Below, piece by piece: positions 1 to 64,000 of a DNA stretch of 64,000 nucleotides (positions are counted from its first letter, which is position 1; every line of letters starts with the position of its first letter). The DNA is taken from the NCBI GenBank assembly GCA_022563395.1, contig JADFNM010000001.1, forward strand, positions 178,830 through 242,829, given 5' to 3'. A model generated the notes under the pieces. The model saw only the letters and a list, made by a program, of their open reading frames with translations, did no database searches and was not told the origin of the DNA. The position numbers and the translations under genes were made by a program. Source of the stretch: Patescibacteria group bacterium. Its GTDB lineage: Bacteria > Patescibacteriota > Minisyncoccia > Minisyncoccales > UBA10102.

Positions 1-180
1 AAAACAGCATCAACGAAATTTTCCAAGTGAACTTCTATACTATGAAGCGTACAAATCAAAACAGGCAGCACGAGAAAGAGAAAAGAAGCTTAAATTTTAT
101 GGAAGTGTTTGGAGGACACTCAAGAAACGAATATCAGCTTAGAGGGCGGGGTGTCAGCCTCGCTTGAAAGCTCGGCTTCC

Positions 181-612
181 ATGTTCATAGGTGAATACCG
201 ACATTCTATAGACGAAAAAAAGCGTCTTGCTATTCCTTCTAAGTTCAGAAAGGAGCTTGGGGACGGGGCAGTAATCACAAAAGGACTAGACAATTGTCTG
301 GTTATCTATCCCGTTAAATCTTGGAAAAAGAAGTCTGAAAAATTGGCTCAGCTACCTGAAGCCTCAAAAGAGGCGAGGGGATATGCAAGAACCATTTTGG
401 CTGGGGCCGCAACAGCAGAATTTGACCGCTTGGGGAGAATTCTCATCCCGGAGTATTTGAAAGATTATGCAAAAGTAGAAAAAAACGTAGTTATCATAGG
501 CCTGCATAACCGTTTGGAAGTCTGGTCGGAAAAACTCTGGAATACATACAGAGAAAAAGCTGAAAATAACATAGAAGATTTCGCCTCAAAGCTCAGTGAT
601 TTTGGAATCTAA
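181..612 (+). CDS. mraZ: Division/cell-wall cluster transcriptional regulator MraZ (ORF also opens at an alternative TTG at 109)
   Basis: Translation contains the MraZ motif FIGEYRHSIDEKKRLAIPSKFR and a second half-domain. It is followed directly by rsmH, the conserved mraZ-rsmH order. Confidence 0.85.
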   Translation: MFIGEYRHSIDEKKRLAIPSKFRKELGDGAVITKGLDNCLVIYPVKSWKKKSEKLAQLPEASKEARGYARTILAGAATAEFDRLGRILIPEYLKDYAKVEKNVVIIGLHNRLEVWSEKLWNTYREKAENNIEDFASKLSDFGI

Positions 613-614
613 AC

Positions 615-1496
615 ATGCACATTCCAGTCTTAAAAGACAAAGTCATAGAATACTTAAATCCCAGACCCAATCAAAACTTTATTGACGCAACGCTCGGATA
701 TGGGGGACACACAGTATCTATCCTGGAGAAAACAGCTCCTAAAGGAAAGGTTCTTGCTCTAGACCTCGACGCTACTGCGCTTTCAAGAGTTACAGCAAGA
801 GCGAAAGAGGCAGGGGTGGGGGCAAGGCTTAAGGTGAAAGAAGAGAACTTTGCAAATATAGCGGGTGCTGCAAAAGAAGAAAAGTTTAAGCCCGTACACG
901 GTATACTCTTTGACCTTGGGCTCTCATCTGATCAACTAGAGAACTCGGGGAGAGGATTCTCATTTAAAAAGTCAGAACCTCTCGATATGAGGTACAGCAA
1001 AGAGAGTCCAACCACAGCTGAAAAAATCGTGAACTTCTGGTCAAAGCGGGATCTAGAATACATTTTGAAAGAATATGGGGAGGAAGAGTTTTCAAGGGAA
1101 ATTGCACAAGCCCTTATCCAGACAAGAGCCACAAAGCAGATTACCAAGACCAATCATTTGGTAGAAATCGTGCTGGCGGCCACTCCAAAGTGGTACCACA
1201 AAAAGAAAATCCATCCGGCAACAAAAACCTTTCAGGCATTGAGAATCGCAGTGAACCGAGAACTGGAAAACCTGAAGATAGCATTACCTCAGTCAGTAGA
1301 AATATTAGAAAATCAGGGAACCATCGTGGTCATTTCCTTTCATTCATTGGAAGACCGTATGGTCAAAGACTTTTTTAAAGAGCACTCATCACTCGTCGTT
1401 CTAACCAAAAAGCCCGTTGTGGCTCAGGATGAGGAGGTAAAACAAAATCCAAGGTCAAGATCGGCAAAACTGAGAGCAGCAAGAAAAACTGTATAA
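615..1496 (+). CDS. rsmH: 16S rRNA (cytosine1402-N4)-methyltransferase RsmH/MraW
   Basis: 293 aa with HIPVL start and an SAM-binding DATLGYGGHT motif. Sits immediately after mraZ. Confidence 0.9.
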   Translation: MHIPVLKDKVIEYLNPRPNQNFIDATLGYGGHTVSILEKTAPKGKVLALDLDATALSRVTARAKEAGVGARLKVKEENFANIAGAAKEEKFKPVHGILFDLGLSSDQLENSGRGFSFKKSEPLDMRYSKESPTTAEKIVNFWSKRDLEYILKEYGEEEFSREIAQALIQTRATKQITKTNHLVEIVLAATPKWYHKKKIHPATKTFQALRIAVNRELENLKIALPQSVEILENQGTIVVISFHSLEDRMVKDFFKEHSSLVVLTKKPVVAQDEEVKQNPRSRSAKLRAARKTV

Positions 1497-1499
1497 AGT

Positions 1500-1817
1500 A
1501 TGCGCATGATTGCTTTTGCGACAAAGCCACCAGTAAAAGGAGCAGTACTCCTGGGAGTCTTCTTGGCCGGGCTTCTCCTGCTCTACATCTTTCAGGTAAA
1601 TGCCCTCACCGCCAGTGTCTATCACATGGGAGACCAGGAGAAGCGCTTGAGGCAGCTAAAAGAACAGAGCATTCTTTTTAAGGTACAACATCTTCCAAGC
1701 TTTTCGAGAGCTCGTATGGAAGAGTTGGCACAAGAGATGCATTTTGAACGGGTCCAAGAGGTTTCTTACCTCAGAGTTCTGGGTCCCGCCGTGGCTGCAA
1801 CCACAAACCAGGAATAG
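1500..1817 (+). CDS. FtsL-like cell division protein (single N-terminal TM plus coiled coil)
   Basis: 105 aa with an N-terminal hydrophobic helix followed by a charged coiled-coil stretch. Lies between rsmH and ftsI, as ftsL does in division/cell-wall clusters. Confidence 0.4.
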   Translation: MRMIAFATKPPVKGAVLLGVFLAGLLLLYIFQVNALTASVYHMGDQEKRLRQLKEQSILFKVQHLPSFSRARMEELAQEMHFERVQEVSYLRVLGPAVAATTNQE

Positions 1818-1841
1818 GATTGGGGGATACACCCCAGGGAT

Positions 1842-3503
1842 ATGCGAAATTGGAGACTTCTTCTCATTGTTTTTTTCTTCTTGGCTCTTGGATTTGGGCT
1901 TACAACCCGTCTTGCCATTCTGCAGATTGCAGACCACGGGTTCTATAGGGCCCTGGCACAAGGGCAACAGAGCTTACCTAGGATCGCGGTGGGGAACCGG
2001 GGAGACATCTTCTTTGTAGACAAGAAAGGGACTTTGTATACGGTAGCCACCACCAAAAAACAGCCTTTTGTGTTTGTCACTCCAGTTGAAGTAGAGCAAA
2101 AGGAAGAAACTGCGGCAATCTTGGCCGCCATCCTTGATGTTCAAAAGGATTTTGTTATAGAAAAGCTTTCCAAAGAGGAAAGTCTTTTTGAGGTAGTGAA
2201 AAAGCAACTCAGTTTAGAGGAAACGTATGAGCTCCAAAAACTGGTGCTACCTGGAGTATATATTCAGCAAGAAAGCATACGCTCATACCCGCATGGCGCT
2301 TTGGCGTCTCGCACCTTGGGGTTCGTAAACCAAGACTGGGAAGGCCAATATGCAATAGAGAAGTACTATGAGGAACATTTAAAAGGAAAAGAGGGTTTAG
2401 AAAGAACCGTACGCAATGTGGCAGGATACCTGCTCTCTGAGAACAAAGATACCTTGCAGCATGGAAAAGACCTCGTGCTCACTATTGATTTTAACATTCA
2501 GTCAATGGCTGAATCCTTACTTCTCAAAGCAAAAGAACTCCATAACATTGAAGAGGGGACCATTATCGTAATAGATCCCATGGACGGTTCCATCTTAACT
2601 CTGGCAAACTATCCAAACTTTGACCCCAACACGTATTCTGAGGTTGCGGATTTTGGCGTGTTCCAGAATCCCGCTGTCCAAAAACTCTTTGAGCCAGGCT
2701 CCGTGTTCAAACCCATTACCATGGCTTCTGGCATTGATGCCGGCAAAATTACTCCTTCCACCACCTACCAAGACCAAGGAGTGGTGCGCATTGGAGGATA
2801 CAAAGTTTTAAACTATGACGAGCGAGTATGGGGAGAACGGACCATGACCGAGGTTCTGGAATACTCCATTAACACGGGGGCGGTATTTGCAGAAGCTGAA
2901 ACCGGGCACGCTACCTTTTTAGAATATCTTGAGAGGTTCGGCATATTTAAACCAACTAAAGTAGATATCGCAGGAGAGATCTACTCCGCAAACAAGGAAT
3001 TGAAAAAAGGATATGAGATTACCTACGCTACAGCTTCCTTTGGGCAGGGCATCGAAATGACCGCAATGCAACTCCTGCGGGCATACTCTGCCCTGGCCAA
3101 CGGCGGATATTTGCCGACCCCACATCTGCTAAAGCAGGATATGCCGTTGTCTGCACCTATTATTTCAGAAAGGACGGCCTCCCAGGTAACAGCCATGCTG
3201 GTGTCGGTGACGGAAAATGGATTCGCAAAGTCAGCGCGAGTTCCTGGCTACTACTTAGCCGGTAAAACCGGGACTGCTCAGATTTCGTACTCGGCCCTTG
3301 GGGTGGAAAAACCCGGCTACTCAGATGAAACCGTTCAATCTTTCATTGGATACGCACCGGCTTTTACGCCAAGGTTTTTGGCTTTAGTAACGCTCAAAAA
3401 CCCGCAAACCAAGACCGCAGAATATTCTGCAATCCCTTTGTTCCAAGAACTAGCAAAGTACATCCTGGACTATTACGAAGTTCCCCATGATTACGGGGAA
3501 TAG
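1842..3503 (+). CDS. ftsI: Penicillin-binding protein, transpeptidase (FtsI/PBP3-like)
   Basis: 553 aa with an N-terminal TM and the three PBP active-site motifs: SVFK (SxxK), SIN (SxN) and KTGTA (KTG). Confidence 0.85.
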   Translation: MRNWRLLLIVFFFLALGFGLTTRLAILQIADHGFYRALAQGQQSLPRIAVGNRGDIFFVDKKGTLYTVATTKKQPFVFVTPVEVEQKEETAAILAAILDVQKDFVIEKLSKEESLFEVVKKQLSLEETYELQKLVLPGVYIQQESIRSYPHGALASRTLGFVNQDWEGQYAIEKYYEEHLKGKEGLERTVRNVAGYLLSENKDTLQHGKDLVLTIDFNIQSMAESLLLKAKELHNIEEGTIIVIDPMDGSILTLANYPNFDPNTYSEVADFGVFQNPAVQKLFEPGSVFKPITMASGIDAGKITPSTTYQDQGVVRIGGYKVLNYDERVWGERTMTEVLEYSINTGAVFAEAETGHATFLEYLERFGIFKPTKVDIAGEIYSANKELKKGYEITYATASFGQGIEMTAMQLLRAYSALANGGYLPTPHLLKQDMPLSAPIISERTASQVTAMLVSVTENGFAKSARVPGYYLAGKTGTAQISYSALGVEKPGYSDETVQSFIGYAPAFTPRFLALVTLKNPQTKTAEYSAIPLFQELAKYILDYYEVPHDYGE

Positions 3504-3554
3504 CTCTCTGTAGAGTAGACTTAGCCTATTTCCTATGATATAAGAAAGAATCTT

Positions 3555-3627
3555 GGCCTTATCGTCTAGTGGCTCAGGACGCCGCCCTCTCACGGCGGTA
3601 ACACGGGTTCGACTCCCGTTAAGGCCA
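3555..3627 (+). tRNA. tRNA-Glu (anticodon CTC); CCA not encoded
   Basis: Acceptor pairing GGCCTTA/TAAGGCC, anticodon stem CCGCC/GGCGG with loop CTCTCAC, and T-loop GGTTCGACTCC. Overall it closely resembles bacterial tRNA-Glu. Confidence 0.8.
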
Positions 3628-3662
3628 CACTCGTGAATTTGTCAAACTTCCCGCCTCGCCGC

Positions 3663-3683
3663 TTTGCGGCTCGCCGCGTTCTT
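3663..3683. repeat. Left arm of a GC-rich inverted repeat (TTTGCGGCTCGCCGCGTTCTT) flanking the AT-rich ORF 3790-4302
   Basis: Its reverse complement recurs at 4333-4354. Each arm is also internally palindromic (GCCGC...GCGGC). Confidence 0.6.
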
Positions 3684-3789
3684 CAAAAACTGCCAAAGAA
3701 CCGGAAAAATATCGGCTCAAACCATATTTTGGTAAAAGAAAAATTTTTATATAATAAGGTCGAGATAATTATTAAGTTATATATAAATT

Positions 3790-4302
3790 ATGAATTTAAA
3801 ATACATTACATTTATTATAATTTTACTCACTCTTTTTGTTAGTTATGCGCTTTTTGGTTACCAGGTTGTAGAAGGACAAGAACTTCCCAATCCTTTTAAA
3901 GCACCACCGAAAGATATTGCGGGAGGAATATTTTCTTTGATTTTTAGCTTTGGTTTCGCGGTATTGCTTCCTATCTTGATCTTTTTCCTCATATCTTATT
4001 TCCTTATTTCATTAGGATTTAAGATTCTAAAAATTGAGGGGATAGCAAGATCTAAGATTGTAGTTTATATATTCGTAATGTTTCTAGTGGGTTCTTTCTT
4101 GCAGCCAGTAATTAGTAAATCTCTCGGAGGCGCTGTTAATGTATTCATTCTTTATTTGATAAATAGTCTTATTTCTTTTGGAATAACTTTCGCTCTCCTT
4201 AAATATTACTTTTCACTATCTGGGAAGAAACTTTGGCAATTCTTTCTGTATCTTGTCATCCTAGCTTTAATCTTTTTGGGATTAAGGGCGCTGTTGTTTT
4301 AA
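3790..4302 (+). CDS. Hypothetical polytopic membrane protein (very AT-rich)
   Basis: 170 aa made almost entirely of hydrophobic helices. GC content is far below its neighbours, and it is flanked by inverted repeats. Confidence 0.45.
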   Translation: MNLKYITFIIILLTLFVSYALFGYQVVEGQELPNPFKAPPKDIAGGIFSLIFSFGFAVLLPILIFFLISYFLISLGFKILKIEGIARSKIVVYIFVMFLVGSFLQPVISKSLGGAVNVFILYLINSLISFGITFALLKYYFSLSGKKLWQFFLYLVILALIFLGLRALLF

Positions 4303-4332
4303 CTTGCCGCCAAAGAAAAACTTGAAATTGTC

Positions 4333-4354
4333 AAAGAACGCGGCGAGCCGCAAA
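4333..4354. repeat. Right arm of the inverted repeat (AAAGAACGCGGCGAGCCGCAAA)
   Basis: Reverse complement of 3663-3683. Followed by two tandem GC hairpins at 4440-4500. Confidence 0.6.
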
Positions 4355-4593
4355 TCACGGGGGCTTCTTCTCGCCGCCGTAGGCGGAGAAAAATGTTCGA
4401 GCTAATTTAAGAATAGCCCACATCTCGCAATTTCGCCTGGTTCGCCCCGTCATTCGACGGGGCGCCCCGTGTTTATCACGGGGCGACTCCCCTTGGGGCC
4501 ACCATTGATTGACATCTTTTTTACCCCGTGTACCATAGATAAAACACAGGTGTTTTATGTCTTTGTTGAGCACTTTTTTCCAGGAGGGAGGGT

Positions 4594-4788
4594 ATGGCAA
4601 CCAGCCAGAAGGTTTCCGTCACCAAAACTCCTCCCCCCACTGAGGAGGGATGTAACCATCACTGGGACATTGATACACCAAGTGGTGGTTCAACAAGCTT
4701 GGGACGATGTCGCTTCTGCCGCGAGATCAGGGAATTTCGCAATGCGATGCCGCAATTCGACAAGCGGGGTGAGCGCGAGTACAACTAA
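4594..4788 (+). CDS. Small Cys/His-rich hypothetical protein (possible zinc ribbon)
   Basis: 64 aa with CNHHW...CRFC. It is preceded by a TTGACA -35-like hexamer about 17 nt upstream of ACCATA, and by a GGAGGGAGGG ribosome-binding site. Confidence 0.35.
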   Translation: MATSQKVSVTKTPPPTEEGCNHHWDIDTPSGGSTSLGRCRFCREIREFRNAMPQFDKRGEREYN

Positions 4789-4881
4789 TCCCTCGACCGC
4801 CCCCAACGGTTGATGCAGTACCCCAGGAGCTATACGTACGATGCGTATGGCTCTTTTTCATTTCAGTTCCCATGCGTTTTC

Positions 4882-4889
4882 TGTATAAT
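4882..4889 (+). promoter_or_regulatory. Extended -10 element TGTATAAT only 7 nt upstream of the ATPase ATG, suggesting a leaderless transcript
   Basis: TGTATAAT at 4882-4889 with the ATG at 4896. No Shine-Dalgarno sequence. Confidence 0.35.
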
Positions 4890-4895
4890 ACAAGA

Positions 4896-7493
4896 ATGCA
4901 AACTATTACTGCGTGGCACAGTATTACAACAAAAGAAGCGCTGAGAATTCTCAACTCGAATGCGGAGCTTGGGTTAAAAGAAAAAGAGGTTGAATTGCGA
5001 AAGAGTGAATACGGATTAAATACCCTTCCTGAAGACAAACCATTGTCTCCTCTGGTTCTTTTTTTACGTCAGTTTAAGAGCCCCCTCATCTTTATTCTGG
5101 TAATAGCAGGGAGCGTCACCTTCTGGCTTCAAGAATATACCGACAGCATCGTAATTTTCAGCGCCGTGCTCCTCAACACCGCCATTGGATACTTTCAAGA
5201 AAATAAGGCGAGCAAGGCACTTTTTGAGTTAAAAAAGATTCTCCAACAAAAAGCCTTGGTCGTGCGAGAGGGGACAGAAAGAGAGATACTTCAAGAAGAC
5301 CTGGTGCCGGGAGACCTTATAGTGCTCACGGAGGGAAACAAGGTTCCCGCGGACTGTCGAATCCTAGAATCCTTTGAACTGCGCATTAATGAGGCAGTGC
5401 TTACCGGAGAGTGGCTCGCTTCAGAGAAAAAGCCAATGGTTCTTGAAAGAAAAACTCCCTTAGCTGACCGAGACAACATGGCATACATGGGCAGCGTGGT
5501 GGCAGCAGGAAAGGGAAAAGCCCTTGTTATCGCCACAGCTCAGAGAACAGAGCTTGGTAGGATTTCAAAACTCATATCTGAAGTTAAAGAAGAAAAGACT
5601 CCCTACCAAAAGAAACTTCAGCGCTTCTCTTGGATTATTGGGACTATCATTGCTTTTCTTACCGTGTTCATCTTTGTAGAAGGGGTGGCAACCGGTGGAG
5701 ACATTGTTGAAATGTTCACCATTGCAGTGGCCATTGCGGTGGCTGCCATCCCAGAAGGCCTGCCTGTTGCAATGACCGTGGTACTGGCAGTTGGCATGCA
5801 GCGAATCTTGGCAAAAAAAGGTCTGGTGCGCCATTTAACTTCTGCCGAAACCCTTGGAAGTACCTCAATTATTGTAACCGACAAAACCCTTACCTTAACA
5901 GAAGGCAGAATGAAGGTAGAAGAGGTTGTACCCTTGAAAGCAGGGAACCGAGAAGAGGTCTTGCGAGCCGCTGCCCTTGCCAACGAGGCATTTATTGAAA
6001 ATCCAAAGGCCGCATTGGAAAAGCCAGTGTTAAGGGGCAGACCCACAGACAAGGCCCTGCTCCAAGCTGCCATGGAAGCTGGCATCTCACGACAAAAGAT
6101 TGAAGAGCACGCACCTTGCTTGTTTCGCATTCCCTTTAACTCAAATGAAAAGTACTTGGCCTCCTTTCACAAAGACAAAGAGGCAGTAAAGCTGTATGTC
6201 TCGGGAGCACCAGAAAGAATCATGGAACTCTCCAAGCTTTCTGAAGGAGAAGTCCATCAGGCAGAAAAAAGATTGCAAGAACTCACTTCCCAAGGTCTTA
6301 GAGTGGTTGCGCTTGCCAAAAAAGACATTCTGAATCATCAAGGACCAATGGTAAAAAAAGAGATGCTAAGAAAAGAAATTGTGGGGCTTGAATTTCTCGG
6401 TTTCATTGCCTTAAAAGACCCTATTCGCAAAGGAGTAAAAGAGGCGATAAAACTTGCAAAAGACGCAGGACTCAAAACCATCATTGCAACAGGAGACCAT
6501 CTCTTAACTGCAAAGGCAGTGGCAATGGAACTTAAGATACCCGCAAACGAAGAAAATCTTATGGAGGGAAAAGAGTTGGATGGTTTAACCGACAATGAAC
6601 TTGATTCAAGGCTGGGACACATTTTTGTCTTTGCAAGGGTAGAACCCAAGCACAAGCTCCGTATCATTGAGGCATGGCAAAGAAGGGGTCAAGTTGTTGC
6701 AATGACGGGAGACGGGGTGAACGACGCCCCAGCCCTAAAAAAGGCAGACATTGGTTTGGCCCTGGGCTCTGGAACAGATGTTGCAAAAGAGGCCTCTGAC
6801 TTAATCTTGCTGGCCGACAACTTTGCCATTATTCCAGCTGCCATCAAAGAGGGCAGAGTTATTATAGACAACATCAGAAAGGTCATCACGTACCTCGTAT
6901 CGGGATCCTTCACAGAAACCATATTAATAGGAACCAGTTTGTTGCTGGGGCTCCCGTTGCCTTTGACGGCCCTGCAGATTCTCTGGATCAATCTTGTAGA
7001 AGACGGATTGCCTGGCATGGCTTTGACCTTAGAAAAACCAGAAGGGGATGTTATGGCAAGACCCCCTTTAAAAAAGAACTCTTCCCTGCTTACGCAGGAA
7101 ATGAAGGTCATTATCTTTGGCATTAGCATTATTACCGACGTTCTCTTGTTTGGACTGTTCCTCTGGCTCTTGCAAACGCCCTACACCATACAACACATCC
7201 AAACGGTCATCTTTGTAGGGTTGGGGATTGACTCTTTGTTCTACGTCTTCTCGGTTAGAAGTTTGAGGAGAAACATCTGGCAGTACAACCCCTTTTCCAA
7301 TCTCTGGGTCACGGGAGCTGTGTTCTTGGGCCTTTTGCTGCTGGTATCTGCAGTCTATCTTCCTTTGCTTCAGTTCTTTTTGGGCACGGTAGCCTTAACA
7401 TTGTTTGATTGGACCCTGCTTATTTCGCTTGGGCTCCTCAATGTTCTCCTCATTGAAGCTGTGAAGTGGTACTATATCAGAAAAATGAAGTGA
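4896..7493 (+). CDS. P-type cation-transporting ATPase, P2-type (Ca2+/Mg2+-like); ORF also opens at 4872
   Basis: PEGLP and TGDGVNDAPALKKADIGLA motifs and about 10 TM segments. The phosphorylation motif reads DKTLTLT instead of the canonical DKTGTLT. Confidence 0.85.
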   Translation: MQTITAWHSITTKEALRILNSNAELGLKEKEVELRKSEYGLNTLPEDKPLSPLVLFLRQFKSPLIFILVIAGSVTFWLQEYTDSIVIFSAVLLNTAIGYFQENKASKALFELKKILQQKALVVREGTEREILQEDLVPGDLIVLTEGNKVPADCRILESFELRINEAVLTGEWLASEKKPMVLERKTPLADRDNMAYMGSVVAAGKGKALVIATAQRTELGRISKLISEVKEEKTPYQKKLQRFSWIIGTIIAFLTVFIFVEGVATGGDIVEMFTIAVAIAVAAIPEGLPVAMTVVLAVGMQRILAKKGLVRHLTSAETLGSTSIIVTDKTLTLTEGRMKVEEVVPLKAGNREEVLRAAALANEAFIENPKAALEKPVLRGRPTDKALLQAAMEAGISRQKIEEHAPCLFRIPFNSNEKYLASFHKDKEAVKLYVSGAPERIMELSKLSEGEVHQAEKRLQELTSQGLRVVALAKKDILNHQGPMVKKEMLRKEIVGLEFLGFIALKDPIRKGVKEAIKLAKDAGLKTIIATGDHLLTAKAVAMELKIPANEENLMEGKELDGLTDNELDSRLGHIFVFARVEPKHKLRIIEAWQRRGQVVAMTGDGVNDAPALKKADIGLALGSGTDVAKEASDLILLADNFAIIPAAIKEGRVIIDNIRKVITYLVSGSFTETILIGTSLLLGLPLPLTALQILWINLVEDGLPGMALTLEKPEGDVMARPPLKKNSSLLTQEMKVIIFGISIITDVLLFGLFLWLLQTPYTIQHIQTVIFVGLGIDSLFYVFSVRSLRRNIWQYNPFSNLWVTGAVFLGLLLLVSAVYLPLLQFFLGTVALTLFDWTLLISLGLLNVLLIEAVKWYYIRKMK

Positions 7494-7494
7494 G

Positions 7495-8487
7495 ATGATT
7501 TTCCACGTACTCTTAGTTATCTTTTCTGCCTTCTTGATGTTCCGTGCTGCCAATTGGCTGGTGCAGGGAATCAGCAGGGTTGCACAATATCTTCAGTGGA
7601 GTGAGTTTGTTATCGCCTTTTTTGTTATGGCGATGGGGGGTTCATTGCCCAACCTCTTTGTGGGGCTTTCTTCTGTTGCCCATGGCATTCCAGAGCTCTC
7701 CTTTGGTGACGTTGTGGGGAACAGCGTGGTAGCCCTTACCCTGGTAGCAGCATTAGCTGTGTTTGTCGGCGGTTCTGACCTGTTGGCTGAAGGAAAATTG
7801 ATACAAACCTCTGCCTTTCTCACTATTTCCATTGCCCTTCTGCCGTTGTTGCTTATTCTTGATGGAGTACTGGGAAGGGGAGATGGCATTGCCTTAATAA
7901 TTGTCTTTTTCGGGTATGCCGCCTGGATGTTCACAAAACGCAAATACTATCAGCAGACCCTGGACGAAAGCCAAAAACCACCTCTGAAACAATTCCGAAG
8001 CTTTATGATTGGGCTTTTACAAATTATTGTCGGCGGGGCATTGCTTTTGGCTGCGGCAGAGGGGGTTGTACGTTCTGCCAACTTTTTTGCAAATGAGTTT
8101 TCGCTGCCTATTGCCATAATTGGTATTCTTGGGCTGGGCTTCATGTCTGCGCTTCCAGAACTCTACTTTGCAATAGCCGCAGCGCGCAGAGGAAAAAGCT
8201 GGATTATCTTGGGAGAACTCACGGGCTCCGTCATTATCTTAACCACCCTGGTGTTGGGCATTGTCGCCATTCTCCAGCCCATTGTAATAGTGGACTTTTC
8301 GCCCTTTGCCTTCGCCCGCTTCTTTATGATTCTCGCTGCCTTGTTTTTCTTAATCTTTATTCGCACAGAACGAAAGATTACCAAAAAAGAAGCGCTCTTT
8401 CTCGTTGGTCTCTACCTTGCCTTTGTGGGGGTAGAACTGTTCACTAAAATCTGGTGCGACCCCACCATGATTTTCTGTTTGAGGTAA
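7495..8487 (+). CDS. Ca2+/cation antiporter (CaCA family; Na+/Ca2+ exchanger-like)
   Basis: 330 aa with two alpha-repeat regions: GNSVVALTLVAALAV and GELTGSVIILTTLVLGI. Starts 1 nt after the ATPase stop codon. Confidence 0.7.
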   Translation: MIFHVLLVIFSAFLMFRAANWLVQGISRVAQYLQWSEFVIAFFVMAMGGSLPNLFVGLSSVAHGIPELSFGDVVGNSVVALTLVAALAVFVGGSDLLAEGKLIQTSAFLTISIALLPLLLILDGVLGRGDGIALIIVFFGYAAWMFTKRKYYQQTLDESQKPPLKQFRSFMIGLLQIIVGGALLLAAAEGVVRSANFFANEFSLPIAIIGILGLGFMSALPELYFAIAAARRGKSWIILGELTGSVIILTTLVLGIVAILQPIVIVDFSPFAFARFFMILAALFFLIFIRTERKITKKEALFLVGLYLAFVGVELFTKIWCDPTMIFCLR

Positions 8488-8509
8488 TAAAATGATACAA
8501 TAAAGGCGC

Positions 8510-9544
8510 ATGACAACCGTATTACTTTCAGTCATCATCATTCTTCTCGTTGGCGTGTTTGCATTCCTCTTGTGGCAGCAGCGAAAAAAAGAGGACAGCG
8601 CCAGCTCCCTTATGTTGCAAAACCAAATTGCAGAATTAAATCGTACGCTTGACTTAAAGTTAGGAGAATCAAGCAAGGCGATTCGTGACCAATTTGGTGA
8701 AAGTACAAAAATTATCAAAGAAATCACCCAAGAGCTTGTGAAAGTAGGGGAGGGACAAAAACAGGTGATGGGCGTTACCGACCAACTCAAGAGCTTGCAA
8801 GACATCCTTAAAAACCCAAAACAGCGGGGGGTTCTTGGTGAATACTATCTTGAAACCGTATTAAAAAATGTTCTGCCTCCGGGTGCGTACCAAATGCAGT
8901 ATTCATTTAAGGACGGAACAATTGTAGACGCGGTTGTTATTACCAAAGAAGGTATTATCTCGGTTGACTCCAAGTTTTCTTTGGAAAACTACAACCGTAT
9001 CTTAGAAGCTGCCACACCTGATGAGCGCGAGCGCTATGAAACAGCATTTCGCAACGACCTAAAGACGCGAATTGATGAAACCGCAAAGTATATAAAACCC
9101 CAAGAGGGAACGCTGAGCTTTGCCTTCATGTTCATACCTTCTGAAGCCGTGTACTATGACCTTTTGGTGAATAAAATAGGGGCAGTAAAAACAAATACCC
9201 TCAATCTTATTGAATACGCTGCCGGTCAAAAAAAGGTAATAGTGGTTTCTCCCACAACGTTTCTCGCCTATCTTCAAACCGTACTGCAAGGGCTCAAAGC
9301 TTTAAAGATTGAAGAATCTGCAAAGAAGATAGGGGAACGGGTACAAGCCCTGGGCAGGCATATTGGAAGCTATGAAAGCTACATGAAGAAACTTGGGGCA
9401 CACCTTGGAACCACCGTAAACACCTACAACACCGCGTATAAGGAGCTGGGGAAGATAGATAAGGATGTGCTTCGCATCACAGGCTCCTCCAATGATATTG
9501 AGGCCGTGCAGATTGACCGCCCGCAAACCGAAGACGACGAATAG
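8510..9544 (+). CDS. rmuC: DNA recombination protein RmuC
   Basis: N-terminal TM, a long coiled coil and a C-terminal RmuC nuclease-like domain (FMFIPSEAVYYDL). Confidence 0.8.
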   Translation: MTTVLLSVIIILLVGVFAFLLWQQRKKEDSASSLMLQNQIAELNRTLDLKLGESSKAIRDQFGESTKIIKEITQELVKVGEGQKQVMGVTDQLKSLQDILKNPKQRGVLGEYYLETVLKNVLPPGAYQMQYSFKDGTIVDAVVITKEGIISVDSKFSLENYNRILEAATPDERERYETAFRNDLKTRIDETAKYIKPQEGTLSFAFMFIPSEAVYYDLLVNKIGAVKTNTLNLIEYAAGQKKVIVVSPTTFLAYLQTVLQGLKALKIEESAKKIGERVQALGRHIGSYESYMKKLGAHLGTTVNTYNTAYKELGKIDKDVLRITGSSNDIEAVQIDRPQTEDDE

Positions 9545-9639
9545 TTCCTTAACGAAATTAAGTTATCCACACCTAAATGAGATTTAGTTTTAAGGGATGC
9601 TCTTTACTTTTACTCCATTTTTGGTAGGATAGGGGACGT

Positions 9640-9960
9640 ATGGCAGAGATTGCTGTTATTAAAACCGGAGGCAAGCAATATATTGTGCGCCCCGGGCAAA
9701 AAATCAAGGTAGAAAAACTCCCCAAGAAAGAAGGAGCTGAAGTTGTATTTAGCGAGGTATTGCTTTTGGACGATGGCAAGAAAACAGAGATTGGTACTCC
9801 TAAAGTAACGGGAGCTAAAGTAAAAGGGAAAATACTTAAACAGAGAAAGGCAAAAAAGGTTATCGTCTTTAAGTTTAAGGCAAAGAAACGTGAGCAAACA
9901 AAAAAAGGGCACCGTCAGCCCTATAGCGAAGTAGAAATTCTCAAGATTGAGACAAAGTAA
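9640..9960 (+). CDS. rplU: 50S ribosomal protein L21
   Basis: Begins MAEIAVIKTGGKQYIVRPGQKIKVEKL and has a basic C-terminal half. Confidence 0.9.
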   Translation: MAEIAVIKTGGKQYIVRPGQKIKVEKLPKKEGAEVVFSEVLLLDDGKKTEIGTPKVTGAKVKGKILKQRKAKKVIVFKFKAKKREQTKKGHRQPYSEVEILKIETK

Positions 9961-10012
9961 GAACCCTTCGCTTCGCTCAGGAACCTTGATTTCTCACTTT
10001 GTTCAAAATTGA

Positions 10013-10041
10013 AGAGGGCTGCCTGAAAAGGTCAGCCCTCT
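10013..10041. terminator. Probable bidirectional terminator hairpin (9-bp stem AGAGGGCTG/CAGCCCTCT)
   Basis: Perfect 9-bp stem with an 11-nt loop between the convergent rplU and 10076-10474 genes. Weak T-tract. Confidence 0.45.
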
Positions 10042-10075
10042 AGAGTGCCGTACAGAACGTTACGGAGAGTTAGTG

Positions 10076-10474
10076 TTAATAGAGGGGAACGTCTTTGTAC
10101 GCTGAATCGTCCCTGCGTGCCCGGGCAACAAGCTCAAGCTCAACTGGCTGCCACTCACCTTCTACTCGAGCCACTGCAAAGAAGGTGACCGGCTCATGCC
10201 CAATGAGCATTCCGAATGCACTGCCAGCGGGCACTGGTACCATACACAGGAACGTGGCCCCATCATGCGCAACATATCCCACGTAGCCCTCTTGTAAGGA
10301 TGTAACCCTGAGTATGGCGACGGTCTTCCATCTCCATAGGACGCCCGAGACGATACTCAAGGATCCTGTTGTGGGGCCTACTTTGGGGTCACCGGCACAG
10401 GAAATGCCGTGAACAACGTCTCCCTCGTATTTTTTCCAGTTCCACGGCGAAAGAACTCTCATTACGAACCGCAT
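10076..10474 (-). CDS. Hypothetical protein; GC-rich and compositionally foreign (ORF also opens at TTG 10573)
   Basis: The ATG at 10474 is preceded by GGAGGGAGGGAAG. GC is about 55-58% against about 43% in the neighbours. No recognisable motif. Confidence 0.45.
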   Translation of the reverse strand: MRFVMRVLSPWNWKKYEGDVVHGISCAGDPKVGPTTGSLSIVSGVLWRWKTVAILRVTSLQEGYVGYVAHDGATFLCMVPVPAGSAFGMLIGHEPVTFFAVARVEGEWQPVELELVARARRDDSAYKDVPLY

Positions 10475-10584
10475 ATCTTCCCTCCCTCCTGGGTATTTTC
10501 TTTTTGGCTTTATAACCTTTACATTCTCCAGGTTCGTCAATAAAACACTAGCACTTTTTGTGGTATTTGTCAACCATTAGTGCT

Positions 10585-10623
10585 TAAACGAGATTTAGTT
10601 TGGGAAAACTAAATCTCGTTTAG
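10585..10623. repeat. RPE-like palindromic element (TAAACGAGATTTAGTT...AACTAAATCTCGTTTA)
   Basis: 16-bp inverted arms. Member of the CCTAAACGAGATTTAGG family seen about 15 times in this window. Confidence 0.8.
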
Positions 10624-10629
10624 GAAACA

Positions 10630-11232
10630 TTAGCGGCGATTTTCTAGAGATTGTTTTAGGGTTTCAGGGTCTGCGTACTCAAGCTCACCCCCAATGGGAA
10701 GGCCTCGCCCAAGACGAGTGAGTTTCACATCCATATCTTTAAGTACTCGTTCAACATAAAGGGCAGTTACTTCACCCTCTGTTGTTGGATTTGTTGCAAT
10801 GATGACTTCTTTAATAGGGGAGTGCTGCAGGCGTTCTTTGAGTTCTTTTGTTCTTAGGGTATCTCGCTGTTCCTTTTGCAAGGGGTCTACCGCACCTCCT
10901 AAAATAAAATACAGTCCCTTGTATTCTTTGATTGATTCTAAAGCCTCAAGGTCGCTTTCTTTCTCTACCACGCAAAGAATTTTCTGGTCTCTCGTTGCAT
11001 CCTGGCAAATTACGCAGACCTCTCCTGTTTTTTGGCTTGCATCAAAAGGGGAAAAACACATCTTGCATAAGGCAACCTCGTTTCTGAGCTGTGCTATCGC
11101 TTCAATAATCTCTTTTACATCCCCTTTGGGGGCTTTGAGAATGTGAAATACAAAGCGGGCCGCGGTTCTTTGCCCCACGGTAGGAAACTGAGAGAAGAGT
11201 TGAATGAGGCGCTGGATCTGTTTTGGATACAT
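10630..11232 (-). CDS. recR: Recombination protein RecR
   Basis: 200 aa with an HhH region, a C4 zinc finger (CKMCFSPF...CVIC) and a Toprim domain. Confidence 0.9.
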   Translation of the reverse strand: MYPKQIQRLIQLFSQFPTVGQRTAARFVFHILKAPKGDVKEIIEAIAQLRNEVALCKMCFSPFDASQKTGEVCVICQDATRDQKILCVVEKESDLEALESIKEYKGLYFILGGAVDPLQKEQRDTLRTKELKERLQHSPIKEVIIATNPTTEGEVTALYVERVLKDMDVKLTRLGRGLPIGGELEYADPETLKQSLENRR

Positions 11233-11240
11233 TCATATTG

Positions 11241-11278
11241 CCTAAACGAGATTTAGGAGCTCCTAAATCTCGTTTAGG
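11241..11278. repeat. Perfect 38-bp palindrome CCTAAACGAGATTTAGGAGCTCCTAAATCTCGTTTAGG
   Basis: Lies between the recR start and the dnaB stop. A near-identical copy is at 47768-47805. Confidence 0.85.
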
Positions 11279-11287
11279 CGATAATGG

Positions 11288-12679
11288 TTAAAAGGAGATT
11301 TCTTCGGCTGGTTCTTGATACTCAAGGTCTTTTTTTGCAAGATCGCTAAAACTCACGGTGCGCTCATTAAAGTAGAGTTTTACTGAGCCGACCGGTCCGT
11401 TTCTGTGCTTTGCAATAATAATCTCGGCAATCCCTTGGTTGGTGGGGTCTGCCCTATACTTGTCTTCTCGGTAAATAAACAGTACCACGTCCGCGTCCTG
11501 CTCAATGCTCCCGCTGGTGCGAAGGTCTGAAAGACGTGGACGCTGCGGGGCTCTTTGTTCCACCGCCCTTGAGAGTTGGGACAACGCAAGAACAGGAACG
11601 TTGAGTTCTCTTGCCAAGCCTTTGAGGGAGCGGGAGATTTCTGTCATCTGTTGAACTTCGTTCGTTTGAGCGTTGCGAGGCTCGATAAGTTGGATGTAAT
11701 CAATAATCAACAGGCCGAGCCCCTGGTTTGCCTGCAATCTTCTTGCCATGGCCCGCATTTTCAGCACGTTTTGAAGAGAGCTGTCTTCAATATACAGAGG
11801 GGCTTCAGACAACACTCCCATTGCTTCTTGTATTCTTGCAAAGTCATTATCATCTCCTTGAGAAGAAAGTCTTCCTGTTCTCAGTTTCCAAAGATCAACA
11901 CCTGCTTGGGAGGCGATAAGGCGGTCTATAACCTGGTCTTTGGACATTTCCAAAGAAAACACTCCTACGGGAATCTGTTGCTGGACCGCAACTCTTTTTG
12001 CAATGTCCATTGCCAGGGCTGACTTTCCCAGAGAAGGACGGGCTGCCAAGATAACAAGGTCTGAATTTTGGAGCCCAGAAAGAATGTTGTCTAGGTCTGC
12101 AAATCCCGTGGCAACTCCTCTTGTGCTCTTCTCGTGCTTTGAAAGCATGTCAATTCTCTCAAAGGCCTCTTCTAAGCTGTCTTTTACCTTGGTAAAGTTC
12201 TGAGCAAAGGACTTTTGGGCAATGGCAAAGATGCTGGATTCTGCTTTGTCTAAGAGAAGGTCGGTATCTTCTGCCTCGTCATACCCCATGCTTCCTATCT
12301 CATAGGAGACGGAGATTAAGTCACGCAGGATTCTCTTTTTCTGCACAATCTTGGCATATGCCATGACATGCGAGGCAGTGGGAACAGAGTTGATGAGTTC
12401 GGTTAAATAAGCATTTCCTCCCACCTCTTCTAGTTTTTCTTTTTCTTTGAGTCTGGAGGCAACGGACAGCAAATCAATGGGCTCCCCCTTTTCAAAGAGT
12501 TCTTCTATTGCAAGGTATATTTGCTGATGAATCTTTTTGTAAAAATCTCTGGTTTCCAGAAAATCGCCAACCTTTAAAAAGGCGTCTTTATCCATCATCA
12601 AGCTGCCCAAAAGGGAGGCCTCAGCCTCAATGTTTTGTGGGGGGAGTTTGTCTGGAACAGAGGTTTTTTCTTCTGCCAT
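11288..12679 (-). CDS. dnaB: Replicative DNA helicase DnaB (ORF extends to 12778; ATG at 12679 preferred)
   Basis: Walker A ARPSLGKSALA, a DnaB N-terminal domain, and a RecA-like C-terminal domain with IDYIQLI. Confidence 0.9.
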   Translation of the reverse strand: MAEEKTSVPDKLPPQNIEAEASLLGSLMMDKDAFLKVGDFLETRDFYKKIHQQIYLAIEELFEKGEPIDLLSVASRLKEKEKLEEVGGNAYLTELINSVPTASHVMAYAKIVQKKRILRDLISVSYEIGSMGYDEAEDTDLLLDKAESSIFAIAQKSFAQNFTKVKDSLEEAFERIDMLSKHEKSTRGVATGFADLDNILSGLQNSDLVILAARPSLGKSALAMDIAKRVAVQQQIPVGVFSLEMSKDQVIDRLIASQAGVDLWKLRTGRLSSQGDDNDFARIQEAMGVLSEAPLYIEDSSLQNVLKMRAMARRLQANQGLGLLIIDYIQLIEPRNAQTNEVQQMTEISRSLKGLARELNVPVLALSQLSRAVEQRAPQRPRLSDLRTSGSIEQDADVVLFIYREDKYRADPTNQGIAEIIIAKHRNGPVGSVKLYFNERTVSFSDLAKKDLEYQEPAEEISF

Positions 12680-12830
12680 AGTAGAACTATCATAGCCATT
12701 CTGGAAAGGTTTGGCAAGAACAGTAATCCTTTGTGGATAAATAGCTTGTCGCCATTTGGGGAATGCTGTATGGTACAAAAACAGGTCCTACAATCACCCA
12801 TACGTAAACGCAGACTGAAAGGAGACGGAC

Positions 12831-13619
12831 ATGGCAGAAAAACTATGTAAGCACACCATGCCCATCCTTCAGTGTGCTCTTTGCAACAAGAATCCAATAG
12901 AGCTCAGGAAGGCTGGGATGGACCCGTATCCACGCTCGGTTGTCAGTTTGCCACCAAGTACCACGAAGCAGGTGGCAACGCCAGAGATACCAGAAGAAGG
13001 CGCTTTCGAGCCCAAACCCGAGGGCGAAAAAGAGATCGCTGAGGCAACCATCTTAAGAGAAGAGAGTCTCAGGCCAGCGGAAGACTTGGGAGACGACGGG
13101 GATATGGGAGACACGCCTCCAGAAGATGTGGAGCGAGACATGCAGGAAACCCCTGCAGCCCCTGTACCAACGCCAAAACCCATCAGAGCTTCCACTCCTT
13201 CTTCCAACGGCACAACCTCGCGTGCTCCAATCGTCCATCTGGCAACGGGGCACGAGGAAAGCCCAGATATTTCGCCTCCCGTGACAGAATCCGTAGCGGC
13301 TCCCCATCCTTCTCGCAGGACCATAAGAAAAAAAAGGGCAGCCACATCCCCTCCGCCACCTATCTCCACGGCAAAGAGGCATAGGCCAAAAAGGAGAAAG
13401 AGTGCGATATCAAACAAAAACTCTCCGAAAAGGAGAACCCGAGGAGAGACCATTCTAAGGAAACTTGGGATGCTAAAGAAGCGTCTCGAGAATATGTCTG
13501 GTATGAGCCCGGGGCAGATTTCCTCGATAACGCCGGAGGAGCGAAAAGAAATCGTCCAACAGATTTCGTTCCTCCTATGGGTTCTTCAAAAACTTGGCAT
13601 CAAGTTCTCTCCTGAATGA
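12831..13619 (+). CDS. Hypothetical disordered Pro/Ser/basic-rich protein with an N-terminal Cys cluster
   Basis: AGGAG ribosome-binding site 7 nt upstream. N-terminal CKHTMPILQCALC, then a low-complexity body. An antisense ORF of similar length exists. Confidence 0.4.
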   Translation: MAEKLCKHTMPILQCALCNKNPIELRKAGMDPYPRSVVSLPPSTTKQVATPEIPEEGAFEPKPEGEKEIAEATILREESLRPAEDLGDDGDMGDTPPEDVERDMQETPAAPVPTPKPIRASTPSSNGTTSRAPIVHLATGHEESPDISPPVTESVAAPHPSRRTIRKKRAATSPPPPISTAKRHRPKRRKSAISNKNSPKRRTRGETILRKLGMLKKRLENMSGMSPGQISSITPEERKEIVQQISFLLWVLQKLGIKFSPE

Positions 13620-13637
13620 GAACTCCCAGCCCAGGGC

Positions 13638-15053
13638 TTAGGCTCTGGACTTTTCTTTTGGTTTTAAGCGAGGTCCTTTGGAGGTATCGTCAACCTGCCA
13701 CCCTTTCTTTAAGAGCATTTTTCGTAACTCGTCTGCCTTTTGCCACTGCTTGGCTTTTCGATACTTATCGCGTTGTTCTGCTAACTTAAGAATATCTAAT
13801 GGGATTATAATTTTTGCCTTGGCAAAGAAAATAAATCCAAAAATCTTGTCTGCCTCTTTTAAAAAGGCGAGGATTGCTTTTGAGTCTTTGAAAGAAAGCT
13901 TTCCCGCTGCCATCATGGTGTTGCCGTGGTTTATTAACTCAAAGAGGATAGAAATGGCTTTGGGAGTGTTGAAATCATCTTCCAATGCTTTTTTGAATCT
14001 TTCCCGCACTTCTTTCAAAAACCCAGTGTGTCCTAAATCTCGTTTAGGAGAACTTAGAGCTTTTAATTTATCAACAAACTCATCAATGTGTGCTAGTTCC
14101 CGCTTTGTCTGTAAAAGCAGTTTGTCTGAATAATCAATAGGGGAACGATAATGGGTTTTGAGTACCAGGAGTCGAAGCATTCGGGAAGAATGTGCTTTCA
14201 AGAAGTCTTTGATGGTAATAAAGTTGCCCAGGGATTTGGACATCTTTTCGCCTTCTACTGTCAAAAACCCAGAATGCATCCAGTGCTTTGCCATGGGTTT
14301 TTTGCCAGAGATGGCCTCCATTTGAGCAATCTCTGCTTCATGGTGGGGAAAAATGAGATCTTGAGCCCCCCCGTGCAGCTCGTACTGAACGCCGAAGCGC
14401 TTCTCTGTCATGGCGGTATCTTCAATGTGCCAGCCAGGGCGTCCCCGCCCCCAAGGGCTCGGCCAAGCGGGGTCTGACCCCGCTTTTGCTTCAAATTTCC
14501 ACAAGGCAAAGTCACCCTTATTCCGTTTGTGTATTGATTCATCAATACGGGAAACCGCATCTTCTGCCTGAAGAGAGGTTCTGCCAGAGAGCTTACCGTA
14601 ATCCTTGAACTTTAAGATATCATAATACAAGCCATCTTCCTTAATCTCATAGGCATATCCTTTTTGCACCAACCGCTTTATCTGGGTGATAATCTCTTGG
14701 ATATGTTCGGTGGCCCTGACATACTTGCTTACGCTTTTAATGCCCAGGGCCTTCATGTCTTTTAAGTACTCCTTCTCAAATCTCTTTGCTAAGGCCTTTG
14801 GAGTAACCCTGGTTCTTTTAGCCCGTTGAATAATCTTGTCGTCAATATCGGTAATGTTCTGCAGATAGTCTACCCCGTACCCTTCAAACCTTAAAAACCG
14901 CACAAAAGCGTCAAAAGAGATATAGGTTCTGGCATGACCAAGGTGCGAAAAGTCGTATACGGTGGGGCCACACACAAAAAGAGAGATTTTCTTTTTTGGT
15001 CTGGTTTTTAGGGGCTCTTTTTTTCTTGAAAGCGTGTTGTAGAGCTTTATCAT
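13638..15053 (-). CDS. cysS: Cysteinyl-tRNA synthetase
   Basis: HIGH motif HLGHARTY and KMSKS motif GEKMSKSLGN. Contains an in-frame palindromic element encoding SPKRDLGH. Confidence 0.9.
   Translation of the reverse strand: MIKLYNTLSRKKEPLKTRPKKKISLFVCGPTVYDFSHLGHARTYISFDAFVRFLRFEGYGVDYLQNITDIDDKIIQRAKRTRVTPKALAKRFEKEYLKDMKALGIKSVSKYVRATEHIQEIITQIKRLVQKGYAYEIKEDGLYYDILKFKDYGKLSGRTSLQAEDAVSRIDESIHKRNKGDFALWKFEAKAGSDPAWPSPWGRGRPGWHIEDTAMTEKRFGVQYELHGGAQDLIFPHHEAEIAQMEAISGKKPMAKHWMHSGFLTVEGEKMSKSLGNFITIKDFLKAHSSRMLRLLVLKTHYRSPIDYSDKLLLQTKRELAHIDEFVDKLKALSSPKRDLGHTGFLKEVRERFKKALEDDFNTPKAISILFELINHGNTMMAAGKLSFKDSKAILAFLKEADKIFGFIFFAKAKIIIPLDILKLAEQRDKYRKAKQWQKADELRKMLLKKGWQVDDTSKGPRLKPKEKSRA
14053..14069. 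repeat. CCTAAATCTCGTTTAGG element inserted in frame within cysS
   Basis: 17-bp palindrome core. On the coding strand it reads PKRDLG, in frame with the cysS ORF. Confidence 0.75.
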
Positions 15054-15117
15054 GTTTCACTATTGTATCACAGCACCAAGGTTTGAAAAATGCCTCATTT
15101 TTTGCTAGTATTGCTGC

Positions 15118-16221
15118 ATGGCCACCAATCTTGTGCTCTACCGCAAATACAGGCCCCAAAGCTTCGGAGAGGTTATAGGCCAAGACCACGTGGTTCAGAC
15201 CTTAAAAAATGCAGTGAGGGCTAACCTTATTGCCCACGCCTATCTGTTTTCCGGTCCCAGAGGTTCGGGGAAAACAACCCTGGCCAGGATCTTAGCTAAG
15301 GCGGTAAACTGCAAGAATCCCAAACAAGGAGAGCCAGACAACACGTGTGAGTCTTGCCAAGAGATAAACCAAGGAAGAGCACTGGATTTCATAGAGATTG
15401 ATGCTGCTTCTAACCGAGGCATTGACGAGATTCGAGAATTAAAAGAGGGGATTCGCTTTGTACCCGCAAGGTTAAAATACAAGGTCTTTGTCATAGACGA
15501 GGCACACCAGTTAACCAAAGAGGCCTCTAATGCCCTGTTAAAAACCCTGGAAGAACCTCCTTCCCATGCAATCTTTGTTTTAGCTACTACAGAGGTTCAC
15601 CGCATGATTGGCACCATTGTGTCTCGGTGTCAGCGCTTTGACTTTAGAAGATTGCAGGTTCCAGAAATAGTAGAACGTTTGCAAGATCTTGCAAAAAAAG
15701 AGAAGGCTACAATTGACAAGCAGGCTCTCTTGATTATTGCAGGAAGCGCCGGGGGGTCATTTCGCGACGCAGAGTCACTGCTTGACCGCGTTCTTACTTT
15801 TCATGCAGGAAACAAGATTACGCAAGAAACAGTACAAGAACTCCTTGGCATTGTAGACATTCATATTCTCTCTAAATTTGTAGACCTGCTGTTTTTGAAG
15901 AAAGCGGCTCAACCAGTGGAGTTTTTAAACAAGAAGCTGCAAGAAGGCATGGACCCCCAAGAGTTTGCAAAGAATCTGGTAGAATATTTGCGAAACCTCC
16001 TTATTCTCAAACTCAACCCAGAGCTTAAAGATACCCTTACGCCAAGCTATACCAAAGAACAGCAAGAAAAAATAGCAGAGCAGGCAAAGGCAGTGGAAGG
16101 AAAGTTTTTGACCAATGCCTTAAAACTCTTTATGGCAGCAGAGCGTGACATGAGGTATGCCGATATTGTGCAGCTTCCCTTGGAACTTGCGATTGTAGAG
16201 AGCACAATGAAAGAAGAGTAA
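15118..16221 (+). CDS. dnaX: DNA polymerase III subunit gamma/tau (short form)
   Basis: AAA+ Walker A GPRGSGKTT, a zinc module CESCQEI, and sensor motifs. Confidence 0.85.
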   Translation: MATNLVLYRKYRPQSFGEVIGQDHVVQTLKNAVRANLIAHAYLFSGPRGSGKTTLARILAKAVNCKNPKQGEPDNTCESCQEINQGRALDFIEIDAASNRGIDEIRELKEGIRFVPARLKYKVFVIDEAHQLTKEASNALLKTLEEPPSHAIFVLATTEVHRMIGTIVSRCQRFDFRRLQVPEIVERLQDLAKKEKATIDKQALLIIAGSAGGSFRDAESLLDRVLTFHAGNKITQETVQELLGIVDIHILSKFVDLLFLKKAAQPVEFLNKKLQEGMDPQEFAKNLVEYLRNLLILKLNPELKDTLTPSYTKEQQEKIAEQAKAVEGKFLTNALKLFMAAERDMRYADIVQLPLELAIVESTMKEE

Positions 16222-16343
16222 CGATGCGGGGTCGCCCGCCTAGACTCGACGTCTAGTCGAGGCTGGTCTAACGGCCTGCCTCGCGAAGACTCGTCTCGAG
16301 ACGAAGCGGATAATCTTCAGCAAGTCGAGGCAAGTAGGACTTA

Positions 16344-16598
16344 ATGAAATATATAGTTTACATCCTTCAAAGTCTGTCAGCTAAAAAAAGTTATGTCGGA
16401 GTAACGGATAACATAGAACGCCGCATCAAAGAGCATAACAGCGGAAAACATTTCTATACGAAAAGGCATACTCCGTGGAAAGTAATTCATACAGAAGAGT
16501 ATTCAAACTTTCAAGAAGCACAGAGGCAGGAAAAGTACTTAAAAACCACATCAGGCAGAAGAATCATGAAGAAAATCTTTGACTCAATCAAAACATAA
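16344..16598 (+). CDS. GIY-YIG nuclease domain protein
   Basis: 84 aa with YIVYILQS...YVGVTDNIERRIKEHN. Directly upstream of tRNA-Gln. Confidence 0.7.
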   Translation: MKYIVYILQSLSAKKSYVGVTDNIERRIKEHNSGKHFYTKRHTPWKVIHTEEYSNFQEAQRQEKYLKTTSGRRIMKKIFDSIKT

Positions 16599-16603
16599 TC
16601 ATT

Positions 16604-16677
16604 GCGGGATCGTCTAACGGTAGGACATGGCCCTTTGGAGGCCAGTATCTAGGTTCGAATCCTAGTCCCGCAGCCAA
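16604..16677 (+). tRNA. tRNA-Gln (anticodon TTG), CCA encoded
   Basis: U1-A72 acceptor pair, anticodon loop CTTTGGA, T-loop GGTTCGAATCC, discriminator G, and CCA. Confidence 0.75.
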
Positions 16678-16787
16678 CGTGTACGAACAGAGTCAAGAAC
16701 TTTCTTGCTCTTATAATTAATAACAAGATACGGGGTATTGAAATGGACTTTTCCCTAGTCTAATGGTATAATAACTTACATAAGATT

Positions 16788-17024
16788 ATGCTGGAAAAAG
16801 AATTAAAATATTTTATTGATAATCAAAAAGAACTCGTAGCTAAATACGAGGGAAGATTTTTAGTGATTAGGGACCAAAAAGTTCAAGGTGTTTATAACAC
16901 AGAAATAGAAGCATACAACGAAGCTAAAAATAAGTTTGAACTAGGAACCTTTTTGATACAGAGAGCTCTTTCTGGTAAAGAAGGCTACACCCAGACTTTT
17001 CATTCTCGTGTAAGCTTTCCTTAG
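16788..17024 (+). CDS. Hypothetical 78-aa protein, translationally coupled to the retropepsin-like gene
   Basis: Its stop is 2 nt before the start of the next ORF. No recognisable motif. Confidence 0.45.
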   Translation: MLEKELKYFIDNQKELVAKYEGRFLVIRDQKVQGVYNTEIEAYNEAKNKFELGTFLIQRALSGKEGYTQTFHSRVSFP

Positions 17025-17026
17025 CC

Positions 17027-17590
17027 ATGCAAGATGCCTTTACTACAAGATATAAAGGACTGACACAAGTATTACACACACAAATAGGTGTGTGTTTGCC
17101 TTATACCAAAGAAGAAATAGAAATTAACAAAATTCAACTCAAAGAATATCTTGCAATCTGGGACACAGGAGCAACTCATTCAGCTATAACCAAGAAAGTT
17201 GCAGATGAGCTTGGATTAAAACCAACAGGTCTGGTTGATGTAAGACATGCTAAGGGATTGTCTAAAACCAATACTTACTATGTTAATATTGAGCTACCAA
17301 GCCATCTAATGATTGGCAATGTACGCGTAACAGAGGTTGAACTTATTCCAGACGCTAATACTTCAGATGACCAGCAACCACAAATTTTGATTGGTATGGA
17401 TATCATTGGTTTAGGTGATTTTGCAGTAACTAACTATAAAGGAAATACTATTCTTACATTTCGCACCCCCTCTATTGAAGAGATAGATTTTGTACCAGAG
17501 GCAAAGGAAGACAATATCATGGAAGGTGGAAATAGCCACGCACGTAAAGTTCAAAGAGCTAAAAAACGTAGAAGAGATAAGAAGAGATAA
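17027..17590 (+). CDS. Retropepsin-like aspartic peptidase (clan AA) with a basic C-terminal tail
   Basis: DTGA active-site motif (AIWDTGATHSAIT), an ILIGMDIIGLG flap-like region, and a KRRRDKKR tail. Confidence 0.6.
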   Translation: MQDAFTTRYKGLTQVLHTQIGVCLPYTKEEIEINKIQLKEYLAIWDTGATHSAITKKVADELGLKPTGLVDVRHAKGLSKTNTYYVNIELPSHLMIGNVRVTEVELIPDANTSDDQQPQILIGMDIIGLGDFAVTNYKGNTILTFRTPSIEEIDFVPEAKEDNIMEGGNSHARKVQRAKKRRRDKKR

Positions 17591-17635
17591 ATTCTTTACT
17601 TTCTAATAAACTTGTACTGTAAAAACAATCAAAGA

Positions 17636-17668
17636 ATCGCCAAATAGGCGGTTTTTTGGTAAGGTAGA
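17636..17668 (+). promoter_or_regulatory. Conserved hairpin-T6-GGTARRRT promoter module (ATCGCCAAATAGGCGGTTTTTTGGTAAGGTAGAGT), 4 nt before the ATG
   Basis: One of at least 9 copies of CGCCnnnnnnGGCGGTTTTTTGGTAGAAT located 5-20 nt upstream of start codons. Confidence 0.6.
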
Positions 17669-17671
17669 GTT

Positions 17672-17860
17672 ATGAGGGGCATTTACAGCATAACAAAGGG
17701 ACAATTGATTACACTATGGTTTTTTGGAACTATTGGTTGGCTTTTCGCTGGTCTCGTTTTGCTTAATGAAATTATCAGTGCCCTCCTGTATATTTTTTTG
17801 ATTCCGTTTATTCTTATTTTCTATACTATTGGTTGGAGAAATAGTAAAAAGAAAAAATAG
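17672..17860 (+). CDS. Small membrane protein (62 aa, 2 TM)
   Basis: Hydrophobic 62-aa ORF immediately downstream of the promoter module. Confidence 0.45.
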   Translation: MRGIYSITKGQLITLWFFGTIGWLFAGLVLLNEIISALLYIFLIPFILIFYTIGWRNSKKKK

Positions 17861-17900
17861 TGAATAGCAGAGTAGGGGAGAAATAATCTATTATCTACCT

Positions 17901-18494
17901 ATGAAGAGGAAAACTAAAAAAAGTACAGAGCTTACTACTAAGGAAGATTTGGGTAGCGACGAGGGATACTTGGAAAGTGAAGCGGTAGTAAAGCCTCCAG
18001 AAAAAGATAGTTTATTAAAGAGAATCCTATCGAGATTAGGCATGGGCGCCTTAGTCGTTGGTGGTGGCGCACTCTTTAGTGTAATTACTATTTTACAATT
18101 TTTAGTTACTGCTATCATTGGTTTAGGAATGATATGGTGGGCAGTAGTCTTATTTTTAGACGGCTCCATTATTTTGGGCCTATTGGTTCTTTTAATCGGG
18201 ACCCCAATAGCTATTGGATTAACCCACTTTTTCTTTTTCTTCTTCCTGGCGATAGGAATCCTTGCAACGATAATATGGGGAGTTGCTAACCTATTTGGTG
18301 TCGGTCTTTCTTTTGGTAATGCCTGGGATATTATTTGGCTGGTTATTGAGGTAGTGCTGCTTGGGGGTATGGCTTTTCTGGGAGTAAGTGGATTGATTGA
18401 AGCGATAAAAGAAAAGAGGGTAGCAGAGTTTTTTAAAGGAAATTGGTTCTATCTTTTACTCTTTGCATTTCTTTTTTGGTTATTTTTTCTCTAA
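17901..18494 (+). CDS. Hypothetical polytopic membrane protein
   Basis: 197 aa with a charged N-terminus followed by about 5 TM helices. Confidence 0.45.
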   Translation: MKRKTKKSTELTTKEDLGSDEGYLESEAVVKPPEKDSLLKRILSRLGMGALVVGGGALFSVITILQFLVTAIIGLGMIWWAVVLFLDGSIILGLLVLLIGTPIAIGLTHFFFFFFLAIGILATIIWGVANLFGVGLSFGNAWDIIWLVIEVVLLGGMAFLGVSGLIEAIKEKRVAEFFKGNWFYLLLFAFLFWLFFL

Positions 18495-18518
18495 GAGAAA
18501 CCAGTAAAACATCATAGT

Positions 18519-18830
18519 ATGGTCAAAAAAATCTATAGAGCAAATAATAGAGATGGCATTCTTATTGTGTTTGAGGATGGAAAACAAGTCGGTTTAACTG
18601 ATATAATGCGTGGTGTCCTACAGAACACATTCCGTACCCAGTTGGAGAATATAAAAATGCACCCTATCCCTCAGGAAGAAGGGGCATTAGAGACGAGACC
18701 TGATGAAGTAACAGAGGTTATACAAAAAGAAACTGGCTATTATTTAGAGGTTTCGGGAGATAAAGGGGATTATGATATTTCCGTTTCTCCTGAGGAGCTT
18801 AAAACTCTAATTTTTCTTGATGATAAATAA
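18519..18830 (+). CDS. Hypothetical protein (103 aa)
   Basis: ORF with plausible coding composition. Paired with the next ORF across a 2-nt gap. Confidence 0.35.
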   Translation: MVKKIYRANNRDGILIVFEDGKQVGLTDIMRGVLQNTFRTQLENIKMHPIPQEEGALETRPDEVTEVIQKETGYYLEVSGDKGDYDISVSPEELKTLIFLDDK

Positions 18831-18832
18831 AT

Positions 18833-19060
18833 ATGTATCTTGATATTGTTCTCGGTTTTTATAATCGTGCTGATGGTGGCTATGCACCGTGGTTTATGAT
18901 TTTTGAGCGTGATGGAGGTAATACCAGGGAGATTCCATTTGATTGCAAAGAGACTGCTCAATCAGAAAAAGAAGCAATACGCATTGCAAAAGCACACGCA
19001 CTAAAGATACTGGAAGAAAGATACTCCTCATCCGTCCAAGTTCGCTTTAGAGAAAAGTAG
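18833..19060 (+). CDS. Hypothetical protein (75 aa)
   Basis: Immediately follows the previous ORF. Acidic small protein. Confidence 0.35.
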   Translation: MYLDIVLGFYNRADGGYAPWFMIFERDGGNTREIPFDCKETAQSEKEAIRIAKAHALKILEERYSSSVQVRFREK

Positions 19061-19112
19061 GGGATTATCGCACAAAACTATATGCAAAGGTGAACTTGCC
19101 ACCCAATAAAAG

Positions 19113-19130
19113 GGTTCTAACTTCGTCCAG
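19113..19130. repeat. GGTTCTAACTTCGTCCAG boundary motif (copy 1; about 34 bp near-identical to the copy at 19815)
   Basis: CAATAAAAGGGTTCTAACTTCGTCCAGTGCCCC at 19100-19135 versus the same sequence with one mismatch at 19802-19840. The two copies flank the P-loop kinase gene as direct repeats. Confidence 0.7.
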
Positions 19131-19218
19131 TGCCCCCGGCTGCTAATTTTAAGCTTAGATTCTAAGCACCCTATCGTGGAGTTAGAACTATGGGTGATTT
19201 TTTGATAAAGTGAACAAT

Positions 19219-19725
19219 ATGAAAAAGAAATTGAGATTCATCTTACTAAACGGGCCAATAGGTTCGGGTAAATCCACTACTGCCAATCTTCTGCAAAGCA
19301 AATTGAAAAGAACTGCTATATTGAGTGTGGAAGACATTAGACAACTTATTTCTGATTTCAAGCACAACAGAGAAGACCATCTCCTTACGTGGAAAATTAT
19401 CCATAGTATGTGTGATGAATATTTCAAAAATGGAATAAGTGTGTTGCTTGAACAGTCCTATTGTTCCAAAGATAATGTTAATCAATTTCTGCGTCTTGCA
19501 AAAAAGCACAAGTGCTCCATAGGTTTCTATCATCTTCAAGCACCAAGAAGTATTTTACTTGAAAGAATTAAGCAACGAAAGAAAGACCATAAGACTTCAA
19601 AAGCTAAAATAATAAGTAATATTAAAAAACACGAAGAAACGACCTACCCAGACGCTATTGTTATTGATACTTCTGAAATGAAACCGGTCGAAGTCGCTAA
19701 GCTTATTTTGAATGATTTAAAGTGA
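19219..19725 (+). CDS. P-loop NTPase/kinase (AAA_33/zeta-toxin-like nucleotide kinase fold); ORF also opens at GTG 19210
   Basis: Walker A LNGPIGSGKST and about 170 aa, kinase-sized. Flanked by direct repeats. Confidence 0.5.
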   Translation: MKKKLRFILLNGPIGSGKSTTANLLQSKLKRTAILSVEDIRQLISDFKHNREDHLLTWKIIHSMCDEYFKNGISVLLEQSYCSKDNVNQFLRLAKKHKCSIGFYHLQAPRSILLERIKQRKKDHKTSKAKIISNIKKHEETTYPDAIVIDTSEMKPVEVAKLILNDLK

Positions 19726-19814
19726 TTGGAGAAATAGTGTAACGTGGGGTGGGGTAATTTGTGTTAAGATGAGCTCAAACTATAGGCAAACCCTGACTTT
19801 CCTTGCAATAAAAG

Positions 19815-19832
19815 GGTTCTAACTTCGTCCAG
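19815..19832. repeat. GGTTCTAACTTCGTCCAG boundary motif (copy 2)
   Basis: Direct repeat of 19113-19130. Followed by the palindrome GCTTAAACGAGATTTAAGC at 19849-19867 and a promoter module. Confidence 0.7.
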
Positions 19833-19883
19833 TACCCCCTGCCATGATTGCTTAAACGAGATTTAAGCAATATGAGAAAAAGA

Positions 19884-19916
19884 ATCGCCATGCAGGCGGT
19901 TTTTTGATAGAGTAGG
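19884..19916 (+). promoter_or_regulatory. Hairpin-T6-promoter module (ATCGCCATGCAGGCGGTTTTTTGATAGAGT)
   Basis: Same module as at 17636. The ATG at 19920 follows 3 nt after GATT. Confidence 0.6.
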
Positions 19917-19919
19917 ATT

Positions 19920-20195
19920 ATGAAAAAGATTCATTTCTTCCTAGACGAATTCCACCACGGGGCTGTGAACCATGTGGTACATTTTACTGGCTTTACGCTC
20001 CTTGGATATGGATTAGGCATAGAGAACTGGTGGATTGTTATCCTCTCTCCTTTTGTCATGGAGATGGGTCATCTTTACAACTACTCTACGGGTAGAGACA
20101 GACACCATGCTATTCGCATCATTCCAATGCAGATAATAGCATGGCTCATCTTTGTAGGAATCGTATACTTACTTACAAGATTGTTTAGTTCATAG
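19920..20195 (+). CDS. Small membrane protein (91 aa)
   Basis: Hydrophobic helices, with His/Glu residues inside predicted helices. Confidence 0.4.
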   Translation: MKKIHFFLDEFHHGAVNHVVHFTGFTLLGYGLGIENWWIVILSPFVMEMGHLYNYSTGRDRHHAIRIIPMQIIAWLIFVGIVYLLTRLFSS

Positions 20196-20238
20196 AAGTT
20201 AAATTTGGAATATAAAACTCATCACTTAGCCTTATCCT

Positions 20239-20269
20239 GGTTCTAACGTCGTTCACGACACGCAGCTAG
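20239..20269. repeat. GGTTCTAACGTCGTTCACGACACGCAGCTAG boundary motif (left flank of the HExxH gene)
   Basis: A 31-bp near-identical direct repeat recurs at 21636-21666, on the other side of ORF 20315-21577. Confidence 0.7.
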
Positions 20270-20314
20270 TTTTAGAGGTTTGACGTGTTTGTGGATGCTT
20301 TGGTAAAATGAAAT

Positions 20315-21577
20315 ATGGAAAATAATTTTTATAGTAAAGGGCAAAGTTTAGTTGGTATAGCTATTATTTCAGTCATTATTAGCTTAATAGTAATAGGTGG
20401 TTTATATTTTTATTTTTCAAAACAAATCCCAGAAGTGTCTAAAATTTCCGAAAAACAAGCCGAAGAAATAATTCAACCAGAAGAGGTTATTCTTCCATCT
20501 GAAGAGTTACCCAAAGAAGAAATTGCTCCAGAGAAGAAAGTTGTAGAAATCTCAATTAAGGCTCCCAAGGAAACGGAGCTAGAAGCCCCCGCACCCCAAT
20601 CACCGCGCAAACCCTTTCCACCAACTGTTAGGATTGAGGCAAATCCAAGCACAGTGCCATCTGGAACACCAGTTACTCTTTCTTGGACTTCTGAAAACGC
20701 AGATTCTTGTATTGCAAAAGACGATTGGTCAGGATCGTTGGAGCTTTCTGGGCAAAGAACAGTTACTCCTCCTAGATCCATATCATACTATCCTGTAGAA
20801 TGCCGGAATCCATTCGGTATCGCATCATATTCTGTAACTATATATGTAGAGTCTATTGCACCTTTACCCTCAGAGGATGCGCCATTAACACCTAAAGAAG
20901 GATTTAGTCTACTTGTTGTCTTCACTTACGAAGATACACCACTAGATTCTCAGATTAAAGAGGACTTATGTACCGGATCTGGCACAAATAAGTTTTCCTA
21001 TCTTCCAAAATGGTTCAAACGTGAAGCAAGCAGATACGGCGTTTCATTCTCAATGACGGTACAATGTCTTGATCAACAAGTTGAACTATCGCAGGATGTT
21101 ATTGAGACAACAAACACCTGTAAGGGTGGTCTCGGAGGTACATTCACTTGTCCATATGACAAAACAAAAGCAAAAAGTTATCTCGAACAAACCATTCCAT
21201 TACTACAGAATTATGATGTTGTGACGATTATGCATTATAAGCCTTATTCTTATGAATTTGGGGCTGATTCAGACGGTTCTGGGGGAAAATATAATTATAT
21301 ATACCTCGCAAAAGGCCCAGTTATCGACGGAGTCCAATATTATAACCCCAATGTAGGAAACGAAGGCAACCATGCTTTTGCTGCTGCACATGAAAGTCTC
21401 CATAATCTAGGAGCATCTGACTACTACTTTCAGGGTTCCGGATACAAATGTTTGATAGAATCTGATCCTACTTTAATTTATAATAGCAGGTATATAATGT
21501 GTGCTGCTGCTAGGGAAGATCCTTTTAGTAGTTATGTAATTTCTCCTGAGACTGCAAAAGAACTTGGATGGAGATAA
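20315..21577 (+). CDS. Membrane-anchored protein with a Pro/Glu-rich linker, an Ig/CARDB-like domain and a C-terminal HExxH (zincin-like) domain
   Basis: N-terminal TM, an EEIAPEKK linker, a PSTVPSGTPVTLSWTSENADSC beta-sandwich-like segment, and AAAHESLHNLGASDYY. Confidence 0.5.
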   Translation: MENNFYSKGQSLVGIAIISVIISLIVIGGLYFYFSKQIPEVSKISEKQAEEIIQPEEVILPSEELPKEEIAPEKKVVEISIKAPKETELEAPAPQSPRKPFPPTVRIEANPSTVPSGTPVTLSWTSENADSCIAKDDWSGSLELSGQRTVTPPRSISYYPVECRNPFGIASYSVTIYVESIAPLPSEDAPLTPKEGFSLLVVFTYEDTPLDSQIKEDLCTGSGTNKFSYLPKWFKREASRYGVSFSMTVQCLDQQVELSQDVIETTNTCKGGLGGTFTCPYDKTKAKSYLEQTIPLLQNYDVVTIMHYKPYSYEFGADSDGSGGKYNYIYLAKGPVIDGVQYYNPNVGNEGNHAFAAAHESLHNLGASDYYFQGSGYKCLIESDPTLIYNSRYIMCAAAREDPFSSYVISPETAKELGWR

Positions 21578-21635
21578 ATTCAAGCTATATTAAGAAGTCG
21601 TATGACGAGAATGTGAGCTCCTCACATACCAAAAG

Positions 21636-21666
21636 GGTTCTAACTTCGTCCACGACACGCAGCTAG
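21636..21666. repeat. GGTTCTAACTTCGTCCACGACACGCAGCTAG boundary motif (right flank)
   Basis: Direct repeat of 20239-20269. Confidence 0.7.
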
Positions 21667-21690
21667 CAGTTCTGAATAGCAAAAATCGCA

Positions 21691-22074
21691 ATGCAAGAAA
21701 ACAAACTAACGATTCAAATTAACAAACCTATTGTAGAGGTTTTTGCTTTTACGACGAATCCGCAAAACACGCCTTTGTGGCTTGACTCAGTAGTTACTGA
21801 ACAAGTGAATGAGTGGCCAGCAAGACAAGGGAGTATTTATAAGAATCAAGATACAGATGGAAACTGGTCAGAGTATGTCGTAAGTGAGTGGAGAGAAAAC
21901 GAAATGTTTGTATGGGACAAAAAGAATAGTAATTACCATGTTAGGTATATCTTTACGCCAGTAGACGAAAATATCACAGAACTTGAATACTATGAATGGG
22001 TAGATACAGGAGAGCTTGATAAACCCTTTACCCAGAAAATACTAGAAAAGCTAAAGCGCGTTTTGGAAAATTAG
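21691..22074 (+). CDS. Hypothetical protein, possibly SRPBCC/START-like fold
   Basis: 127 aa, about the size of a small ligand-binding fold. Weak match only. Confidence 0.3.
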   Translation: MQENKLTIQINKPIVEVFAFTTNPQNTPLWLDSVVTEQVNEWPARQGSIYKNQDTDGNWSEYVVSEWRENEMFVWDKKNSNYHVRYIFTPVDENITELEYYEWVDTGELDKPFTQKILEKLKRVLEN

Positions 22075-22240
22075 TTCTAAATGAGACACGAGATACTACG
22101 CCTATCCAGTGTCTCATTTGTCTCATTTTGTGCTAAAATGACCCCGACCGAGACGGGTAGATGAGACACCCCTAGAAAGCCCCAGAATCCCTCTTAAACC
22201 TCATGTTCCAGACCAAGGGTGCTAAAGCCAAACATAAAAC

Positions 22241-22810
22241 ATGATATCTCACCCATCTATCAAGGCCATCTTTATACCAGGAAATGATGGCGGTACAACG
22301 CAGGACCAGTGGTTTCCGTATGCCAAACGTGAACTTAAAAAGCTTGGTCTTGCAGTAAGGGCAGAAACTTTTCCTGACCCCATTCTTGCAAGGGAACAAT
22401 ACTGGATCCCTTTCTTGAAAGAGCTTGGCGCTGACGAGAAGACCATCCTTATAGGACATTCATCGGGAGCAGTCGCTGCAATGAGATTTGCAGAGCAGAA
22501 CAAAATTCTGGGATCGGTGTTGATTGGGGCCTGCTACACTGACCTTAATGACGAGATGGAAAAGAAAAGCGGGTATTACGACCGCCCCTGGGATTGGGAG
22601 GCAATCAAAGCGAATCAAGAGTGGATTATCCAATATGCCTCTATTGACGATCCATACATTCCTGTTGAGGAAGCTCGGCATATCCATACACAACTTGGTA
22701 CAGAATATTACGAGTATAAAGACCAGGGACACTTTGGAGAACCCACAAGGCCTAAACCAGAGTTTCCAGAGATGATAGAGGCAATCAGAAAAAAGCTATC
22801 CCAGGACTAA
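22241..22810 (+). CDS. Alpha/beta hydrolase, RBBP9/YdeN-like serine hydrolase
   Basis: 189 aa with nucleophile-elbow GHSSG (ILIGHSSGAVAA) and downstream Asp/His residues. Confidence 0.6.
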   Translation: MISHPSIKAIFIPGNDGGTTQDQWFPYAKRELKKLGLAVRAETFPDPILAREQYWIPFLKELGADEKTILIGHSSGAVAAMRFAEQNKILGSVLIGACYTDLNDEMEKKSGYYDRPWDWEAIKANQEWIIQYASIDDPYIPVEEARHIHTQLGTEYYEYKDQGHFGEPTRPKPEFPEMIEAIRKKLSQD

Positions 22811-22920
22811 GATTCTCTGCACCAGCATTCACGCAACGGGACATTCGTCTCTGAGAGACTCAGTCTCGATGAGTTCTAACATCGTCCAAGCCCCGCAGCA
22901 TACTAATACAAGAAGCCAAT

Positions 22921-22990
22921 GGTTCCTAAATGAAATTAAGGATTCTTTAATTTCATTTAGGAGATATGCGCTCTAAATAAGGGGGACAAA
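22921..22990. repeat. Type-B palindromic element (GGTTCCTAAATGAAATTAAGGA...TTAATTTCATTTAGGAGATATGCGCTCTAAATAAGGGGGACAAA)
   Basis: Family recurs at 9545, 31388, 33579, 39471 and 44907. The 30 bp upstream (CTAATACAAGAAGCCAATGGTTCC) also matches the copy at 44888. Confidence 0.8.
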
Positions 22991-23108
22991 ACTTGTGTAA
23001 ATCGGATGTGCACAACAAGGATTTTGAGAATATCATTAACTTTTTAGGCAAATGATTTATAATAAAGATGATAGATAAAAATGAACAGGATGATAACAAC
23101 TTAGAAAA

Positions 23109-24422
23109 ATGAGAGCAAAAATCCCCTTTATCTTCATTGTTGTTTCCCTTATGTTTGTCAGCATGTTTGTCGGCGCTTTTTTAGTCGGAGAGGTTAAGGC
23201 GCAGACAAAAGATTCCCAAGAGCTGTCAAAGGTTTTAGTGATTGACATTGAAGGAGAGATTCGCGCCGGCACGGTTCAGTTTGTAAAGCGCGCTTTGACA
23301 AAGGCCCAAGCTGGCGACTTTGAACTTTTTCTTATTCAACTGAACACCCCAGGTGGGCTCTTAAAGGCCACCGAAGAGATCAGCCGGCTTTTGCTGGACA
23401 GCAAAATACAAACCGCCGTGTTTGTTCATAAAAACGGCGGCTGGGCATTTTCGGCCGGCACTTTTATTCTTCTGTCTGCAGAAATTGCAGTTAGCCATCC
23501 CAATGCCTCAATTGGTGCGGCTCAGCCGCGCGCTTTGGGTATTGGGGAAGTCGCGGAGCCTGATGAAAAAATTATTAAAGCCTCAAGCATTTGGATGAAA
23601 TCATTAGCTGAAGCTCGCGGACGAAACCTCGAGGTCGCGGAAAAATTCGTCCTGGAAAATCTAACATTAAGCGGTAAAGAGGCACACGAACAAAATATTA
23701 TTAATTTCACCGCCGTATCTTTGGATGAACTTCTCAACAAGCTTAAATTTAAAGACGCCGCCATAGAAGAAGTAACGCCAAATCTCTTAGAGCAAATCCT
23801 GTCTTTTCTTTCCATTTCTTTTCTAATTCCGCTTTTACTTGGCATTGGGTCTTTAGGGTTGTTCTTTGTATTTCGCACAGGCGAGGTGGAAATTGGAATT
23901 TTCGCTATCGCTGCTCTTCTTTTAGGACTGTGGGGAATGGGGGCTATCAATCTTTCGGTGCTGGGAGCAACGCTTTTGTTCTTTGGTATTGCTCTTATTA
24001 TTCTTGAAATTTTTGTGATGCCCGGATTTGGTGTTTTTGGCATAGCTGGAACCATCGCCTTTCTTTTTGGGATACTCACCTTTGCCCAAGAGCCGTTCTT
24101 ACCAAGCGTTTTTACCAATGCAGCTTTTTGGTTTGTGATGGGGGTGACGTTGGCTGTTTCTGTGTTTTTCATTGTTCTTGGCAGATTGTCGCTTAAAACC
24201 CTAAGGGTAAAGGCCAGGGCTGGTCCGGAGGCTCTCACGGGAGAAACAGCTGTTGTAACCGAAACACTGCATCCCTACGGCAAGGTAAAGATTAACCGTG
24301 AGGACTGGGTGGCAAAAAATATTTCAGATAAAGAAGTTATTGAAGTGGGAGAGAAGGTAAGGGTTGTAAATATCCAGGGAAATACTATAATAGTAAAAGG
24401 GTCGAAAACTAGCATGCTGTAA
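23109..24422 (+). CDS. NfeD-family membrane-bound serine protease (ClpP-class)
   Basis: Signal/TM segment, ClpP-like domain LNTPGG...GWAFSAGTFILLSAE, TM segments, and a C-terminal OB-like beta domain. Confidence 0.75.
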   Translation: MRAKIPFIFIVVSLMFVSMFVGAFLVGEVKAQTKDSQELSKVLVIDIEGEIRAGTVQFVKRALTKAQAGDFELFLIQLNTPGGLLKATEEISRLLLDSKIQTAVFVHKNGGWAFSAGTFILLSAEIAVSHPNASIGAAQPRALGIGEVAEPDEKIIKASSIWMKSLAEARGRNLEVAEKFVLENLTLSGKEAHEQNIINFTAVSLDELLNKLKFKDAAIEEVTPNLLEQILSFLSISFLIPLLLGIGSLGLFFVFRTGEVEIGIFAIAALLLGLWGMGAINLSVLGATLLFFGIALIILEIFVMPGFGVFGIAGTIAFLFGILTFAQEPFLPSVFTNAAFWFVMGVTLAVSVFFIVLGRLSLKTLRVKARAGPEALTGETAVVTETLHPYGKVKINREDWVAKNISDKEVIEVGEKVRVVNIQGNTIIVKGSKTSML

Positions 24423-24437
24423 AAACTTGTAAATATT

Positions 24438-25205
24438 ATGGAATTTTTGTTTAATTTATTTTTCTCAACTGGAGGAATTATTGTTATCGTCGCCATCATT
24501 CTTTTCTCAGCTGTAAAGATTGTCAGGGAATATGAGCGGGCAGTTATTTTTCGCTTGGGACGCTTGGTGGGCACGCGTGGACCCGGTCTTTTTCTGCTTA
24601 TCCCAATGATTGAAAAAATGGTCAAGCTTGATCTTCGGATTATTACCCTTGATGTGCCGGCCCAAGAGGTTATCACCCGCGACAACATACCCATAACGGT
24701 TGACGCGGTGCTGTATTTTAAGGTTTCTGACCCTATTCGTGCAGTGGTTGAGGTTGAAAACTTTCTGAAAGCAACTTCGCAAATCGCCCAGACATCGCTT
24801 AGGGGAGTTGCCGGCGAGGCGGCTTTTGACGAGATTCTGGCCGAGCGTGAGAAGATTAACACCAAGCTTCACAAAATTATTGACATTGCCACGGACCCTT
24901 GGGGAATTAAAGTCTCGGCGGTGGAAATAAAGCACGTTGAGGTGCCAGAAGCCATGCAGCGGGCAATTGCCAAACAGGCGGAAGCTGAGCGGACAAGACG
25001 GGCAAAAGTAATTTTGGCCGAGGGAGAATTTCAGGCGGCTCAAAAACTAAAGGATGCCGGTGAAATTCTCGGCGCCAACCCAATTGTGTTTCGCTATCTT
25101 GAAACCATAGCAGAAGCGGCTAAAGAAAAAAGCAATACCATCATCTTCCCGGCCGAGATGCTTGACTTGGTCAAAAAAATCTCCCGAAAATCGGACATGC
25201 AGTGA
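24438..25205 (+). CDS. SPFH/band-7 protein (stomatin-like), cognate partner of NfeD
   Basis: N-terminal TM, band-7 core (VPAQEVITRDNIPITVDAVLYFKV), and a coiled-coil C-terminus. Classic nfeD-stomatin operon. Confidence 0.8.
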   Translation: MEFLFNLFFSTGGIIVIVAIILFSAVKIVREYERAVIFRLGRLVGTRGPGLFLLIPMIEKMVKLDLRIITLDVPAQEVITRDNIPITVDAVLYFKVSDPIRAVVEVENFLKATSQIAQTSLRGVAGEAAFDEILAEREKINTKLHKIIDIATDPWGIKVSAVEIKHVEVPEAMQRAIAKQAEAERTRRAKVILAEGEFQAAQKLKDAGEILGANPIVFRYLETIAEAAKEKSNTIIFPAEMLDLVKKISRKSDMQ

Positions 25206-25457
25206 AAAACCACTTGAAAAATTAAGTGGCAGAGAAAAATAGAACTTGCTGGTCCTCTTTAGAGACACTACCCCTATCTAGTGTTTCATTTGTCTCATTC
25301 TGCCTTATTTCTTCTTGGTTGAAAGTGCCCCGTCCCCGTCAGAATTAGTTTCTTTAGTAGCCCCAATTTCCCCTTAAAATTCCGAGGGGATAAGGTGCAA
25401 GACTCGCCTAGAGAGCATTAGTGCTTAAACGAGATTTAAGCAAACTCATAATCTAAT

Positions 25458-26033
25458 ATGCACACAGGAGTTCCATTACCATCAAATCCTATGGAAGAAT
25501 TAGAACAAAACAAAAACCTCGCCGAGGCAGCACAGCTTACCAAGCAAGAGCGGAAACAGTTAAAGAAACAGCGTAAGCGAGAAGAGCGTCAACAGGGACG
25601 CAGTCAAGAGAAAATGAAAAAGATAATTACTATTGCTGTAATTATCTTGGTTGTGGGGGGAGGAATCTTTGCTCTGGGCTGGTTTTTCTCAACCGGCCCG
25701 AGCCTGCCGCCAACCTCACAGCTAAATCATTCTGAACTATCGCCGCCAGCTCATATTGTCACAAGTCCTATCCCAGCAGCCATCCAGAAGCATATGCTTG
25801 AACACGCCGATGGAGGAGGCAAGCCCGGGGTTATTATTCAATACAATTGCGAAGATTTTGCATGTGAGCAGGATCTGGTAGACAACTTAACTGAGCTCGT
25901 AAAGCGGTATCCAGCCAACGTATACCTTGCTCCAAATAATTATGACGGAAAGATTATCTTAACCAAGCTTGGCAGGCGACAAATCTTAGAGGAGTTTAAC
26001 CAACGAACAATAGAGGACTTTATTGGACGATAA
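25458..26033 (+). CDS. Membrane-anchored hypothetical protein with HxxEH and CEDFAC motifs
   Basis: Charged N-terminus, one TM helix, then an extracytoplasmic domain containing HMLEHADGGG and YNCEDFACE. Confidence 0.4.
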   Translation: MHTGVPLPSNPMEELEQNKNLAEAAQLTKQERKQLKKQRKREERQQGRSQEKMKKIITIAVIILVVGGGIFALGWFFSTGPSLPPTSQLNHSELSPPAHIVTSPIPAAIQKHMLEHADGGGKPGVIIQYNCEDFACEQDLVDNLTELVKRYPANVYLAPNNYDGKIILTKLGRRQILEEFNQRTIEDFIGR

Positions 26034-26087
26034 ACAGCCTGCAGGGTCGTGCAGGTAAGTTGCATATACGTTAAGGTGAAGTAACAT

Positions 26088-26816
26088 ATGAACAAAACCA
26101 TAATAATCATTATTATTGCTTTAGGAGCAGTTGTCGGGGCATACTTCCTCTTTCAGGGAGGGGATGGGGTTCCACAGGAATCTGGTACGCAAACTCCTGC
26201 GTCGCAAAACCAAGAGCGGATTATATCCATTCGCAACCATCAGATTACAGAACCCACGCTTGTTATCTCAGTTGGTGACACGGTGACCTGGAGAAACCAG
26301 GATAATCTTGCGGGATTCCCGTATGATAATCACTCGCCAACGAGCGGCACGATTGATTCTACGGGCGCTCAGGGCCAAAGAGGCGTGGTTCCCAACAGCG
26401 GAAGCGGCATAGCCGATGGTACGTTTGAGCTTGCTCTGGGTTCTGGTGAGTCACAAAGCTTCACCTTTACTGAAGCTGGCACCTATACTTACTATATCGC
26501 AGAACACCCTTTAGTGAGCGGCGAGGGAAAGATTATTGTGGAGGAAAAGAAGGTACCAGTAAGCATGAGTGCTCGCAGTTTTGCCTTTAGCCCCGAAACG
26601 CTCAAAGCAAGGGTTGGGGAAAGTATAGTGCTTGAGGTGCAGGCAACCGGACAACATACCTTCACCATTGATGAATTGGGCGTGAATGTTTCCCTGCCGC
26701 ATGGCAAAACAACGAGAGTGGAATTTACGCCGTCTCAAACAGGAACCTTCACTTACTACTGCGCCGTTCCCGGCCATCGTAATGCGGGGCAAATCGGCAC
26801 TCTAACGGTCGAATAA
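26088..26816 (+). CDS. Secreted tandem cupredoxin-like protein
   Basis: Signal peptide and two repeats ending in GTYTYYIAEHP and GTFTYYCAVPGHRNAGQ. Only the second keeps the Cys/His copper-ligand positions. Confidence 0.5.
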   Translation: MNKTIIIIIIALGAVVGAYFLFQGGDGVPQESGTQTPASQNQERIISIRNHQITEPTLVISVGDTVTWRNQDNLAGFPYDNHSPTSGTIDSTGAQGQRGVVPNSGSGIADGTFELALGSGESQSFTFTEAGTYTYYIAEHPLVSGEGKIIVEEKKVPVSMSARSFAFSPETLKARVGESIVLEVQATGQHTFTIDELGVNVSLPHGKTTRVEFTPSQTGTFTYYCAVPGHRNAGQIGTLTVE

Positions 26817-26845
26817 CTTATAACTAATAACTCATCACAAACACT

Positions 26846-27058
26846 ATGAAATGGTCACCAATTTTACACGGAGTTGCCGCAGTTTCCGGAGTCGTTGGCT
26901 TTTTGGTCTTAGTCATGTGGTGGATAGTTCTTTTGAGGGAAGGCGCATCGCCTTTTTCGGCAGAACATTTGTATGACGACGCAATAGCTTTACTTTTGCT
27001 CTCAATCGCGTTTGGCATAGGCACTCTTATCCACCAAAAACAGGAGCGACAGCAATAA
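26846..27058 (+). CDS. Small membrane protein (70 aa)
   Basis: Two hydrophobic helices. Confidence 0.35.
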   Translation: MKWSPILHGVAAVSGVVGFLVLVMWWIVLLREGASPFSAEHLYDDAIALLLLSIAFGIGTLIHQKQERQQ

Positions 27059-27064
27059 TACCGT

Positions 27065-28474
27065 ATGTTTTTTCGACCCGTTCTGGGTGTTTTTCTGGTT
27101 TTTGGTCTTCTCGTCCTTGGGGGCTGGTTTGTACTGCAAAAAAAGGGTAACGTTAAAACCCCAGCCGTGGACGATATTCAAGAGAAAGTTCAGGTTGCAG
27201 CCAGCTACTCTTTTTTTGTAACAGTTGACGGGATAGGACTCAATGTTGATGTGGCAGATACGCCAGAGAAAAAGGCCCAAGGGCTTTCTGGAAGAATTGG
27301 CATGGGAGAAGACGAGGGCATGCTGTTTGTGTATGATGCGCCGGGGCTTTATACTTTTTGGATGAAGGATATGCTATTTTCCATTGATATTATTTGGATC
27401 AATGAAAATTACGAAATTGTTGATATCGCAAAAAATGCTTTGCCTGATTCATTTCTTCAGACTTTTCAACCACAAAAACCAGCGCAGTATGTGTTGGAGG
27501 TAAATGCGGGCTTTTCCGATAGAAATAATATCCAAATCGGCAGTAGAGTAGATTTTTCAGAAATTTTTATTGGTAGTAAATTTAAAGAACTTGTTTTTGT
27601 TGTAGATGCCAAAAACGATGAGGTTATTGTTCTAACCAAAGAAGGTGGAATCATAAAACGAATCAAAGTTGATCATAGTCCGCACGATATTGCTCTCTCG
27701 CCCAATAGCAAGTTTATCGTTACGGCTAATTTTCACAGCAATACCATAAACATCATTGATGTTCAGAGTTTATCTTTACAAAAAACCATCGCAACTGGCG
27801 ATGGGGCCCATGGCGTAGTATTCAGCCCGGATGGCAGGTTTCTTTTCGTTGTAAACGCAAGAGAAGACACGCTTTCCATTATTGAAACCGCAACCTTTAC
27901 CCAACAAACTAAGATCAATGTAGGAAGTTATCCAGAATATGTGGGTGTTACCAAAGATGGCTCCAAAGTTTTTACCACCAATCTTAGTGATGGGGGATCA
28001 ATAACCGTATTGCAGAACATTGGCTTTGAATCAAAAGTAATAAAGGAAATATCTTCTGATGTTGATCCTCACGGCTGGGCAATTTCGCCAGATGGCTCAA
28101 AAGTCATTATTACCACGCTGGGCAGTAACTCTGCTTATCTTTATGATAGCAGCACCTTTGAAGAAATAAGCCACTTTGATATTGGTGCGCCCTCAGAGTT
28201 TGCCGCTTTCCGCACGAACAACGAAGTGTGGGTTACCAATATTGGAGCTAATTACATTTCTATTATTGAGATTACGCAGAATACAATTCTTGACCAAATT
28301 GCGGTTGGAGAAACCCCTCACGGCATTTCTTTTTCATCAGACAAAACGCTTGCATTTGTTCCTTTATATCAACCAGGTGAAGTTGTTATAATTGACACGG
28401 TAGAACGAAAAGTAATCAAAAAAGTAAAAGTTGGCGAAGAACTTCATAATGCAGTGGTAGTAAAATCGAGGTAA
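27065..28474 (+). CDS. Secreted DUF192 domain fused to a YVTN-type beta-propeller
   Basis: DUF192-like FVYDAPGLYTFWMKDMLFSIDIIWIN, then repeated 40-residue blades (DIALSPNSKFIVTAN, VVFSPDGRFLFVVN, WAISPDGSKVIITT). Confidence 0.6.
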   Translation: MFFRPVLGVFLVFGLLVLGGWFVLQKKGNVKTPAVDDIQEKVQVAASYSFFVTVDGIGLNVDVADTPEKKAQGLSGRIGMGEDEGMLFVYDAPGLYTFWMKDMLFSIDIIWINENYEIVDIAKNALPDSFLQTFQPQKPAQYVLEVNAGFSDRNNIQIGSRVDFSEIFIGSKFKELVFVVDAKNDEVIVLTKEGGIIKRIKVDHSPHDIALSPNSKFIVTANFHSNTINIIDVQSLSLQKTIATGDGAHGVVFSPDGRFLFVVNAREDTLSIIETATFTQQTKINVGSYPEYVGVTKDGSKVFTTNLSDGGSITVLQNIGFESKVIKEISSDVDPHGWAISPDGSKVIITTLGSNSAYLYDSSTFEEISHFDIGAPSEFAAFRTNNEVWVTNIGANYISIIEITQNTILDQIAVGETPHGISFSSDKTLAFVPLYQPGEVVIIDTVERKVIKKVKVGEELHNAVVVKSR

Positions 28475-28704
28475 CAGCGCTACAATTTAAAGGCGCAGGC
28501 AGGAGATATGCGCCTCTAGGCAAGGAGAGAACAAAACTTGGGGCGGGTCGTCTTAGCGGAGAATCCGGCCCGTGGCCCTACTATTTACACGTACTGTTTT
28601 GTGCTATTATATCAATGTAGAACGATTTGAGATTTAGCAGGCTGTAATAGTAAATAAAAGGTTGAACTGCCTGCTAAGATTGAGTAACTACCACTTAGAA
28701 ATAT

Positions 28705-36526: not shown

Positions 36527-37738
36527 ATGTTTTCCTTGCTGAAGAATAAAAAGATTTTAGCTTGGACTTTCTATGATTTTGCCGATACTGCCCTGGCAGC
36601 TCTTTTCTTTACCTTTTTCTGGCCCTTGCTTATCAAAGAACATTTGGGAGGAAATGAATTCCAGATTGGCCTTGTTATGGGTCTTTCGCTTCTTTTCGTA
36701 GCGCTCTTTGTGCCTTTGATAGGAGCAATATCTGACGCCACTGGCAGACGCATGCCAATTCTTATTATATCTACTTTGCTGACCGCTATTTTTGCAGTTC
36801 TTACCGGATACATGGGTTTAGTTGGAGCTTTAATTCTGGGGTTTCTGGTACGGTTTTTGTTCACCGTTGATATTGATCTCTACGACGCTAAACTGGTTGA
36901 TATTGTTGCGCGTTCCAAAATCGGCTTTGTATCCGGCCTGGGAGTTGCCATTGGATATCTTGGCACAATAGTTGGCCTGGCCGTAGCCTATCCATTGCTG
37001 GAGTATTTTGGCTGGGACACGTTGCTTGGCATTCAAGTGATTTTTATTGAAGGGGCGCTCTTTCTGCTTATTTTCTCTCTTCCTCTTTTCTTGTTGGTTA
37101 AAGATAAACCCCTCAAAGAAAAAATACCCTTTCTGTCTGCTTTTCGCAAAGGTCTTAAAGCACTGAAGTTTACCATTACCAACCTTAAACAATTCCCGGC
37201 CTTTGGCAGGTTCCTGCTTGCTTCTTTTATCTACAACGATGCGGTAAATACCACGCTTATATTTTTAGTGCTGTATGCCACAAGCGTTATTGGCCTTCAA
37301 ATCAAGGAGTTTTTCTTTGTTTTTGTCCTTATGGCTTTGGGAGCTGGAGTTGGAGCACTCATATTTGGGTATCTTTCAGGCAGCTTTAGTCCCAAACGAG
37401 CCCTAATCATTGCTCTTGGAATGTGGATTTTTGTCATTGTTTATCTCCTTTTAATCAAAACCTTTGCCAGCATACTTATTGCCGGAATTATAGGAGGGGC
37501 GGCACTTGGAGGCATCTGGACCGCGAATCGGCATATGGTAGTTCTAATCTCGCCATATCGGAAAATAGCTGAGTTTTTTGGCATTGAAGGGTTAACCGAA
37601 CGCCTCTCCGGGGTCTTGGGACCTATTATTTTTGGCGCAATTGTTGTCACGATTGGATACCAAGTTGCTCTTTTCTTTATCCTCTTTTTGTTCATTGCAG
37701 GCCTTGCTCTTCTTTTGAGAGTGCCGCTAAAAACTTGA
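36527..37738 (+). CDS. MFS-type transporter
   Basis: 12 predicted TM helices, a GAISDATGRR loop motif, and duplicated 6-TM halves. Confidence 0.6.
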   Translation: MFSLLKNKKILAWTFYDFADTALAALFFTFFWPLLIKEHLGGNEFQIGLVMGLSLLFVALFVPLIGAISDATGRRMPILIISTLLTAIFAVLTGYMGLVGALILGFLVRFLFTVDIDLYDAKLVDIVARSKIGFVSGLGVAIGYLGTIVGLAVAYPLLEYFGWDTLLGIQVIFIEGALFLLIFSLPLFLLVKDKPLKEKIPFLSAFRKGLKALKFTITNLKQFPAFGRFLLASFIYNDAVNTTLIFLVLYATSVIGLQIKEFFFVFVLMALGAGVGALIFGYLSGSFSPKRALIIALGMWIFVIVYLLLIKTFASILIAGIIGGAALGGIWTANRHMVVLISPYRKIAEFFGIEGLTERLSGVLGPIIFGAIVVTIGYQVALFFILFLFIAGLALLLRVPLKT

Positions 37739-37860
37739 TTAAATTAAAATGGACATATCTCAATTTGTATCTCTTTTCCATCGTGTTGAGAAAAGATATT
37801 GGCAATTGTTCCCATGAGAGCTATACTATTGGTATGCGCTACAGCGTGAAGGGAACAAAT

Positions 37861-38286
37861 ATGGAACTCACTCCGGAGGTCTCCACGTATATTGAGGAGA
37901 AGATAGGAAGCTTGGATAGGTTTATTAAGCATGTGGATTCTGCAGTGCAAGGATGGGTAGAAGTTGGGCGCATTGGCAAGCATCATCAAACAGGAAAGGT
38001 CTGGAGAGCAGAAGTTCAAATTCATCTGCCAGGCAGGTCAATGAGATCGGAAGCTGTGGCCAAAACCATTTTCCTGGCTATCAATGAAGTGAAAGACAAA
38101 TTGCAACGGGAACTCAAACAATATAAAAGGAAACAAGCCACTAAACAGAAAAAGGGGGCTCGCAGCTTTAAACCGCCTTTCCCTTTGAGAAAACCTCCCC
38201 GTCTCAAGGGAAAGGTTCAGAATGTTGGGATTAAACCAATTCGCAAGAAACCTCGTACTCATATGCCACCAGAAGCCCCTAAATAA
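37861..38286 (+). CDS. hpf: Ribosome hibernation promoting factor / RaiA family (ORF opens at 37735)
   Basis: MELTPEVSTYIEEKIGSLDRF...VEVGRIGKHHQTGKVWRAEVQIHLPG. Basic C-terminal extension. Confidence 0.7.
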   Translation: MELTPEVSTYIEEKIGSLDRFIKHVDSAVQGWVEVGRIGKHHQTGKVWRAEVQIHLPGRSMRSEAVAKTIFLAINEVKDKLQRELKQYKRKQATKQKKGARSFKPPFPLRKPPRLKGKVQNVGIKPIRKKPRTHMPPEAPK

Positions 38287-38317
38287 GGGGCTTTTTGGTT
38301 GCATGGGGAGTGGAGTT

Positions 38318-38348
38318 CAAACTTTTGTTGGTTTTTTGGTAGAATGAG
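38318..38348 (+). promoter_or_regulatory. T6-GGTAGAAT promoter module 3 nt before the ATG at 38352
   Basis: GTTGGTTTTTTGGTAGAATGAGAATATG. Confidence 0.5.
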
Positions 38349-38351
38349 AAT

Positions 38352-38705
38352 ATGAATCCAATAGCATTCGCAGTTCTAGCAGCACCAGCTTTTGGTTTGT
38401 GGACCGTATTCCATAAGCTCGCCGCTCCGTATATCAACCAAGTGTTTGGAGCAATTCTTGTGTCGTTCACTGCTGTCATCTTAGGCAGTATTGTTCTGCT
38501 GCCTAGGATAAAAGACGTCCAACTCTTTAGTGACCCGAAAGGAATAATCTTCCTTGTTCTTGCAGGACTAATGGCCTTTGGAATTGATTTCTTTGCACTT
38601 CAGGCATATTCAAAGGGATTACCTCTCACTGTCGGTGGACCTATCATTATCGGAGGAAGTATCGCCGTCGCCGTTAGTATTGGCTTTGTATTAGGAATTT
38701 TTTAA
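38352..38705 (+). CDS. Small 4-TM membrane protein
   Basis: 117 aa, entirely hydrophobic helices. Confidence 0.4.
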   Translation: MNPIAFAVLAAPAFGLWTVFHKLAAPYINQVFGAILVSFTAVILGSIVLLPRIKDVQLFSDPKGIIFLVLAGLMAFGIDFFALQAYSKGLPLTVGGPIIIGGSIAVAVSIGFVLGIF

Positions 38706-38767
38706 AATATCTGCTAGACTATTAATATTCAAGGTCGGCTAATACTTCATTTACTAATATTTATTCC

Positions 38768-38998
38768 ATGAAAAAAACTACATGCAAGACTATGGGTGGC
38801 GTTTGTGACGAGGAGATCCGTGGGGAAACTGCTGAAGAATTGATGGCCAACGGTAAGCAGCACCTTCATGATGCGGCTGAGACCGGCGACGAAGATCACA
38901 AAGGTGTCATTCAAAAAATGGAACAGATGAGCGAAGAAGATCGCAAAAAGTGGGCTGGAGAACTTACGAATAACTTTGATGCACTGGAAGAGGCTTAA
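38768..38998 (+). CDS. DUF1059-like small metal-binding protein
   Basis: 76 aa with MKKTTCKTMGGVCDEE...HLHDAAETGDEDH, a Cys/His pattern typical of DUF1059. Confidence 0.4.
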   Translation: MKKTTCKTMGGVCDEEIRGETAEELMANGKQHLHDAAETGDEDHKGVIQKMEQMSEEDRKKWAGELTNNFDALEEA

Positions 38999-39108
38999 AG
39001 TTAGATCCCGATAGGTAGGAGGGTGTGATCTCTTATTATACTAACCAATCAATCGCCAAACAGGCGGTTTTTTGGTAGAGTAAGGATGGCGAATTTCAGA
39101 GGAGAGAA

Positions 39109-39339
39109 GTGAACGACAAGCACCCAAGAACAGGGGAGAGGCATATGTATATGTACTGGATGCTCAGGATAGCACCCGTAGTGACGATTCTCGTTGTTAT
39201 CAACCTCCTTGTGTGGCGGTTCACCGAATTTAAGGTGATCTTCGGCCCCGGGCTCTCTGGGGTTCTCCTGATTGCCTCTGTGGGTCTGTGGTTTATTGCC
39301 CTCTATGCTTCACGAAATGCTCGATATCGAGCAAGATGA
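39109..39339 (+). CDS. Small 2-TM membrane protein (ORF opens at GTG; an internal ATG at about 39145 is likely)
   Basis: Hydrophobic ORF downstream of the promoter module at 39046-39080. Confidence 0.3.
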   Translation: MNDKHPRTGERHMYMYWMLRIAPVVTILVVINLLVWRFTEFKVIFGPGLSGVLLIASVGLWFIALYASRNARYRAR

Positions 39340-39402
39340 GGGTTCATACCATGATAGGGCGGTGAGATGATATCAATACCCGCTTTTCTTTTACACAAAA
39401 CA

Positions 39403-39420
39403 GGTTCTAACATCGTCCCA
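39403..39420. repeat. GGTTCTAACATCGTCCCA boundary motif copy
   Basis: Matches the consensus GGTTCTAAC[AT]TCGTCC. Followed by palindromic elements. Confidence 0.6.
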
Positions 39421-39440
39421 TAGGGAGAGCCATTGTTGCT

Positions 39441-39545
39441 TAAACGAGATTTAAGCAATATCCATTGAAGTTAATGGTTCCTTAATTTCATTTAGGAGAT
39501 AATCACTAGAATCAATCATGCTTAAACGAGATTTAAGCAGCATGG
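39441..39545. repeat. Composite of three palindromic elements (type A, type B, type A)
   Basis: GCTTAAACGAGATTTAAGC ... GGTTCCTTAATTTCATTTAGGAGATAATC ... GCTTAAACGAGATTTAAGC. Confidence 0.8.
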
Positions 39546-39552
39546 GGAAAAA

Positions 39553-39588
39553 GAATCGCCAGTACGGCGATTTTTTGGTAGAATCAAA
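39553..39588 (+). promoter_or_regulatory. Hairpin-T6-GGTAGAAT promoter module before acpS
   Basis: ATCGCCAGTACGGCGATTTTTTGGTAGAATCAAAT, then ATG. Confidence 0.6.
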
Positions 39589-39589
39589 T

Positions 39590-39922
39590 ATGATTATGAA
39601 ACTCGGGACTGATATCGTACATATTCCAAGATTTGAAAAGACATTGAGAGAAAGTCGGGAATACTTTGAACAGAATGTGTTCTGCCCCGAAGAATGGGCA
39701 GATTCATCAATAGAGAAATTAGCTGGAAGATTTGCAGCAAAGGAAGCAACACTCAAGGCCTTGGGTATTAAAGCTGGCCGCTGGCAAGAAATTTGCGTCA
39801 AAAATTCAGAAGATGGAAAACCGTTCCTTGCTTCCTTCCTAATGCAGAAAAAATGGAAACATGAACTTTCCATTTCTCACGACGGTGAATACGCAATTGC
39901 TGTCGTAGTATTCTATCGGTGA
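39590..39922 (+). CDS. acpS: Holo-[acyl-carrier-protein] synthase (ORF opens at 39518 inside the repeat)
   Basis: MIMKLGTDIVHIPRF...FAAKEATLKALG...ISHDGEYAIAVVV, the 4'-phosphopantetheinyl transferase signature. Confidence 0.8.
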   Translation: MIMKLGTDIVHIPRFEKTLRESREYFEQNVFCPEEWADSSIEKLAGRFAAKEATLKALGIKAGRWQEICVKNSEDGKPFLASFLMQKKWKHELSISHDGEYAIAVVVFYR

Positions 39923-39944
39923 TTCCCCCATGTTGAGCAGGGAA

Positions 39945-42488
39945 TCACAGGTTTCTTATTTTTTCTTCAATAAAACGGGCAGCTTCTTGATAGGTCATTG
40001 TTTGGTCAATGAGAAAAGGTTTTCCAAAGGTTATCTTGACCCTGTGACGACGAGGCCATCGAAACACAGGAGGCGCTCCTTCGGGTCCCGGTTGGACAAC
40101 CTGTTGGGTTCCTTTTAGTTTGACAGGCACAATGGGAACTCCCATTTCAATTGCCAAGAGTCCGGCACCCCCTTTGAACTCCCTAAGTCTCCCGGTCCTG
40201 GACATGACCCCTTCTGGGAATACCAACACCGAGAAATCACGGTCAATAATGCGCCCAAGATATTCCACGGATGACTTTACCTGCCCGCTGCGTGAGAAAG
40301 GAAACATAACGAAAAGAAATTCTAGAAATCCTTTCGCATACTTAATCCAAGGCGTTTGTGTTTCATACAAAACCTCGGTGGCGGCAGCCACTGCAAGCCG
40401 TTTTCGAATCCTGGCGGGTAGTGCTCCATAGATTACACCTACATCAATCGTACTTAAATGATTTGAGAAAAAGAGAACAGGATGTTTGATGTGCTCTATA
40501 TTCTCTAATCCCTTTATTTCTACGGGGGCAACATACAAAACCAAGGGCTTGAGAAAAAATATCTGAAAAAGTGCTCTCAAGAAGGTGGTATAACTTCCAA
40601 ATGGTCTTGGATTAAATGGATAGAGTATGTGTTTTTGCTTTTTCTCTGTAATCGTTTCCCGTATGTCTCGCACAGTGGTCTGGGGAGTAATTTCAGCTTC
40701 GTCTAAGGCAACAGAAAACTCGCTTTCAATTCTGGCTACGAGCTCAATGCGCTTTAGGGAGTCTAGATTGAAGTCAGCAACAAGCCGCTTCTCGTCTTTA
40801 ACCTCTTGTACAGGAACCTCTGCTACCTTTGCAACAATCTCTTGAAGGATTGAAGGGGTCTTAGAAGGAAGCTCCTCCTTTCTTTTACCTTGAATCTCAG
40901 CTTCAATAACTGGCAGCACTTCATGTTTCTTTACTTTTCTCGTGGGAGTACGGGGAAAATCATCCAAAGACCATACAGAGAAACCTTGAATCCTCTGATA
41001 TGCCATCAATTTGGCATTGACTTTATTAATAATGGTTTGAGGATTGACCTCTGTATCTTTTTTAAGGAGAAGAACTGCGTGTACTTGTTCCTCTCCATTC
41101 CTTTTTAAGCCAAGAACCGTAGAATCAGCCACTCCATGTTCTTTGTTCAGCTCAAACTCAATATCCTCAGGGTATACATTCTCACCAGAGGGCAGTACAA
41201 TCATAAATTTTTTGCGGCCTCTAATGTGAAGGTATCCTTTTCGGTCAAAAAATCCAATGTCTCCGGTCCGAAGCCACCCTTTTTCGTCAAATATTTCTTT
41301 TGTTTTCTGTTCGTCCCTCCAATATCCAGCAAAGATATTTGGGCCTTTCGCAAGTATTTCTCCGTCCCCTGAAAGTTTGAGAGTTACGCCTTGAACTGGC
41401 TTGCCGACAGATGCAATAGTGCGCTCTTGATAGCTGTTGACGGTGAGCACGGGTGAAGTTTCGGTGAGACCGTATCCCTGGAGAATATAGATACCCAAAC
41501 TCTCCCAAAATTCACCCACCTCTTTTGAAAGTGCAGCTCCCCCAGAAGCGATGGTATGCATGTTCCACCCAAACTTTTTATGGATGTTGCGAAAAAAGAG
41601 TCGGCGCAAAGCCATGGATGGGATTGCTTGAGAAATTGAAAGCAGCACTTCCAGCATTCTGAGCTTATGTTTTATTTCAGCTTGGTCTCTGATTCTAAGA
41701 TATATGAGCCGTAAAAATTCCGGCACTGCCAACATGCGGTTTGGTTTATCATCTTGAAATATCCTGCTCAGATGGTTTGGACTCAGAGAAGCCGCATAGC
41801 TTACTTGAGCGCCAGCGGCAAGGGGAACCAGCATGCCTCCCAACTGTTCAAACATGTGAAAAAGCGGAAGAATTGAGACAAATCGCATGGTGTGGTCTAC
41901 GGGGATTGCCTTGCGGGAACCTGCAAGACTGGAAAGAAGGTTTTTATGCGTAAGGATAACACCCTTGGGGTTTCCTGTGGTTCCTGAAGTATATACAATC
42001 TCTGCGATATCATGTTCGCCAAGAGCAGGAAGGGAAGCATGGACTGGCGTACTGGGTTTTGCTATGTCTTCAATAAAAACAATAGGAATAGAAATTCCTT
42101 TGGTTGAGATGGTGCGATTTTTGAAGATACATTTTGCTTGAGTTTGTCTGACTATACCCTGAATAAACTCAGGTTTACTCTCGGGACTGAGAGGCACCGC
42201 TACCGCTCCCCGAAGCTGGATACCAAAGAATGAAGCTACCCAAAAAGGGGAATTAAATCCTATAAGAACTACGCGATCTCCCTTTTGAATGTTGTGTTGC
42301 CCGAGAATATGCGCAAAGGAAACCGCATGATTCCATAAATCTTGGTATGTCCAGCTCAGTGTCCGAAATCTGGGACGATACAGGTATGCGGTTTGAGAAG
42401 TGTATCTTTGGCATACACGAAAAAAGAGTTCTGGAAGGGTCTTTTGTTCCATGCTGTCATTATACCTATGAAAGAAAGGGGTTATCAA
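39945..42488 (-). CDS. Tri-domain acyl-activating enzyme: AMP-dependent acyl-CoA/ACP synthetase + phosphopantetheine carrier domain + PlsC-type acyltransferase (Aas-like)
   Basis: AMP-binding motifs YTSGTTGNPKGV and GWLRTGDIG, carrier motif LGADSLKRIEL-like (FNLDSLKRIELVARIE), and acyltransferase HxxxxD motif FFSNHLSTIDVG. Confidence 0.75.
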   Translation of the reverse strand: MITPFFHRYNDSMEQKTLPELFFRVCQRYTSQTAYLYRPRFRTLSWTYQDLWNHAVSFAHILGQHNIQKGDRVVLIGFNSPFWVASFFGIQLRGAVAVPLSPESKPEFIQGIVRQTQAKCIFKNRTISTKGISIPIVFIEDIAKPSTPVHASLPALGEHDIAEIVYTSGTTGNPKGVILTHKNLLSSLAGSRKAIPVDHTMRFVSILPLFHMFEQLGGMLVPLAAGAQVSYAASLSPNHLSRIFQDDKPNRMLAVPEFLRLIYLRIRDQAEIKHKLRMLEVLLSISQAIPSMALRRLFFRNIHKKFGWNMHTIASGGAALSKEVGEFWESLGIYILQGYGLTETSPVLTVNSYQERTIASVGKPVQGVTLKLSGDGEILAKGPNIFAGYWRDEQKTKEIFDEKGWLRTGDIGFFDRKGYLHIRGRKKFMIVLPSGENVYPEDIEFELNKEHGVADSTVLGLKRNGEEQVHAVLLLKKDTEVNPQTIINKVNAKLMAYQRIQGFSVWSLDDFPRTPTRKVKKHEVLPVIEAEIQGKRKEELPSKTPSILQEIVAKVAEVPVQEVKDEKRLVADFNLDSLKRIELVARIESEFSVALDEAEITPQTTVRDIRETITEKKQKHILYPFNPRPFGSYTTFLRALFQIFFLKPLVLYVAPVEIKGLENIEHIKHPVLFFSNHLSTIDVGVIYGALPARIRKRLAVAAATEVLYETQTPWIKYAKGFLEFLFVMFPFSRSGQVKSSVEYLGRIIDRDFSVLVFPEGVMSRTGRLREFKGGAGLLAIEMGVPIVPVKLKGTQQVVQPGPEGAPPVFRWPRRHRVKITFGKPFLIDQTMTYQEAARFIEEKIRNL

Positions 42489-42575
42489 ATATTTGTTTTT
42501 GTATTAACCTATGGTATAATATGTATTCTCTTGTAAATTAACCATTGGCATCAACTATGATGCTGTTAATATATT

Positions 42576-43781
42576 ATGGATGAAAGCTCGCAACGCGAGC
42601 GGATACGGCTCCGCAAACAATTGCTCAAAGAAATTCAAACCCTCAAAGACCGAAGAGGATTTCTAAGAGCCGGCCTACCCAACTATAATCGTTTATTTGG
42701 AAGAGATTCTTTGATTGCCGCTTGGCAATTATTAGATTGGAATCCGGGAATCTGCAAATCAACTTTAGAAATTCTCTCTCAACATCAGGGTAAACTGTTT
42801 AACGACGAAAGAGAAGAAGAGCCCGGTAAGATAATCCATGAAATGGATTTGGAGGAGAGTTGGCATCCTGACCACTACTTTCCCTTTCCTTACTATGGCT
42901 CTGTTGACTCCACTCTTCTTTACCTGATTCTTTTTGCTTTTTATTTCAAAAAAACAAAAGATCGAAAGTTTCTGCAGGAGCATTGGGAAAATGTCCTCAT
43001 GGCTTTGCACTGGCTAGAAGAATGTGGTGATAAGGATAAGGACTATTTTATTGAGTACAAAAGAAAAAATCCAAACGGACTTTTTCATCAGGGATGGAAA
43101 GATAGTTTTGAGAATCATTTGAAAATAAAGCCACCTGTGGCTATTGTAGAAGTTCAAGGATATCACTACTTGGCCTTAGAAGAGATTGCCAACTTGGCAG
43201 ATGTAAGAAGAGACTTTGATTTGAGAGAGAAACTCAAAGAAAGGGCAGAAAACTTGAAAAAAGAGTTTAATAAAAAATTCTGGATGGATGAGAAAAATTA
43301 CTTTGCATTGGGATTAGACGGAAAAAAGAGACAGAGGAAAGCAATTACTTCCAATCCCGGACGTTGTCTTTTTACGGGTATTATAGATGATGAGAAAAAA
43401 CAGAAAATAGTGGAAAGGCTATTTGAAAAAGATATGTGGACACCTTTTGGCATCCGCACTCATTCAACGCAAGAACCGGATTTTGACCCTCAAGCCTATC
43501 ACCTGGGGTCCGTTTGGCCTCACGATAACTGGATAATAGCTCAAGGTTTGAAGAAATACGGCTTCTTCAATGAATATCAAAAAATAAGACAAGCTTTATT
43601 TGCAGCACACAGAGAACTTGGTTTTCTTCCTGAGCACTACGGGGTAATTGATGGAAAAGTTATTCCAATCTCTACCGCAGCTTACCCCCAGGCTTGGGCA
43701 ACCTGTGCCCTGTTTAACTTTCTCGGTTTGCAGATTCATGAGAAAATCCTCAGGATTCCCTTAAGGATTTTTCGCTGGTAA
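42576..43781 (+). CDS. Glycogen-debranching-enzyme-like (amylo-alpha-1,6-glucosidase, six-hairpin glycosidase fold) protein
   Basis: 401 aa with GFLRAGLPNYNRLFGRDSLI and later W/D/E-rich segments typical of (alpha/alpha)6 glycosidases. Confidence 0.45.
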   Translation: MDESSQRERIRLRKQLLKEIQTLKDRRGFLRAGLPNYNRLFGRDSLIAAWQLLDWNPGICKSTLEILSQHQGKLFNDEREEEPGKIIHEMDLEESWHPDHYFPFPYYGSVDSTLLYLILFAFYFKKTKDRKFLQEHWENVLMALHWLEECGDKDKDYFIEYKRKNPNGLFHQGWKDSFENHLKIKPPVAIVEVQGYHYLALEEIANLADVRRDFDLREKLKERAENLKKEFNKKFWMDEKNYFALGLDGKKRQRKAITSNPGRCLFTGIIDDEKKQKIVERLFEKDMWTPFGIRTHSTQEPDFDPQAYHLGSVWPHDNWIIAQGLKKYGFFNEYQKIRQALFAAHRELGFLPEHYGVIDGKVIPISTAAYPQAWATCALFNFLGLQIHEKILRIPLRIFRW

Positions 43782-43788
43782 TCTTTTT

Positions 43789-44820
43789 TCACCTCTTCTG
43801 ACGGAGAATATCTTTGTACAGTTGCTCATAGTTATCCACCATGGTCTGCATGGAAAAATTCTCGACAACATGTTCACGACAGCGCCGCCTTAAGATAGCG
43901 TGAAGATTCTTTAAGGCTCGAACAGCCTCCTCCTTGGTATCAACAAGAAATCCTGTTTCGCCATCTTTGATTAACTCTGGCATAGCGCCGGATCTCGCAG
44001 CAATAACCGGAGTGCCGCAAGCCATGGCCTCAATAACTACAAGACCAAAGGGTTCTTGTCTTTTAAATACTGGAAAGAGTAAACCTTTTGCTTCCCTAAG
44101 AAGTCTTACTTTCTTTTTAAAATCTGCAACTCCCACAAATTGAATCTGTTTCCCGTCGATTAAAGGTTTGATTCGATACTCAAAGTAGTCTGCACTCCTT
44201 GGAAAGATTGGACCTGCAATTATAAGCTTCTCCCCGGCCATCTTCGCAATTTCAATAGCATCTGGTAACCCCTTGTCAGGAGCAATAAGAGATAACCAAA
44301 GAAGGTAATCTTTTGGTCTCGCATTAAAGCGATACCTAGCAATATCAATACCGTTGTAGATTCTTTTCGCGATATGTAACCCTGGTGCGGATTTCTTCTG
44401 ATCATCCGAAATTGCTACATAATGAATATTCGGGAATTTTTTGTATATAATGGTATTTTCTTCGGTAAGGGGACTATGGATAGTACTGACGACAGGAGGC
44501 CTAAAAAAATTGCTGAAGGGGGCTGTGGAATATTCCCAATGGTCATGAATGATGTCAAATTCATCCTGTCGTTCCAAAAGTTCTTTACAGAGCAAAGCGA
44601 ATACAGCATAGGTATACCAAACACCAGCGTCTTTATAGACACCTGTAGGCCATATGGGGATTAATTTCGCCTTCGTCTTTGAATCGGCGGTAGCGAACAG
44701 GGTTACCTCATGCCCTCTCTTTACTAGCTCCTCAGTAACAAGAGAAGTTATAAGAGTGCTCCCCCCGTAGGTTTGGGGAGGGACCTCAAACCAGAGAGGG
44801 GCTACTTGTGCAATACGCAT
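43789..44820 (-). CDS. Glycosyltransferase family 4
   Basis: GT-B fold with N-terminal GGSTLIT and the C-terminal EPFGLVVIEAMACGTPVIA motif. Confidence 0.75.
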   Translation of the reverse strand: MRIAQVAPLWFEVPPQTYGGSTLITSLVTEELVKRGHEVTLFATADSKTKAKLIPIWPTGVYKDAGVWYTYAVFALLCKELLERQDEFDIIHDHWEYSTAPFSNFFRPPVVSTIHSPLTEENTIIYKKFPNIHYVAISDDQKKSAPGLHIAKRIYNGIDIARYRFNARPKDYLLWLSLIAPDKGLPDAIEIAKMAGEKLIIAGPIFPRSADYFEYRIKPLIDGKQIQFVGVADFKKKVRLLREAKGLLFPVFKRQEPFGLVVIEAMACGTPVIAARSGAMPELIKDGETGFLVDTKEEAVRALKNLHAILRRRCREHVVENFSMQTMVDNYEQLYKDILRQKR

Positions 44821-44906
44821 AAGTTATCACTCATTATGGGGCAGAATGGAATTTTTGTCCACTCTGTGTCCACGGGGATACCAGCACACTAATACAAAAA
44901 GCCAAT

Positions 44907-44958
44907 GGTTCCTTAACGAAATTAAGGAAATATGCGCTTTCTAGATAAGGGGAACAAA
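44907..44958. repeat. Type-B palindromic element copy (overlaps the pcm stop region)
   Basis: GGTTCCTTAACGAAATTAAGGAAATATGCGCTTTCTAGATAAGGGGAACAAA. The upstream 25 bp matches the copy at 22901. Confidence 0.75.
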
Positions 44959-45546
44959 CACAAAGCCCTCAAATCGCTGAATGTCGGGTTCTTTGCCTGG
45001 AACTTTTTGTATGCGCACCACCGCATCCTGCACGGGAAGCACCATGACCCCGTCATCTTTGAGCTGGGAAAGAAGTTCTCTTGGTATCTCTTTACCAACG
45101 GCCGAAACCAGGATTTTATCAAAGGGAGCTTGCCCTGGAAATCCCAAGGTTTCTTTCTTTGCCTGAACAACCTTAGCTGGCAACAAAGCATACTTTGAAA
45201 GATTCTCTTGCCCAAAGCGCACCAAGCCCGGTAACACCTCTGTTCCGTATACCTTTCCTTTGGGACCTGCGGCGTGAGCTAAAAGGGCAGTAGTCCAGGC
45301 GGAACCCGAACCAATATCCAGAATCTTTTCACCTTTTTTTGGCTGCAAAAGCTCCAGCATGAAAGCTACCGTGTAGGGCTGGGAAATAGTTTGGCCAAAG
45401 CCAATAGACAGAGGGTAATCCTCGTATGCCTGATTTTGATATTCTGGCAGCACAAAGTCCTTTCTATCTATCCCCAAAAATGCCTTAACGAGGGCTGGCG
45501 TTTTGAGAACCTCTACTTCTTTTAGGTGTTGCACGAGCTCTTCCAT
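44941..45546 (-). CDS. pcm: Protein-L-isoaspartate O-methyltransferase
   Basis: SAM motif ILDIGSGSAWTTALLA and conserved GQTISQPY. Confidence 0.85.
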   Translation of the reverse strand: MEELVQHLKEVEVLKTPALVKAFLGIDRKDFVLPEYQNQAYEDYPLSIGFGQTISQPYTVAFMLELLQPKKGEKILDIGSGSAWTTALLAHAAGPKGKVYGTEVLPGLVRFGQENLSKYALLPAKVVQAKKETLGFPGQAPFDKILVSAVGKEIPRELLSQLKDDGVMVLPVQDAVVRIQKVPGKEPDIQRFEGFVFVPLI

Positions 45547-45611
45547 GTATGGTATTATTGTAGCATATAAGAACCTGCCTACTGGCAGAACCTTGAAATT
45601 CTTACAGAATT

Positions 45612-46067
45612 ATGAAAGTATTTTTCTTGGGTATAGTTGCCATCTTACTTCTTGGAATTGTAGGGTATGTGTTATCGTTGAGCAAAAGTCCGAAGGAAGA
45701 GACTAATAACCAATCCGAGCAAAAAGAAGAAACTATGGCACCAAGCGAACTTCAAATTGAAGACACTATAGTGGGGGAGGGGAAAGAAGCTACTGCGGGA
45801 AAGATTGTCGTGGTGCACTATACAGGAACCTTGCTTGATGGAACCAAGTTTGACAGTTCTCTTGATCGCGGCACTCCTTTTGAGTTTGTCTTGGGGACAG
45901 GCCAGGTCATTCAAGGATGGGATCAGGGAATTGAAGGAATGAAAGTTGGGGGTAAAAGAAAACTCACCATACCTCCAGAGTTTGGGTATGGAGCAAGTCC
46001 GGGCCACCGTCTGCAAAACGAAACTCTCGTCTTTGAAGTAGAACTCCTGGACGTAAGAGAGCAATAA
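45612..46067 (+). CDS. FKBP-type peptidyl-prolyl cis-trans isomerase (membrane-anchored)
   Basis: N-terminal TM, then [17 protein letters not shown]...[26 protein letters not shown]. Confidence 0.85.
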
Positions 46068-46083
46068 TCATGGCAAATATATT

Positions 46084-46851
46084 ATGAACAATACAACGCT
46101 TAAAAACTACCTTCTTCTTACCGTTATCGGAACCTTAATTGTTTTTGGCTTAAGTATTGTATGGTTTGTAGCATCCTACTCAAAAGCGACAGAGCCAGCT
46201 TCCTTTCGAAGCTTTCAAGTTTTAGGAGAGGGAAGTGTCACCACAATTCCCGACATTGCTCAATTCTCTTTTGGAGTCATCACCCAAGGAGGAATTGACC
46301 TTGCCGTCACTCAAGAAGAAAACACAAGAGAGGTGAATGCCGCCATTGCGTTCCTCAAAGAACAGAACATTGAGGAAAAAGACATCAGCACAAAAGCCTA
46401 CCAGGTTAGTCCTCGCTACCAATACTACATCTGCAACGGAGAAAACGGCCCGTGCCCGCCTGCTGAAATCGTGGGGTACACAGTACAACAAACAGTACAG
46501 GTGAAAGTTCGGGACTTTAGTGTTATAGGGGGCCTGCTTGCCGGGGTGGTAGAAAATGGAGCAAACAGTGTTTCCCAGCTTTCTTTCACCATTGACGACC
46601 CAACACAGGTGCAAAACGAAGCAAGGGCAAAAGCCATTAAAAAAGCAAAAGAGAAGGCACAGGCAATAGCAGAAGCGGGAGGATTTAAGGTAGGGCGCCT
46701 TCTTTCAATCCAAGAAAGTTTCTCACCTTCCTTTGGCTATGTAACGCTCGAAAGTAGCAGGGGAGAAGCACCGAGTCCTCCCGCTCCCAGCATTGAGCCT
46801 GGGTCACAAGAAGTGAGCGTGGTAATGACCCTCAAGTACGAAATCCGATAA
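46084..46851 (+). CDS. SIMPL/DUF541 periplasmic protein
   Basis: N-terminal TM and the DUF541 pattern (ITQGGIDLAV...AKAIKKAKEKAQAIAEAGG...EVSVVMTLKYEI). Confidence 0.65.
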   Translation: MNNTTLKNYLLLTVIGTLIVFGLSIVWFVASYSKATEPASFRSFQVLGEGSVTTIPDIAQFSFGVITQGGIDLAVTQEENTREVNAAIAFLKEQNIEEKDISTKAYQVSPRYQYYICNGENGPCPPAEIVGYTVQQTVQVKVRDFSVIGGLLAGVVENGANSVSQLSFTIDDPTQVQNEARAKAIKKAKEKAQAIAEAGGFKVGRLLSIQESFSPSFGYVTLESSRGEAPSPPAPSIEPGSQEVSVVMTLKYEIR

Positions 46852-46862
46852 GCCGATTTCCT

Positions 46863-47192
46863 ATGGACCCCATTGTCATTCAAAGAAAAGAAGAAACGGA
46901 CAAGGGCTGGCGGTTCATAGTAGAAGTGGGAAGGCAAGCGGAATACAGGGTTGGCTTTTCGGTGAGCGTTGACAAGGACTACTGGCAAAAACTCACTCTA
47001 GGCAAACATTCTTCAGAACGTCTCGTCCAGGAAAGTTTTCGATTCCTCTTGGCAAAAGAAACAACAAAGACGGCTCTTATACGAGAAATCGGCCACTCTT
47101 TTAACTTGAGAGACCTTCCCAATACCTACTACAGCTACGAGAGGCGAATGAAGATGGCATTGTTCGGCACAGAGTACCCTGAGATTAAGTGA
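46863..47192 (+). CDS. Hypothetical protein (109 aa)
   Basis: ORF with coding-like composition. No motif. Confidence 0.35.
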   Translation: MDPIVIQRKEETDKGWRFIVEVGRQAEYRVGFSVSVDKDYWQKLTLGKHSSERLVQESFRFLLAKETTKTALIREIGHSFNLRDLPNTYYSYERRMKMALFGTEYPEIK

Positions 47193-47756
47193 TTACTGCA
47201 CTCTTCTTACGTATTCACTCGTTTGTGTGTTTACCTCAATTTCGTCCCCGGTGTCCACAAACAGGGGAACTTGAATCACAGCTCCCGTTTCCAAGATAGC
47301 AGTCTTAGTGCCACCCACAGCACGATCACCCTTTATACCAGGGGGAGCTTCTTTCACCTTAAGATTCATTTTAATGGGGAGCGCAATGGTTAAAATCTCA
47401 CCTTGAAAGCGCACCCCTTCCATTTCGGTGCTTTGAATCAAAAACTCCACTTGAGATCCAATCTGTTTCTTTGTAAGCTCGAAACGCTTTGAGGGACTGT
47501 TTGTTTCTGCAAAGACATACTTTTCTTGGTTCTCATAAATAAACTTGACCTGCAGCTTTTCTAACTCCGCTTCCTCAAACTCGTCTCCCGTGTGAAAAGT
47601 GCGGCTCAGAACGTTTCCGTTCTTTAGGTTTCGCAGCTTTACCTGCATCACAGAGCTTCCCCGTCCTTTGAACATTAAAGAATGCTCAAGAACTAAGCAG
47701 GGGGCTCCTTCATACACGAAATAAGTTCCTTTTTTTAGCTCAACATGGGAAAGCAT
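47193..47756 (-). CDS. efp: Translation elongation factor P
   Basis: 187 aa with KPGKGSA-like loop (FKGRGSSVMQVKLRNLKNG) and three OB domains. Confidence 0.85.
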   Translation of the reverse strand: MLSHVELKKGTYFVYEGAPCLVLEHSLMFKGRGSSVMQVKLRNLKNGNVLSRTFHTGDEFEEAELEKLQVKFIYENQEKYVFAETNSPSKRFELTKKQIGSQVEFLIQSTEMEGVRFQGEILTIALPIKMNLKVKEAPPGIKGDRAVGGTKTAILETGAVIQVPLFVDTGDEIEVNTQTSEYVRRVQ

Positions 47757-47767
47757 AAGCGCTTTTT

Positions 47768-47805
47768 CCTAAATGAGATTTAGGAGCTCCTAAATCTCAT
47801 TTAGG
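47768..47805. repeat. 38-bp palindrome CCTAAATGAGATTTAGGAGCTCCTAAATCTCATTTAGG
   Basis: Variant (CAT vs CGT) of the 11241 copy. Lies between the efp start and the fmt stop. Confidence 0.85.
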
Positions 47806-48745
47806 CAAGTATTGTGCCAAGAAAATCTTTATGGCCTAAGAGAAAGTCTTTTGCGGGCATGGGTTTTCCTCCTTCAAGCTGAAGCTCTTCAATGCTAAGT
47901 ACTCCCTCTCCGGTGTGTACTGCAATTTTTCCATCAACCGCAAAGGTTGTGCCCGGTACTTTCTTCTCGTCTCCTAAGTTTAGCTTAGGAGAACTGACTT
48001 TTAATATTTTAAGAAACTTTCCGTTCCAGGAGGTATAGGTGCCGGGCCAAGGGTGAAAGGCCCGAATCTGCCTTGCAATATACTCAGCTTCCCGGTTCCA
48101 GTCAATCCTCCCATCTTCTTTTGTTATTTTCTTGGTAAAGGTGGCTTTGCTGTGGTCTTGCTCTTTTGGTTCAATCTTGCCCTCTAACCAAAGGGGCAAA
48201 GTTTTTACCAACAGTTCACCTCCTATCTCTCCAAGCTTTGCGTGGAGTTCTTCGTGCCGCATGTCTTCTGGAATAACAAACTCTTCTTTTGCTAAGATTG
48301 GGCCATGGTCTACTTTGTCATCTAACAGGATAATAGTGACTCCTGTTATTTTCTCGCCTTTAAGCAAGGTAAAGCGTTCTGGGGCCGGTCCCCGGTACTT
48401 TGGAAGCAAAGAAGGATGCACGTTCAAAACTCCTTTGGGAGGCAACTCCACCAATTCTTTTGACAGGATGTTCCCGTATGCACCCAATACAAAGAGTTCA
48501 GCCTCCTTGAGTTCCTTTCTCTCTAAAAGTTCTGCTGGGTTTTCGGGTTGCGCTACAGGAAGATTGTGCCTTAAAGCAACTTCCTTTACCGGTGATGATG
48601 TGGGTTCCTGTTTTCTTCCAGCTTTTCTGTCTGGCGCAGTCACCACCAAAGAAGGGGAATATCCTGCATTCAAAAGACGCTTTAACACTTTTGCTGCGAG
48701 CTCTCTTGTTCCAAAAAATACAAAGTTAAGGTCTTGACTTGTCAT
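47801..48745 (-). CDS. fmt: Methionyl-tRNA formyltransferase (ORF extends to 48793)
   Basis: N-terminal formyltransferase domain (HPSLLPKYRGPAP) and a C-terminal Fmt domain. Confidence 0.85.
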   Translation of the reverse strand: MTSQDLNFVFFGTRELAAKVLKRLLNAGYSPSLVVTAPDRKAGRKQEPTSSPVKEVALRHNLPVAQPENPAELLERKELKEAELFVLGAYGNILSKELVELPPKGVLNVHPSLLPKYRGPAPERFTLLKGEKITGVTIILLDDKVDHGPILAKEEFVIPEDMRHEELHAKLGEIGGELLVKTLPLWLEGKIEPKEQDHSKATFTKKITKEDGRIDWNREAEYIARQIRAFHPWPGTYTSWNGKFLKILKVSSPKLNLGDEKKVPGTTFAVDGKIAVHTGEGVLSIEELQLEGGKPMPAKDFLLGHKDFLGTILA

Positions 48746-48969
48746 AATGTAATGGTATAAAGAAGATGTCCGTGGCTTAGGCAAAGCTCTCAAATCAGCC
48801 TCGGTGTAAGGGAGCTGCTCTGGAGAAATCCAGAGAAGGGAATAGAGGAGGTGCCACTCCTATTCCGAAAGAGGGATTGAGCCCCGCGGCTGCCGCAGCT
48901 TTTGCTCCGGCGTGCTCTCCCTCTCACTTTACTTTGCAAGGCGAGCTCTTCTCGGGCTCGCGTTTTCTT

Positions 48970-49650
48970 TTAGGGAACAATGCGCCACTCAATGTCCTTT
49001 TCTTCTGCCGCAAACTCCAGCCATTCGCCTTCGGGTGTCACCACAAACCATTTCTTCTTTCGTTCATCCCATATCATAGGATCTCCCCGAAAGAAGGCTT
49101 TTTTGACGGCTTCTTTCGGTTTGAGCTGTTCTAACTCCGGCCAACGTTTTATCACCGTATCAAGCGTGTAATCAAGCTTTCTGGAGTTTGCCCATTCTGC
49201 AACTTTCTTTATTGCACTCTCCGCCTTTTTTAAAGAACCTGCAAGCAAGAGAAGTTCGCGCGCTGACTTTGCATACTTTCCGTATACGATTTTCTCTGCT
49301 TTTGCCTTTCTTTTAAGCTCCACGAGTGAGACGCCCTTTGTTATAAAATAGTACGTGACAATCTGACGAAGTACGGTCTTGCGCCAGAGTTCATCGCGAT
49401 ATGCAATCTTCCTGGTACCAATATACTCCTCAATCTTTTGAGCAATGCTCACGCCGATGCCCCGTATCTTCTTTACTCCCGAAAGCCCTTCTCTCCTGTA
49501 TATTCTCCCTACGCTTTCTTTAAGTTCCTCAAGGGCAAGGGCGGCTTTTTGGTATGCCCGTGGCTTATGTTTGGTTCCCTGAAGTTCCTCTAAATATGCA
49601 ATCTCCCGCAGTATCTCAACCAACTTTTTGTTTTTTTCTTCTTTTGGCAT
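48970..49650 (-). CDS. PolX-family N-terminal (lyase/HhH) domain protein lacking a polymerase palm
   Basis: MPKEEKNKKLVEILREIAYLEELQG resembles the PolX 8-kDa domain. HhH motif IRGIGVSIAQKI. Only 226 aa. Confidence 0.45.
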   Translation of the reverse strand: MPKEEKNKKLVEILREIAYLEELQGTKHKPRAYQKAALALEELKESVGRIYRREGLSGVKKIRGIGVSIAQKIEEYIGTRKIAYRDELWRKTVLRQIVTYYFITKGVSLVELKRKAKAEKIVYGKYAKSARELLLLAGSLKKAESAIKKVAEWANSRKLDYTLDTVIKRWPELEQLKPKEAVKKAFFRGDPMIWDERKKKWFVVTPEGEWLEFAAEEKDIEWRIVP

Positions 49651-49689
49651 TACAGTTTCATTTTACCTTATTTATGCTACTATTCAATC

Positions 49690-50235
49690 ATGTTGCATCG
49701 GATTTTTCTCGCCATAAACCTGCCAGAGAAGACAAGAAAAGAGCTTCTGGGATACAAGGAAAAGTGGCTTAAACTCCCTGCACGCTGGATAACACCAGAG
49801 AATCTCCATGTCACCTTGGTGTTTCTTGGCAATACGTCTGATAAAGAACTTCTGGAAGTACAGAGAATTGCAAGAGAAATTGCAGCAAAACACAAACAAT
49901 TTTCTTTCTTCCTTCAAAAGATTGCATACGGGCCCTCAGAAAAACAGCCTAGGATGATATGGACGAAGGGGACAATGTCAAAAGAACTCTTGTCTTTGCA
50001 AAAAGACTTGGCAGGGGCGCTGGGATACCAAGAGGAACGCCCATTCTCTTTGCACATTACATTGGCTAGATTGAATGAATGGGAATTCCGAATGATAGAG
50101 CCAGAAGAGCGCCCTGAAGTCAATGAGGAAATATCCCTTAAGATTCCTGTCTCTTCTTTGCAAGTCATGGAAAGCAGGCTCAAACGAACGGGCGCACAAT
50201 ACAGCGTGATAGAATCTATACCATTATCTCCTTAA
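49690..50235 (+). CDS. thpR: RNA 2',3'-cyclic phosphodiesterase (2H phosphoesterase, LigT/ThpR)
   Basis: Two H-x-T-x motifs: HVTLVFLG and HITLARL. Confidence 0.8.
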   Translation: MLHRIFLAINLPEKTRKELLGYKEKWLKLPARWITPENLHVTLVFLGNTSDKELLEVQRIAREIAAKHKQFSFFLQKIAYGPSEKQPRMIWTKGTMSKELLSLQKDLAGALGYQEERPFSLHITLARLNEWEFRMIEPEERPEVNEEISLKIPVSSLQVMESRLKRTGAQYSVIESIPLSP

Positions 50236-51614
50236 TGAAAAAGCGAATACATTTTATTGGTATTGGGGGAATAGGGGTTTCTGCCCTGGCAAAGTACTAC
50301 CTAAAAAAAGGATGGCAGGTTTTGGGTTCTGACCTGACAGCAAGCGAGATTACCATACAAATGAAAAACCTGGGGGCAAAGGTACACATTGGAAAACCAA
50401 AGGCCTCCTTGATTACGACAAAAATAGAAAAAGTTATTTTCAGCCCTGCAGTTCCAAGGAATCATCCAGAGCGCATGGCTGCAAGAAAAAAGAAGATACA
50501 AGAACTCTCCTACCCTAAAGCCTTAGGAGAGCTTACTAAAAAACACTACACCATTGCGGTTTCTGGCACTCATGGGAAGTCCACTACCACTGCCATGCTC
50601 GGACTGTTGCTCACCAAAGCAGGGCTGGATCCCACGGTCATTGTGGGCACCAGGTTAAAAGAGTTTGGCAACAGCAACTGCAGGGTGGGAAAGAGCAAAT
50701 ACCTGGTTATTGAAGCTGACGAACACTTTGCCTCGTTTTTAAACTATCGCCCCCAAATCATTATCTTGACTTCTTTGGAAGCTGATCACTTAGACTTTTA
50801 CAAAACATTGGAAAACCTTATCAAAACCTTCAAAAAGTATGTTCGCCTTTTGCCAAAAGACGGAATAGTAGTAGCAAACAGAGACGACAAAAACGTTCAA
50901 AAGGTACTCAAGGGTTTTAAAAAAGAGATTATCTGGTATTCAAAAAAGCATAAGGGGGCTAAAAAGGTAAAGTCTGCGCTCTGGATACCAGGAGAACATA
51001 ATGTTTCAAACGCACTTTCCGTCCTTAAGGTCGCAAGACTTCTGAATGTTCCAGACAAGAAAAGTTTGGAGGCGCTTTCTCAATTCAAAGGTTCCTGGCG
51101 CAGGTTTGAACTGTTTTCCCTCAAAAAGCCCAAACCCTATACCTTGGTATCAGACTATGGTCACCACCCAACAGAGATTAAGGTAACAATAGAGGCCACG
51201 CGAGAGAAATGGCCTAAAAAGAACATCTGGCTTGTATACCAACCCCACCAGTATCAAAGGACGTTCTATCTTTTCAAAGATTTTGTGAGGGTGCTTTCCC
51301 GCCTTCCCATTCAAAAACTTCTCTTAATGGATATTTATGACGTGGCAGGCAGAGAAGAAAAAGCAATCAGGGGCAAAGTGTCCTCTCAGAAACTCATAGA
51401 GAAAATCCAGATGATGCCTAAACGGATGATGCCTAAACGAGATTTAGGATTTCCTAAATCTCGTTTAGGAGCCCCAAAAGAAGTTCTGTACATCCCCACT
51501 GCTGACCAGGTTAAAGCGTATCTTAAAAGAAACCTCACGGGAGGAGAGGTTGTTGTAGTTATGGGAGCTGGAGATATCTACCAAAATCTGACCCTTCGAC
51601 TATGCTCAGGGTAA
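50235..51614 (+). CDS. murC: UDP-N-acetylmuramate--L-alanine ligase, carrying an in-frame palindromic-element insertion
   Basis: GIGGIGVSALA Rossmann start and Mur ligase P-loop VSGTHGKSTTTAM. The C-terminal domain holds the inserted peptide MMPKRMMPKRDLGFPKSRLGAP. Confidence 0.85.
   Translation: MKKRIHFIGIGGIGVSALAKYYLKKGWQVLGSDLTASEITIQMKNLGAKVHIGKPKASLITTKIEKVIFSPAVPRNHPERMAARKKKIQELSYPKALGELTKKHYTIAVSGTHGKSTTTAMLGLLLTKAGLDPTVIVGTRLKEFGNSNCRVGKSKYLVIEADEHFASFLNYRPQIIILTSLEADHLDFYKTLENLIKTFKKYVRLLPKDGIVVANRDDKNVQKVLKGFKKEIIWYSKKHKGAKKVKSALWIPGEHNVSNALSVLKVARLLNVPDKKSLEALSQFKGSWRRFELFSLKKPKPYTLVSDYGHHPTEIKVTIEATREKWPKKNIWLVYQPHQYQRTFYLFKDFVRVLSRLPIQKLLLMDIYDVAGREEKAIRGKVSSQKLIEKIQMMPKRMMPKRDLGFPKSRLGAPKEVLYIPTADQVKAYLKRNLTGGEVVVVMGAGDIYQNLTLRLCSG
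51417..51469. repeat. Palindromic element (CCTAAACGAGATTTAGGATTTCCTAAATCTCGTTTAGG) plus a 14-bp duplicated flank ATGATGCCTAAACG, inserted in frame in murC
   Basis: Seen directly in the sequence. Frame preserved. Confidence 0.8.
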
Positions 51615-51735
51615 ACCTTGCGATTGACCCCTCCCTTTCTTAGTCTTTTTAGGAAAGGGAGGGGTTGACACGCCCCATACTAAAAGAGGACAATAGAAAA
51701 AGAGGTCGAGACTGTATAAATAACCAACCACATTC

Positions 51736-52215
51736 ATGCCATTTCTTTTAATAATCGTAATCATCATCGTGGTAGCAGCAGTGGCGTGGTACTTTGTAAT
51801 GAGCAGGGGAAAGGGGAAAAGTCCAAAGCCTCAAGGCCCACAGCCTCCTTCCTTCAAAACCCCTCAGGGGCCACCACCTTCACCACCGCCTCCCGTGAGG
51901 CCAGAACCCCCGAGGCCAACTCCGCCTTCGCCTCCTCCGGTACTGCCAAAGCAACCAACACCTCCTGCGCCGCCACCTCCACCTCCCACGCGGCCAACTC
52001 CGCCTTCGCCTCCTCCGGTACTGCCAAAGCAACCAACACCTCCTGCGCCGCCACCTCCACCTCCTCCCACGCGGCCAACTCCGCCTTCGCCTCCTCCGGT
52101 ACCGCCAAAGCAACCAACACCTCCTGCGCCGCCACCTCCACCTCCACCTCCTCCCACGCGGCCAACTCCGCCTCCACCACCGCCTCCGGTGGGAGGAGAT
52201 ACAGGAATGATGTAG
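51736..52215 (+). CDS. Membrane-anchored proline-rich tandem-repeat protein
   Basis: N-terminal TM then three repeats of PTPPSPPPVLPKQPTPPAPPPPPPTR, each with a longer poly-Pro run than the last. Confidence 0.55.
   Translation: MPFLLIIVIIIVVAAVAWYFVMSRGKGKSPKPQGPQPPSFKTPQGPPPSPPPPVRPEPPRPTPPSPPPVLPKQPTPPAPPPPPPTRPTPPSPPPVLPKQPTPPAPPPPPPPTRPTPPSPPPVPPKQPTPPAPPPPPPPPPTRPTPPPPPPPVGGDTGMM
51912..52190. repeat. Tandem DNA repeat, about 78/81/87-bp units (ACGCGGCCAACTCCGCCTTCGCCTCCTCCGGTACTGCCAAAGCAACCAACACCTCCTGCGCCGCCACCTCCACCTCC...)
   Basis: Three consecutive copies with CCT/CCACCT expansions. Both alternative frames and the opposite strand are also open; these are treated as artefacts. Confidence 0.8.
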
Positions 52216-52269
52216 CATTAGAGGAGATTCTTCAGTACTCATTTACCGCCCTCTTGAATCTCCTTATAA

Positions 52270-53283
52270 GTGGCCTTCTTGGGTTTTTTGTATACTCACA
52301 AAATCAAAAGAGTATTATCAACAGAACATTCACCCGTCATTGTGACCAAACGGCTTTTTGTCATTCGTGTCGTCTTGACCCAAATGCTGGTTGGCATCAT
52401 TTCCGTGCTCCTTTTTATCAACCTCGTTCTTTCTAGAACCGCTTTTGAATACTTCTGGAAAGGGGGACTGCTCATAGCGTTCTTGGCAGCTGGCTACCTG
52501 TTTGTGAAAAGCGTGATAAATGAAATCAAGCAGCGCCAAGAACTGGAGCGAGCCCATGTGAAGTTAAAGGAGCTGGACGAGGCAAAGTCGGAGTTTGTTT
52601 CTATTGCTTCCCACCAGTTGAGAACTCCACTCACTGCCATTAAGGGATATATCTCCATGCTTATGGAAGGAAGCTACGGCAAGCTTTCTTCAAAGCAAAA
52701 AAAACCAATAACAAACATCTACGACTCCAATGAACGCTTAATTCGCCTGGTCAATGATCTTCTTAATATCTCTCGCATTGAGTCAGGCAGAATCAAGATG
52801 GAACCACAAAAAGCAAAGCTTCAAGAGGTACTGCAAGGAGTAGTTGACGAACTTAAGATTAAGGCGAAACAAAAGAATCTAAAACTCGTTTTGCGAAAAC
52901 CCAAACTTCCCCTGCCTTCTTTCAACCTAGATCCTGCCAAGATGAGGAACGTTGTCTTGAACATCATTGATAATGCCATTCGCTATACTGCCAAGGGCTC
53001 CATTACGCTTCGGCTCACGCCCCAGCCTGAAAACCGCAACCTTCAAACCAAAAGCGTACTCATAACCATTAAAGACACGGGGGAAGGAATGTCCAAAGAA
53101 GAACTGCAGCACCTCTTTGAGAGTTTTACGCGAGGCAAAACAGGTACTAAGATGTGGACAGAAGGAGCGGGACTGGGTCTCTATATTGCAAAGCAGTTCG
53201 TGCAAATGCATAAAGGCAAGATCTGGGCAAAATCACCAGGCAAGGGGAAAGGCAGCACTTTCTTTATAGAGTTACCTGTATAA
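52270..53283 (+). CDS. Sensor histidine kinase (membrane-bound, HisKA + HATPase_c)
   Basis: H-box SIASHQLRTPLTAIKGY, N-box NIIDNAIRYT, G-boxes DTGEGM and GAGLGL. Confidence 0.85.
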   Translation: MAFLGFLYTHKIKRVLSTEHSPVIVTKRLFVIRVVLTQMLVGIISVLLFINLVLSRTAFEYFWKGGLLIAFLAAGYLFVKSVINEIKQRQELERAHVKLKELDEAKSEFVSIASHQLRTPLTAIKGYISMLMEGSYGKLSSKQKKPITNIYDSNERLIRLVNDLLNISRIESGRIKMEPQKAKLQEVLQGVVDELKIKAKQKNLKLVLRKPKLPLPSFNLDPAKMRNVVLNIIDNAIRYTAKGSITLRLTPQPENRNLQTKSVLITIKDTGEGMSKEELQHLFESFTRGKTGTKMWTEGAGLGLYIAKQFVQMHKGKIWAKSPGKGKGSTFFIELPV

Positions 53284-53288
53284 TTAGG

Positions 53289-53402
53289 TATGGCAAAGAA
53301 AAACCAGATATTGTTCTTTTGGACATTCTTCTCTTTGACGGCCATGGCATTGAGTATTTGAGAACGAAGAAATCTGAAATAGGGAAGAACAAAGGCTTTT
53401 GA
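53289..53402 (+). pseudogene. Truncated response-regulator receiver-domain fragment (EKPDIVLLDILLFDGHGIEYLR...)
   Basis: Frame +3 encodes the conserved receiver alpha3-beta3 motif PDIVLLDI-L-DG-GIE. The N-terminal about 45 aa (phospho-acceptor region) and everything after about 35 aa are missing. Confidence 0.5.
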
Positions 53403-53494
53403 GTTGCCGTGATTTTATGCTATCCTACCTCAAGGATAGTTTTTATTTGTATTACAAGAAATCTGTGGATTTCCTTACAAATAACCGCAATTAT

Positions 53495-54913
53495 ATGGAA
53501 CGAATTCTCGCAAGAGAAACTCCAGAGAAAGTGGCAAAGAAGGTAAAATTAGCTGGGTGGGTACAGACACGCCGCGACCATGGAAAACTGGTTTTTTTAG
53601 ATTTAAGAGACCGAACAGGAATAGTTCAGGTTGTGTTCAAAGCGTCAAAAGAGGTTGAGCCTGTTCGCCCAGAATGGGTCGTAGAAATAGAGGGGGAAGT
53701 AAAAGAACGCCCCGAGAACATGAAAAACCCCGAACTCCCCACGGGGTCTATTGAGGTGGTAGCCCTCAAGCTCACCGTACTTTCAAAAGCCAAGCCCCTA
53801 CCTTTTCCCATTGATACTGCGGGGTATGACATTGAAGAGGAGCTGAGATTGAAATATCGCTATCTTGATCTGAGGAGACCGAGGCTGCAGCGAAACATCA
53901 AAGTAAGGTCTGAATACATCAAAGCAGTAAGGGAATACCTCTTTTCAAAAGAGTTTGTGGAAATTGAGACCCCCATGCTCACCAAATCTACGCCAGAGGG
54001 CTCCAGGGATTTTGTTGTTCCCAGCAGAATTTACCCTGGCAAGTTCTTTGCCTTACCCCAGAGTCCCCAGCAATACAAGCAATTACTCATGACCGCCGGC
54101 TTTGAGCGGTATTTCCAAATTGCCAGAGCCATCCGGGACGAAGACCCCAGGGCAGACCGAGCTTTTGAGCACAGCCAGGTGGACCTTGAGATGAGCTTTG
54201 TTAATAGGGAAGACGTCATGGCTGTTGTGGAAGAGATGACTGTATTTGCCATAGAGAAGATAGGAGGAAAGATTGCAAAAAAACCCTTTCCCGTCATTAC
54301 CTATAAGGAAGCAGTGAAAAAGTATGGGACAGACAAGTTTGACCTAAGAACAAAAAAAGAAAAGGAGGAAGGAATATTGGCTTTTGCCTGGGTTGTGGAC
54401 TTTCCCTTTTTTGAGAAAACTAAGGAGGGTAAGTGGACCTTTACCCACAATCCCTTTTCAGCTCCTTTAAAAGAAGAGCAAGAGCAATGGCTTCTGGAAG
54501 GAAAAAACATTGAGAAGATCATAACTTCCCAATACGACTTGGTGTGCAATGGCCTAGAGATTGCAGGAGGAAGCATCAGGACGCACAAACCAGAGATACT
54601 GCAAGCTACTTTCCGGGTCTTGGGATACAAGGATAAAGAAATAGAAGAGGAGTTTTCACACATGCTGGAGGCCTTTGAATATGGAACTCCTCCGCACGGC
54701 GGGTGCGCCCAAGGCTTTGAGCGACTACTCATGGCATTTCTTGGAGAGGAGTATATACGGGAAGTACAGGCCTTTCCCCAAACAGGACAAGGGAGAACTT
54801 CTGTCATGGCAGCTCCCTCAGAACTCAACGCAACCCAATTAAAAGAACTGCATCTTGAGATAAAGAAGCCCGCCTCATCGGCGGGTGCGCCGAGGAGGCG
54901 CAAGAAAAAATGA
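53495..54913 (+). CDS. aspS: Aspartyl-tRNA synthetase (class IIb; ORF opens at TTG 53399)
   Basis: OB anticodon-binding N-terminus (LAGWVQTRRDHGKLVFLDLRD) and class II motifs FRDE and GGSIR(TH). Confidence 0.85.
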   Translation: MERILARETPEKVAKKVKLAGWVQTRRDHGKLVFLDLRDRTGIVQVVFKASKEVEPVRPEWVVEIEGEVKERPENMKNPELPTGSIEVVALKLTVLSKAKPLPFPIDTAGYDIEEELRLKYRYLDLRRPRLQRNIKVRSEYIKAVREYLFSKEFVEIETPMLTKSTPEGSRDFVVPSRIYPGKFFALPQSPQQYKQLLMTAGFERYFQIARAIRDEDPRADRAFEHSQVDLEMSFVNREDVMAVVEEMTVFAIEKIGGKIAKKPFPVITYKEAVKKYGTDKFDLRTKKEKEEGILAFAWVVDFPFFEKTKEGKWTFTHNPFSAPLKEEQEQWLLEGKNIEKIITSQYDLVCNGLEIAGGSIRTHKPEILQATFRVLGYKDKEIEEEFSHMLEAFEYGTPPHGGCAQGFERLLMAFLGEEYIREVQAFPQTGQGRTSVMAAPSELNATQLKELHLEIKKPASSAGAPRRRKKK

Positions 54914-55884
54914 CAGGGAATCTCAAAATATTTCTCGGGGTGTTTCTCTTGAGTCTTCCTTTTTGGTGGACTTTAAATGTTTTTAGCCAGCATATGGAAG
55001 ATTTCTTTTTGTTCTCAGAACTCGCACGAAACCCCCAAATATTCACCGCACAGGCAGCTTTGGAAGCTAAGGTTCAAGAGGTGCTTCCACTGCAAAAGGG
55101 AAATACTGCTTCCTTGGAATTGAGCAGCGCATCTCTACTCACGGTATTTGTGAATGGGAAAACCCAAGAAAGCAAGGCTTTGTTTGAAAAGGATACAGAA
55201 AAGAAACTTGCCATTGCTTCCTTGACTAAGCTCATGGGGTCTTTGGTGATTGTGCGCCATTATCCTTTAGACGAGGAAATTACAATCTCAAGGGCTGCTG
55301 TATTGGAAGAAGAGAACTTTGGGCAACTCAGGGAGGGGGACAGGTTTTGGCCGCGAGACCTTTTGTATCCATTGCTCATGGAATCTTCCAACGATGCCTC
55401 AGCTGCCTTCGCCTTGGAGGTTGGGATGTCAAACTTTCTGGATCTCATGAACCAAGAAGCAGAGTTTCTTGGCCTTAAAAATACCTTTTTTGTGAACCAC
55501 GCAGGCCTTGACCCTGACATTAAAGGGGGGGCAATAAACTATTCCACCACACAGGATCTATTCCTTTTGACACAGTACCTCAAAACATTCCATCCCTCCG
55601 TCTTTGAGATTCTGGGACTTCAAAGTTACCCCCTGCACACCAGTGATGGCAAGTTCCATCACACCATGGAAAACACCAATGAGCTCTTGTCTTTGAATGG
55701 ATGGCCCACCAAAGTCTTGGGGGGAAAGACCGGCTGGACCCCGGAAGCTAAAGGAGCTCTTGTTTTGGTATTGGAAAGTCCCAAAGGAAAGGGATATTTG
55801 GTAAACGTGGTGTTGGGTTCGAGCAAAAGATTTCAAGACATGAGAGAGCTGGTCAACTGGGTTTTTGACTCTTATACCTTCTAG
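54910..55884 (+). CDS. D-alanyl-D-alanine carboxypeptidase (serine-type, PBP5/DacA-like)
   Basis: SxxK ASLTKLMG, SxN SSND, and KTG KTGWT. Confidence 0.75.
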   Translation: MTGNLKIFLGVFLLSLPFWWTLNVFSQHMEDFFLFSELARNPQIFTAQAALEAKVQEVLPLQKGNTASLELSSASLLTVFVNGKTQESKALFEKDTEKKLAIASLTKLMGSLVIVRHYPLDEEITISRAAVLEEENFGQLREGDRFWPRDLLYPLLMESSNDASAAFALEVGMSNFLDLMNQEAEFLGLKNTFFVNHAGLDPDIKGGAINYSTTQDLFLLTQYLKTFHPSVFEILGLQSYPLHTSDGKFHHTMENTNELLSLNGWPTKVLGGKTGWTPEAKGALVLVLESPKGKGYLVNVVLGSSKRFQDMRELVNWVFDSYTF

Positions 55885-55887
55885 CGC

Positions 55888-56991
55888 ATGATCCCATTAC
55901 TTTCCTTTTCTGTTATTAAGATTGCTCTTATGGTTTCAGCCGGCTTTTTGGTTGCTCTTTTCTTGACCCCGGGGCTTACCAACATTCTCTACAAATACAA
56001 GCTCTGGCGAAAATCAGTAAGGCAAACTGCCATGGGGGGCGGGGAACTCCCCATTTTTAAAAAGTTTCACCAGGAAGGGGAGGTGAAAACCCCTCGCTTT
56101 GGGGGAGTATTAATCTGGGTTACACCCCCATTTTTAGCCCTATTCTTTTTTTTGTTGTCAAAAACGGGGAATCCCTGGCTTGAGGGTTTCAACTTCCTTT
56201 CCAGGTCCCAAACCTGGCTGCCTTTGGCAACTTTGGTTGCGGCCTCCACAGTGGGTTTTTTGGATGATATTCTTCAAGTTCTTTCGGCCCCCACAAACAT
56301 TTTTTTGCGGTCTTTATGGGAAAGGATAAACAAATACACTGCAGGGGGACTTTCTTTAAAACTGCGCTTCACCTTGGTTTTTCTTATTGGTTTGGTGGGG
56401 GCTTGGTGGTTTTTCTCAAAGCTCGGCTGGGACACCGTATTTGTTCCTGGGATAGGAGATGTATTTTTGGGATTTGCCATGATTCCCTTCTTTGTTATAG
56501 TCATGCTTGCCACCTATTCTGGGGGAGTCATTGACGGCATTGACGGCTTGTCTGGCGGTACTTTTGCTTCCATCTTTACCGCCTATGGGTTAATTGCCTT
56601 TGCGCAAGGGCAAATTGACTTGGCGACCTTGTGCTTTGCCATTGTGGGGGCGCTGCTGGCTTTTTTGTGGTTTAATATCCCTCCAGCCCGTTTTTACATG
56701 GGTGAAACCGGGATTATGGGACTGACTGCAACCTTAACAGTGGTTGCCTTTCTCACCGACTCTGTCATGGTATTGCCGATTATTGGCATACTCTTGGTTG
56801 CAGAATCCGCATCGGTCATTATTCAGGTTGCCTCAAAGAAACTACGAAAGGGAAAAAAGGTGTTTCTCGCAGCCCCCATACACCATCACTTTGAAGGCAT
56901 GGGCTGGCCTTCCACCAAGGTGACCATGCGATTCTGGGTAATCGGAGTTGTCGCAGCTTTCGTAGGAGTTGCTGTCAGACTACTCGGATAG
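55888..56991 (+). CDS. mraY: Phospho-N-acetylmuramoyl-pentapeptide transferase
   Basis: 10-TM GT4 family member with DD motif LDDILQV, and the DG/ID segments VIDGIDGLSGG and HHHFE. Confidence 0.85.
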   Translation: MIPLLSFSVIKIALMVSAGFLVALFLTPGLTNILYKYKLWRKSVRQTAMGGGELPIFKKFHQEGEVKTPRFGGVLIWVTPPFLALFFFLLSKTGNPWLEGFNFLSRSQTWLPLATLVAASTVGFLDDILQVLSAPTNIFLRSLWERINKYTAGGLSLKLRFTLVFLIGLVGAWWFFSKLGWDTVFVPGIGDVFLGFAMIPFFVIVMLATYSGGVIDGIDGLSGGTFASIFTAYGLIAFAQGQIDLATLCFAIVGALLAFLWFNIPPARFYMGETGIMGLTATLTVVAFLTDSVMVLPIIGILLVAESASVIIQVASKKLRKGKKVFLAAPIHHHFEGMGWPSTKVTMRFWVIGVVAAFVGVAVRLLG

Positions 56992-57014
56992 CTTCTTAGT
57001 GAAACTAAGTTTCT

Positions 57015-58349
57015 ATGAAGATAGAGGTGTTGAGAAAAAAATATCCGAAGTTTTTCTATCGGGGGTATACCTACAAGCGTTCTGGGGGAGATCTCTGCAT
57101 CTCTTTTGAGTTTGCGGTACCCCGCACCGTCGCCAAAGCGGCTATGGCGCGTCGGCGACCAGACATCTCCTTTCGCCCAACAATAGTGGTAAAGAACATA
57201 CCAAAAAAGCATCCAAACATTGAGAACATTATCTTTCATCTTGGATTACTTGAGATGATAAGCTACTGGAAGGCAACAGCCTCGCCCAAGATTGTTATTG
57301 AAGCGGGGCATCTTACAAAAGAGCAGATTGCCTGGTTTAAAGATCTCATCTTTCAAGGAATGGGAGAGTACTTTTTTCAAAACAAGATAGACTTTACCCA
57401 GAAAAACTTCCTTACAATAACCTCCACCGGAAGTTTTCCTAAACGAGATTTAGGAACTCCTAAATCTCGTTTAAGCAACAGGACATTGGTGCCTGTGGGC
57501 GGGGGAAAGGATGCGGTGGTAACGCTTGAGCTGTTCAAAAAAGCAAAGCTTTTGCTGCGCCCCCTTCTCTTGAACCCAAAAAAAGAACAGCTTCGTATCC
57601 TTAGTCTAACTAAGACAGGGAAACCAATTGTGGTAGAACGCACCATTGATCCAGAGCTTTTGAAACTAAATCGTAAGGGATACCTCAATGGACACACGCC
57701 TTTTTCTGCTTATCTTGCGTTCCTGACAGTTCTCTGTGCAGCTCTTTTTGACTACAAATACATAGCTCTTTCCAACGAACGGAGCTCAAATGAAGGAAAT
57801 GTAAAATACCAAGGCAAGATCATCAATCATCAGTATTCCAAGACCTATGATTTTGAAAAGAAGTTTCGGGCATATACAAAGAAATATCTTCTCAAAGATG
57901 TTGAATACTTTAGTTTCTTACGTCCCTTGTACGAATTGCAGATAGCAAAGCTCTTTTCGAGATACCCAAAGTACTTCCCTGTGTTCTTGAGCTGCAACGA
58001 AGCCTACAAAACAAAATCAGGAAGCAAAAAACCAACAGGGGAGTGGTGCGGGAAATGTGCCAAATGTCTCTTTGTGTTCCTTTCCTTGTATCCTTTTATA
58101 GGTCAGAAACGGACGATTGCTATCTTTAAAAAGAATCTTCTCAAGGAAAAGAAACTACAGCCACTCTTAGAAGAACTCACAGGCAAGAAGAGATTTAAGC
58201 CCTTTGAGTGTGTAGGCACTATAGCAGAAAGTAGGGCTTTGCTTGCATTGCAAAAGAAGAAAGACCACCTCATGCTGTATGCCTGGAATAAAATGCATTT
58301 CCTCCCCAAAAAGTTTGAACAAATACTCAAGAAAGCGCTTACTCCTTAA
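57015..58349 (+). CDS. Hypothetical PP-loop-like protein with a C-terminal Cys cluster, inserted between mraY and murD; carries an in-frame palindromic element
   Basis: LVPVGGGKDAVV resembles the SGGxDS PP-loop. C-terminal CGKCAKC. Contains the inserted peptide FPKRDLGTPKSRLS. Confidence 0.4.
   Translation: MKIEVLRKKYPKFFYRGYTYKRSGGDLCISFEFAVPRTVAKAAMARRRPDISFRPTIVVKNIPKKHPNIENIIFHLGLLEMISYWKATASPKIVIEAGHLTKEQIAWFKDLIFQGMGEYFFQNKIDFTQKNFLTITSTGSFPKRDLGTPKSRLSNRTLVPVGGGKDAVVTLELFKKAKLLLRPLLLNPKKEQLRILSLTKTGKPIVVERTIDPELLKLNRKGYLNGHTPFSAYLAFLTVLCAALFDYKYIALSNERSSNEGNVKYQGKIINHQYSKTYDFEKKFRAYTKKYLLKDVEYFSFLRPLYELQIAKLFSRYPKYFPVFLSCNEAYKTKSGSKKPTGEWCGKCAKCLFVFLSLYPFIGQKRTIAIFKKNLLKEKKLQPLLEELTGKKRFKPFECVGTIAESRALLALQKKKDHLMLYAWNKMHFLPKKFEQILKKALTP
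57438..57476. repeat. Palindromic element CCTAAACGAGATTTAGGAACTCCTAAATCTCGTTTAAGC, in frame within ORF 57015-58349
   Basis: Seen directly in the sequence. Frame preserved. Confidence 0.8.
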
Positions 58350-58364
58350 TTTCATTTAGTTGCT

Positions 58365-59621
58365 ATGTATATCAGTGAATTGAAAAGCAAGAAGCTTCTG
58401 ATCCTTGGCTTTGCAAGAGAGGGGAGAGACACCTATAAGTTTTTGAGAAAGCATTTTCCCAATAAAGTATTTGGCATTGCAGATCAAAAGGAATCCCTGC
58501 CTAATCTTCCAAAGAAACGAGTAAGGCTTCATCTGGGCCGAAATTACCTAAAAGCAATGAGGCAGTATGACGTTGTAATAAAAAGTCCTGGCATTCCTTT
58601 AAGAATAGTGAAACCCTTGCTCAAAAAAGAACAGCATCTTACCTCAGAGACAGATATCTTTTTTTCAGAGTGCCAAGGCGCCATTGTGGGAATAACGGGC
58701 AGCAAAGGAAAGAGCACCACGGCTTCCCTTATCTGTTCCATGCTCAAAAAAGGAGGAAAGAAGGCAAAGCTGGTAGGAAACATTGGCACGCCCGCTCTCC
58801 AGTTTCTTTCAAAGCAAACTCCAGAAGATATCTTTGTTTATGAACTTTCGAGCTTTCAGTTAGAACATTTAAACAAAAGTCCTCACATTGCAGTATTCTT
58901 GAACCTGTACGAAGAACACTTAAACCACCACGGCAGCTTTGCTGCCTACAAGAAAGCAAAAGCAAACATCACCCTTTTTCAGACCTCAACAGATTTTCTT
59001 ATCTACAACGCAAAAGACAATGAGGTTTCAAAGATTGCAAAGAAAAGCAGAGCACAAAAGATTCCCTTCGCTCCAGAAACAGTTTCAAAGAACCCGTCTT
59101 TTATCGCCCCAATAGAACCCGCCTTGCTTGTGGGCAAACTCTTTGGCATTACACCCTCAGCAATGAAAGAAGCGATAAAGAGCTTCAAGCCTTTACCTCA
59201 TAGATTAGAAAGGATTGGGATGTTCAAGGGCATTGTCTTTGTAAACGATTCCCTCGCCACCATACCTGAAGCCACAATTTTAGCATTGGATGCTTTGAGC
59301 AATACTGTTACAACGTTAATCGCAGGAGGCTTTGACAGGGGAGTGAGTGTTACAAAATTGGCAAGAAGAATTGAACAAAGTAAGATAAAAACCCTTATTC
59401 TTTTTCCCACAACCGGAGAAACAATCTTCAAATCCTTAAAGAAGAAACCAAAGAACATATTTTTTGTCAAAAGCATGAAAGAGGCAGTACAACTCGCTTA
59501 CCTGCACACAAAAACTGGGAAGATCTGCCTTCTTTCGCCCGCTGCCTCCAGCTTTAACCTGTTTTATGACTACCAAGACAGGGGAAACCAGTTTAAGGGG
59601 TTTGTGAAACGGTATGGATAG
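58365..59621 (+). CDS. murD: UDP-N-acetylmuramoylalanine--D-glutamate ligase
   Basis: Mur ligase P-loop GITGSKGKSTT and MurD-type N-terminal Rossmann domain. Confidence 0.85.
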   Translation: MYISELKSKKLLILGFAREGRDTYKFLRKHFPNKVFGIADQKESLPNLPKKRVRLHLGRNYLKAMRQYDVVIKSPGIPLRIVKPLLKKEQHLTSETDIFFSECQGAIVGITGSKGKSTTASLICSMLKKGGKKAKLVGNIGTPALQFLSKQTPEDIFVYELSSFQLEHLNKSPHIAVFLNLYEEHLNHHGSFAAYKKAKANITLFQTSTDFLIYNAKDNEVSKIAKKSRAQKIPFAPETVSKNPSFIAPIEPALLVGKLFGITPSAMKEAIKSFKPLPHRLERIGMFKGIVFVNDSLATIPEATILALDALSNTVTTLIAGGFDRGVSVTKLARRIEQSKIKTLILFPTTGETIFKSLKKKPKNIFFVKSMKEAVQLAYLHTKTGKICLLSPAASSFNLFYDYQDRGNQFKGFVKRYG

Positions 59622-60774
59622 GAGAAGGAGAAAGAAATGGGGGGTTGACCCCGTACTTCTCGGCACTATTGTGCTGCTTGTGTTTTTGGGCATCCTTATT
59701 TTGGCCTCAGTGTCTGCTTCTTTCTCTTTGCAGACCTTTGGCACCACCTACTACTTTTTGAACCATCAAATCCTCTTGGGCCTTCTTCCCGGGCTTCTTG
59801 TTGGGGCCATGGCGTTCTTTTTTGTTTCTCCTGAAATGATAAAGAAGTGGAGCTTTGCTCTGCTCTTGGCCAACATTCTCTTGTTGATTCTGGTGTTCTT
59901 GCCTGGTATCGGGAGTCCAGAGGGAGCCCACCGCTGGATCTATATAGGATCCCAGTCCTTTCAGCCCTCAGAACTCCTAAAACTCACCTTCATTCTCTAC
60001 CTTGCTTCTTTGCTGGCAGCCAAGGTTACAAAACACAGTGAAACCAGCAAGAAAAAGGAAGGAATGATACATCACCTCTTAAAAGGAAAGGAGGCATTGT
60101 TTCCTTTTGTCGTGGTCACAGGAATCATCAGCTTTCTCTTAATCCAGCAACCAGACGCCTCCACATTAGGGGTCATTGGCCTGACTGGCATTATCATGTA
60201 CTTTGTTGCGGGAACCCCTTTGTGGCATACACCCCTCATAATCTTTTCGGGACTGGGACTTTTCTATTTCTTGATTAAGATTGCACCCTACCGATTCTCG
60301 CGCATTCAAGTGTTTTTCGACCCTTTACTTGACCCCTTGGGCCAAGGATATCAGATAAAGCAGGCGTTAATCGGCATTGGCTCTGGGGGGTTAACAGGCA
60401 TTGGTCTGGGTCTAAGTTTTCAAAAGTTCGGGTTTTTACCAGAGCCCATCTCTGACTCCATTTTTGCTGTGGTGGCAGAGGAACTGGGATTTATTGGAGC
60501 TGTCTTTCTCGTGATGCTCTTTTTGTTCTTTGCCTGGCGCAGCTTTGCTTTAGCAAGAAAAATTGAGGACCCATTTGCAAAAATTGCAACGGTGGGTATT
60601 GCTTCCTGGATTACCCTGCAGGCATTCATCAACATGGGGTCCATTACAGGACTCTTGCCCTTGACCGGTATTCCCTTGCCCTTCATATCCTATGGTGGCT
60701 CTGCCTTGGTGGTAGAACTCATTGCAATGGGCATTCTACTGAAATTAACCTCAAAATCATATACAATGAGATAA
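59614..60774 (+). CDS. ftsW: Peptidoglycan glycosyltransferase FtsW (SEDS family)
   Basis: 10-TM SEDS protein with conserved GSxxFQPSE and PLPFISYGGSA. Confidence 0.85.
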   Translation: MDRRRRKKWGVDPVLLGTIVLLVFLGILILASVSASFSLQTFGTTYYFLNHQILLGLLPGLLVGAMAFFFVSPEMIKKWSFALLLANILLLILVFLPGIGSPEGAHRWIYIGSQSFQPSELLKLTFILYLASLLAAKVTKHSETSKKKEGMIHHLLKGKEALFPFVVVTGIISFLLIQQPDASTLGVIGLTGIIMYFVAGTPLWHTPLIIFSGLGLFYFLIKIAPYRFSRIQVFFDPLLDPLGQGYQIKQALIGIGSGGLTGIGLGLSFQKFGFLPEPISDSIFAVVAEELGFIGAVFLVMLFLFFAWRSFALARKIEDPFAKIATVGIASWITLQAFINMGSITGLLPLTGIPLPFISYGGSALVVELIAMGILLKLTSKSYTMR

Positions 60775-60775
60775 C

Positions 60776-61933
60776 ATGAAGATTCTGTTTACAGGAGGAG
60801 GAACAGGAGGACATATCCTACCTATCATAGCCCTTACGCGAGAGATACGAGCGCAGGCAGACCTGCCCGCCGAAGCCTCGGCGAAGGAGGGGGATACACC
60901 TTTGGAGTTTTTTTACATGGGTCCAAAAGATGAATTTTCTGAAATGCTCTCGTCTCAAGAAGGAATAAAAACCTACCATATCTTTTCTGGCAAGATACGG
61001 CGCTATGAGTTTTTAAAGTCCTTGCCAAAGAATCTCCTTGATGTTTTTGTCAAAGTACCTCTTGGCATCATACAGGCATTCTTTCGTATCTTTTTTTTGG
61101 GCCCAGACATTATCTTTTCAAAGGGTGGATACGGGTCTGTTCCTTCTACCATTGCAGGATGGATTCTTCGCGTACCCATTATACTGCATGAATCCGACAT
61201 TGTTCCTGGCATGGCAAACAAAATCGTAGCAAGGTTTGCTTCTGAAATCTTTGTGTCTTTCCCAAACACCAAAGAGTTTCCCAAAAACAAGGTTGTGGAG
61301 GTGGGTAACCCTATTCGAAAAGATATACTTACGGGTTCTAAAGAAGAAGCAAAGCGGCTCTTTAACTTACAGGGAACAAAACCCGTACTCTTGCTGCTGG
61401 GGGGCTCTCAGGGAGCTCAGCGGGTCAACGATATGCTTTTGGTTATATTAGATGAAGCACTAAAAGATTATGAAATCATCCATCAGACAGGGGAAAAGAA
61501 CTTTTCTCAGGTAAAGGCAGAGGCAGAAGTAATTGTGGCAAAAGAGAGAAGGGGATTATACCATCCTTTTGCCTTTCTTAAAGAAACAGAGCTGCGCCAT
61601 ATGTATGCTGCAACAGACCTCATCATAAGCAGGGCAGGATCGGGGTCGGTGTTTGAGATTGCTGCCCTGGGTAAACCCTCCATTTTAATTCCCCTGCCAG
61701 AATCTGCCCAAAACCACCAAATAGAGAATGCCTATGCCTACCAAAAAACAGGCGCGTGCATTGTGCTGGAAGAAAACAACCTTACCCCACACTTCTTTTT
61801 AGAACGGGTACACTCCCTCTTTGCCAATAAAGCAGAACTCCAGAAGATGTCAGAGGCAGCAAAGAACTTTGCCAAACCAGAAGCGGGCAGAGTCATAGCA
61901 AAATACATAATTGAGTCTCTGTCAATCTCGTGA
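60776..61933 (+). CDS. murG: UDP-N-acetylglucosamine--N-acetylmuramyl-(pentapeptide) pyrophosphoryl-undecaprenol GlcNAc transferase
   Basis: GGTGGHILP N-terminal motif and GT28 C-terminal domain (GGSQGA...SRAGSGS). Confidence 0.85.
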   Translation: MKILFTGGGTGGHILPIIALTREIRAQADLPAEASAKEGDTPLEFFYMGPKDEFSEMLSSQEGIKTYHIFSGKIRRYEFLKSLPKNLLDVFVKVPLGIIQAFFRIFFLGPDIIFSKGGYGSVPSTIAGWILRVPIILHESDIVPGMANKIVARFASEIFVSFPNTKEFPKNKVVEVGNPIRKDILTGSKEEAKRLFNLQGTKPVLLLLGGSQGAQRVNDMLLVILDEALKDYEIIHQTGEKNFSQVKAEAEVIVAKERRGLYHPFAFLKETELRHMYAATDLIISRAGSGSVFEIAALGKPSILIPLPESAQNHQIENAYAYQKTGACIVLEENNLTPHFFLERVHSLFANKAELQKMSEAAKNFAKPEAGRVIAKYIIESLSIS

Positions 61934-61945
61934 TAGGCTGAATCA

Positions 61946-63532
61946 ATGAGAGTAAGAACGAGATTTGCGCCATCGCCCACAGGGCCCCTGCACATGGGAA
62001 ACGCCAGGACTGCCCTGTTCTCTTACCTCTTTGCCAAAAAAGAAAGAGGGGATTTTGTGGTGCGGGTAGAAGATACGGCCAAGGAGCGCTCAAAACCAGA
62101 GTGGGAGAAAGACGTGTTAGAAAACCTGGAATGGCTGGGGCTGAGTTGGGACGAAGGGCCAACCAAAGCAGGGGATAAAGGAAGCTTTGGCCCCTACCGG
62201 CAGTCTGAAAGAACCAAGATATACAAGGAATACCTTGAAAAACTCCTTAAAGAAAAGAAAGCATACTGGTGTTTTTGCACACAAGAAGAACTGGAAGCTC
62301 AGCGCCAGGATCAAACCAGCAGGGGAGAAACCCCAAGGTATTCTGGGAGATGCAGAACTCTCTCTTTAAAAGAACAAGAGCAGAACAAAAAAACCGGAAA
62401 ACCTGCTGCTATTCGTTTTGTAGTGGAACCCAAAAAAATTACCTTCAAAGACCTTATTCGGGGTGAGGTTTCTTTTGATATGACTTTGTCTGGTGACATT
62501 GTGATTGCAAAGAACCTAAAAACCCCGTTGTATAATTTTACTGTGGTGGTGGACGACGAGTTAATGCGCATCACCCATGTTATCCGGGGAGAAGACCATA
62601 TTTCCAACACACCAAAGCAGCAGCTTATAAGAAAAGCTCTGGGGTTTAAACAAGAAATCAAGTACGCCCACCTTCCGCTCATTCTTGGAGAAGACAAGAC
62701 CAAGCTTTCAAAGCGCCACGGAGACAACTCCGTCACCAGGTTCAGGAAAGAAGGATACCTGCCAGAAGCAATCGTGAACTTTCTTGCCCTGCTTGGTTGG
62801 AACCCAGGGGATGAGCGGGAAATCTTTTCTTTGCAAGGGTTGGTCAAGGAGTTTTCTTTAGACCGGGTACAAAAGGGGAATGCCGTGTTTAACCTGCAAC
62901 GCTTAGACTGGATTAACGGCTTTTACCTAAGGCAAAAAGACAAGAAAACCTTGGTAAAACTGGCAATTCCTTACTTAAAAGAGGCAGGGCTGCTGGAGGT
63001 AAATGGAAATGGAGAGCAAAAGAAGTTTTCCTTGCGAATGCAAAAATCCCACCCCTATGCCGTAAAAGAAACAGGGGAGGGGATTGGCCCTGAGTTTTTG
63101 GGTGAAGTGGTTAATCTATACCAAGAGCGCCTAAAAAAGCTTTCTGAGATAGCGGAGCTGGCTGACTTTTTCTTTAAAAAAGAGTTGAACTACGAAAAAG
63201 AACTCTTGCGCTGGAAAAACATGGAAGAACAAGAAATTGCAGAATCGCTGGAAAAATCCCACGAGCTTCTCTTAGGCCTCAAAGAAGGGGACTGGAATAA
63301 AGAAAAGATAGAACAGATATTGCTTAAGGAAGCCGAAGCGGGAGGCAAGGGAAAACTTTTATGGCCTCTGCGTGTTGCTCTTACGGGTAAGAAAGCTTCG
63401 GCCGGACCTTTTGAGGTGGCTTCGGTTCTTGGCAAAGAAAAGACGCTGCAGAGAATCAAGCAGGCAATGGCAAAACTCCAACAAACACAGAAACCATCCA
63501 TGACCAACAATACTAACAATTTTAACTTCTAA
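61946..63532 (+). CDS. gltX: Glutamyl-tRNA synthetase
   Basis: HIGH motif PTGPLHMGNART and KMSKS motif KLSKRHG. Catalytic core plus anticodon-binding domain. Confidence 0.85.
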   Translation: MRVRTRFAPSPTGPLHMGNARTALFSYLFAKKERGDFVVRVEDTAKERSKPEWEKDVLENLEWLGLSWDEGPTKAGDKGSFGPYRQSERTKIYKEYLEKLLKEKKAYWCFCTQEELEAQRQDQTSRGETPRYSGRCRTLSLKEQEQNKKTGKPAAIRFVVEPKKITFKDLIRGEVSFDMTLSGDIVIAKNLKTPLYNFTVVVDDELMRITHVIRGEDHISNTPKQQLIRKALGFKQEIKYAHLPLILGEDKTKLSKRHGDNSVTRFRKEGYLPEAIVNFLALLGWNPGDEREIFSLQGLVKEFSLDRVQKGNAVFNLQRLDWINGFYLRQKDKKTLVKLAIPYLKEAGLLEVNGNGEQKKFSLRMQKSHPYAVKETGEGIGPEFLGEVVNLYQERLKKLSEIAELADFFFKKELNYEKELLRWKNMEEQEIAESLEKSHELLLGLKEGDWNKEKIEQILLKEAEAGGKGKLLWPLRVALTGKKASAGPFEVASVLGKEKTLQRIKQAMAKLQQTQKPSMTNNTNNFNF

Positions 63533-63536
63533 CGGG

Positions 63537-64000
63537 GTGAAAATCACCAAGGCGTCAGGCAAACAAGAAACCTACAGCAGACAAAAGCTCTGCAACTCTC
63601 TCTTAGCAGCTGGTGCTCCAAAGGCGCTGGTGAATCGGGTATGCCGCACGGTGGAAAAGGAGATTAGCCCCGGCATGACGACAAAAGAGATATATGAGAA
63701 GACCAAAAGGCACCTTGCAAAGGAAAACCCGGCTCTTGCAGCAAAATATTCTCTAAAACAAGGCATAATGGAGTTGGGACCTGCGGGCTTTCTGTTTGAG
63801 AGATATGTTGCAGCCATTCTCCAGGAATACGGCTATACGACAAAGACCAACCAGATAATGAAGGGGGAGTGCGTATCACACGAGATAGACATCTTGGCTT
63901 TCACCAAAGATAACCACTACATAGTTGAGACAAAATACCACAACACCAGGGGGATCAAGTCAGACGTGCGGGTTGCTATGTACCTGTATGCCAGGCTTCT
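63537..64000 (+). CDS. ATP-cone domain + Mrr/restriction-endonuclease-like domain protein (partial; GTG start; runs off the window)
   Basis: N-terminal ATP-cone-like KITKASGKQETYSRQKLCNSL, then GFLFERYVAAILQEYGY...ECVSHEIDILAF, the Mrr-cat D-(x)n-E-x-K pattern. Confidence 0.5.
   Translation, partial: MKITKASGKQETYSRQKLCNSLLAAGAPKALVNRVCRTVEKEISPGMTTKEIYEKTKRHLAKENPALAAKYSLKQGIMELGPAGFLFERYVAAILQEYGYTTKTNQIMKGECVSHEIDILAFTKDNHYIVETKYHNTRGIKSDVRVAMYLYARL

Follow-up and report, generated by a model that had tools for sequence, protein, structure and literature searches.

We identified a short repeated module that probably combines an intrinsic terminator with an overlapping extended −10 promoter of the sigma-70 type, yielding leaderless mRNAs. 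In the very small genomes of Patescibacteria (CPR), the two signals would share about 45 bp where the tail of one gene meets the head of the next. In the window, the whole 64,000-nucleotide stretch that we analysed, the right-half pattern GGYGRTTTTTTGRTARRRT, with up to 2 mismatches allowed, matched 9 times versus 0.12 expected by chance, and the full-module pattern TCGCC-N5-GGCGR-T5N-GRTARRRT matched 6 times versus 0.00. The nine copies, all on the + strand, lie where the first-pass annotation had placed them. That annotation had given every copy the same parts, and this description stands for the six canonical copies (17637, 19885, 29974, 31451, 39053 and 39556), which consist of an A-tract, a TCGCC-N5-GGCGR hairpin, T6, GR and a TAGAAT-like −10. 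It does not stand for the three variant copies of the GTGGAGTTAGAAC type (19173, 31044 and 38318), which lack the short hairpin and have in common only GGYGR-T6-GR-TARRRT. The copies are as follows.

17631 to 17674, + strand: copy 1, canonical; A-rich run 17631-17636, hairpin TCGCC-AAATA-GGCGG 17637-17651, T6 17652-17657, GG, −10 TAAGGT 17660-17665, 6 nt, ATG 17672 (62-aa ORF); fold −17.2 kcal/mol, z −7.7.
19100 to 19221, + strand: copy 2, variant; right half GGTGA-T6-GA-TAAAGT 19193-19211, 7 nt, ATG 19219 (AAA_33/zeta-toxin-like kinase); GGGTG arm paired with CCACCC at ~19100, with a 13-bp hairpin (GGTTCTAACTTCG / CGTGGAGTTAGAAC) nested inside.
19879 to 19922, + strand: copy 3, canonical; hairpin 19885-19899, T6, GA, −10 TAGAGT 19908-19913, 6 nt, ATG 19920 (91-aa ORF); fold −13.0 kcal/mol.
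29968 to 30022, + strand: copy 4, canonical; hairpin 29974-29988, T5G, GG, −10 TAGAAT 29997-30002, 17-nt leader, ATG 30020 (prepilin-like protein); upstream, a strong terminator of the ordinary kind (29892-29925) and a hairpin rich in AT; classed as promoter-like (TCGCCA-17-TAGAAT).
31039 to 31083, + strand: copy 5, variant; GTGGAGTTAGAACTATGGGCGG-T6-GG-TAGAAT, −10 31069-31074, 6 nt, ATG 31081 (DUF2007); local hairpin not significant.
31445 to 31490, + strand: copy 6, canonical; hairpin 31451-31465, T6, GG, −10 TAGGGT 31474-31479, 8 nt, ATG 31488 (membrane protein without a Pfam match); classed as terminator-like.
38310 to 38354, + strand: copy 7, variant; GTGGAGTTCAAACTTTTGTTGG-T6-GG-TAGAAT, −10 38340-38345, 6 nt, ATG 38352 (117-aa ORF); ordinary terminator GCCCCT-AAATA-AGGGGC-T5 (38275-38297) 25 nt upstream.
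39047 to 39111, + strand: copy 8, canonical; hairpin 39053-39067, T6, GG, −10 TAGAGT 39076-39081; probably a leadered copy, with a GTG start at 39109 after a 27-nt leader containing GGAG.
39550 to 39598, + strand: copy 9, canonical; perfect palindrome ATCGCC-AGTAC-GGCGAT 39555-39571, T6, GG, −10 TAGAAT 39579-39584, 5 nt, ATG 39590 (acpS).

The six canonical copies fold as an A-tract, a 5-bp GC stem, a 5-nt loop and a U-tract, at −9.1 to −17.2 kcal/mol. Folding of the variant copies at 19173, 31044 and 38318 gave no significant local GC hairpin (z −0.4 to +1.2), and the GGGTG arm is paired in the 19173 copy only, where its partner lies ~85 nt upstream and a long hairpin is nested between the two. 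At copy 8 the ATG 4 nt past the −10 opens 8 codons only, so we took GTG 39109 as the likelier start. Three window copies also have ~75 nt of upstream flank in common, made up of an AT hairpin and ATGGGGAAAAAGAA. Pfam confirmed the proposed acpS (PF01648) and DUF2007 (PF09413) genes, and the N-terminus of the pilin-like protein, MNKETGFTLIALLI, can be read directly in the sequence. The name ccdA for the gene at 31488 found no backing, with no Pfam match at E≤1e-3.

The position of the module relative to the start codon points to leaderless expression. In seven of the nine window copies, 5 to 8 nt separate the −10 from the start codon, which bears out the short spacing first proposed; the distance is 17 nt at ATG 30020, and the leadered copy at 39053 departs from the rule. 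Across ~145 copies from many genomes this distance has a sharp mode at 6 nt (37 copies), and an ATG lies 6 to 9 nt past the −10 in 72 of 145. About half of the copies outside the window have leaders of 10 to 77 nt, so the module alone does not imply a leaderless mRNA, as had been supposed; the 6-nt peak and the missing Shine-Dalgarno sequence still make one the putative product at the others. We found no Shine-Dalgarno use in the window, in line with the earlier claim: an SD-like 4-mer lies ahead of 9 of the 71 starts (12.7%) versus 14.3% of internal ATG codons. A TAnnnT ending 5 to 9 nt before the start was present at 20 of the 71 starts versus 1.9% of internal ATGs. The 6-to-9-nt spacing seen in the module copies is the GeneMarkS-2 diagnostic for bacterial leaderless genes (PMC6028130). 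Many genes appear to be expressed without a ribosome-binding leader.

Related layouts occur elsewhere in the window:

4881 to 4898, + strand: P-type cation ATPase promoter, leaderless-type and without a hairpin; TGTATAAT, 6 nt, ATG 4896, as the first-pass annotation had it.
15085 to 15120, + strand: promoter of dnaX, between divergent genes; TTGAAA −35, T6-GC-TAGTAT, 6 nt, ATG 15118; GC hairpin absent.
32426 to 32463, + strand: canonical promoter, perfect TTGACA-17-TATAAT, 6 nt, ATG 32461.
34540 to 34591, + strand: module-like architecture built on an unrelated stem; terminator GCCCCGCCC-CAAAA-GGGCGGGGC, T5, GG, ATTAAAT, ATG 34589.

The last site shows that the canonical stem is not required for the layout, and the dnaX promoter has the T6, extended −10 and leaderless layout without a terminator stem where a co-oriented upstream gene is absent. 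The gene that ends at 33306 probably begins at ATG 32461, and its promoter indicates that the main sigma factor reads canonical −35 and −10 boxes and that leaderless spacing is general.

Promoter features within the module are precise. It carries an extended −10 TGn, and a check for a −35 turned up TCGCCA exactly 17 bp from the −10, identical to TTGACA at 4 of 6 positions and different at 2; other promoters of the organism have TTGACA-type −35 boxes. Similarity to TTGACA is highest at a 17-bp spacing, in non-canonical copies too (2.65 versus about 1.5). Where the stem differs, 76% of copies still have T at −35 and 56% still have A at −30. Copies with long nested loops have CTGACG, TTGGCG or ATGACG at −35, and family-2 stems (CCGCCT-N8-AGGCGG) leave the poor hexamer TATTTA there.

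To the main sigma-70-type holoenzyme, the module would thus read as a strong promoter: an A-tract at −41 to −36, where an UP element would lie; TCGCCA at −35 to −30; a 17-bp spacer ending in the T6 run; TGn; TAGAAT at −12 to −7; and an A-rich 6-nt discriminator. For around half of all copies, and for 7 of 9 in the window, the A of the ATG would then fall at +1 to +3, giving a leaderless mRNA translated without a Shine-Dalgarno sequence. In RNA arriving from upstream, the same bases would read A5-6, UCGCC-N5-GGCGR and U6, an intrinsic terminator made of a short GC hairpin and a U-tract; pairing of the flanking A- and U-tracts would lengthen the stem and could make it bidirectional. What the sequences show directly is the module's anatomy, its positional statistics, its conserved pairing and its spread among lineages; from these we infer that transcripts end there, where the next transcript starts and that translation is leaderless. 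The near-invariant stem, fixed 5-nt loop and fixed T6 are best explained by such double coding, in which the left arm would have to serve as a −35 element whose spacing is fixed, while the right arm would have to remain complementary to the left.

Could the module be a promoter only? In that case a strong promoter typical of the lineage (UP-like A-tract, TCGCCA −35, T-rich spacer, extended −10 and TAGAAT) would carry a palindrome that is incidental or an aid at the DNA level, with termination absent. Loop length (5 nt) and T-run length (6 nt) do not vary with respect to the −10, and this constancy and the −35 signal kept in non-canonical copies fit this reading, but conservation of pairing speaks against it. 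Stem pairing in the fixed register was 71.8% versus 67.7±0.5 in shuffled controls, a value reached by 0 of 500 shuffles, and 43 to 51% when the arms were slid; double changes in the stem numbered 31 versus 15.4 shuffled. The outer stem pair is U-A (29) or U-G (23) with zero mismatches, and the U-G pairs fit the sense strand only. Among 120 T6-GGTAGAAT-ATG sites sampled regardless of hairpin, the exact canonical stem was present in 50 (42%) and identical arms around another loop in 10; most of the sites lacking the exact stem had a variant of it or another GC hairpin, with many one-mismatch stems and at least 15 unrelated GC hairpins adjoining T6. The right side is constant while alternative left arms pair with it, and compensatory stems were found (ATCGCT/AGCGAT and TCGTC/GACGG). 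Among unselected leaderless extended −10 sites, a hairpin adjoined the T-run in 53 of 70, versus 13 of 95 sites without a T-run; the other 17 of the 70 T-run promoters had no adjoining hairpin.

With just 5 bp, one of them U-G in roughly half of the copies, the stem is weak as a terminator unless the A- and U-tracts pair. The ordinary strong terminators just upstream of two copies (29892-29925 and 38275-38297) would make a terminator role redundant at those copies and agree with a promoter alone. Gene context agrees with a terminator: in 124 of 128 cases (97%) the module follows a gene or tRNA in its own orientation, 16 of these being tRNA genes, and the upstream feature is divergent in 4 of 128 versus a 14% background (p=3e-5). 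Set against hairpin-less promoters, the depletion in divergent regions was not significant (6.7% versus 13.5%, p=0.18), as a promoter-only module would predict. Taken together, we consider a promoter without termination unlikely. The 6-nt peak, the lack of SD use, TGn, TCGCCA at 17 bp, the kept pairing and the co-orientation instead favor the first-pass proposal of a promoter with its start at or next to the ATG, whose hairpin and T-run would terminate the upstream unit.

The same sequences might have spread by copying, as a "mobile promoter" or a palindrome of the REP or MITE kind, so that their similarity reflects common descent and not selection at each site. Copies are near-identical, the module is an imperfect palindrome as in REP elements, three window copies share their upstream flank, and in degenerate copies one-sided stem mutations are commoner than compensatory ones, an excess that is also compatible with decay of copied sequence. 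However, the same 29-nt pattern occurs across many genera and orders, and REP and MITE families are species-specific. Conservation is limited to about 35 nt, positioned precisely relative to the start codon; terminal repeats and target duplications were not seen, nor was a transposase or RAYT-like gene among the Pfam matches listed for window proteins (for one set of 52 proteins, the best 25 of 74 families). A dispersed repeat is therefore a very improbable source of the module.

Among the matches listed, the exact pattern occurs in at least >120 genome stretches, with <1 chance match estimated. Nearly all are labeled as Patescibacteria/CPR MAGs (Parcubacteria, Nealsonbacteria, Staskawiczbacteria, Paceibacterota or similar), and viral contigs gave 1 match only. 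Absence from relatives, which the first-pass annotation had named as a refutation, is decisively contradicted by this spread, and we regard the interpretation given there as partly supported. The 115 downstream proteins match 119 Pfam families, P-type ATPase, RsgA, Obg, M23, GNAT, NUDIX and ABC among them; downstream functions are diverse and the module does not define a regulon.

This diversity bears on a regulatory reading, in which the palindrome ATCGCC-N5-GGCGAT is the operator of a conserved dimeric regulator, or TCGCC and TAGAAT are read by a second sigma factor with a large accessory regulon. Invariant arms, the fixed 5-nt spacing and the fixed distance to the −10 would suit it. So would the −10 itself: its third position is G in 49% of module copies versus 14% elsewhere, a TAGAAT bias that double coding alone does not account for and that marks the module class as a distinct family. 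Window copies are, moreover, confined to the 17.6-39.6 kb accessory region, while housekeeping genes have TTGACA-type promoters. Against this, unrelated functions lie downstream, obg and rsgA included, the site is asymmetric, with G at −21 in 44 to 58% of copies, and the arms are retained around 4-, 8- and 16-18-nt loops with nested hairpins. Compensatory and unrelated stems exist as well. We find an operator or special promoter class quite improbable.

The first-pass annotation also saw the module as attached to each cassette. In an integron-like version of this idea, an attC-type recombination site would be followed by a cassette promoter. The region does contain short ORFs, GTTAGAAC of the variant copies is the reverse complement of GTTCTAAC in a nearby repeated element, and the pair can be folded into a long hairpin resembling attC at 19113-19195. 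Yet an inverse partner is present for only 1 of 8 GTTCTAAC elements, the core words do not match RYYYAAC/GTTRRRY, and an RNA/DNA family search returned zero matches. With neither an integrase nor an attC-type structure found in 16-40 kb, and with the module at ordinary gene junctions in many genomes, before obg and rsgA for example, a cassette boundary is extremely unlikely and the cassette claim finds no support.

We found no description of such a terminator-promoter module in the literature, but its parts resemble known systems. Like intrinsic (Rho-independent) terminators, bidirectional ones included, it has a GC-rich stem-loop directly before a T-run, with an A-tract mirroring the T-tract, and sits downstream of co-oriented genes and tRNA genes. 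Ordinary terminators have a common shape but not a common sequence, whereas the module's stem, loop (5) and T-run (6) are nearly fixed across many genera and its T-run doubles as promoter spacer. Campylobacter and Helicobacter have sigma-70 promoters in which an extended −10 (TGn) is joined to a −16 region rich in T; the module shares their TTTTTTGnTAnAAT layout and weak or non-canonical −35, but adds a conserved GC palindrome at −35 to −21, a TAGAAT −10 consensus and a start codon at the predicted transcription start. Neisseria Correia elements, DUS inverted pairs (terminators), REP/BIME and "putative mobile promoters" are repeats with promoter or terminator activity. These are likewise short, multicopy, palindromic intergenic repeats able to terminate or start transcription; unlike the module, which is common to several orders and base-precise relative to the ATG, they are species- or genus-specific and variable in gene position. 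Integron attC sites with cassette promoters are also repeated structured elements between short co-oriented ORFs, but the module has no integrase, R''/R' core pair or imperfect palindrome of attC length.

The leaderless genes of Actinobacteria and Deinococcus, GeneMarkS-2 "group C", resemble the genes behind the module in having a −10 box 6 to 8 nt before the start codon and no SD (PMC6028130, PMC3160421, PMC4007540). The module differs from them in its host phylum, CPR, in internal operon genes that also lack an SD, in the fusion of the promoter to a conserved terminator hairpin, and in its invariant extended −10 and T6.

The module consists of an A-tract, a TCGCC-N5-GGCGR hairpin, six T residues, GR and a TAGAAT-like -10 box, usually followed by ATG. 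Its right half (GGYGR-T6-GR-TARRRT) matches nine times in the window against 0.12 expected, always on the + strand and between 17.6 and 39.6 kb, and the full form (TCGCC-N5-GGCGR-T5N-GRTARRRT) matches six times in the 64 kb against 0.00 expected:

17637, 19885, 29974, 31451, 39053 and 39556, + strand: canonical copies, with hairpin
19173, 31044 and 38318, + strand: variant copies, right half only

The first-pass annotation had all nine sharing the same parts. This holds for the right half; the short local hairpin is present in six copies and missing from the three variants. The six full copies fold as A-tract, stem, loop and U-tract at -9.1 to -17.2 kcal/mol. A GC-rich stem-loop running directly into a T-run (at least four to six T residues) is found in all six, and in none of the three GTGGAGTTAGAAC-type variants, which have the right half alone in common with the others and no local fold. 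In the copy at 19173, the GGGTG arm takes part in a long hairpin (19100-19198) that encloses an inserted 13-bp stem. TGn stands directly 5′ of TAnnnT, as TG(G/A)TA(G)AAT, in 9/9 window copies and in 42 of 47 unselected sites with a hairpin and T-run. We think that the canonical block is probably an intrinsic terminator overlapping an extended -10 promoter of the sigma-70 type, which would give leaderless mRNAs. The gap from the -10 box to ATG in eight copies is 6, 7, 6, 17, 6, 8, 6 and 5 nt. In the ninth, at 39053, the next ATG opens an ORF of 8 codons, and the gene behind this copy probably starts at a GTG 27 nt further on. The leaderless spacing, an ATG 5 to 9 nt past the -10 box, is thus seen in seven of the nine copies, the exceptions being the copy with the 17-nt leader and that at 39053.

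SD-like words precede 9 of 71 window starts (12.7%), the same rate as at internal ATG controls (14.3%), which agrees with the claim that these starts lack a Shine-Dalgarno sequence. The loci retrieved from other genomes include no 3′ end of a 16S rRNA gene, where an anti-SD sequence would lie. TAnnnT ends 5 to 9 nt ahead of the start in 20 of the 71 genes, compared with 1.9% of controls, and TGn accompanies 13 of those 20 and no control. A -10 box 6 to 8 nt from the start is the established sign by which leaderless genes of bacteria are recognized computationally (PMC6028130). Promoters of this kind also occur in the window without the hairpin:

dnaX: T6-GC-TAGTAT, 6 nt, ATG; leaderless type, no hairpin
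4896, ATPase start: TGTATAAT, 6 nt, ATG; leaderless type, no hairpin
32461, gene start: perfect TTGACA-17-TATAAT, 6 nt, ATG; no hairpin

The ATPase gene had indeed been described as using a similar leaderless box. In the region 32343-32463, the start in the ORF list, GTG 32260, overlaps the preceding gene; the perfect promoter and its 6-nt spacing point to ATG 32461 as the true leaderless start. Starts shifted by the -10 rule are those of the ATPase (4896), a kinase (19219), 31488, 32461 and acpS (39590). Among 145 module copies, the first ORF-opening ATG lies 6 to 9 nt past the -10 box in 72, with a mode of 6 nt (37 copies), and the remaining copies have leaders of 10 to 77 nt. In leadered module copies and other leadered promoters we observed an AAAGGTC(G) motif 8 to 20 nt past the -10 box, close to where a 25- to 45-nt leader is predicted to begin. 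It occurs in the window at about 3760, 33665, 38735 and 51700 and in many module copies at loci from other genomes (L022, L027, L057, L080, L081, L101, L107, L110, L123 and others), and it may be a conserved 5′-UTR signal for the leadered genes of SD-less genomes.

A metagenome search blind to the hairpin (pattern TTTTTTGGTAGAAT-RRRNNN-ATG), in which contigs from Hainich groundwater proved to carry the module, gave 120 sites. The exact TCGCC-N5-GGCGR adjoins T6 in 50 of them, the same arms enclose another loop in 10, several with nested hairpins, and unrelated GC hairpins occupy the same position in at least 15; many sites differ from the canonical stem by single bases. In some variants, the right side (AGAAGGCGG-T6) is constant, and the left arm that pairs with it is longer and differs in sequence (CCGCTTTCT). 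Fixed-register pairing is found in 71.8% of cells, compared with 67.7 ± 0.5 in column shuffles (0 of 500 reach the observed value) and 43 to 51% in slid controls, and 31 cells are altered on both sides, compared with 15.4. The excess is modest because most copies have one common stem. The outer stem pair is U-A (29) or U-G (23), with mismatches in 0 of 52, a pattern compatible with the sense strand only. Among 165 leaderless-type extended -10 sites outside this selection, 70 have a T-run; a hairpin adjoins 53 of these 70 and 13 of the 95 without a T-run. The upstream feature is co-oriented in 124 of 128 cases, 16 of these features being tRNA genes, and divergent neighbors make up 3%, compared with 14% for all gene starts (p = 3e-5). 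Orientation at hairpin versus hairpin-less promoters points in the same direction, short of significance (p = 0.18). In its divergent region, dnaX has a promoter with T6 and the extended -10 that lacks a GC stem. Taken together, pairing, U-G pairs, T-run association, co-orientation and the dnaX case support a hairpin that would act in the upstream unit's sense-strand RNA as a predicted intrinsic terminator, the double use that the first-pass annotation had proposed. Some copies lie behind ordinary terminators (29892-29925; 38275-38297), as they might if the block were a promoter only, without termination; we consider this unlikely.

Ordinary terminators have a common shape and not a common sequence. 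The module differs from them in that its stem is conserved in sequence. With few exceptions, the loop measures 5 nt and the T-run 6 nt, so that TCGCCA and the -10 box are exactly 17 bp apart. TCGCCA agrees with TTGACA in 4 of 6 positions, and a promoter consensus scan flags it; other promoters of the organism have TTGACA-type boxes. Non-canonical stems have T at -35 in 76% and A at -30 in 56%, their TTGACA-match profile peaks at the 17-bp spacer (2.65 versus about 1.5), and long nested-loop copies carry CTGACG, TTGGCG or ATGACG at -35. We infer that a putative -35 role holds the left arm constant and that complementarity to it does the same for the right arm. Such double coding may explain why the terminator stem is conserved in sequence. 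At -35, some stem families, among them family 2 (CCGCCT-N8-AGGCGG), have a hexamer that matches poorly, and double coding leaves the preference for TAGAAT (G at the third position in 49% versus 14%) unexplained.

This bias and the fixed geometry would also suit an operator or a promoter class read by a second sigma factor. However, the target genes are diverse and alternative stems occur. For an operator in particular, the spacing of nearly always 5 nt would be suitable, whereas a G at -21 that breaks the symmetry in about half of the copies and arms that persist around loops of 4 to 18 nt weigh against it. We regard an operator or second-sigma class as distinctly improbable and retain the overlapping terminator and promoter as the probable reading.

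The conservation claimed in the first-pass annotation extends to relatives. In an exact-pattern scan of one genome per species, the module occurs in more than 120 genome stretches among the matches listed, with fewer than one estimated chance match. Nearly all listed matches belong to the candidate phyla radiation (CPR; Patescibacteria), being labelled Parcubacteria, Nealsonbacteria, Staskawiczbacteria, Paceibacterota, Minisyncoccales or generic Patescibacteria MAGs. Viral contigs in IMG/VR gave just one match, and we rejected a phage origin. Unselected CPR DNA has about one exact canonical copy per 17 kb, and the 64-kb window has six. Across 130 copies, conservation includes the A-run at -6 to -1 ahead of the stem, an AA opening the loop and an A-rich stretch past the -10 box, and it stops beyond about 6 nt from the block. 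Degenerate copies decay on one side, as those of a dispersed mobile repeat of the REP or MITE type might. However, this sharp boundary, conservation across many genera and orders, base-exact placement relative to the start codon and the lack of a transposase among the window Pfam matches listed make a mobile repeat most improbable. The 115 downstream proteins match 119 Pfam families, with at most 5 members in any one, including P-type ATPases, RsgA, Obg, M23 peptidases, GNAT, NUDIX and ABC proteins. This diversity argues that the module is no regulon signal, and we rejected a single regulon for such functionally incoherent genes.

The dnaX protein of the window is also encoded on ENA contig ERZ23499034 scaffold_66 and four other contigs. 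These five same-species contigs are 99.5 to 100% identical to the window, which makes strain comparison uninformative on selection acting on the module. Genes in the window are tightly packed, most on the + strand, and GC is 44 to 47%, with 38% at 16 to 22 kb. Housekeeping genes (mraZ/mraW, mur ligases, ftsW, dnaB, recR, cysS, dnaX, L21) lie in the flanks, and short or uncharacterized ORFs are numerous at 17 to 40 kb. The module had been described as attached to each cassette. This part of the description was not sustained: there is no integrase in 16 to 40 kb, there are no fitting attC core sites, the core words being unlike RYYYAAC...GTTRRRY, and only one of the repeated elements is palindromic. 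We rejected an integron cassette array, to which we give next to no chance. ARAGORN and Rfam detect only tRNA-Glu (3555) and tRNA-Gln (16603) in the window, and we rejected tRNA genes or remnants at the module sites. With Rfam 15 covariance models, the two tRNAs alone reach the gathering score, and 16 to 40 kb holds nothing credible at E ≤ 5. Seventeen nucleotides from the 3′ end of tRNA-Gln (16603-16676), AATCCTAGTCCCGCAGC, recur at 30989-31010, 14.3 kb downstream. This repeat and the low GC at 16 to 22 kb may be the remnant of a tRNA-integrated island, for which we found no integrase gene. Exact DnaA-box words (TTATCCACA) occur at 9563 (+), 29929 (+) and 12740 (-), two of the three in one repeated context, TTAAGTTATCCACACCTAAAT. 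A GC-rich tandem repeat with a 39-nt period (CCNCCNCC type) fills 51829-52193 within the ORF at 51736-52215; this ORF may be listed on the wrong strand or may encode a Gly/Pro-rich repeat protein.

Other repeated elements occur in the window:

19113, 19815, 20239, 21636, 22872, 31315, 32356 and 39403, all + strand: second conserved CPR element of about 35 nt, (A)AACAG-GTTCTAAC-ATCGTCC-N5-9-GGAGC
9545-9600, 10575-10630, 11233-11290, 14028-14054, 19849-19867, 22918-22966, 25422-25440, 29938-29956, 31385-31434, 33576-33624, 39437-39502, 44904-44926, 47765-47814, 51429-51475 and 57435-57484: AT-rich hairpin repeats, CCTAAA-N5-TTTAGG, GCTTAAACGAGATTTAAGC and CCTTAA-N5-TTAAGG

The second element has 110 copies in loci L006-L245 from other genomes, always in the orientation of the downstream gene and 0 to 260 nt past the upstream stop, and it clusters in arrays of short genes (8 copies per 8 kb in L233). 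Its start precedes the module hairpin by 33 to 37 nt, or else the GGAGC at its end comes a few nucleotides before a TTGACA -35 box; relative to promoters, the element thus occupies about -70 to -40. It has no Rfam match and a vague likeness to a tRNA 3′ end, and might serve as an upstream promoter element, as a site for a regulator or as one for recombination. The AT-rich hairpins lie directly 3′ of stop codons throughout the window, often as back-to-back inverted pairs that form perfect 40-nt palindromes. None was seen flanking the modules of other genomes, and for this reason we take them to be probably a species-specific REP-like or terminator family. TTACGTCGCACTACGCATCAAT and GCTTGCCCTGAATTTAT recur beside module hairpins in different genomes (L024, L026, L038, L098, L124) and may be extra conserved intergenic elements or the ends of small RNA genes.

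CPR bacteria are mostly uncultured, and their genomes do without many standard factors. To our knowledge, almost nothing is known of how they start and stop transcription or initiate translation. A block of 35 to 45 nt, near-identical across genera and base-exact to start codons, leads to the testable prediction that a large share of CPR genes is leaderless. The -10 rule could correct gene starts in thousands of MAGs, and the block could serve as a ready-made promoter-terminator part in genetic tools for CPR co-cultures. As a speculation that we rate unlikely, the module might punctuate transcription by coupling termination to reinitiation. A polymerase freeing its RNA in U6 would already sit on the next gene's extended -10 and would restart while staying on the DNA. 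A co-directional gene array would become a chain of separate mRNAs, each translated from its own AUG, and in SD-less genomes with minimal machinery this would possibly be the main means of marking start codons. Either polymerase or a factor peculiar to the CPR might read the near-invariant stem. Being common to many lineages, the block might also act as a portable expression signal, with horizontally acquired genes working immediately in any CPR recipient.

In the full-text literature searched, we came across no account of the module motif, nor of promoters, terminators or leaderless genes in the CPR, an absence that is not proof. Intrinsic terminators, leaderless genes and extended -10 promoters preceded by T-rich DNA have each been described before. 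The block would be a clean natural example of two signals in the same bases. New are the fusion of all three ingredients into one block, its near-identity over a large part of the CPR and the prevalence of leaderless expression that it implies there.

Follow-up and report, generated by a model that had tools for sequence, protein, structure and literature searches.

Tycheposons of Prochlorococcus form islands beside tRNA genes by repeated site-specific insertions, with newer elements pushing older ones inward and leaving behind partial tRNA copies, fragmented integrases and cargo (bioRxiv 10.1101/2020.12.28.424599). Tyrosine recombinases are present in 910 of the 937 elements, and the boundaries are marked by partial tRNAs (bioRxiv 10.1101/2020.12.28.424599). 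In the Islander description a displaced tDNA fragment is the classical signature of an island, and its authors report that targeting of tRNA gene ends is not seen for serine integrases. Only a few ways of gaining genes are described for the Patescibacteria (CPR), whose genomes are tiny. Large serine integrases (e.g. those of phiC31, Bxb1 and A118/LI) contain Resolvase, recombinase, zinc-ribbon and coiled-coil domains, and the sites of serine integrases are dyad-symmetric over about 50 bp, attP and attB having little identity. Attachment sites also occur inside genes, as in the SSV1-type archaeal integrase, a tyrosine integrase split into intN and intC, and in mycobacteriophage integration-dependent immunity, where the split gene encodes the repressor.

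The 64-kb stretch of Patescibacteria DNA analyzed here (the window) contains a repeated intergenic motif downstream of a tRNA-Gln gene. We give a probability of roughly 70% to the interpretation that its copies are the leftover ends of elements serially inserted beside tRNA-Gln by a large serine recombinase (LSR), and that they mark the borders of acquired cassettes.

Motif copies and the island downstream of tRNA-Gln

The 16-base motif (GGTTCTAACNTCGTCC / GGTTCTAACWTCGTCC) has seven matches in the window at two or fewer mismatches, compared to 0.04 expected, all on the plus strand (Table 1), and a count of seven is reached in 0 of 100 shuffled windows; the 8-mer GTTCTAAC occurs 14 times compared to 1.7 expected. 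The preliminary description counted at least eight copies; seven of these stand, and the other is weak (nhmmer E=0.15). All are intergenic, each 12–90 nt past the stop codon of a plus-strand gene. The near-identical direct-repeat pairs that had been reported around single genes are present, one (19101/19803) being near-identical over ~35 nt and similar over about 70–90 nt (repeat family D5), and the other (20239/21636) sharing 94% identity across 31 nt (repeat family D10). Spacings of 702, 424, 1397 and 1236 nt hold 1, 1, 1 and 2 genes respectively, and between copies the accessory region contains single genes or small sets, with a content that differs among related genomes. Each copy is followed by a tRNA-3′-end-like core consisting of the acceptor strand, the discriminator, and then CCA or CTA; the likeness to a tRNA 3′ end sits in these 11–14 nt after the motif (e.g. 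...CCCCGCAG/CA), and the junction 5 core is the nearest to the tRNA-Gln acceptor end. Several other intergenic repeat families are found in the genome, among which the hairpins D4, D6, D7 and D12 are, unlike the motif, scattered over the core.

Every motif copy lies within a variable island, the only non-syntenic stretch, which is anchored by tRNA-Gln(UUG); this gene is the attB-like left half, with the array downstream of it and in the same orientation. The dnaX–tRNA-Gln anchor is common to five relatives (L112, L128, L130, L132 and L133), but the interval from there to pcm is 28 kb in the window and 2.4–4.6 kb in the relatives. A close homologue in the islands of the relatives exists for only one of the 35 island ORFs (34589–35455, with 86% identity to L128), a further one has a distant 27% match in L112, and the GC content falls to 0.37–0.39 at 16–22 kb of the window. 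Conserved flanks thus enclose an island that adjoins a tRNA gene of like orientation and differs in gene content among relatives, and displaced tRNA 3′ sequence is seen both in the fragment at 30986–31002 and in the tRNA-like cores after the motifs; an integrase gene within each element is absent from the window, and in the relatives L130 and L131 only a truncated LSR is seen. The earlier proposal that the copies are decayed att sites tied to tRNA-Gln is supported by these cores and by the differences between islands. Variation in cassette content is found among related genomes but not among same-species contigs of 99.6–100% identity, in which cassette order is unchanged, and there is therefore no sign of current mobility.

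A profile of the motif and tail matches the window only between 19.1 and 39.4 kb, with no matches in its core flanks. In the five relatives it matches the equivalent variable region, and there are no matches in their core flanks of ~20 kb. This distribution in the window and the loci of the relatives all but refutes a genome-wide REP or terminator repeat that is unlinked to variable gene content, although intergenic repeat families do exist in this genome; the even spread over core regions that had been named as speaking against cassette borders is not what the profile finds.

Table 1. Coordinates of the anchor, island, putative junctions and associated modules in the window. Tail relics are read on the minus strand.
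Feature	Position	Strand	Motif	tRNA-like core	Putative LSR-tail relic	Remarks
tRNA-Gln(UUG)	16603..16676	+				ARAGORN, Rfam
Variable island, tRNA-Gln to pcm	16677..44940	.				synteny with relatives
Junction 1	19065..19142	+	19113-19128	...GGCTG/CTA	QPGAL/DEVRTLLLGGKFTFAYSFVR-stop	
Left (P′-like) module, kinase cassette	19143..19209	+				hairpin, inverted motif-like arm 19167-19188, T-run, TGATAAAGT -10-like box; 77% identical to 31010-31070 (repeats D16/D17)
Junction 2	19764..19841	+	19815-19830	...CCCCCTG/CCA	...WQGVL/DEVRTLLLQGKSGFAYSLSSS-stop	
Junction 3	20185..20265	+	20239-20254	ACGACACGCAG/CTA	LRVV/NDVRTRIRLSDEFYIPNLTSMN-stop	
Junction 4	21585..21662	+	21636-21651	as junction 3	LRVV/DEVRTLLVCEELTFSSYDFLI-stop	
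Junction 5	22860..22898	+	22872-22887 (AGTTCTAACATCGTCC)	AAGCCCCGCAG/CA		
Displaced tDNA fragment	30986..31002	+				exact 17-nt tRNA-Gln 3′ end (AATCCTAGTCCCGCAGC)
Left module, DUF2007 cassette	31003..31080	+				CTCGAACC word, inverted motif-like arm 31031-31051, T-run, TGGTAGAAT; flank of displaced tRNA end, architecture like tRNA-Gln flanks of L128, L132, L051
Junction 6	31279..31341	+	31315-31330, diverged (GGTTCTAACTTCATTC)	AACAGGCAGAG/CCA	LL/NEVRTCSVDLLLLKTF-stop	profile match E=0.02
Weak, decayed motif copy	32356-32371	+	GTTCTAACATTCTTCC / GGTTCTAACATTCTTC			
Inverted-word + promoter module, third copy, variant form	38310..38345	+				GTGGAGTTCAAAC...TTTTTTGGTAGAAT; D16, 83%
Junction 7, most distal	39391..39429	+	39403-39418	CATAGGGAGAG/CCA	W/DDVRTCFV-stop	best profile match in window, E=1.3e-9
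pcm, conserved gene closing island	44941-45546	-				

The motif and the C-terminal tail of large serine recombinases

Read on the minus strand, the motif encodes D-[D/E]-V-R-T of the C-terminal tail of a family of Patescibacteria LSRs. LSR tails match the minus strand at seven of the seven window copies, as illustrated by the P0135 tail, which matches 19136–19077 at junction 1 (E=1.9e-5) and junction 2 with 68% identity over 22 aa (E=2e-6). The units of the window, L128 and L130 differ by few substitutions, which are more often synonymous in the LSR minus frame, with a second minus-strand frame also compatible, and for junction 2 compared to L128 and L130 the LSR frame fits at least as well as the alternative one. 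Among the 120 homologues listed, the C-terminus consists of an antisense-tRNA peptide (...R-[D/E]-x-DSN[L/P/Q]...) in 38, has a stop directly past LLR in 14, and reads ...LLR-VL-DDVRT-xILQGKS... to the stop in 21. LSRs ending in antisense-tRNA residues would be the integrated form, and those ending in ...LLR-VL-DDVRT... the attP form. In L130 and L131, an ORF of 235/243 aa that contains a zinc ribbon of the recombinase type (PF13408, E=5.8e-8) adjoins tRNA-Gln, and the tRNA 3′ end, read antisense, supplies its final codons, K-L-L-R-D-stop. The contiguous arrangement of the attP form is found in L087 DNA with the motif itself, and in L170 with a diverged TTCGAAC-type arm; in the latter a Resolvase ORF is followed by a zinc-ribbon ORF with the att site in its 3′ end. 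L170 and the homologues together show the LSR domain set of Resolvase, recombinase domain, zinc ribbon and coiled coil (PF00239, PF07508 and PF13408 in homologues), with the catalytic Resolvase domain missing from most homologues recovered; these domains are found in relatives and not in the window, where neither tblastn nor Pfam scans of 60 ORFs reveal an LSR gene or fragment. Inside the LSR gene, the reading of GGTTAGAACC is apparently RLEP in 74 homologues and KVRT in 11, and it therefore seems that the DNA, and not the peptide, is constrained.

The unit could instead be an independent small antisense gene or RNA (a 20–35-aa peptide starting near GTG-GAC-GAN-GTT-AGA-ACC), or a 3′-UTR or terminator element, with no role in recombination. 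Its substitutions are codon-like in the minus frame, GTG or ATG immediately precedes D-D-V-R-T in some copies, and it lies directly past the stop codons of upstream genes; however, the start codon varies (CTG, TGG, ACG, CGG and others), an in-frame stop is often located 4–5 codons upstream, and there is neither an Rfam match nor a stable structure that includes the motif. In 21 homologues this peptide continues an LSR ORF without a break, so that descent explains the codon-like pattern, and we regard this alternative as decidedly improbable.

The 16-mer was searched for in 596 Gb of genomes, for which we estimate ~1100 matches by chance. Among the 120 loci listed, at least 64 matches extend as 3 nt, a 7-nt acceptor strand, G, and CCA or CTA, and these are mainly in Patescibacteria MAGs. 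The sequence following the motif matches an upstream tRNA of the same orientation, which is tRNA-Ser in L034 and L071 (the latter also sharing the flank GAATCAC), tRNA-Asn in L042 and L069, and tRNA-Gln in L051, L054 and L112.

These targets bear on the explanation closest to described islands, that serial insertion of tyrosine-integrase islands or prophages took place at tRNA-Gln and that the motif decayed from the T-loop and acceptor of the tRNA. The motif can be loosely aligned with GGTTCGAATCCTAGTCC, and the exact 17-nt tRNA-Gln 3′ end, which has two matches in the window with none expected, closes at its displaced copy a 14.3-kb segment that begins at tRNA-Gln; the breakpoint of this copy is in the T-loop, which fits another recombination event, possibly one of the tyrosine type. 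The 16-mer, however, is unchanged whether Gln, Asn or Ser genes are targeted and thus does not derive from the local tRNA, and it runs on into ~20 codons homologous to LSR tails. No tyrosine integrases are found in the examined ORF sets of the window, L034, L071, L130 and L112, and the recombinase genes adjoining tRNAs are of the serine type, such that tyrosine integration is an unlikely source of the motif. The likeness to a tRNA end proposed in the preliminary description holds for the 11–14 nt past the motif but not for the 16-mer itself; a decayed local T-arm is not supported, and the 16-mer is instead a conserved, Patescibacteria-wide, element-borne arm, antisense to the D-[D/E]-V-R-T codons of the LSR.

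At the Parcubacteria locus L051 the tRNA is followed by a flank, a gene and a motif-core; the same flank then recurs, with genes and a second motif-core ahead of a different flank. The 68 nt past its tRNA-Gln (...CAG) are repeated identically past the first motif-core (...CAG), a different flank follows the second, and the breakpoint maps directly after ...CAG; this order corresponds to B-O-P′ / P-O-P′ / P-O-B′. The window has an analogue, in that the sequence past junction 1 is 77% identical to that past the displaced tRNA-Gln fragment. The composite site of motif, ~60 nt and inverted word, present in the window at 19113–19188, recurs in L051, and is the right arm of one cassette joined to the left module of the next, so that the earlier image of cassette ends is functionally apt.

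The same composite site was previously taken as an attC-like inverted repeat, and a true integron would make the motif the R″/L″ half of a hairpin-folding attC, recombined by an IntI-type integrase encoded elsewhere. The cassettes are single-gene and co-oriented, the motif and an inverted GTTAGAAC are ~60–70 nt apart at 19113–19188, and the motif presumably resembles the left end of the aadA1 attC. Yet the inverted partner is found at only two of eight copies (19181 and 31044), at the second of which its left partner is the tRNA-Gln 3′-end copy and not the motif, and folding of both DNA strands is no better than that of shuffles (z = -0.44, -0.77, +0.57 and +0.23). Neither IntI nor any other tyrosine recombinase is present among the 60 window ORFs scanned with Pfam (no Phage_integrase domain, in a set that takes in every island ORF of 70 aa or more), terminator and promoter-like modules appear to be part of the cassettes themselves (many of their genes have a TTTTTTGGTAGAAT-type module in front; repeat D3), and LSR coding sequence accounts for the motif. 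The integron is thus largely refuted already, and very unlikely indeed.

Proposed serial insertion and possible cassette exchange

We propose that an LSR family of the Patescibacteria moves integrative elements into tRNA gene 3′ ends, and that the motif represents the P arm of their attP, on the element side. The recombinase gene is antisense to the tRNA, and its final ~30 codons would contain attP, in the order ...IYSQNPxLLR (left arm and acceptor-like core) followed by V-L-D-D-V-R-T-x-I... up to the stop (right arm, or motif). Insertion beside the discriminator base (...CAG) would split this arrangement, such that the recombinase body adjoins the tRNA and the distal end of the insert keeps the motif, tRNA-like core and last ~20 tail codons. 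The array in the window could result if tRNA-Gln was used repeatedly and the recombinase genes were then lost. In each cassette a promoter and a terminator or hairpin, in some cases with an inverted motif-like word, make up the left module, which is followed by one to a few plus-strand genes, the tail relic, the motif and the core.

Counting against this proposal, and unlike the serine-integrase sites described above, the sites here have an identity block of 11–18 nt and weak P/P′ dyad symmetry, and across 73 junctions the inverted word is not enriched downstream of the core. The motif word is ~5 nt farther from the core than the T-loop is in a tRNA, a shift absent in L170; attP and attB half-sites show a similar shift in the distance between arm and core. 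Reuse of attL is not known for serine integrases, and tandem build-up therefore requires an extra assumption.

The comparisons indicate that the motif is coding sequence of the LSR tail, linked to tRNA genes, located in a variable island and ordered as at the L051 junctions. Serial insertion by an LSR appears well supported by them, and current mobility and capture in trans are what we infer, because the window lacks a gene for a recombinase and cassettes do not vary among near-identical strains; we likewise infer that an LSR made the junctions of the window, that the tRNA-side junction is reusable, and that cassettes without a recombinase may still be moved in trans.

More tentatively, we speculate that the Patescibacteria have a serine-recombinase counterpart of the integron, in which the tRNA 3′ end is the fixed capture site and recombinase-less cassettes bearing sites are moved in trans. 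Each cassette of one to few genes would bear a complete site (motif arm, tRNA-like core and left module), and LSRs encoded elsewhere could insert, excise or exchange cassettes, since each insertion would restore a usable tRNA site and a P-O-P′ between cassettes, as in L051. The LSR C-terminal tail would alternate between its two forms on integration and excision, and this switch could set directionality.

The data point to a phylum-wide LSR family that targets tRNA gene ends and appears to assemble small cassettes into compact islands. The 16-mer with its tRNA-like core is a simple mark that could delimit acquired genes in CPR genomes and pair recombinases with their natural attP and attB sites. 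With attP in the 3′ end of its own gene, the enzyme would differ between the integrated and free states, a possible switch of directionality. Movement of cassettes in trans, if it takes place, would make this a capture system similar to the integron but based on an unrelated enzyme.

Relationship to known systems

Like the tycheposon islands, the island in the window is tRNA-adjacent and is seen as the product of repeated site-specific insertion. It differs in that the recombinase relatives are LSRs and the host belongs to the Patescibacteria, in that its boundaries are marked by a conserved arm carried by the element, which doubles as C-terminal coding sequence of the recombinase, and in that the window shows no element whose integrase is intact. 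As in the large serine integrases, attP adjoins the integrase gene and crossover is limited to a short core; here, however, the target is a tRNA gene 3′ end with the 11–18 nt identity block, the sites seem longer (a second word lies 50–75 nt from the core), and the junctions occur in arrays.

The resemblance to integrons is in the co-oriented cassettes, often with one ORF and each ending in a recombination site, in the single fixed anchor at the head (tRNA-Gln here, attI in integrons), and in the L051 junctions, each of which restores a full site (P-O-P′), as attC does; unlike integrons, there is no IntI among the window ORFs and no folded attC, and the site derives from the end of a serine-recombinase gene. 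With SSV1 and mycobacteriophage integration-dependent immunity the locus shares an att site within element coding sequence and protein ends that differ between the integrated and excised states, but here it is the serine recombinase's own tail that would be exchanged for residues encoded antisense to the tRNA.

The island between tRNA-Gln and pcm

On sequence comparison, we rate the region behind the tRNA-Gln(UUG) gene as a cassette island with the tRNA as its anchor; the mark at its boundaries would be the split-off C-terminal end plus attP arm of a family of large serine recombinases (LSRs) widespread in Patescibacteria. The gene content of the window is that of a Patescibacteria chromosome (mraW, a PBP gene, dnaB, recR, cysS, dnaX), and relatives with 72–85% DnaX identity have in common the order …recR-dnaB-cysS-dnaX-tRNA-Gln-[X]-pcm-FKBP-(SIMPL)-efp-fmt-…-murC, in which X, the island, spans 2.4–4.6 kb in the relatives compared to 28 kb in the window (16.7–44.9 kb). 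Just one of the 35 island ORFs (34589–35455, 86% identical to relative L128) has a close homologue in the X of the relatives, and one further ORF has a distant 27% match in L112. A profile of the boundary motif, the 16-mer GGTTCTAACWTCGTCC, with its tail matches only inside X and on the plus strand, in the window, L112, L128, L130, L132 and L133, and there are no matches in the core flanks of any of these; the motif is thus not the REP or terminator spread over the core that the preliminary description had set out as its alternative. Exact-protein look-ups returned no record for the P-loop kinase protein and otherwise only same-species contigs, 99.6–100% identical, with cassette order unchanged, so that no strain-level variation is seen among the retrieved contigs, and cassette variation is between species and not between available strains. 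The population is present in samples ERZ23498856, ERZ23499034, ERZ24945681 and ERZ27267515/19.

Wedged between dnaX and tRNA-Gln, at the anchor of the island, is an 84-aa GIY-YIG nuclease-domain ORF (16344–16598), a possible homing-type endonuclease with a 35% identical counterpart in L130 and none in L128 or L132. Three independent metagenome contigs (L121–L123) stop within the gene at 18519, about 130 bp from its start, the end of L121 being at 18649, and two others (L126, L127) begin at 16554, just before tRNA-Gln. These ends look like assembly breakpoints, and population heterogeneity hidden in the retrieved contigs may be their cause.

The motif and recombinase tails

The recurrence of the motif is real and non-random, with seven plus-strand matches at ≤2 mismatches (0.04 expected), and the core word GTTCTAAC occurs 14 times in the window compared to 1.7 expected. 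Of the eight or more copies first claimed, seven are borne out, the candidate eighth at 32356 being weak (profile search, E=0.15); the near-identical pairs 19101/19803 and 20239/21636 are confirmed as repeat families D5 and D10. Between 15.1 and 39.3 kb every gene is on the plus strand, and each copy lies 12–90 nt after the stop codon of a plus-strand gene. Genome-wide repeats exist (families D3, D4, D6, D7 and D12), but the motif is not among them by profile search. Rfam searches of the whole window at gathering threshold and of 18950–23100 at E≤1 gave two tRNAs and one chance match and no known RNA family for the motif; a T-arm or minihelix was rejected by inspection, there being neither stem partners nor an upstream acceptor 5′ strand.

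Read on the minus strand, the motif encodes D-[D/E]-V-R-T with its variable base N at the wobble position, and about 20 codons thereafter are conserved (e.g. …LLLQGKSxFAYS… or …KIMENEECIYIPDL…). These units have no consistent start codon, since the tRNA-like tail, read in antisense, supplies the codons immediately before them (W/L-L-R…). Substitutions among the window, L128 and L130 units are few and more often synonymous in the DDVRT frame than in the alternative minus-strand frame, a comparison of three sequences that is not decisive. In L130 and L131 a minus-strand ORF of 235 and 243 aa with a recombinase zinc-ribbon (PF13408) abuts tRNA-Gln and ends K-L-L-R-D-stop, the antisense of the tRNA 3′ end. 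Among 120 homologues, 38 continue into an antisense-tRNA peptide (…R-[D/E]-x-DSN[L/P/Q]…), 14 end just past LLR, and 21 read …IYSQNPxLLR-VL-DDVRT-xILQGKSxxF…*. In L087 this last form is seen in the DNA as one uninterrupted stretch with the motif itself; in L170, whose contig also has a Resolvase-domain ORF, the stretch has a diverged TTCGAAC-type arm. This places the attachment site within the recombinase gene, at its 3′ end, and the motif is accordingly read, from sequence, as the putative attachment-site arm beyond the crossover. At each of the seven window copies the minus strand has a match to LSR tails (the two best: 68% identity over 22 aa with E=2e-6, and a match with E=1.9e-5). A promoter is conceivable for the upstream block TCTGGAATATAAATA, although the LSR tail peptide …YIYIPDL accounts for this block better. 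A second word, GGTTAGAACC, lies 63–75 nt from the core on the side opposite the motif and is apparently translated RLEP (74 homologues) or KVRT (11), a hint that conservation acts on the DNA word rather than on the peptide.

Cassettes and their junctions

The clearest array is in the Parcubacteria locus L051, where 68 nt of flank come after the tRNA-Gln end …CCCGCAG and include a terminator hairpin, GGACGTTAGAAC, a T-run and TGGTAGAAT. A gene and AGTTCTAATGTCGTCCACGATTCCCAG then precede an identical 68-nt flank, and the second cassette has two genes and GGTTCTAACATCGTCCACGACTCCCAG before a different flank. This order puts the breakpoint directly after the discriminator base and gives junctions of types B-O-P′, P-O-P′ and P-O-B′ (B, target-side arm; P, element-side arm; O, core), of which the P-O-P′ junction could allow cassette insertion or excision in trans. 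The window has the same pattern, more decayed: the segments after junction 1 (19147–19207) and after a displaced tRNA-Gln fragment (31010–31070) are 77% identical (D16/D17), each with an inverted motif-like arm, then a T-run and a -10-like box. From both arrays, a cassette opens with a left module, continues with at least one gene and a recombinase-tail relic, and closes with the motif and the tRNA-like core; the window cassettes in the table are measured core to core.

Coordinates of tRNA, motif, cassette and repeat features
Feature	Locus	Positions	Content
tRNA-Gln(UUG)	window	16603–16676	
Motif copies, plus strand	window	19113, 19815, 20239, 21636, 22872, 31315, 39403	
Cassette	window	16674–19142	six ORFs
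Cassette	window	19143–19841	P-loop kinase
Cassette	window	19842–20265	91-aa ORF, no Pfam match
Cassette	window	20266–21662	420-aa protein
Cassette	window	21663–22898	SRPBCC protein + serine hydrolase
Cassette	window	22899–31001	8.1 kb, closed by tRNA fragment
Cassette	window	31002–31341	DUF2007 protein
Two larger segments	window	ends ~32371 and 39429	
GGACGTTAGAAC + TTTTT	L128	~11170–11181	
GGACGTTAGAAC + TTTTT	L132	~11247–11258	
GGACGTTAGAAC + TTTTT	L051	249–260, 996–1007	
GCTTAAACGAGATTTAAGC/CCTAAATCTCGTTTAGG hairpins	window	10575–10633, 11233–11308, 14028–14057, 19843–19881, 25416–25454, 29938–29973, 39431–39469, 39513–39551, 47765–47835, 51429–51499, 57435–57505	
Module AATGGTTCCTWAAYGAAATTAAGGATTCYTTAATTTCATTTAGGAGATATGCG	window	22912–22990, 31379–31457, 33570–33648, 39466–39501; partial 9540–9562, 44904–44926	
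TCGCCnnnnGGCG-TTTTTTGGTAGART module	window	17631–17675, 19879–19923, 29968–30012, 31445–31489, 39047–39091, 39550–39594	
Chance 16-mer	L139, L149, L150, L161, L164, L165 (viral contigs); L047, L057, L094, L107; L010, L067, L104, L113		

The inverted word GTTAGAAC, earlier proposed to pair with the motif in an attC-like hairpin, is indeed present at 19181 and 31044, but its left partner at 31044 is not the motif; it is a 17-nt stretch copied exactly from the 3′ end of tRNA-Gln (30986–31002). The integron reading fails: no tyrosine integrase was found among 60 window ORFs scanned, an inverted partner occurs at two of eight copies, and folds of 19108–19195 and 30985–31056 on both strands are no better than shuffles. 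The strong fold at 19810–19905 is two unrelated hairpins. General dyad symmetry was likewise rejected: over 73 junctions the word TTAGAAC/TTCGAAC shows no enrichment in inverted form at a set distance past the core. An inverted motif close to a direct one is rare in the fetched loci.

The 14.3 kb at 16677–30985 are bounded by the tRNA-Gln gene and the 17-nt copy, a classical tDNA-fragment signature unlike the motif-type junctions inside this segment. An ordinary tyrosine-type tRNA island may account for this copy, which has its breakpoint in the T-loop, but such an island leaves the conserved 16-mer and its recombinase-tail context unexplained.

Several other elements recur. In three genomes the inverted motif-like word GGACGTTAGAAC + TTTTT lies 81–82 nt from the T-loop word start of tRNA-Gln, the intervening sequence of L051 being unrelated to that of L128 and L132; the window counterpart is at 72–76 nt, and the difference of about 10 nt suggests helical phasing. 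The hairpins GCTTAAACGAGATTTAAGC/CCTAAATCTCGTTTAGG, sometimes back-to-back palindromes, occur in both core and island intergenic regions (D4, D6, D7, D12, D13) and look REP-like or terminator-like, separate from the motif. Module AATGGTTCCTWAAYGAAATTAAGGATTCYTTAATTTCATTTAGGAGATATGCG (D8, D9, D14) includes a near-perfect hairpin of about 15 bp ending in an SD-like AGGAG and ATG. Several genes have it on their upstream side, three motif junctions are immediately followed by it, and a leader or regulatory function of the hairpin is possible. In D3, the G+C hairpin TCGCCnnnnGGCG precedes TTTTTTGGTAGART shortly before start codons, which reads as a putative intrinsic terminator joined to a promoter with an extended -10 box. 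Simple promoter/terminator scans gave this module no score and were uninformative. Tandem CCNCCN-rich repeats of 39-nt period (51829–52193; D1/D2) overlap ORFs at 51736–52436 and may encode a Gly/Ala-rich repeat protein on one strand.

Other genomes and known systems

Scanning 596 Gb of genomes with the motif gave at least 120 loci (we estimate a chance expectation of about 1100 for fifteen specified bases), and chance matches are many among those listed (Marinobacter 23S rRNA, the rfbB GFIGSNFV motif and others). Sixty-four of the matches listed, mostly in Patescibacteria MAGs, are intergenic with a common extension: GGTTCTAAC-N-TCGTCC, 3 nt, 7 nt resembling the 3′ strand of a tRNA acceptor stem, a discriminator base and CCA/CTA. 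Where a same-orientation upstream tRNA exists, the motif tail matches its 3′ end, for instance that of tRNA-Ser in L034 and L071 (CTCTCCGCCA; L071 additionally has the flank GAATCAC in common), of tRNA-Asn in L042 and L069, and of tRNA-Gln in L051, L054, L112 and the window. L112 (Saccharibacteria) mirrors the window layout, with dnaX, tRNA-Gln and then five motif copies in 6.8 kb, each preceded by one to four predicted ORFs. On inspection, the tRNA-to-motif inserts of L071 and L034 are all cargo, and no integrase can be recognised in them.

Chance 16-mers lie in C5-cytosine methyltransferase genes (PIWDDVRTFDG…GGFPCQDIS), rfbB-type dehydratases and Marinobacter 23S rRNA, so that scans with the bare 16-mer require the tRNA-like tail for specificity. 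Viral contigs gave 33 matches, almost all by chance in C5-methyltransferase genes and other ORFs; only L142 and L146 resemble members of the family, both near contig ends. A metagenome scan with the inverted-word module GTGGAGTTAGAACTATGGG gave two matches, both unrelated. A full-length-looking LSR in Caulobacter ginsengisoli (L032, 5100–6591; ~546 codons open), 40% identical to P0237, has …GGLDDVRTPQG… where the same 16-mer is translated, and the DDVRT word of LSR tails may thus reach beyond the Patescibacteria.

Comparison across these loci shows that the motif is DNA encoding the LSR tail, next to a tRNA-like core, and that it lies at the distal end of inserts. LSR genes directly border tRNA genes, the end of the tRNA being overlapped by the 3′ end of the recombinase gene, and several lineages have arrays at tRNA-Gln, in a slot of hypervariable content. 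An LSR would then have made the junctions of the window, the tRNA-side junction being used again by repeated insertions, and the recombinase genes would have been lost later. This account has weak points: there is no LSR in the window, and the catalytic domain is absent from most LSR homologues recovered. The sites are unlike textbook 50-bp dyad-symmetric serine-integrase sites, and reuse of attL is not known for serine integrases. The core-to-motif-word distance is about 5 nt greater than that of the T-loop word in the tRNA, a shift absent from the L170 arm, and one in line with how attP and attB half-sites are known to differ.

Our literature searches found no account of this LSR/motif cassette system in CPR. 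The closest known picture to the island of the window is the tycheposon model, in which islands grow at tRNA genes as newcomers displace older elements inward and partial tRNAs and integrase fragments remain, with tyrosine recombinases in 910 of the 937 elements of that study (bioRxiv 10.1101/2020.12.28.424599).

Follow-up and report, generated by a model that had tools for sequence, protein, structure and literature searches.

The Aas protein of Escherichia coli (b2836), a 2-acyl-GPE acyltransferase / acyl-ACP synthetase, has the domain order AT-ACS, uses free holo-ACP in trans, and has LplT as its partner. In Chlamydia trachomatis, the acyl-ACP synthetase AasC and LpaT/CT775 form a host-lipid salvage system. 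The closest described relative of the protein studied here is ElbD of Myxococcus xanthus (MXAN_1528, Q1DC43), an ether-lipid enzyme with the order FAR-ACS-ACP-AGPAT. The activities of the ACS and ACP domains of ElbD have been confirmed in vitro, the acyltransferase activity of purified ElbD was undetectable, and its acyltransferase has been described as AGPAT/GNPAT-like (PMC9131029). The architecture of the present fusion is also already known, since the same study described 'ElbD-like homologues lacking the FAR domain' in other phyla; ElbD matches have been reported in Woesearchaeia (PMC11868695).

CPR bacteria and DPANN archaea have membranes but no known lipid synthesis, and CPR bacteria are enriched in lysolipids; the study concerned reported no enzyme for making ACP, and none depending on it, in the CPR genomes examined (PMC7242380). 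Here we analyzed a stretch of DNA of 64 kb (the window) in which acpS lies next to a gene for a tri-domain fusion. We consider it rather probable that the 835-aa product of this gene acts as a self-contained salvage acyltransferase for fatty acids which is primed by AcpS; its acceptor is most probably a lysophospholipid.

Results

Extent and start of the fusion gene

The fusion gene (acyl-adenylating enzyme, carrier, and PlsC/Aas-type acyltransferase) is located at 39945..42452 on the minus strand and encodes 835 aa followed by the stop codon. The initial annotation had given a protein of 847 aa. This maximal ORF is present in the ORF list (39945..42488, minus strand), and we have corrected its likely product to 835 aa. 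That is, translation probably starts at the ATG at 42452 (M13), because the NCBI protein (P0001) has 835 aa, the alignments of homologues begin at this residue, and the TTG upstream is a -35 hexamer. The best sigma70-like match, TTGATA-18-TATAAT at 42459..42488 (minus strand), fits the consensus at 11 of 12 positions, being a consensus match only, and the 12 extra codons of the 847-aa ORF are likely to be the promoter of the fusion gene itself and not coding sequence. There are 6 nt between the end of the -10 hexamer and the ATG, which suggests that the transcript is leaderless.

The AF2 model of the fusion had a pLDDT of 87.9 and a pTM of 0.85. When the PDB was searched with the whole model by Foldseek, only adenylation or A-PCP structures were obtained, and no tri-domain structure was found there.

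Domains and catalytic residues

The three-domain make-up claimed initially was borne out by the domain boundaries from a Pfam profile search, in which each match was above its gathering score (847-aa numbering): AMP-binding at residues 22-390 (1.3e-69), PP-binding at 548-610 (1.2e-09), and Acyltransferase PF01553 at 656-791 (1.3e-19). The conservation of these domains was judged from 16 homologues, in all of which the P-loop, the A10 Lys, the carrier Asp-Ser, the HX4D, and the PEG are invariant, and from an alignment of 70 homologues with 39-86% identity.

The adenylation (ANL/ACSL-like) domain as a whole extends over residues 22-529 (40902..42425, minus strand; PF00501 1.3e-69). Its score of 235 bits with PF00501 places it in the ANL superfamily. 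It carries the P-loop YTSGTTGNPKG and Lys518 as the A10 Lys, and the P-loop [YF]TSGTTGxPKG, GYGxTE, TGD, and the A10 Lys are all present and invariant in the alignment of homologues. In the PDB, FadD13 (3r44) was matched at 7e-38, and the AF2 model was aligned with MatB (4fut) by Foldseek with a TMt of 0.85; the FAAL structures 3pbk, 3kxw, and 7r7e were poorer matches than the FACS structures. No NCBIfam equivalog attained its cutoff on the adenylation part.

The phosphopantetheine carrier (ACP-like) domain is encoded at 40659..40847 (minus strand; residues 548-610, PF00550 1.2e-09). The carrier motif DFNLDSLKRIEL that had been pointed out in the initial annotation was found at 40740-40775 (minus strand), with the codon of the attachment Ser at 40758-40760. 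This Ser is Ser577 in the 847-aa numbering and Ser565 in the 835-aa numbering, and it is invariant in 70/70 homologues. The fusion therefore has, unlike Aas, a carrier domain of its own in cis, as had been claimed, and this middle domain keeps the conserved Ser.

Directly before the acyltransferase core there is a long, moderately hydrophobic helix, FLRALFQIFFLKPLVLYVA (40530..40595, minus strand), which corresponds to the DSSP helix 620-641 of the AF2 model. It is the sole segment of the fusion with a Kyte-Doolittle value of 1.6 or more (peak 1.68), and it is probably an interfacial membrane anchor. The PlsC/Aas-type O-acyltransferase domain follows at 40116..40523 (minus strand; residues 656-791). 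The C-terminal HxxxxD acyltransferase of the initial annotation is seen here as NHLSTID (HX4D; 40443-40463, His codon 40458-40460), and FPEGVMSRTG and VPIVPV are also present. The score with PF01553 was 70.7 bits against a gathering score of 23, which places the domain in the LPLAT superfamily, and the H, D, E, and G of its motifs are invariant in all 70 homologues.

Relation of the acyltransferase to Aas and PlsC

In BLASTP against E. coli Aas, residues 35-432 of the fusion were aligned with Aas 233-630 (27% identity, 1e-32) and residues 659-783 with Aas 30-141 (29% identity, 2e-11). The two halves of Aas are thus found in reversed order in the fusion, as had been noted from the sequence; the match coordinates of the NCBIfam models agree with this order. 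The fusion scored far below the NCBIfam Aas cutoffs (188 vs 1221 bits for NF006386 and 171 vs 1349 for NF005291, both models of LplT-Aas fusions), and NF005959 (PRK08043) matched the AT domain only (34 bits, cutoff 886).

The closest solved structure to the acyltransferase domain was the PlsC of T. maritima (5kym, 5.8e-08), and the domain also matched AGP_acyltrn (TIGR00530) at 1.3e-13. Together with the membership in PF01553 and with the description of the ElbD acyltransferase as AGPAT/GNPAT-like (PMC9131029), these matches would fit a GPAT or LPAAT, that is, an enzyme which transfers the carrier-bound acyl group to glycerol-3-phosphate and/or 1-acyl-G3P and so uses scavenged fatty acids to make phosphatidic acid de novo. 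We think that this is unlikely, because the Aas-type models and E. coli Aas outscored PlsC. The Aas-type PRK08633 matched the domain at 1.2e-17, and the acyltransferase of E. coli Aas matched it at 1e-13 and E. coli PlsC at 2e-09, a modest preference of 53 vs 42 bits. With TIGR00530 the domain reached 50.9 bits, below the cutoff of 102.95, and motif III lacks the Thr-Arg of the FPEGTR found in the PlsC of E. coli and T. maritima. The fusion shows the Aas-type acyltransferase motifs (HX4D; FPEG-R-I-T-x-T-G): the motif III consensus of its homologues, FPEG[RK][IVM]Sx[TS]G, resembles the FPEGRITTTG of Aas and differs from the FPEGTRS of PlsC. The residue after PEG is Val in the window protein, whereas it is Arg or Lys in most homologues. 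In addition, no cdsA, plsY, or gpsA was found in the scanned part of the 64-kb window, which also speaks against phosphatidic acid synthesis de novo.

Taken together, these comparisons place the acyltransferase modestly nearer to Aas-type lysophospholipid acyltransferases than to PlsC. Of the Aas-like function proposed in the initial annotation, the likeness of the acyltransferase is upheld, and the lysophospholipid acceptor itself is what we still infer.

Neighbouring genes

The neighbours of the fusion in the window are acpS and genes for a glycoside hydrolase, a GT4 glycosyltransferase, PCMT, HPF, and an MFS transporter. The MFS transporter (403 aa; 36527..37738, plus strand) is of the ATG22/UMF1 type (PF11700 3.9e-29, PF07690 7e-29) and is separated from acpS by 1.85 kb, in which there are four small, unrelated genes. 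It is 52% identical to the MFS protein beside the acpS-fusion pair in locus L086 and matches one in L089 at 6.6e-130, and a member of its family is adjacent in the metagenome loci L105, L130, and L131 as well. It may be a lipid or fatty-acid importer or flippase. We rejected the idea that it is a homologue of LplT (E = 9.4 in BLASTP against E. coli LplT) and keep LplT as an analogy only; no LplT match by NCBIfam, and so no adjacent lplT, was seen in the neighbourhood of the fusion. An MFS fragment in L092 was placed outside the family of the window MFS.

Two alpha/beta serine hydrolases are encoded on the plus strand ahead of the MFS gene. The first (288 aa; 34589..35455; Pfam Abhydrolase_1, Peptidase_S9, DLH, and Abhydrolase_2) combines a TM anchor at its N-terminus with the nucleophile elbow GFSMG (GxSxG), shares 41% identity with a hydrolase encoded in L084 at a distance of 1 kb from the fusion, and may be an exo-facing (lyso)phospholipase or esterase. 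The second (354 aa; 35459..36523; Peptidase_S15 and BD-FAE) is likewise anchored by an N-terminal TM segment and has GISYG as its elbow (GxSxG). A homologue of the second hydrolase separates acpS from the fusion in L084 (26% identity, 1e-18), and one lies upstream of acpS in L122. As further observations, the window has a 291-aa ORF at 31.2-32.3 kb, and in L086 a gene for an NAD-dependent epimerase is found upstream of acpS.

The region 42576-44820, immediately past the fusion, contains glycosyltransferase and glycoside hydrolase genes. These sugar genes would suit an acceptor other than a glycerophospholipid (a lyso-aminolipid, a glycolipid, a lipoprotein or peptide, or a small metabolite), so that the fusion would be a minimal NRPS-like A-T-AT lipidation enzyme, and the PF01553 superfamily indeed takes in lyso-ornithine and lyso-glycine lipid acyltransferases, which matched the fusion weakly (1.7e-3 and 3.5e-3). 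We regard such an acceptor as quite improbable, because these matches are far below those to Aas and PlsC, the sugar genes are not conserved as neighbours, and the fusion is kept beside acpS in many minimal genomes of two domains and not in biosynthetic clusters.

Metagenomic surveys of 'ElbD homologues' assume an ElbD-type ether-lipid enzyme, which would make alkylglycerol or plasmalogen precursors. The ACS-ACP-AT order is that of ElbD (PMC9131029), the Woesearchaeia matches (PMC11868695) agree with such a reading, and the epimerase of L086 is reminiscent of elbA/elbE. However, there is no FAR domain: the AMP-binding domain begins at residue 22 of the maximal ORF, the protein begins about 10 residues before it, and the homologues begin at the same point. 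Since a reductase is lacking, no fatty aldehyde or alcohol would be formed by the fusion protein alone. As the fusion also has no neighbour resembling elbB or elbE in the window, we hold an ether-lipid role to be very improbable, and keep the salvage acyltransferase as the preferred reading.

The acpS gene and its linkage to the fusion

The acpS gene, which encodes a group-I holo-(acyl-carrier-protein) synthase of 110 aa, is located at 39590..39922 on the plus strand (PF01648 1.6e-13). Its product scored 62.8 with TIGR00516 (cutoff 59.8) and 51.1 with PF01648 (cutoff 25), which places it in the AcpS family, and the GxD (Mg-binding Asp) and AAKEAxxKA motifs are kept in an alignment with six neighbour-encoded homologues. 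Judging from this alignment and from a promoter motif upstream, the start is most likely the ATG at 39590. The extended -10-like motif TTTTGGTAGAAT (39573..39584, plus strand) ends 5 nt upstream of this ATG, which suggests that acpS has its own leaderless promoter; the motif occurs six times in the window against 0.88 expected, each time 5-27 nt upstream of an ORF start. The convergent acpS noted earlier is thus a real gene. It converges with the fusion, with 22 nt between the stop codons, and the two genes are therefore not co-transcribed in this genome.

Within the 64-kb window there was one AcpS HMM match, so that the statement that this is the only PPTase holds over this range. The carrier HMM matched the fusion alone, and phmmer with E. 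coli AcpP likewise found only the fusion ORF. No FAS-II genes, free acpP, or second PPTase were found in the window. A relative of the fusion at 59% identity has fabF 3 kb away, and holders of the fusion are therefore not uniformly free of FAS-II. When the FabF of this relative was used as the query, none was found on the source contig of the window among the best 120 matches, a range outside which a more divergent copy would fall.

The fusion is not unique, and its carrier and acyltransferase part is common to at least 223 clusters at 50% identity. In a profile search of genome contigs with full-length alignment, the matches listed were mostly ordinary acyl-CoA ligases, and about eight of them were full-length fusions, none from CPR.

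Of the genome loci from CPR bacteria and DPANN archaea, 10 of 10 have acpS directly beside the fusion or close to it, namely the window, L081, L084, L085 (Woesearchaeota), L086, L087 (Aenigmarchaeota), L089, L091, L092, and L002. The fusion thus recurs in CPR relatives, the conservation in which had been left as a check, and it does so together with acpS. The arrangement varies among these loci: acpS may be convergent, upstream on the same strand, or downstream on the same strand. On two archaeal contigs, which carry Topo VI, Spt5, S17e, S-layer, and CDC48 genes, acpS overlaps the start of the fusion. Among non-duplicate metagenome loci, acpS was near the fusion in 12 of 76, and it was absent within 6-8 kb of short-type fusions in several of them (e.g., L101, L115, and L173). 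In larger-genome bacteria, none of the nine loci had acpS in the flanks of the fusion.

The acpS-fusion linkage is a new result; in the part of the literature that we covered, we found no description of the linkage or of a salvage role of the fusion in CPR or DPANN. This conserved adjacency suggests that AcpS would phosphopantetheinylate the carrier domain of the fusion. The adjacency might instead be incidental, with AcpS serving the free AcpP of a FAS-II elsewhere, the adenylation domain making acyl-CoA or loading in trans onto free ACP, and the fusion not needing its internal carrier, as the fabF of the above relative and the convergent genes, which form no operon here, could indicate, but we find this hardly credible, because acpS accompanies the fusion in all ten CPR and DPANN loci despite their differing gene orders, overlaps its start on two contigs of archaea, which are not known to use AcpS or ACP for FAS, and faces a carrier Ser that never varies among the homologues.

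Discussion

We propose that the salvage acyltransferase may work as follows. The N-terminal long-chain acyl-adenylating domain would convert a scavenged free fatty acid and ATP to acyl-AMP, and the acyl group would then pass as a thioester to the phosphopantetheine arm of the fusion's own carrier, the neighbouring AcpS having converted the apo carrier domain to its holo form. The hydrophobic helix may hold the C-terminal PlsC/Aas-type domain at the membrane surface, where the HX4D dyad would serve to acylate a glycerolipid at its free hydroxyl. The most probable acceptor is a lysophospholipid, which is also what E. coli Aas acylates. It is plausible that lipids of the host or the environment are tapped for fatty acids or lysolipids by the two membrane-anchored hydrolases and the ATG22-type MFS protein. 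If AcpS primes the carrier of the fusion, the pair could work without free ACP in reduced genomes.

A broader speculation, which we put forward tentatively and with more doubt than belief, is that acpS and the ACS-carrier-acyltransferase gene, often with the ATG22-type MFS and exo-facing serine hydrolases, make up a compact, horizontally exchanged lipid-salvage cassette common to CPR and DPANN. AcpS would then serve only for priming the fusion, and scavenged fatty acids would be brought into ester-linked glycerolipids, including in archaea otherwise without ACP, FAS, or a bacterial-type lipid pathway.

The fusion offers a concrete and assayable candidate for fatty-acid re-esterification in CPR bacteria and DPANN archaea, with its own ACP, a priming enzyme encoded beside it, and a recurring transporter and surface hydrolases. 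Some DPANN archaea possibly install fatty-acyl esters. Caution is also advisable when FAR-less fusions are scored as 'ElbD homologues' and counted as ether-lipid potential in metagenome surveys.

Comparison with known systems

Compared by its described architecture (PMC9131029), ElbD shares with the fusion the ACS-ACP-AGPAT order on one chain. The fusion lacks the N-terminal FAR1-like reductase of ElbD, having three Pfam domains only, and it lacks the elb operon context, that is, an elbB (HAD) or elbE (epimerase) gene beside it; it is instead paired with acpS in reduced genomes.

In comparison with E. coli Aas, both halves are homologous and the type of motif III is the same. The proposed job is also alike, in that one protein would both activate a free fatty acid and attach it to a lysophospholipid, and an MFS gene is nearby in both cases. 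In contrast, the order in the fusion is ACS-carrier-AT, the fusion has its own carrier domain in place of free ACP, and the MFS protein of the window, being of the ATG22/UMF1 type, shows no detectable homology to LplT.

PlsC (T. maritima 5KYM, E. coli b3018) belongs to the same Pfam family as the acyltransferase domain, shares HX4D, PEG, and VPIVPV with it, and likewise has a hydrophobic helix ahead of the catalytic core. However, PlsC, with about 245 aa, is not fused to other domains, takes acyl-ACP or acyl-CoA from solution, and has FPEGTRS as motif III, and the fusion matches the Aas acyltransferase better.

The salvage proteins of Chlamydia, unlike the fusion, are separate and use free AcpP, and FAS-II is retained. 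The logic of the two systems is nevertheless similar, since in this obligate symbiont fatty acids of the host are activated onto ACP and used to acylate lysolipids.

Domain structure and start of the fusion protein

The maximal ORF of the fusion gene occupies 39945..42488 on the (-) strand and encodes 847 aa. A profile search, which the initial annotation had proposed, found three Pfam domains in this ORF, all above their gathering scores: AMP-binding at residues 22-390 (1.3e-69), PP-binding at residues 548-610 (1.2e-09), and PlsC-type Acyltransferase at residues 656-791 (1.3e-19). The two motifs quoted in that annotation were also located on the (-) strand, namely the carrier motif DFNLDSLKRIEL (Ser codon 40758-40760) and the acyltransferase motif SNHLSTID (His codon 40458-40460).

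In order to examine conservation, we aligned the protein with 16 and then 70 homologues, whose identity to it was 39-86%. The P-loop and the A10 lysine of the adenylation domain are conserved, as is the carrier Asp-Ser. The Ser of the middle domain, on which the initial annotation had made its reading depend, is present in all 70 homologues, and so are the His and Asp of the HX4D motif and the Glu-Gly of the PEG motif. The residue after PEG is Arg or Lys in most homologues but Val in the window protein.

The AlphaFold2 model built from the 70-sequence alignment was confident throughout (mean pLDDT 87.9, pTM 0.85), and only two short loops scored low. A 22-residue helix (FLRALFQIFFLKPLVLYVA), which is the sole moderately hydrophobic stretch of the protein, immediately precedes the acyltransferase core and, as in PlsC-type enzymes, may anchor the protein at the membrane interface. 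A Foldseek search of the whole model found no PDB entry with the three-domain arrangement.

Although the 847-aa ORF of the initial annotation exists, the protein itself is most likely 835 aa long and begins at the ATG at 42452. We moved the start there because the 835-aa version is identical to the NCBI protein P0001, because the aligned homologues also begin at that ATG, and because the best promoter-like site of the region by consensus match (TTGATA-18-TATAAT) has its -35 hexamer at the TTG at 42488 and its -10 hexamer ending 6 nt before the ATG. The carrier Ser is thus Ser577 of the ORF and Ser565 of the protein.

The convergent acpS gene and its promoter-like motif

The short (+) strand ORF ending at 39922 encodes an AcpS-type phosphopantetheinyl transferase (PF01648, 1.6e-13), and it scored 62.8 bits against TIGR00516, the cutoff of which is 59.8. 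Its start is most likely at 39590 (MIMKLGTD..., 110 aa), because six neighbour-encoded homologues begin there and the motif TTTTGGTAGAAT ends 5 nt upstream. The stop codons of acpS and the fusion gene are 22 nt apart. Since the two genes are convergent, they are separate transcription units in the window genome.

The motif TTTTGGTAGAAT resembles an extended -10 element. The window contains six copies of it, where 0.88 would be expected, and every one is followed by an ORF start at a distance of 5-27 nt. The copies, all on the (+) strand, are at 9619-9630, 29991-30002, 31063-31074, 38334-38345, 39070-39081 and 39573-39584, the last being that of acpS. From this placement, TTTTGGTAGAAT looks like the standard promoter of the window genome, and its position would imply many leaderless or near-leaderless mRNAs, that of acpS among them. 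The promoter-like site of the fusion gene, with TATAAT, differs from TTTTGGTAGAAT but is equally close to the start.

A GC-rich hairpin (GGCGGTTTTTTGG) precedes some of the TTTTGGTAGAAT copies. A 27-nt direct repeat consisting of the hairpin tail and the promoter motif is found at 31056-31082 and 31461-31487, 405 nt apart, and a perfect 17-nt inverted repeat lies at 31340-31378, between small ORFs that precede those of 291 and 348 aa. The repeats near 31 kb are probably terminator and promoter units. Elsewhere in the window, the GC content falls to 0.38-0.39 at 16001-22000, compared with about 0.45 outside it; this stretch, which is full of small ORFs and begins beside tRNA-Gln (16603-16676), is possibly an island of integrated or foreign DNA.

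Linkage of acpS and the fusion gene across genomes

The contigs of nine homologues were inspected, and further loci were scanned with an AcpS HMM. In the window, as well as in all nine CPR or DPANN loci covered, the acpS gene was beside the fusion gene. It is convergent with a 3-bp gap in L081 (67% identity to the window protein), downstream on the same strand in L092 (59%), and upstream in L084 (48%), with one hydrolase gene between. In L086 and L091 (41% each), in L089 of Liptonbacteria, and in L002, a short contig of a MAG labelled Methanosarcinales (pair at 907-3815), it is upstream on the same strand. In L085, a Woesearchaeota contig carrying Topo VI, Spt5 and S17e genes, acpS abuts the fusion start with one shared base (pair at 7612-10538), and in L087, an Aenigmarchaeota contig with S-layer, CDC48 and Hjc genes, it overlaps the fusion start (pair at 7682-10436).

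On the archaeal contigs L085, L087 and L002, the pair has the form of an operon, the two genes abutting or overlapping. In a rough NJ tree, the window clade stands next to a clade containing DPANN members and is separate from the main CPR clade. The archaeal operons and this tree suggest that the pair may have been transferred between domains.

The flanks of nine loci from bacteria with larger genomes (Acidobacteriota, Bacteroidales, a gammaproteobacterium, Babeliales and a 1-Mb contig) contained no acpS. We also scanned metagenomes, with the carrier and acyltransferase motifs as seeds, and obtained 80 further loci, 76 of them non-duplicate; acpS was within 2.4 kb of the fusion in 12 of these 76, and in 10 of the 12 it abutted the fusion. 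Among the metagenome loci with longer fusions (876-915 aa), 12 were informative, and none of these had acpS near. Several loci with short-type fusions, for example L101, L115 and L173, also had no acpS nearby, so that the link, though frequent, does not hold everywhere.

The adjacency outlasts changes of order and strand and spans the boundary between bacteria and archaea, which argues that AcpS and the fusion protein work together. The conserved linkage and the invariant Ser point to the obvious relation, namely priming by AcpS of the carrier domain within the fusion. The initial annotation had called this acpS the only PPTase, and the statement stands for the 64-kb window, in which no other PPTase and no other carrier protein was found.

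Other recurrent neighbours

Two alpha/beta serine hydrolase genes (34589-35455 and 35459-36523), each product having an N-terminal TM anchor and a GxSxG elbow, lie upstream in the window and are followed by a gene for an ATG22/UMF1-type MFS transporter (36527-37738). In L084, homologues of both hydrolases (41% and 26% identity) flank the fusion, one of them being that between acpS and the fusion; in the metagenome locus L122, a relative of hydrolase 2 is upstream of acpS. The window MFS protein is 52% identical to that of L086, which is encoded two genes from acpS, while the fusions themselves are 41% identical. It also matches the MFS protein of L089, divergent from acpS, and the same family abuts fusions in the metagenome loci L105, L130 and L131. 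As it shows no similarity to E. coli LplT, any parallel with the LplT-Aas pair is one of analogy only.

In L084, acpS, hydrolase and fusion form one co-directional block, the most operon-like form of the module, and a gene of the LPG_synthase_TM type (flippase-like; 10477-11502) overlaps the fusion 3' end. In L086 alone, a gene for an NAD-dependent epimerase/DUF1731 protein (6337-7242) is directly upstream of acpS, recalling elbA/elbE of the Myxococcus elb operon. The fusion also recurs with SPFH/Band_7 genes a few kb away, in the window (23109-25205 and 33706-34512), L084 (14919-17089) and L091 (5127-6065), accompanied by NfeD in the window and L084; one of the window Band_7 genes immediately precedes the pair of hydrolase genes. 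A connection with membrane microdomains is possible.

Proposed function in lipid salvage

The adenylation domain is nearest to long-chain fatty-acid CoA ligases (PRK06187, 2.4e-81; FadD13 3r44, 7e-38), and its fold matches ATP-bound MatB (Foldseek TMt 0.85). By homology, this ACSL-like domain would convert free fatty acid and ATP to acyl-AMP. Once AcpS has primed the carrier, its Ppant thiol on Ser565/577 would receive the acyl group, as the conserved linkage, the invariant Ser and the reported ACS and ACP activities of ElbD suggest. Finally, HX4D-catalysed O-acyl transfer to a glycerolipid would take place at the membrane surface, the Aas-type features favouring a lysophospholipid as the putative acceptor. 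More speculatively, the recurrent anchored hydrolases and MFS transporter may supply fatty acids or lysolipids. This mechanism would fit the reports that CPR cells are without known lipid synthesis and enriched in lysolipids (PMC7242380) and that Patescibacteria acquired lysophospholipase genes (PMC12455944).

No FAS-II or phospholipid-synthesis gene was found among the ORFs scanned in the 64-kb window. However, the CPR relative L092 encodes a FabF-type ketoacyl-ACP synthase (3538-4791, (-) strand) 3 kb from its fusion, so that at least some fusion carriers have parts of FAS-II. The closest relatives of this FabF, at 70% identity, are on much larger contigs, and two more distant ones among the matches listed are labelled Chloroflexi, which suggests that the gene is likely a recent horizontal acquisition. 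The observation of a fusion with a convergent acpS was confirmed; its interpretation as lipid salvage is supported in part, by the domains, the swapped Aas homology, the internal carrier and the acpS pairing, but not by a general lack of FAS-II among carriers.

Comparison with Aas and ElbD

We scanned the acyltransferase domain by itself and compared the window proteins directly with the products of E. coli aas, lplT and plsC. The domain matched PRK08633, the Aas-type acyl-[ACP]--phospholipid O-acyltransferase, at 1.2e-17, the generic PlsC model AGP_acyltrn at 1.3e-13, and T. maritima PlsC 5kym, the closest solved structure, at 5.8e-08. Against the E. coli Aas acyltransferase it scored 53 bits over motifs I-IV, and against E. 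coli PlsC 42 bits; its preference for Aas is thus modest. Motif III of the fusion family, FPEG[RK][IVM]Sx[TS]G, is of the Aas type (FPEGRITTTG) and not of the PlsC type (FPEGTRS).

Fusion residues 35-432 align with Aas 233-630 (27% identity, 1e-32) and residues 659-783 with Aas 30-141 (29% identity, 2e-11). Each half of Aas thus has its homologue in the fusion, but the order is swapped. Because of this and the motif III, the earlier description of an Aas-like protein with reversed domain order and its own carrier holds at the level of sequence. In architecture, the fusion protein departs from the Aas family on every point that defines membership.

The same three domains were present in each of the 120 best database matches, whose named sources include Patescibacteria, Liptonbacteria, Woesearchaeota, Aenigmarchaeota, Armatimonadetes, TA06 and Babeliales; the fusion is thus conserved in related CPR genomes, as the initial annotation had proposed to check. 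A query with the carrier and acyltransferase domains found at least 223 clusters at 50% identity (E <= 1e-30), most of them 800-900 aa long with the match C-terminal. These hundreds of homologues are already in databases, under generic names such as "AMP-binding protein" and "long-chain acyl-CoA synthetase", because no NCBIfam equivalog reaches its cutoff with the fusion protein. The new finding is that, in CPR and DPANN genomes, the fusion has a conserved pairing with acpS and, as further neighbours, MFS and hydrolase genes. This pairing makes a generic "AMP-binding protein" a specific candidate for fatty-acid re-esterification in the membrane salvage of ultra-small symbionts.

To judge from its domains, the closest described relative is ElbD of Myxococcus xanthus, a FAR-ACS-ACP-AGPAT protein whose ACS and ACP activities were confirmed in vitro while its acyltransferase activity was undetectable (PMC9131029). 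In "ElbD-like homologues" of other phyla, the FAR domain is reported to be missing almost always (PMC9131029), and surprising ElbD matches in DPANN Woesearchaeia MAGs were taken to indicate a potential for ether lipids (PMC11868695). Such a FAR-less form is what the window encodes; the protein differs from ElbD in having neither the reductase domain nor elb-type neighbours and therefore cannot perform the reductive step alone. It is a variant, lacking FAR, of the ElbD/Aas kind rather than a new kind of system.
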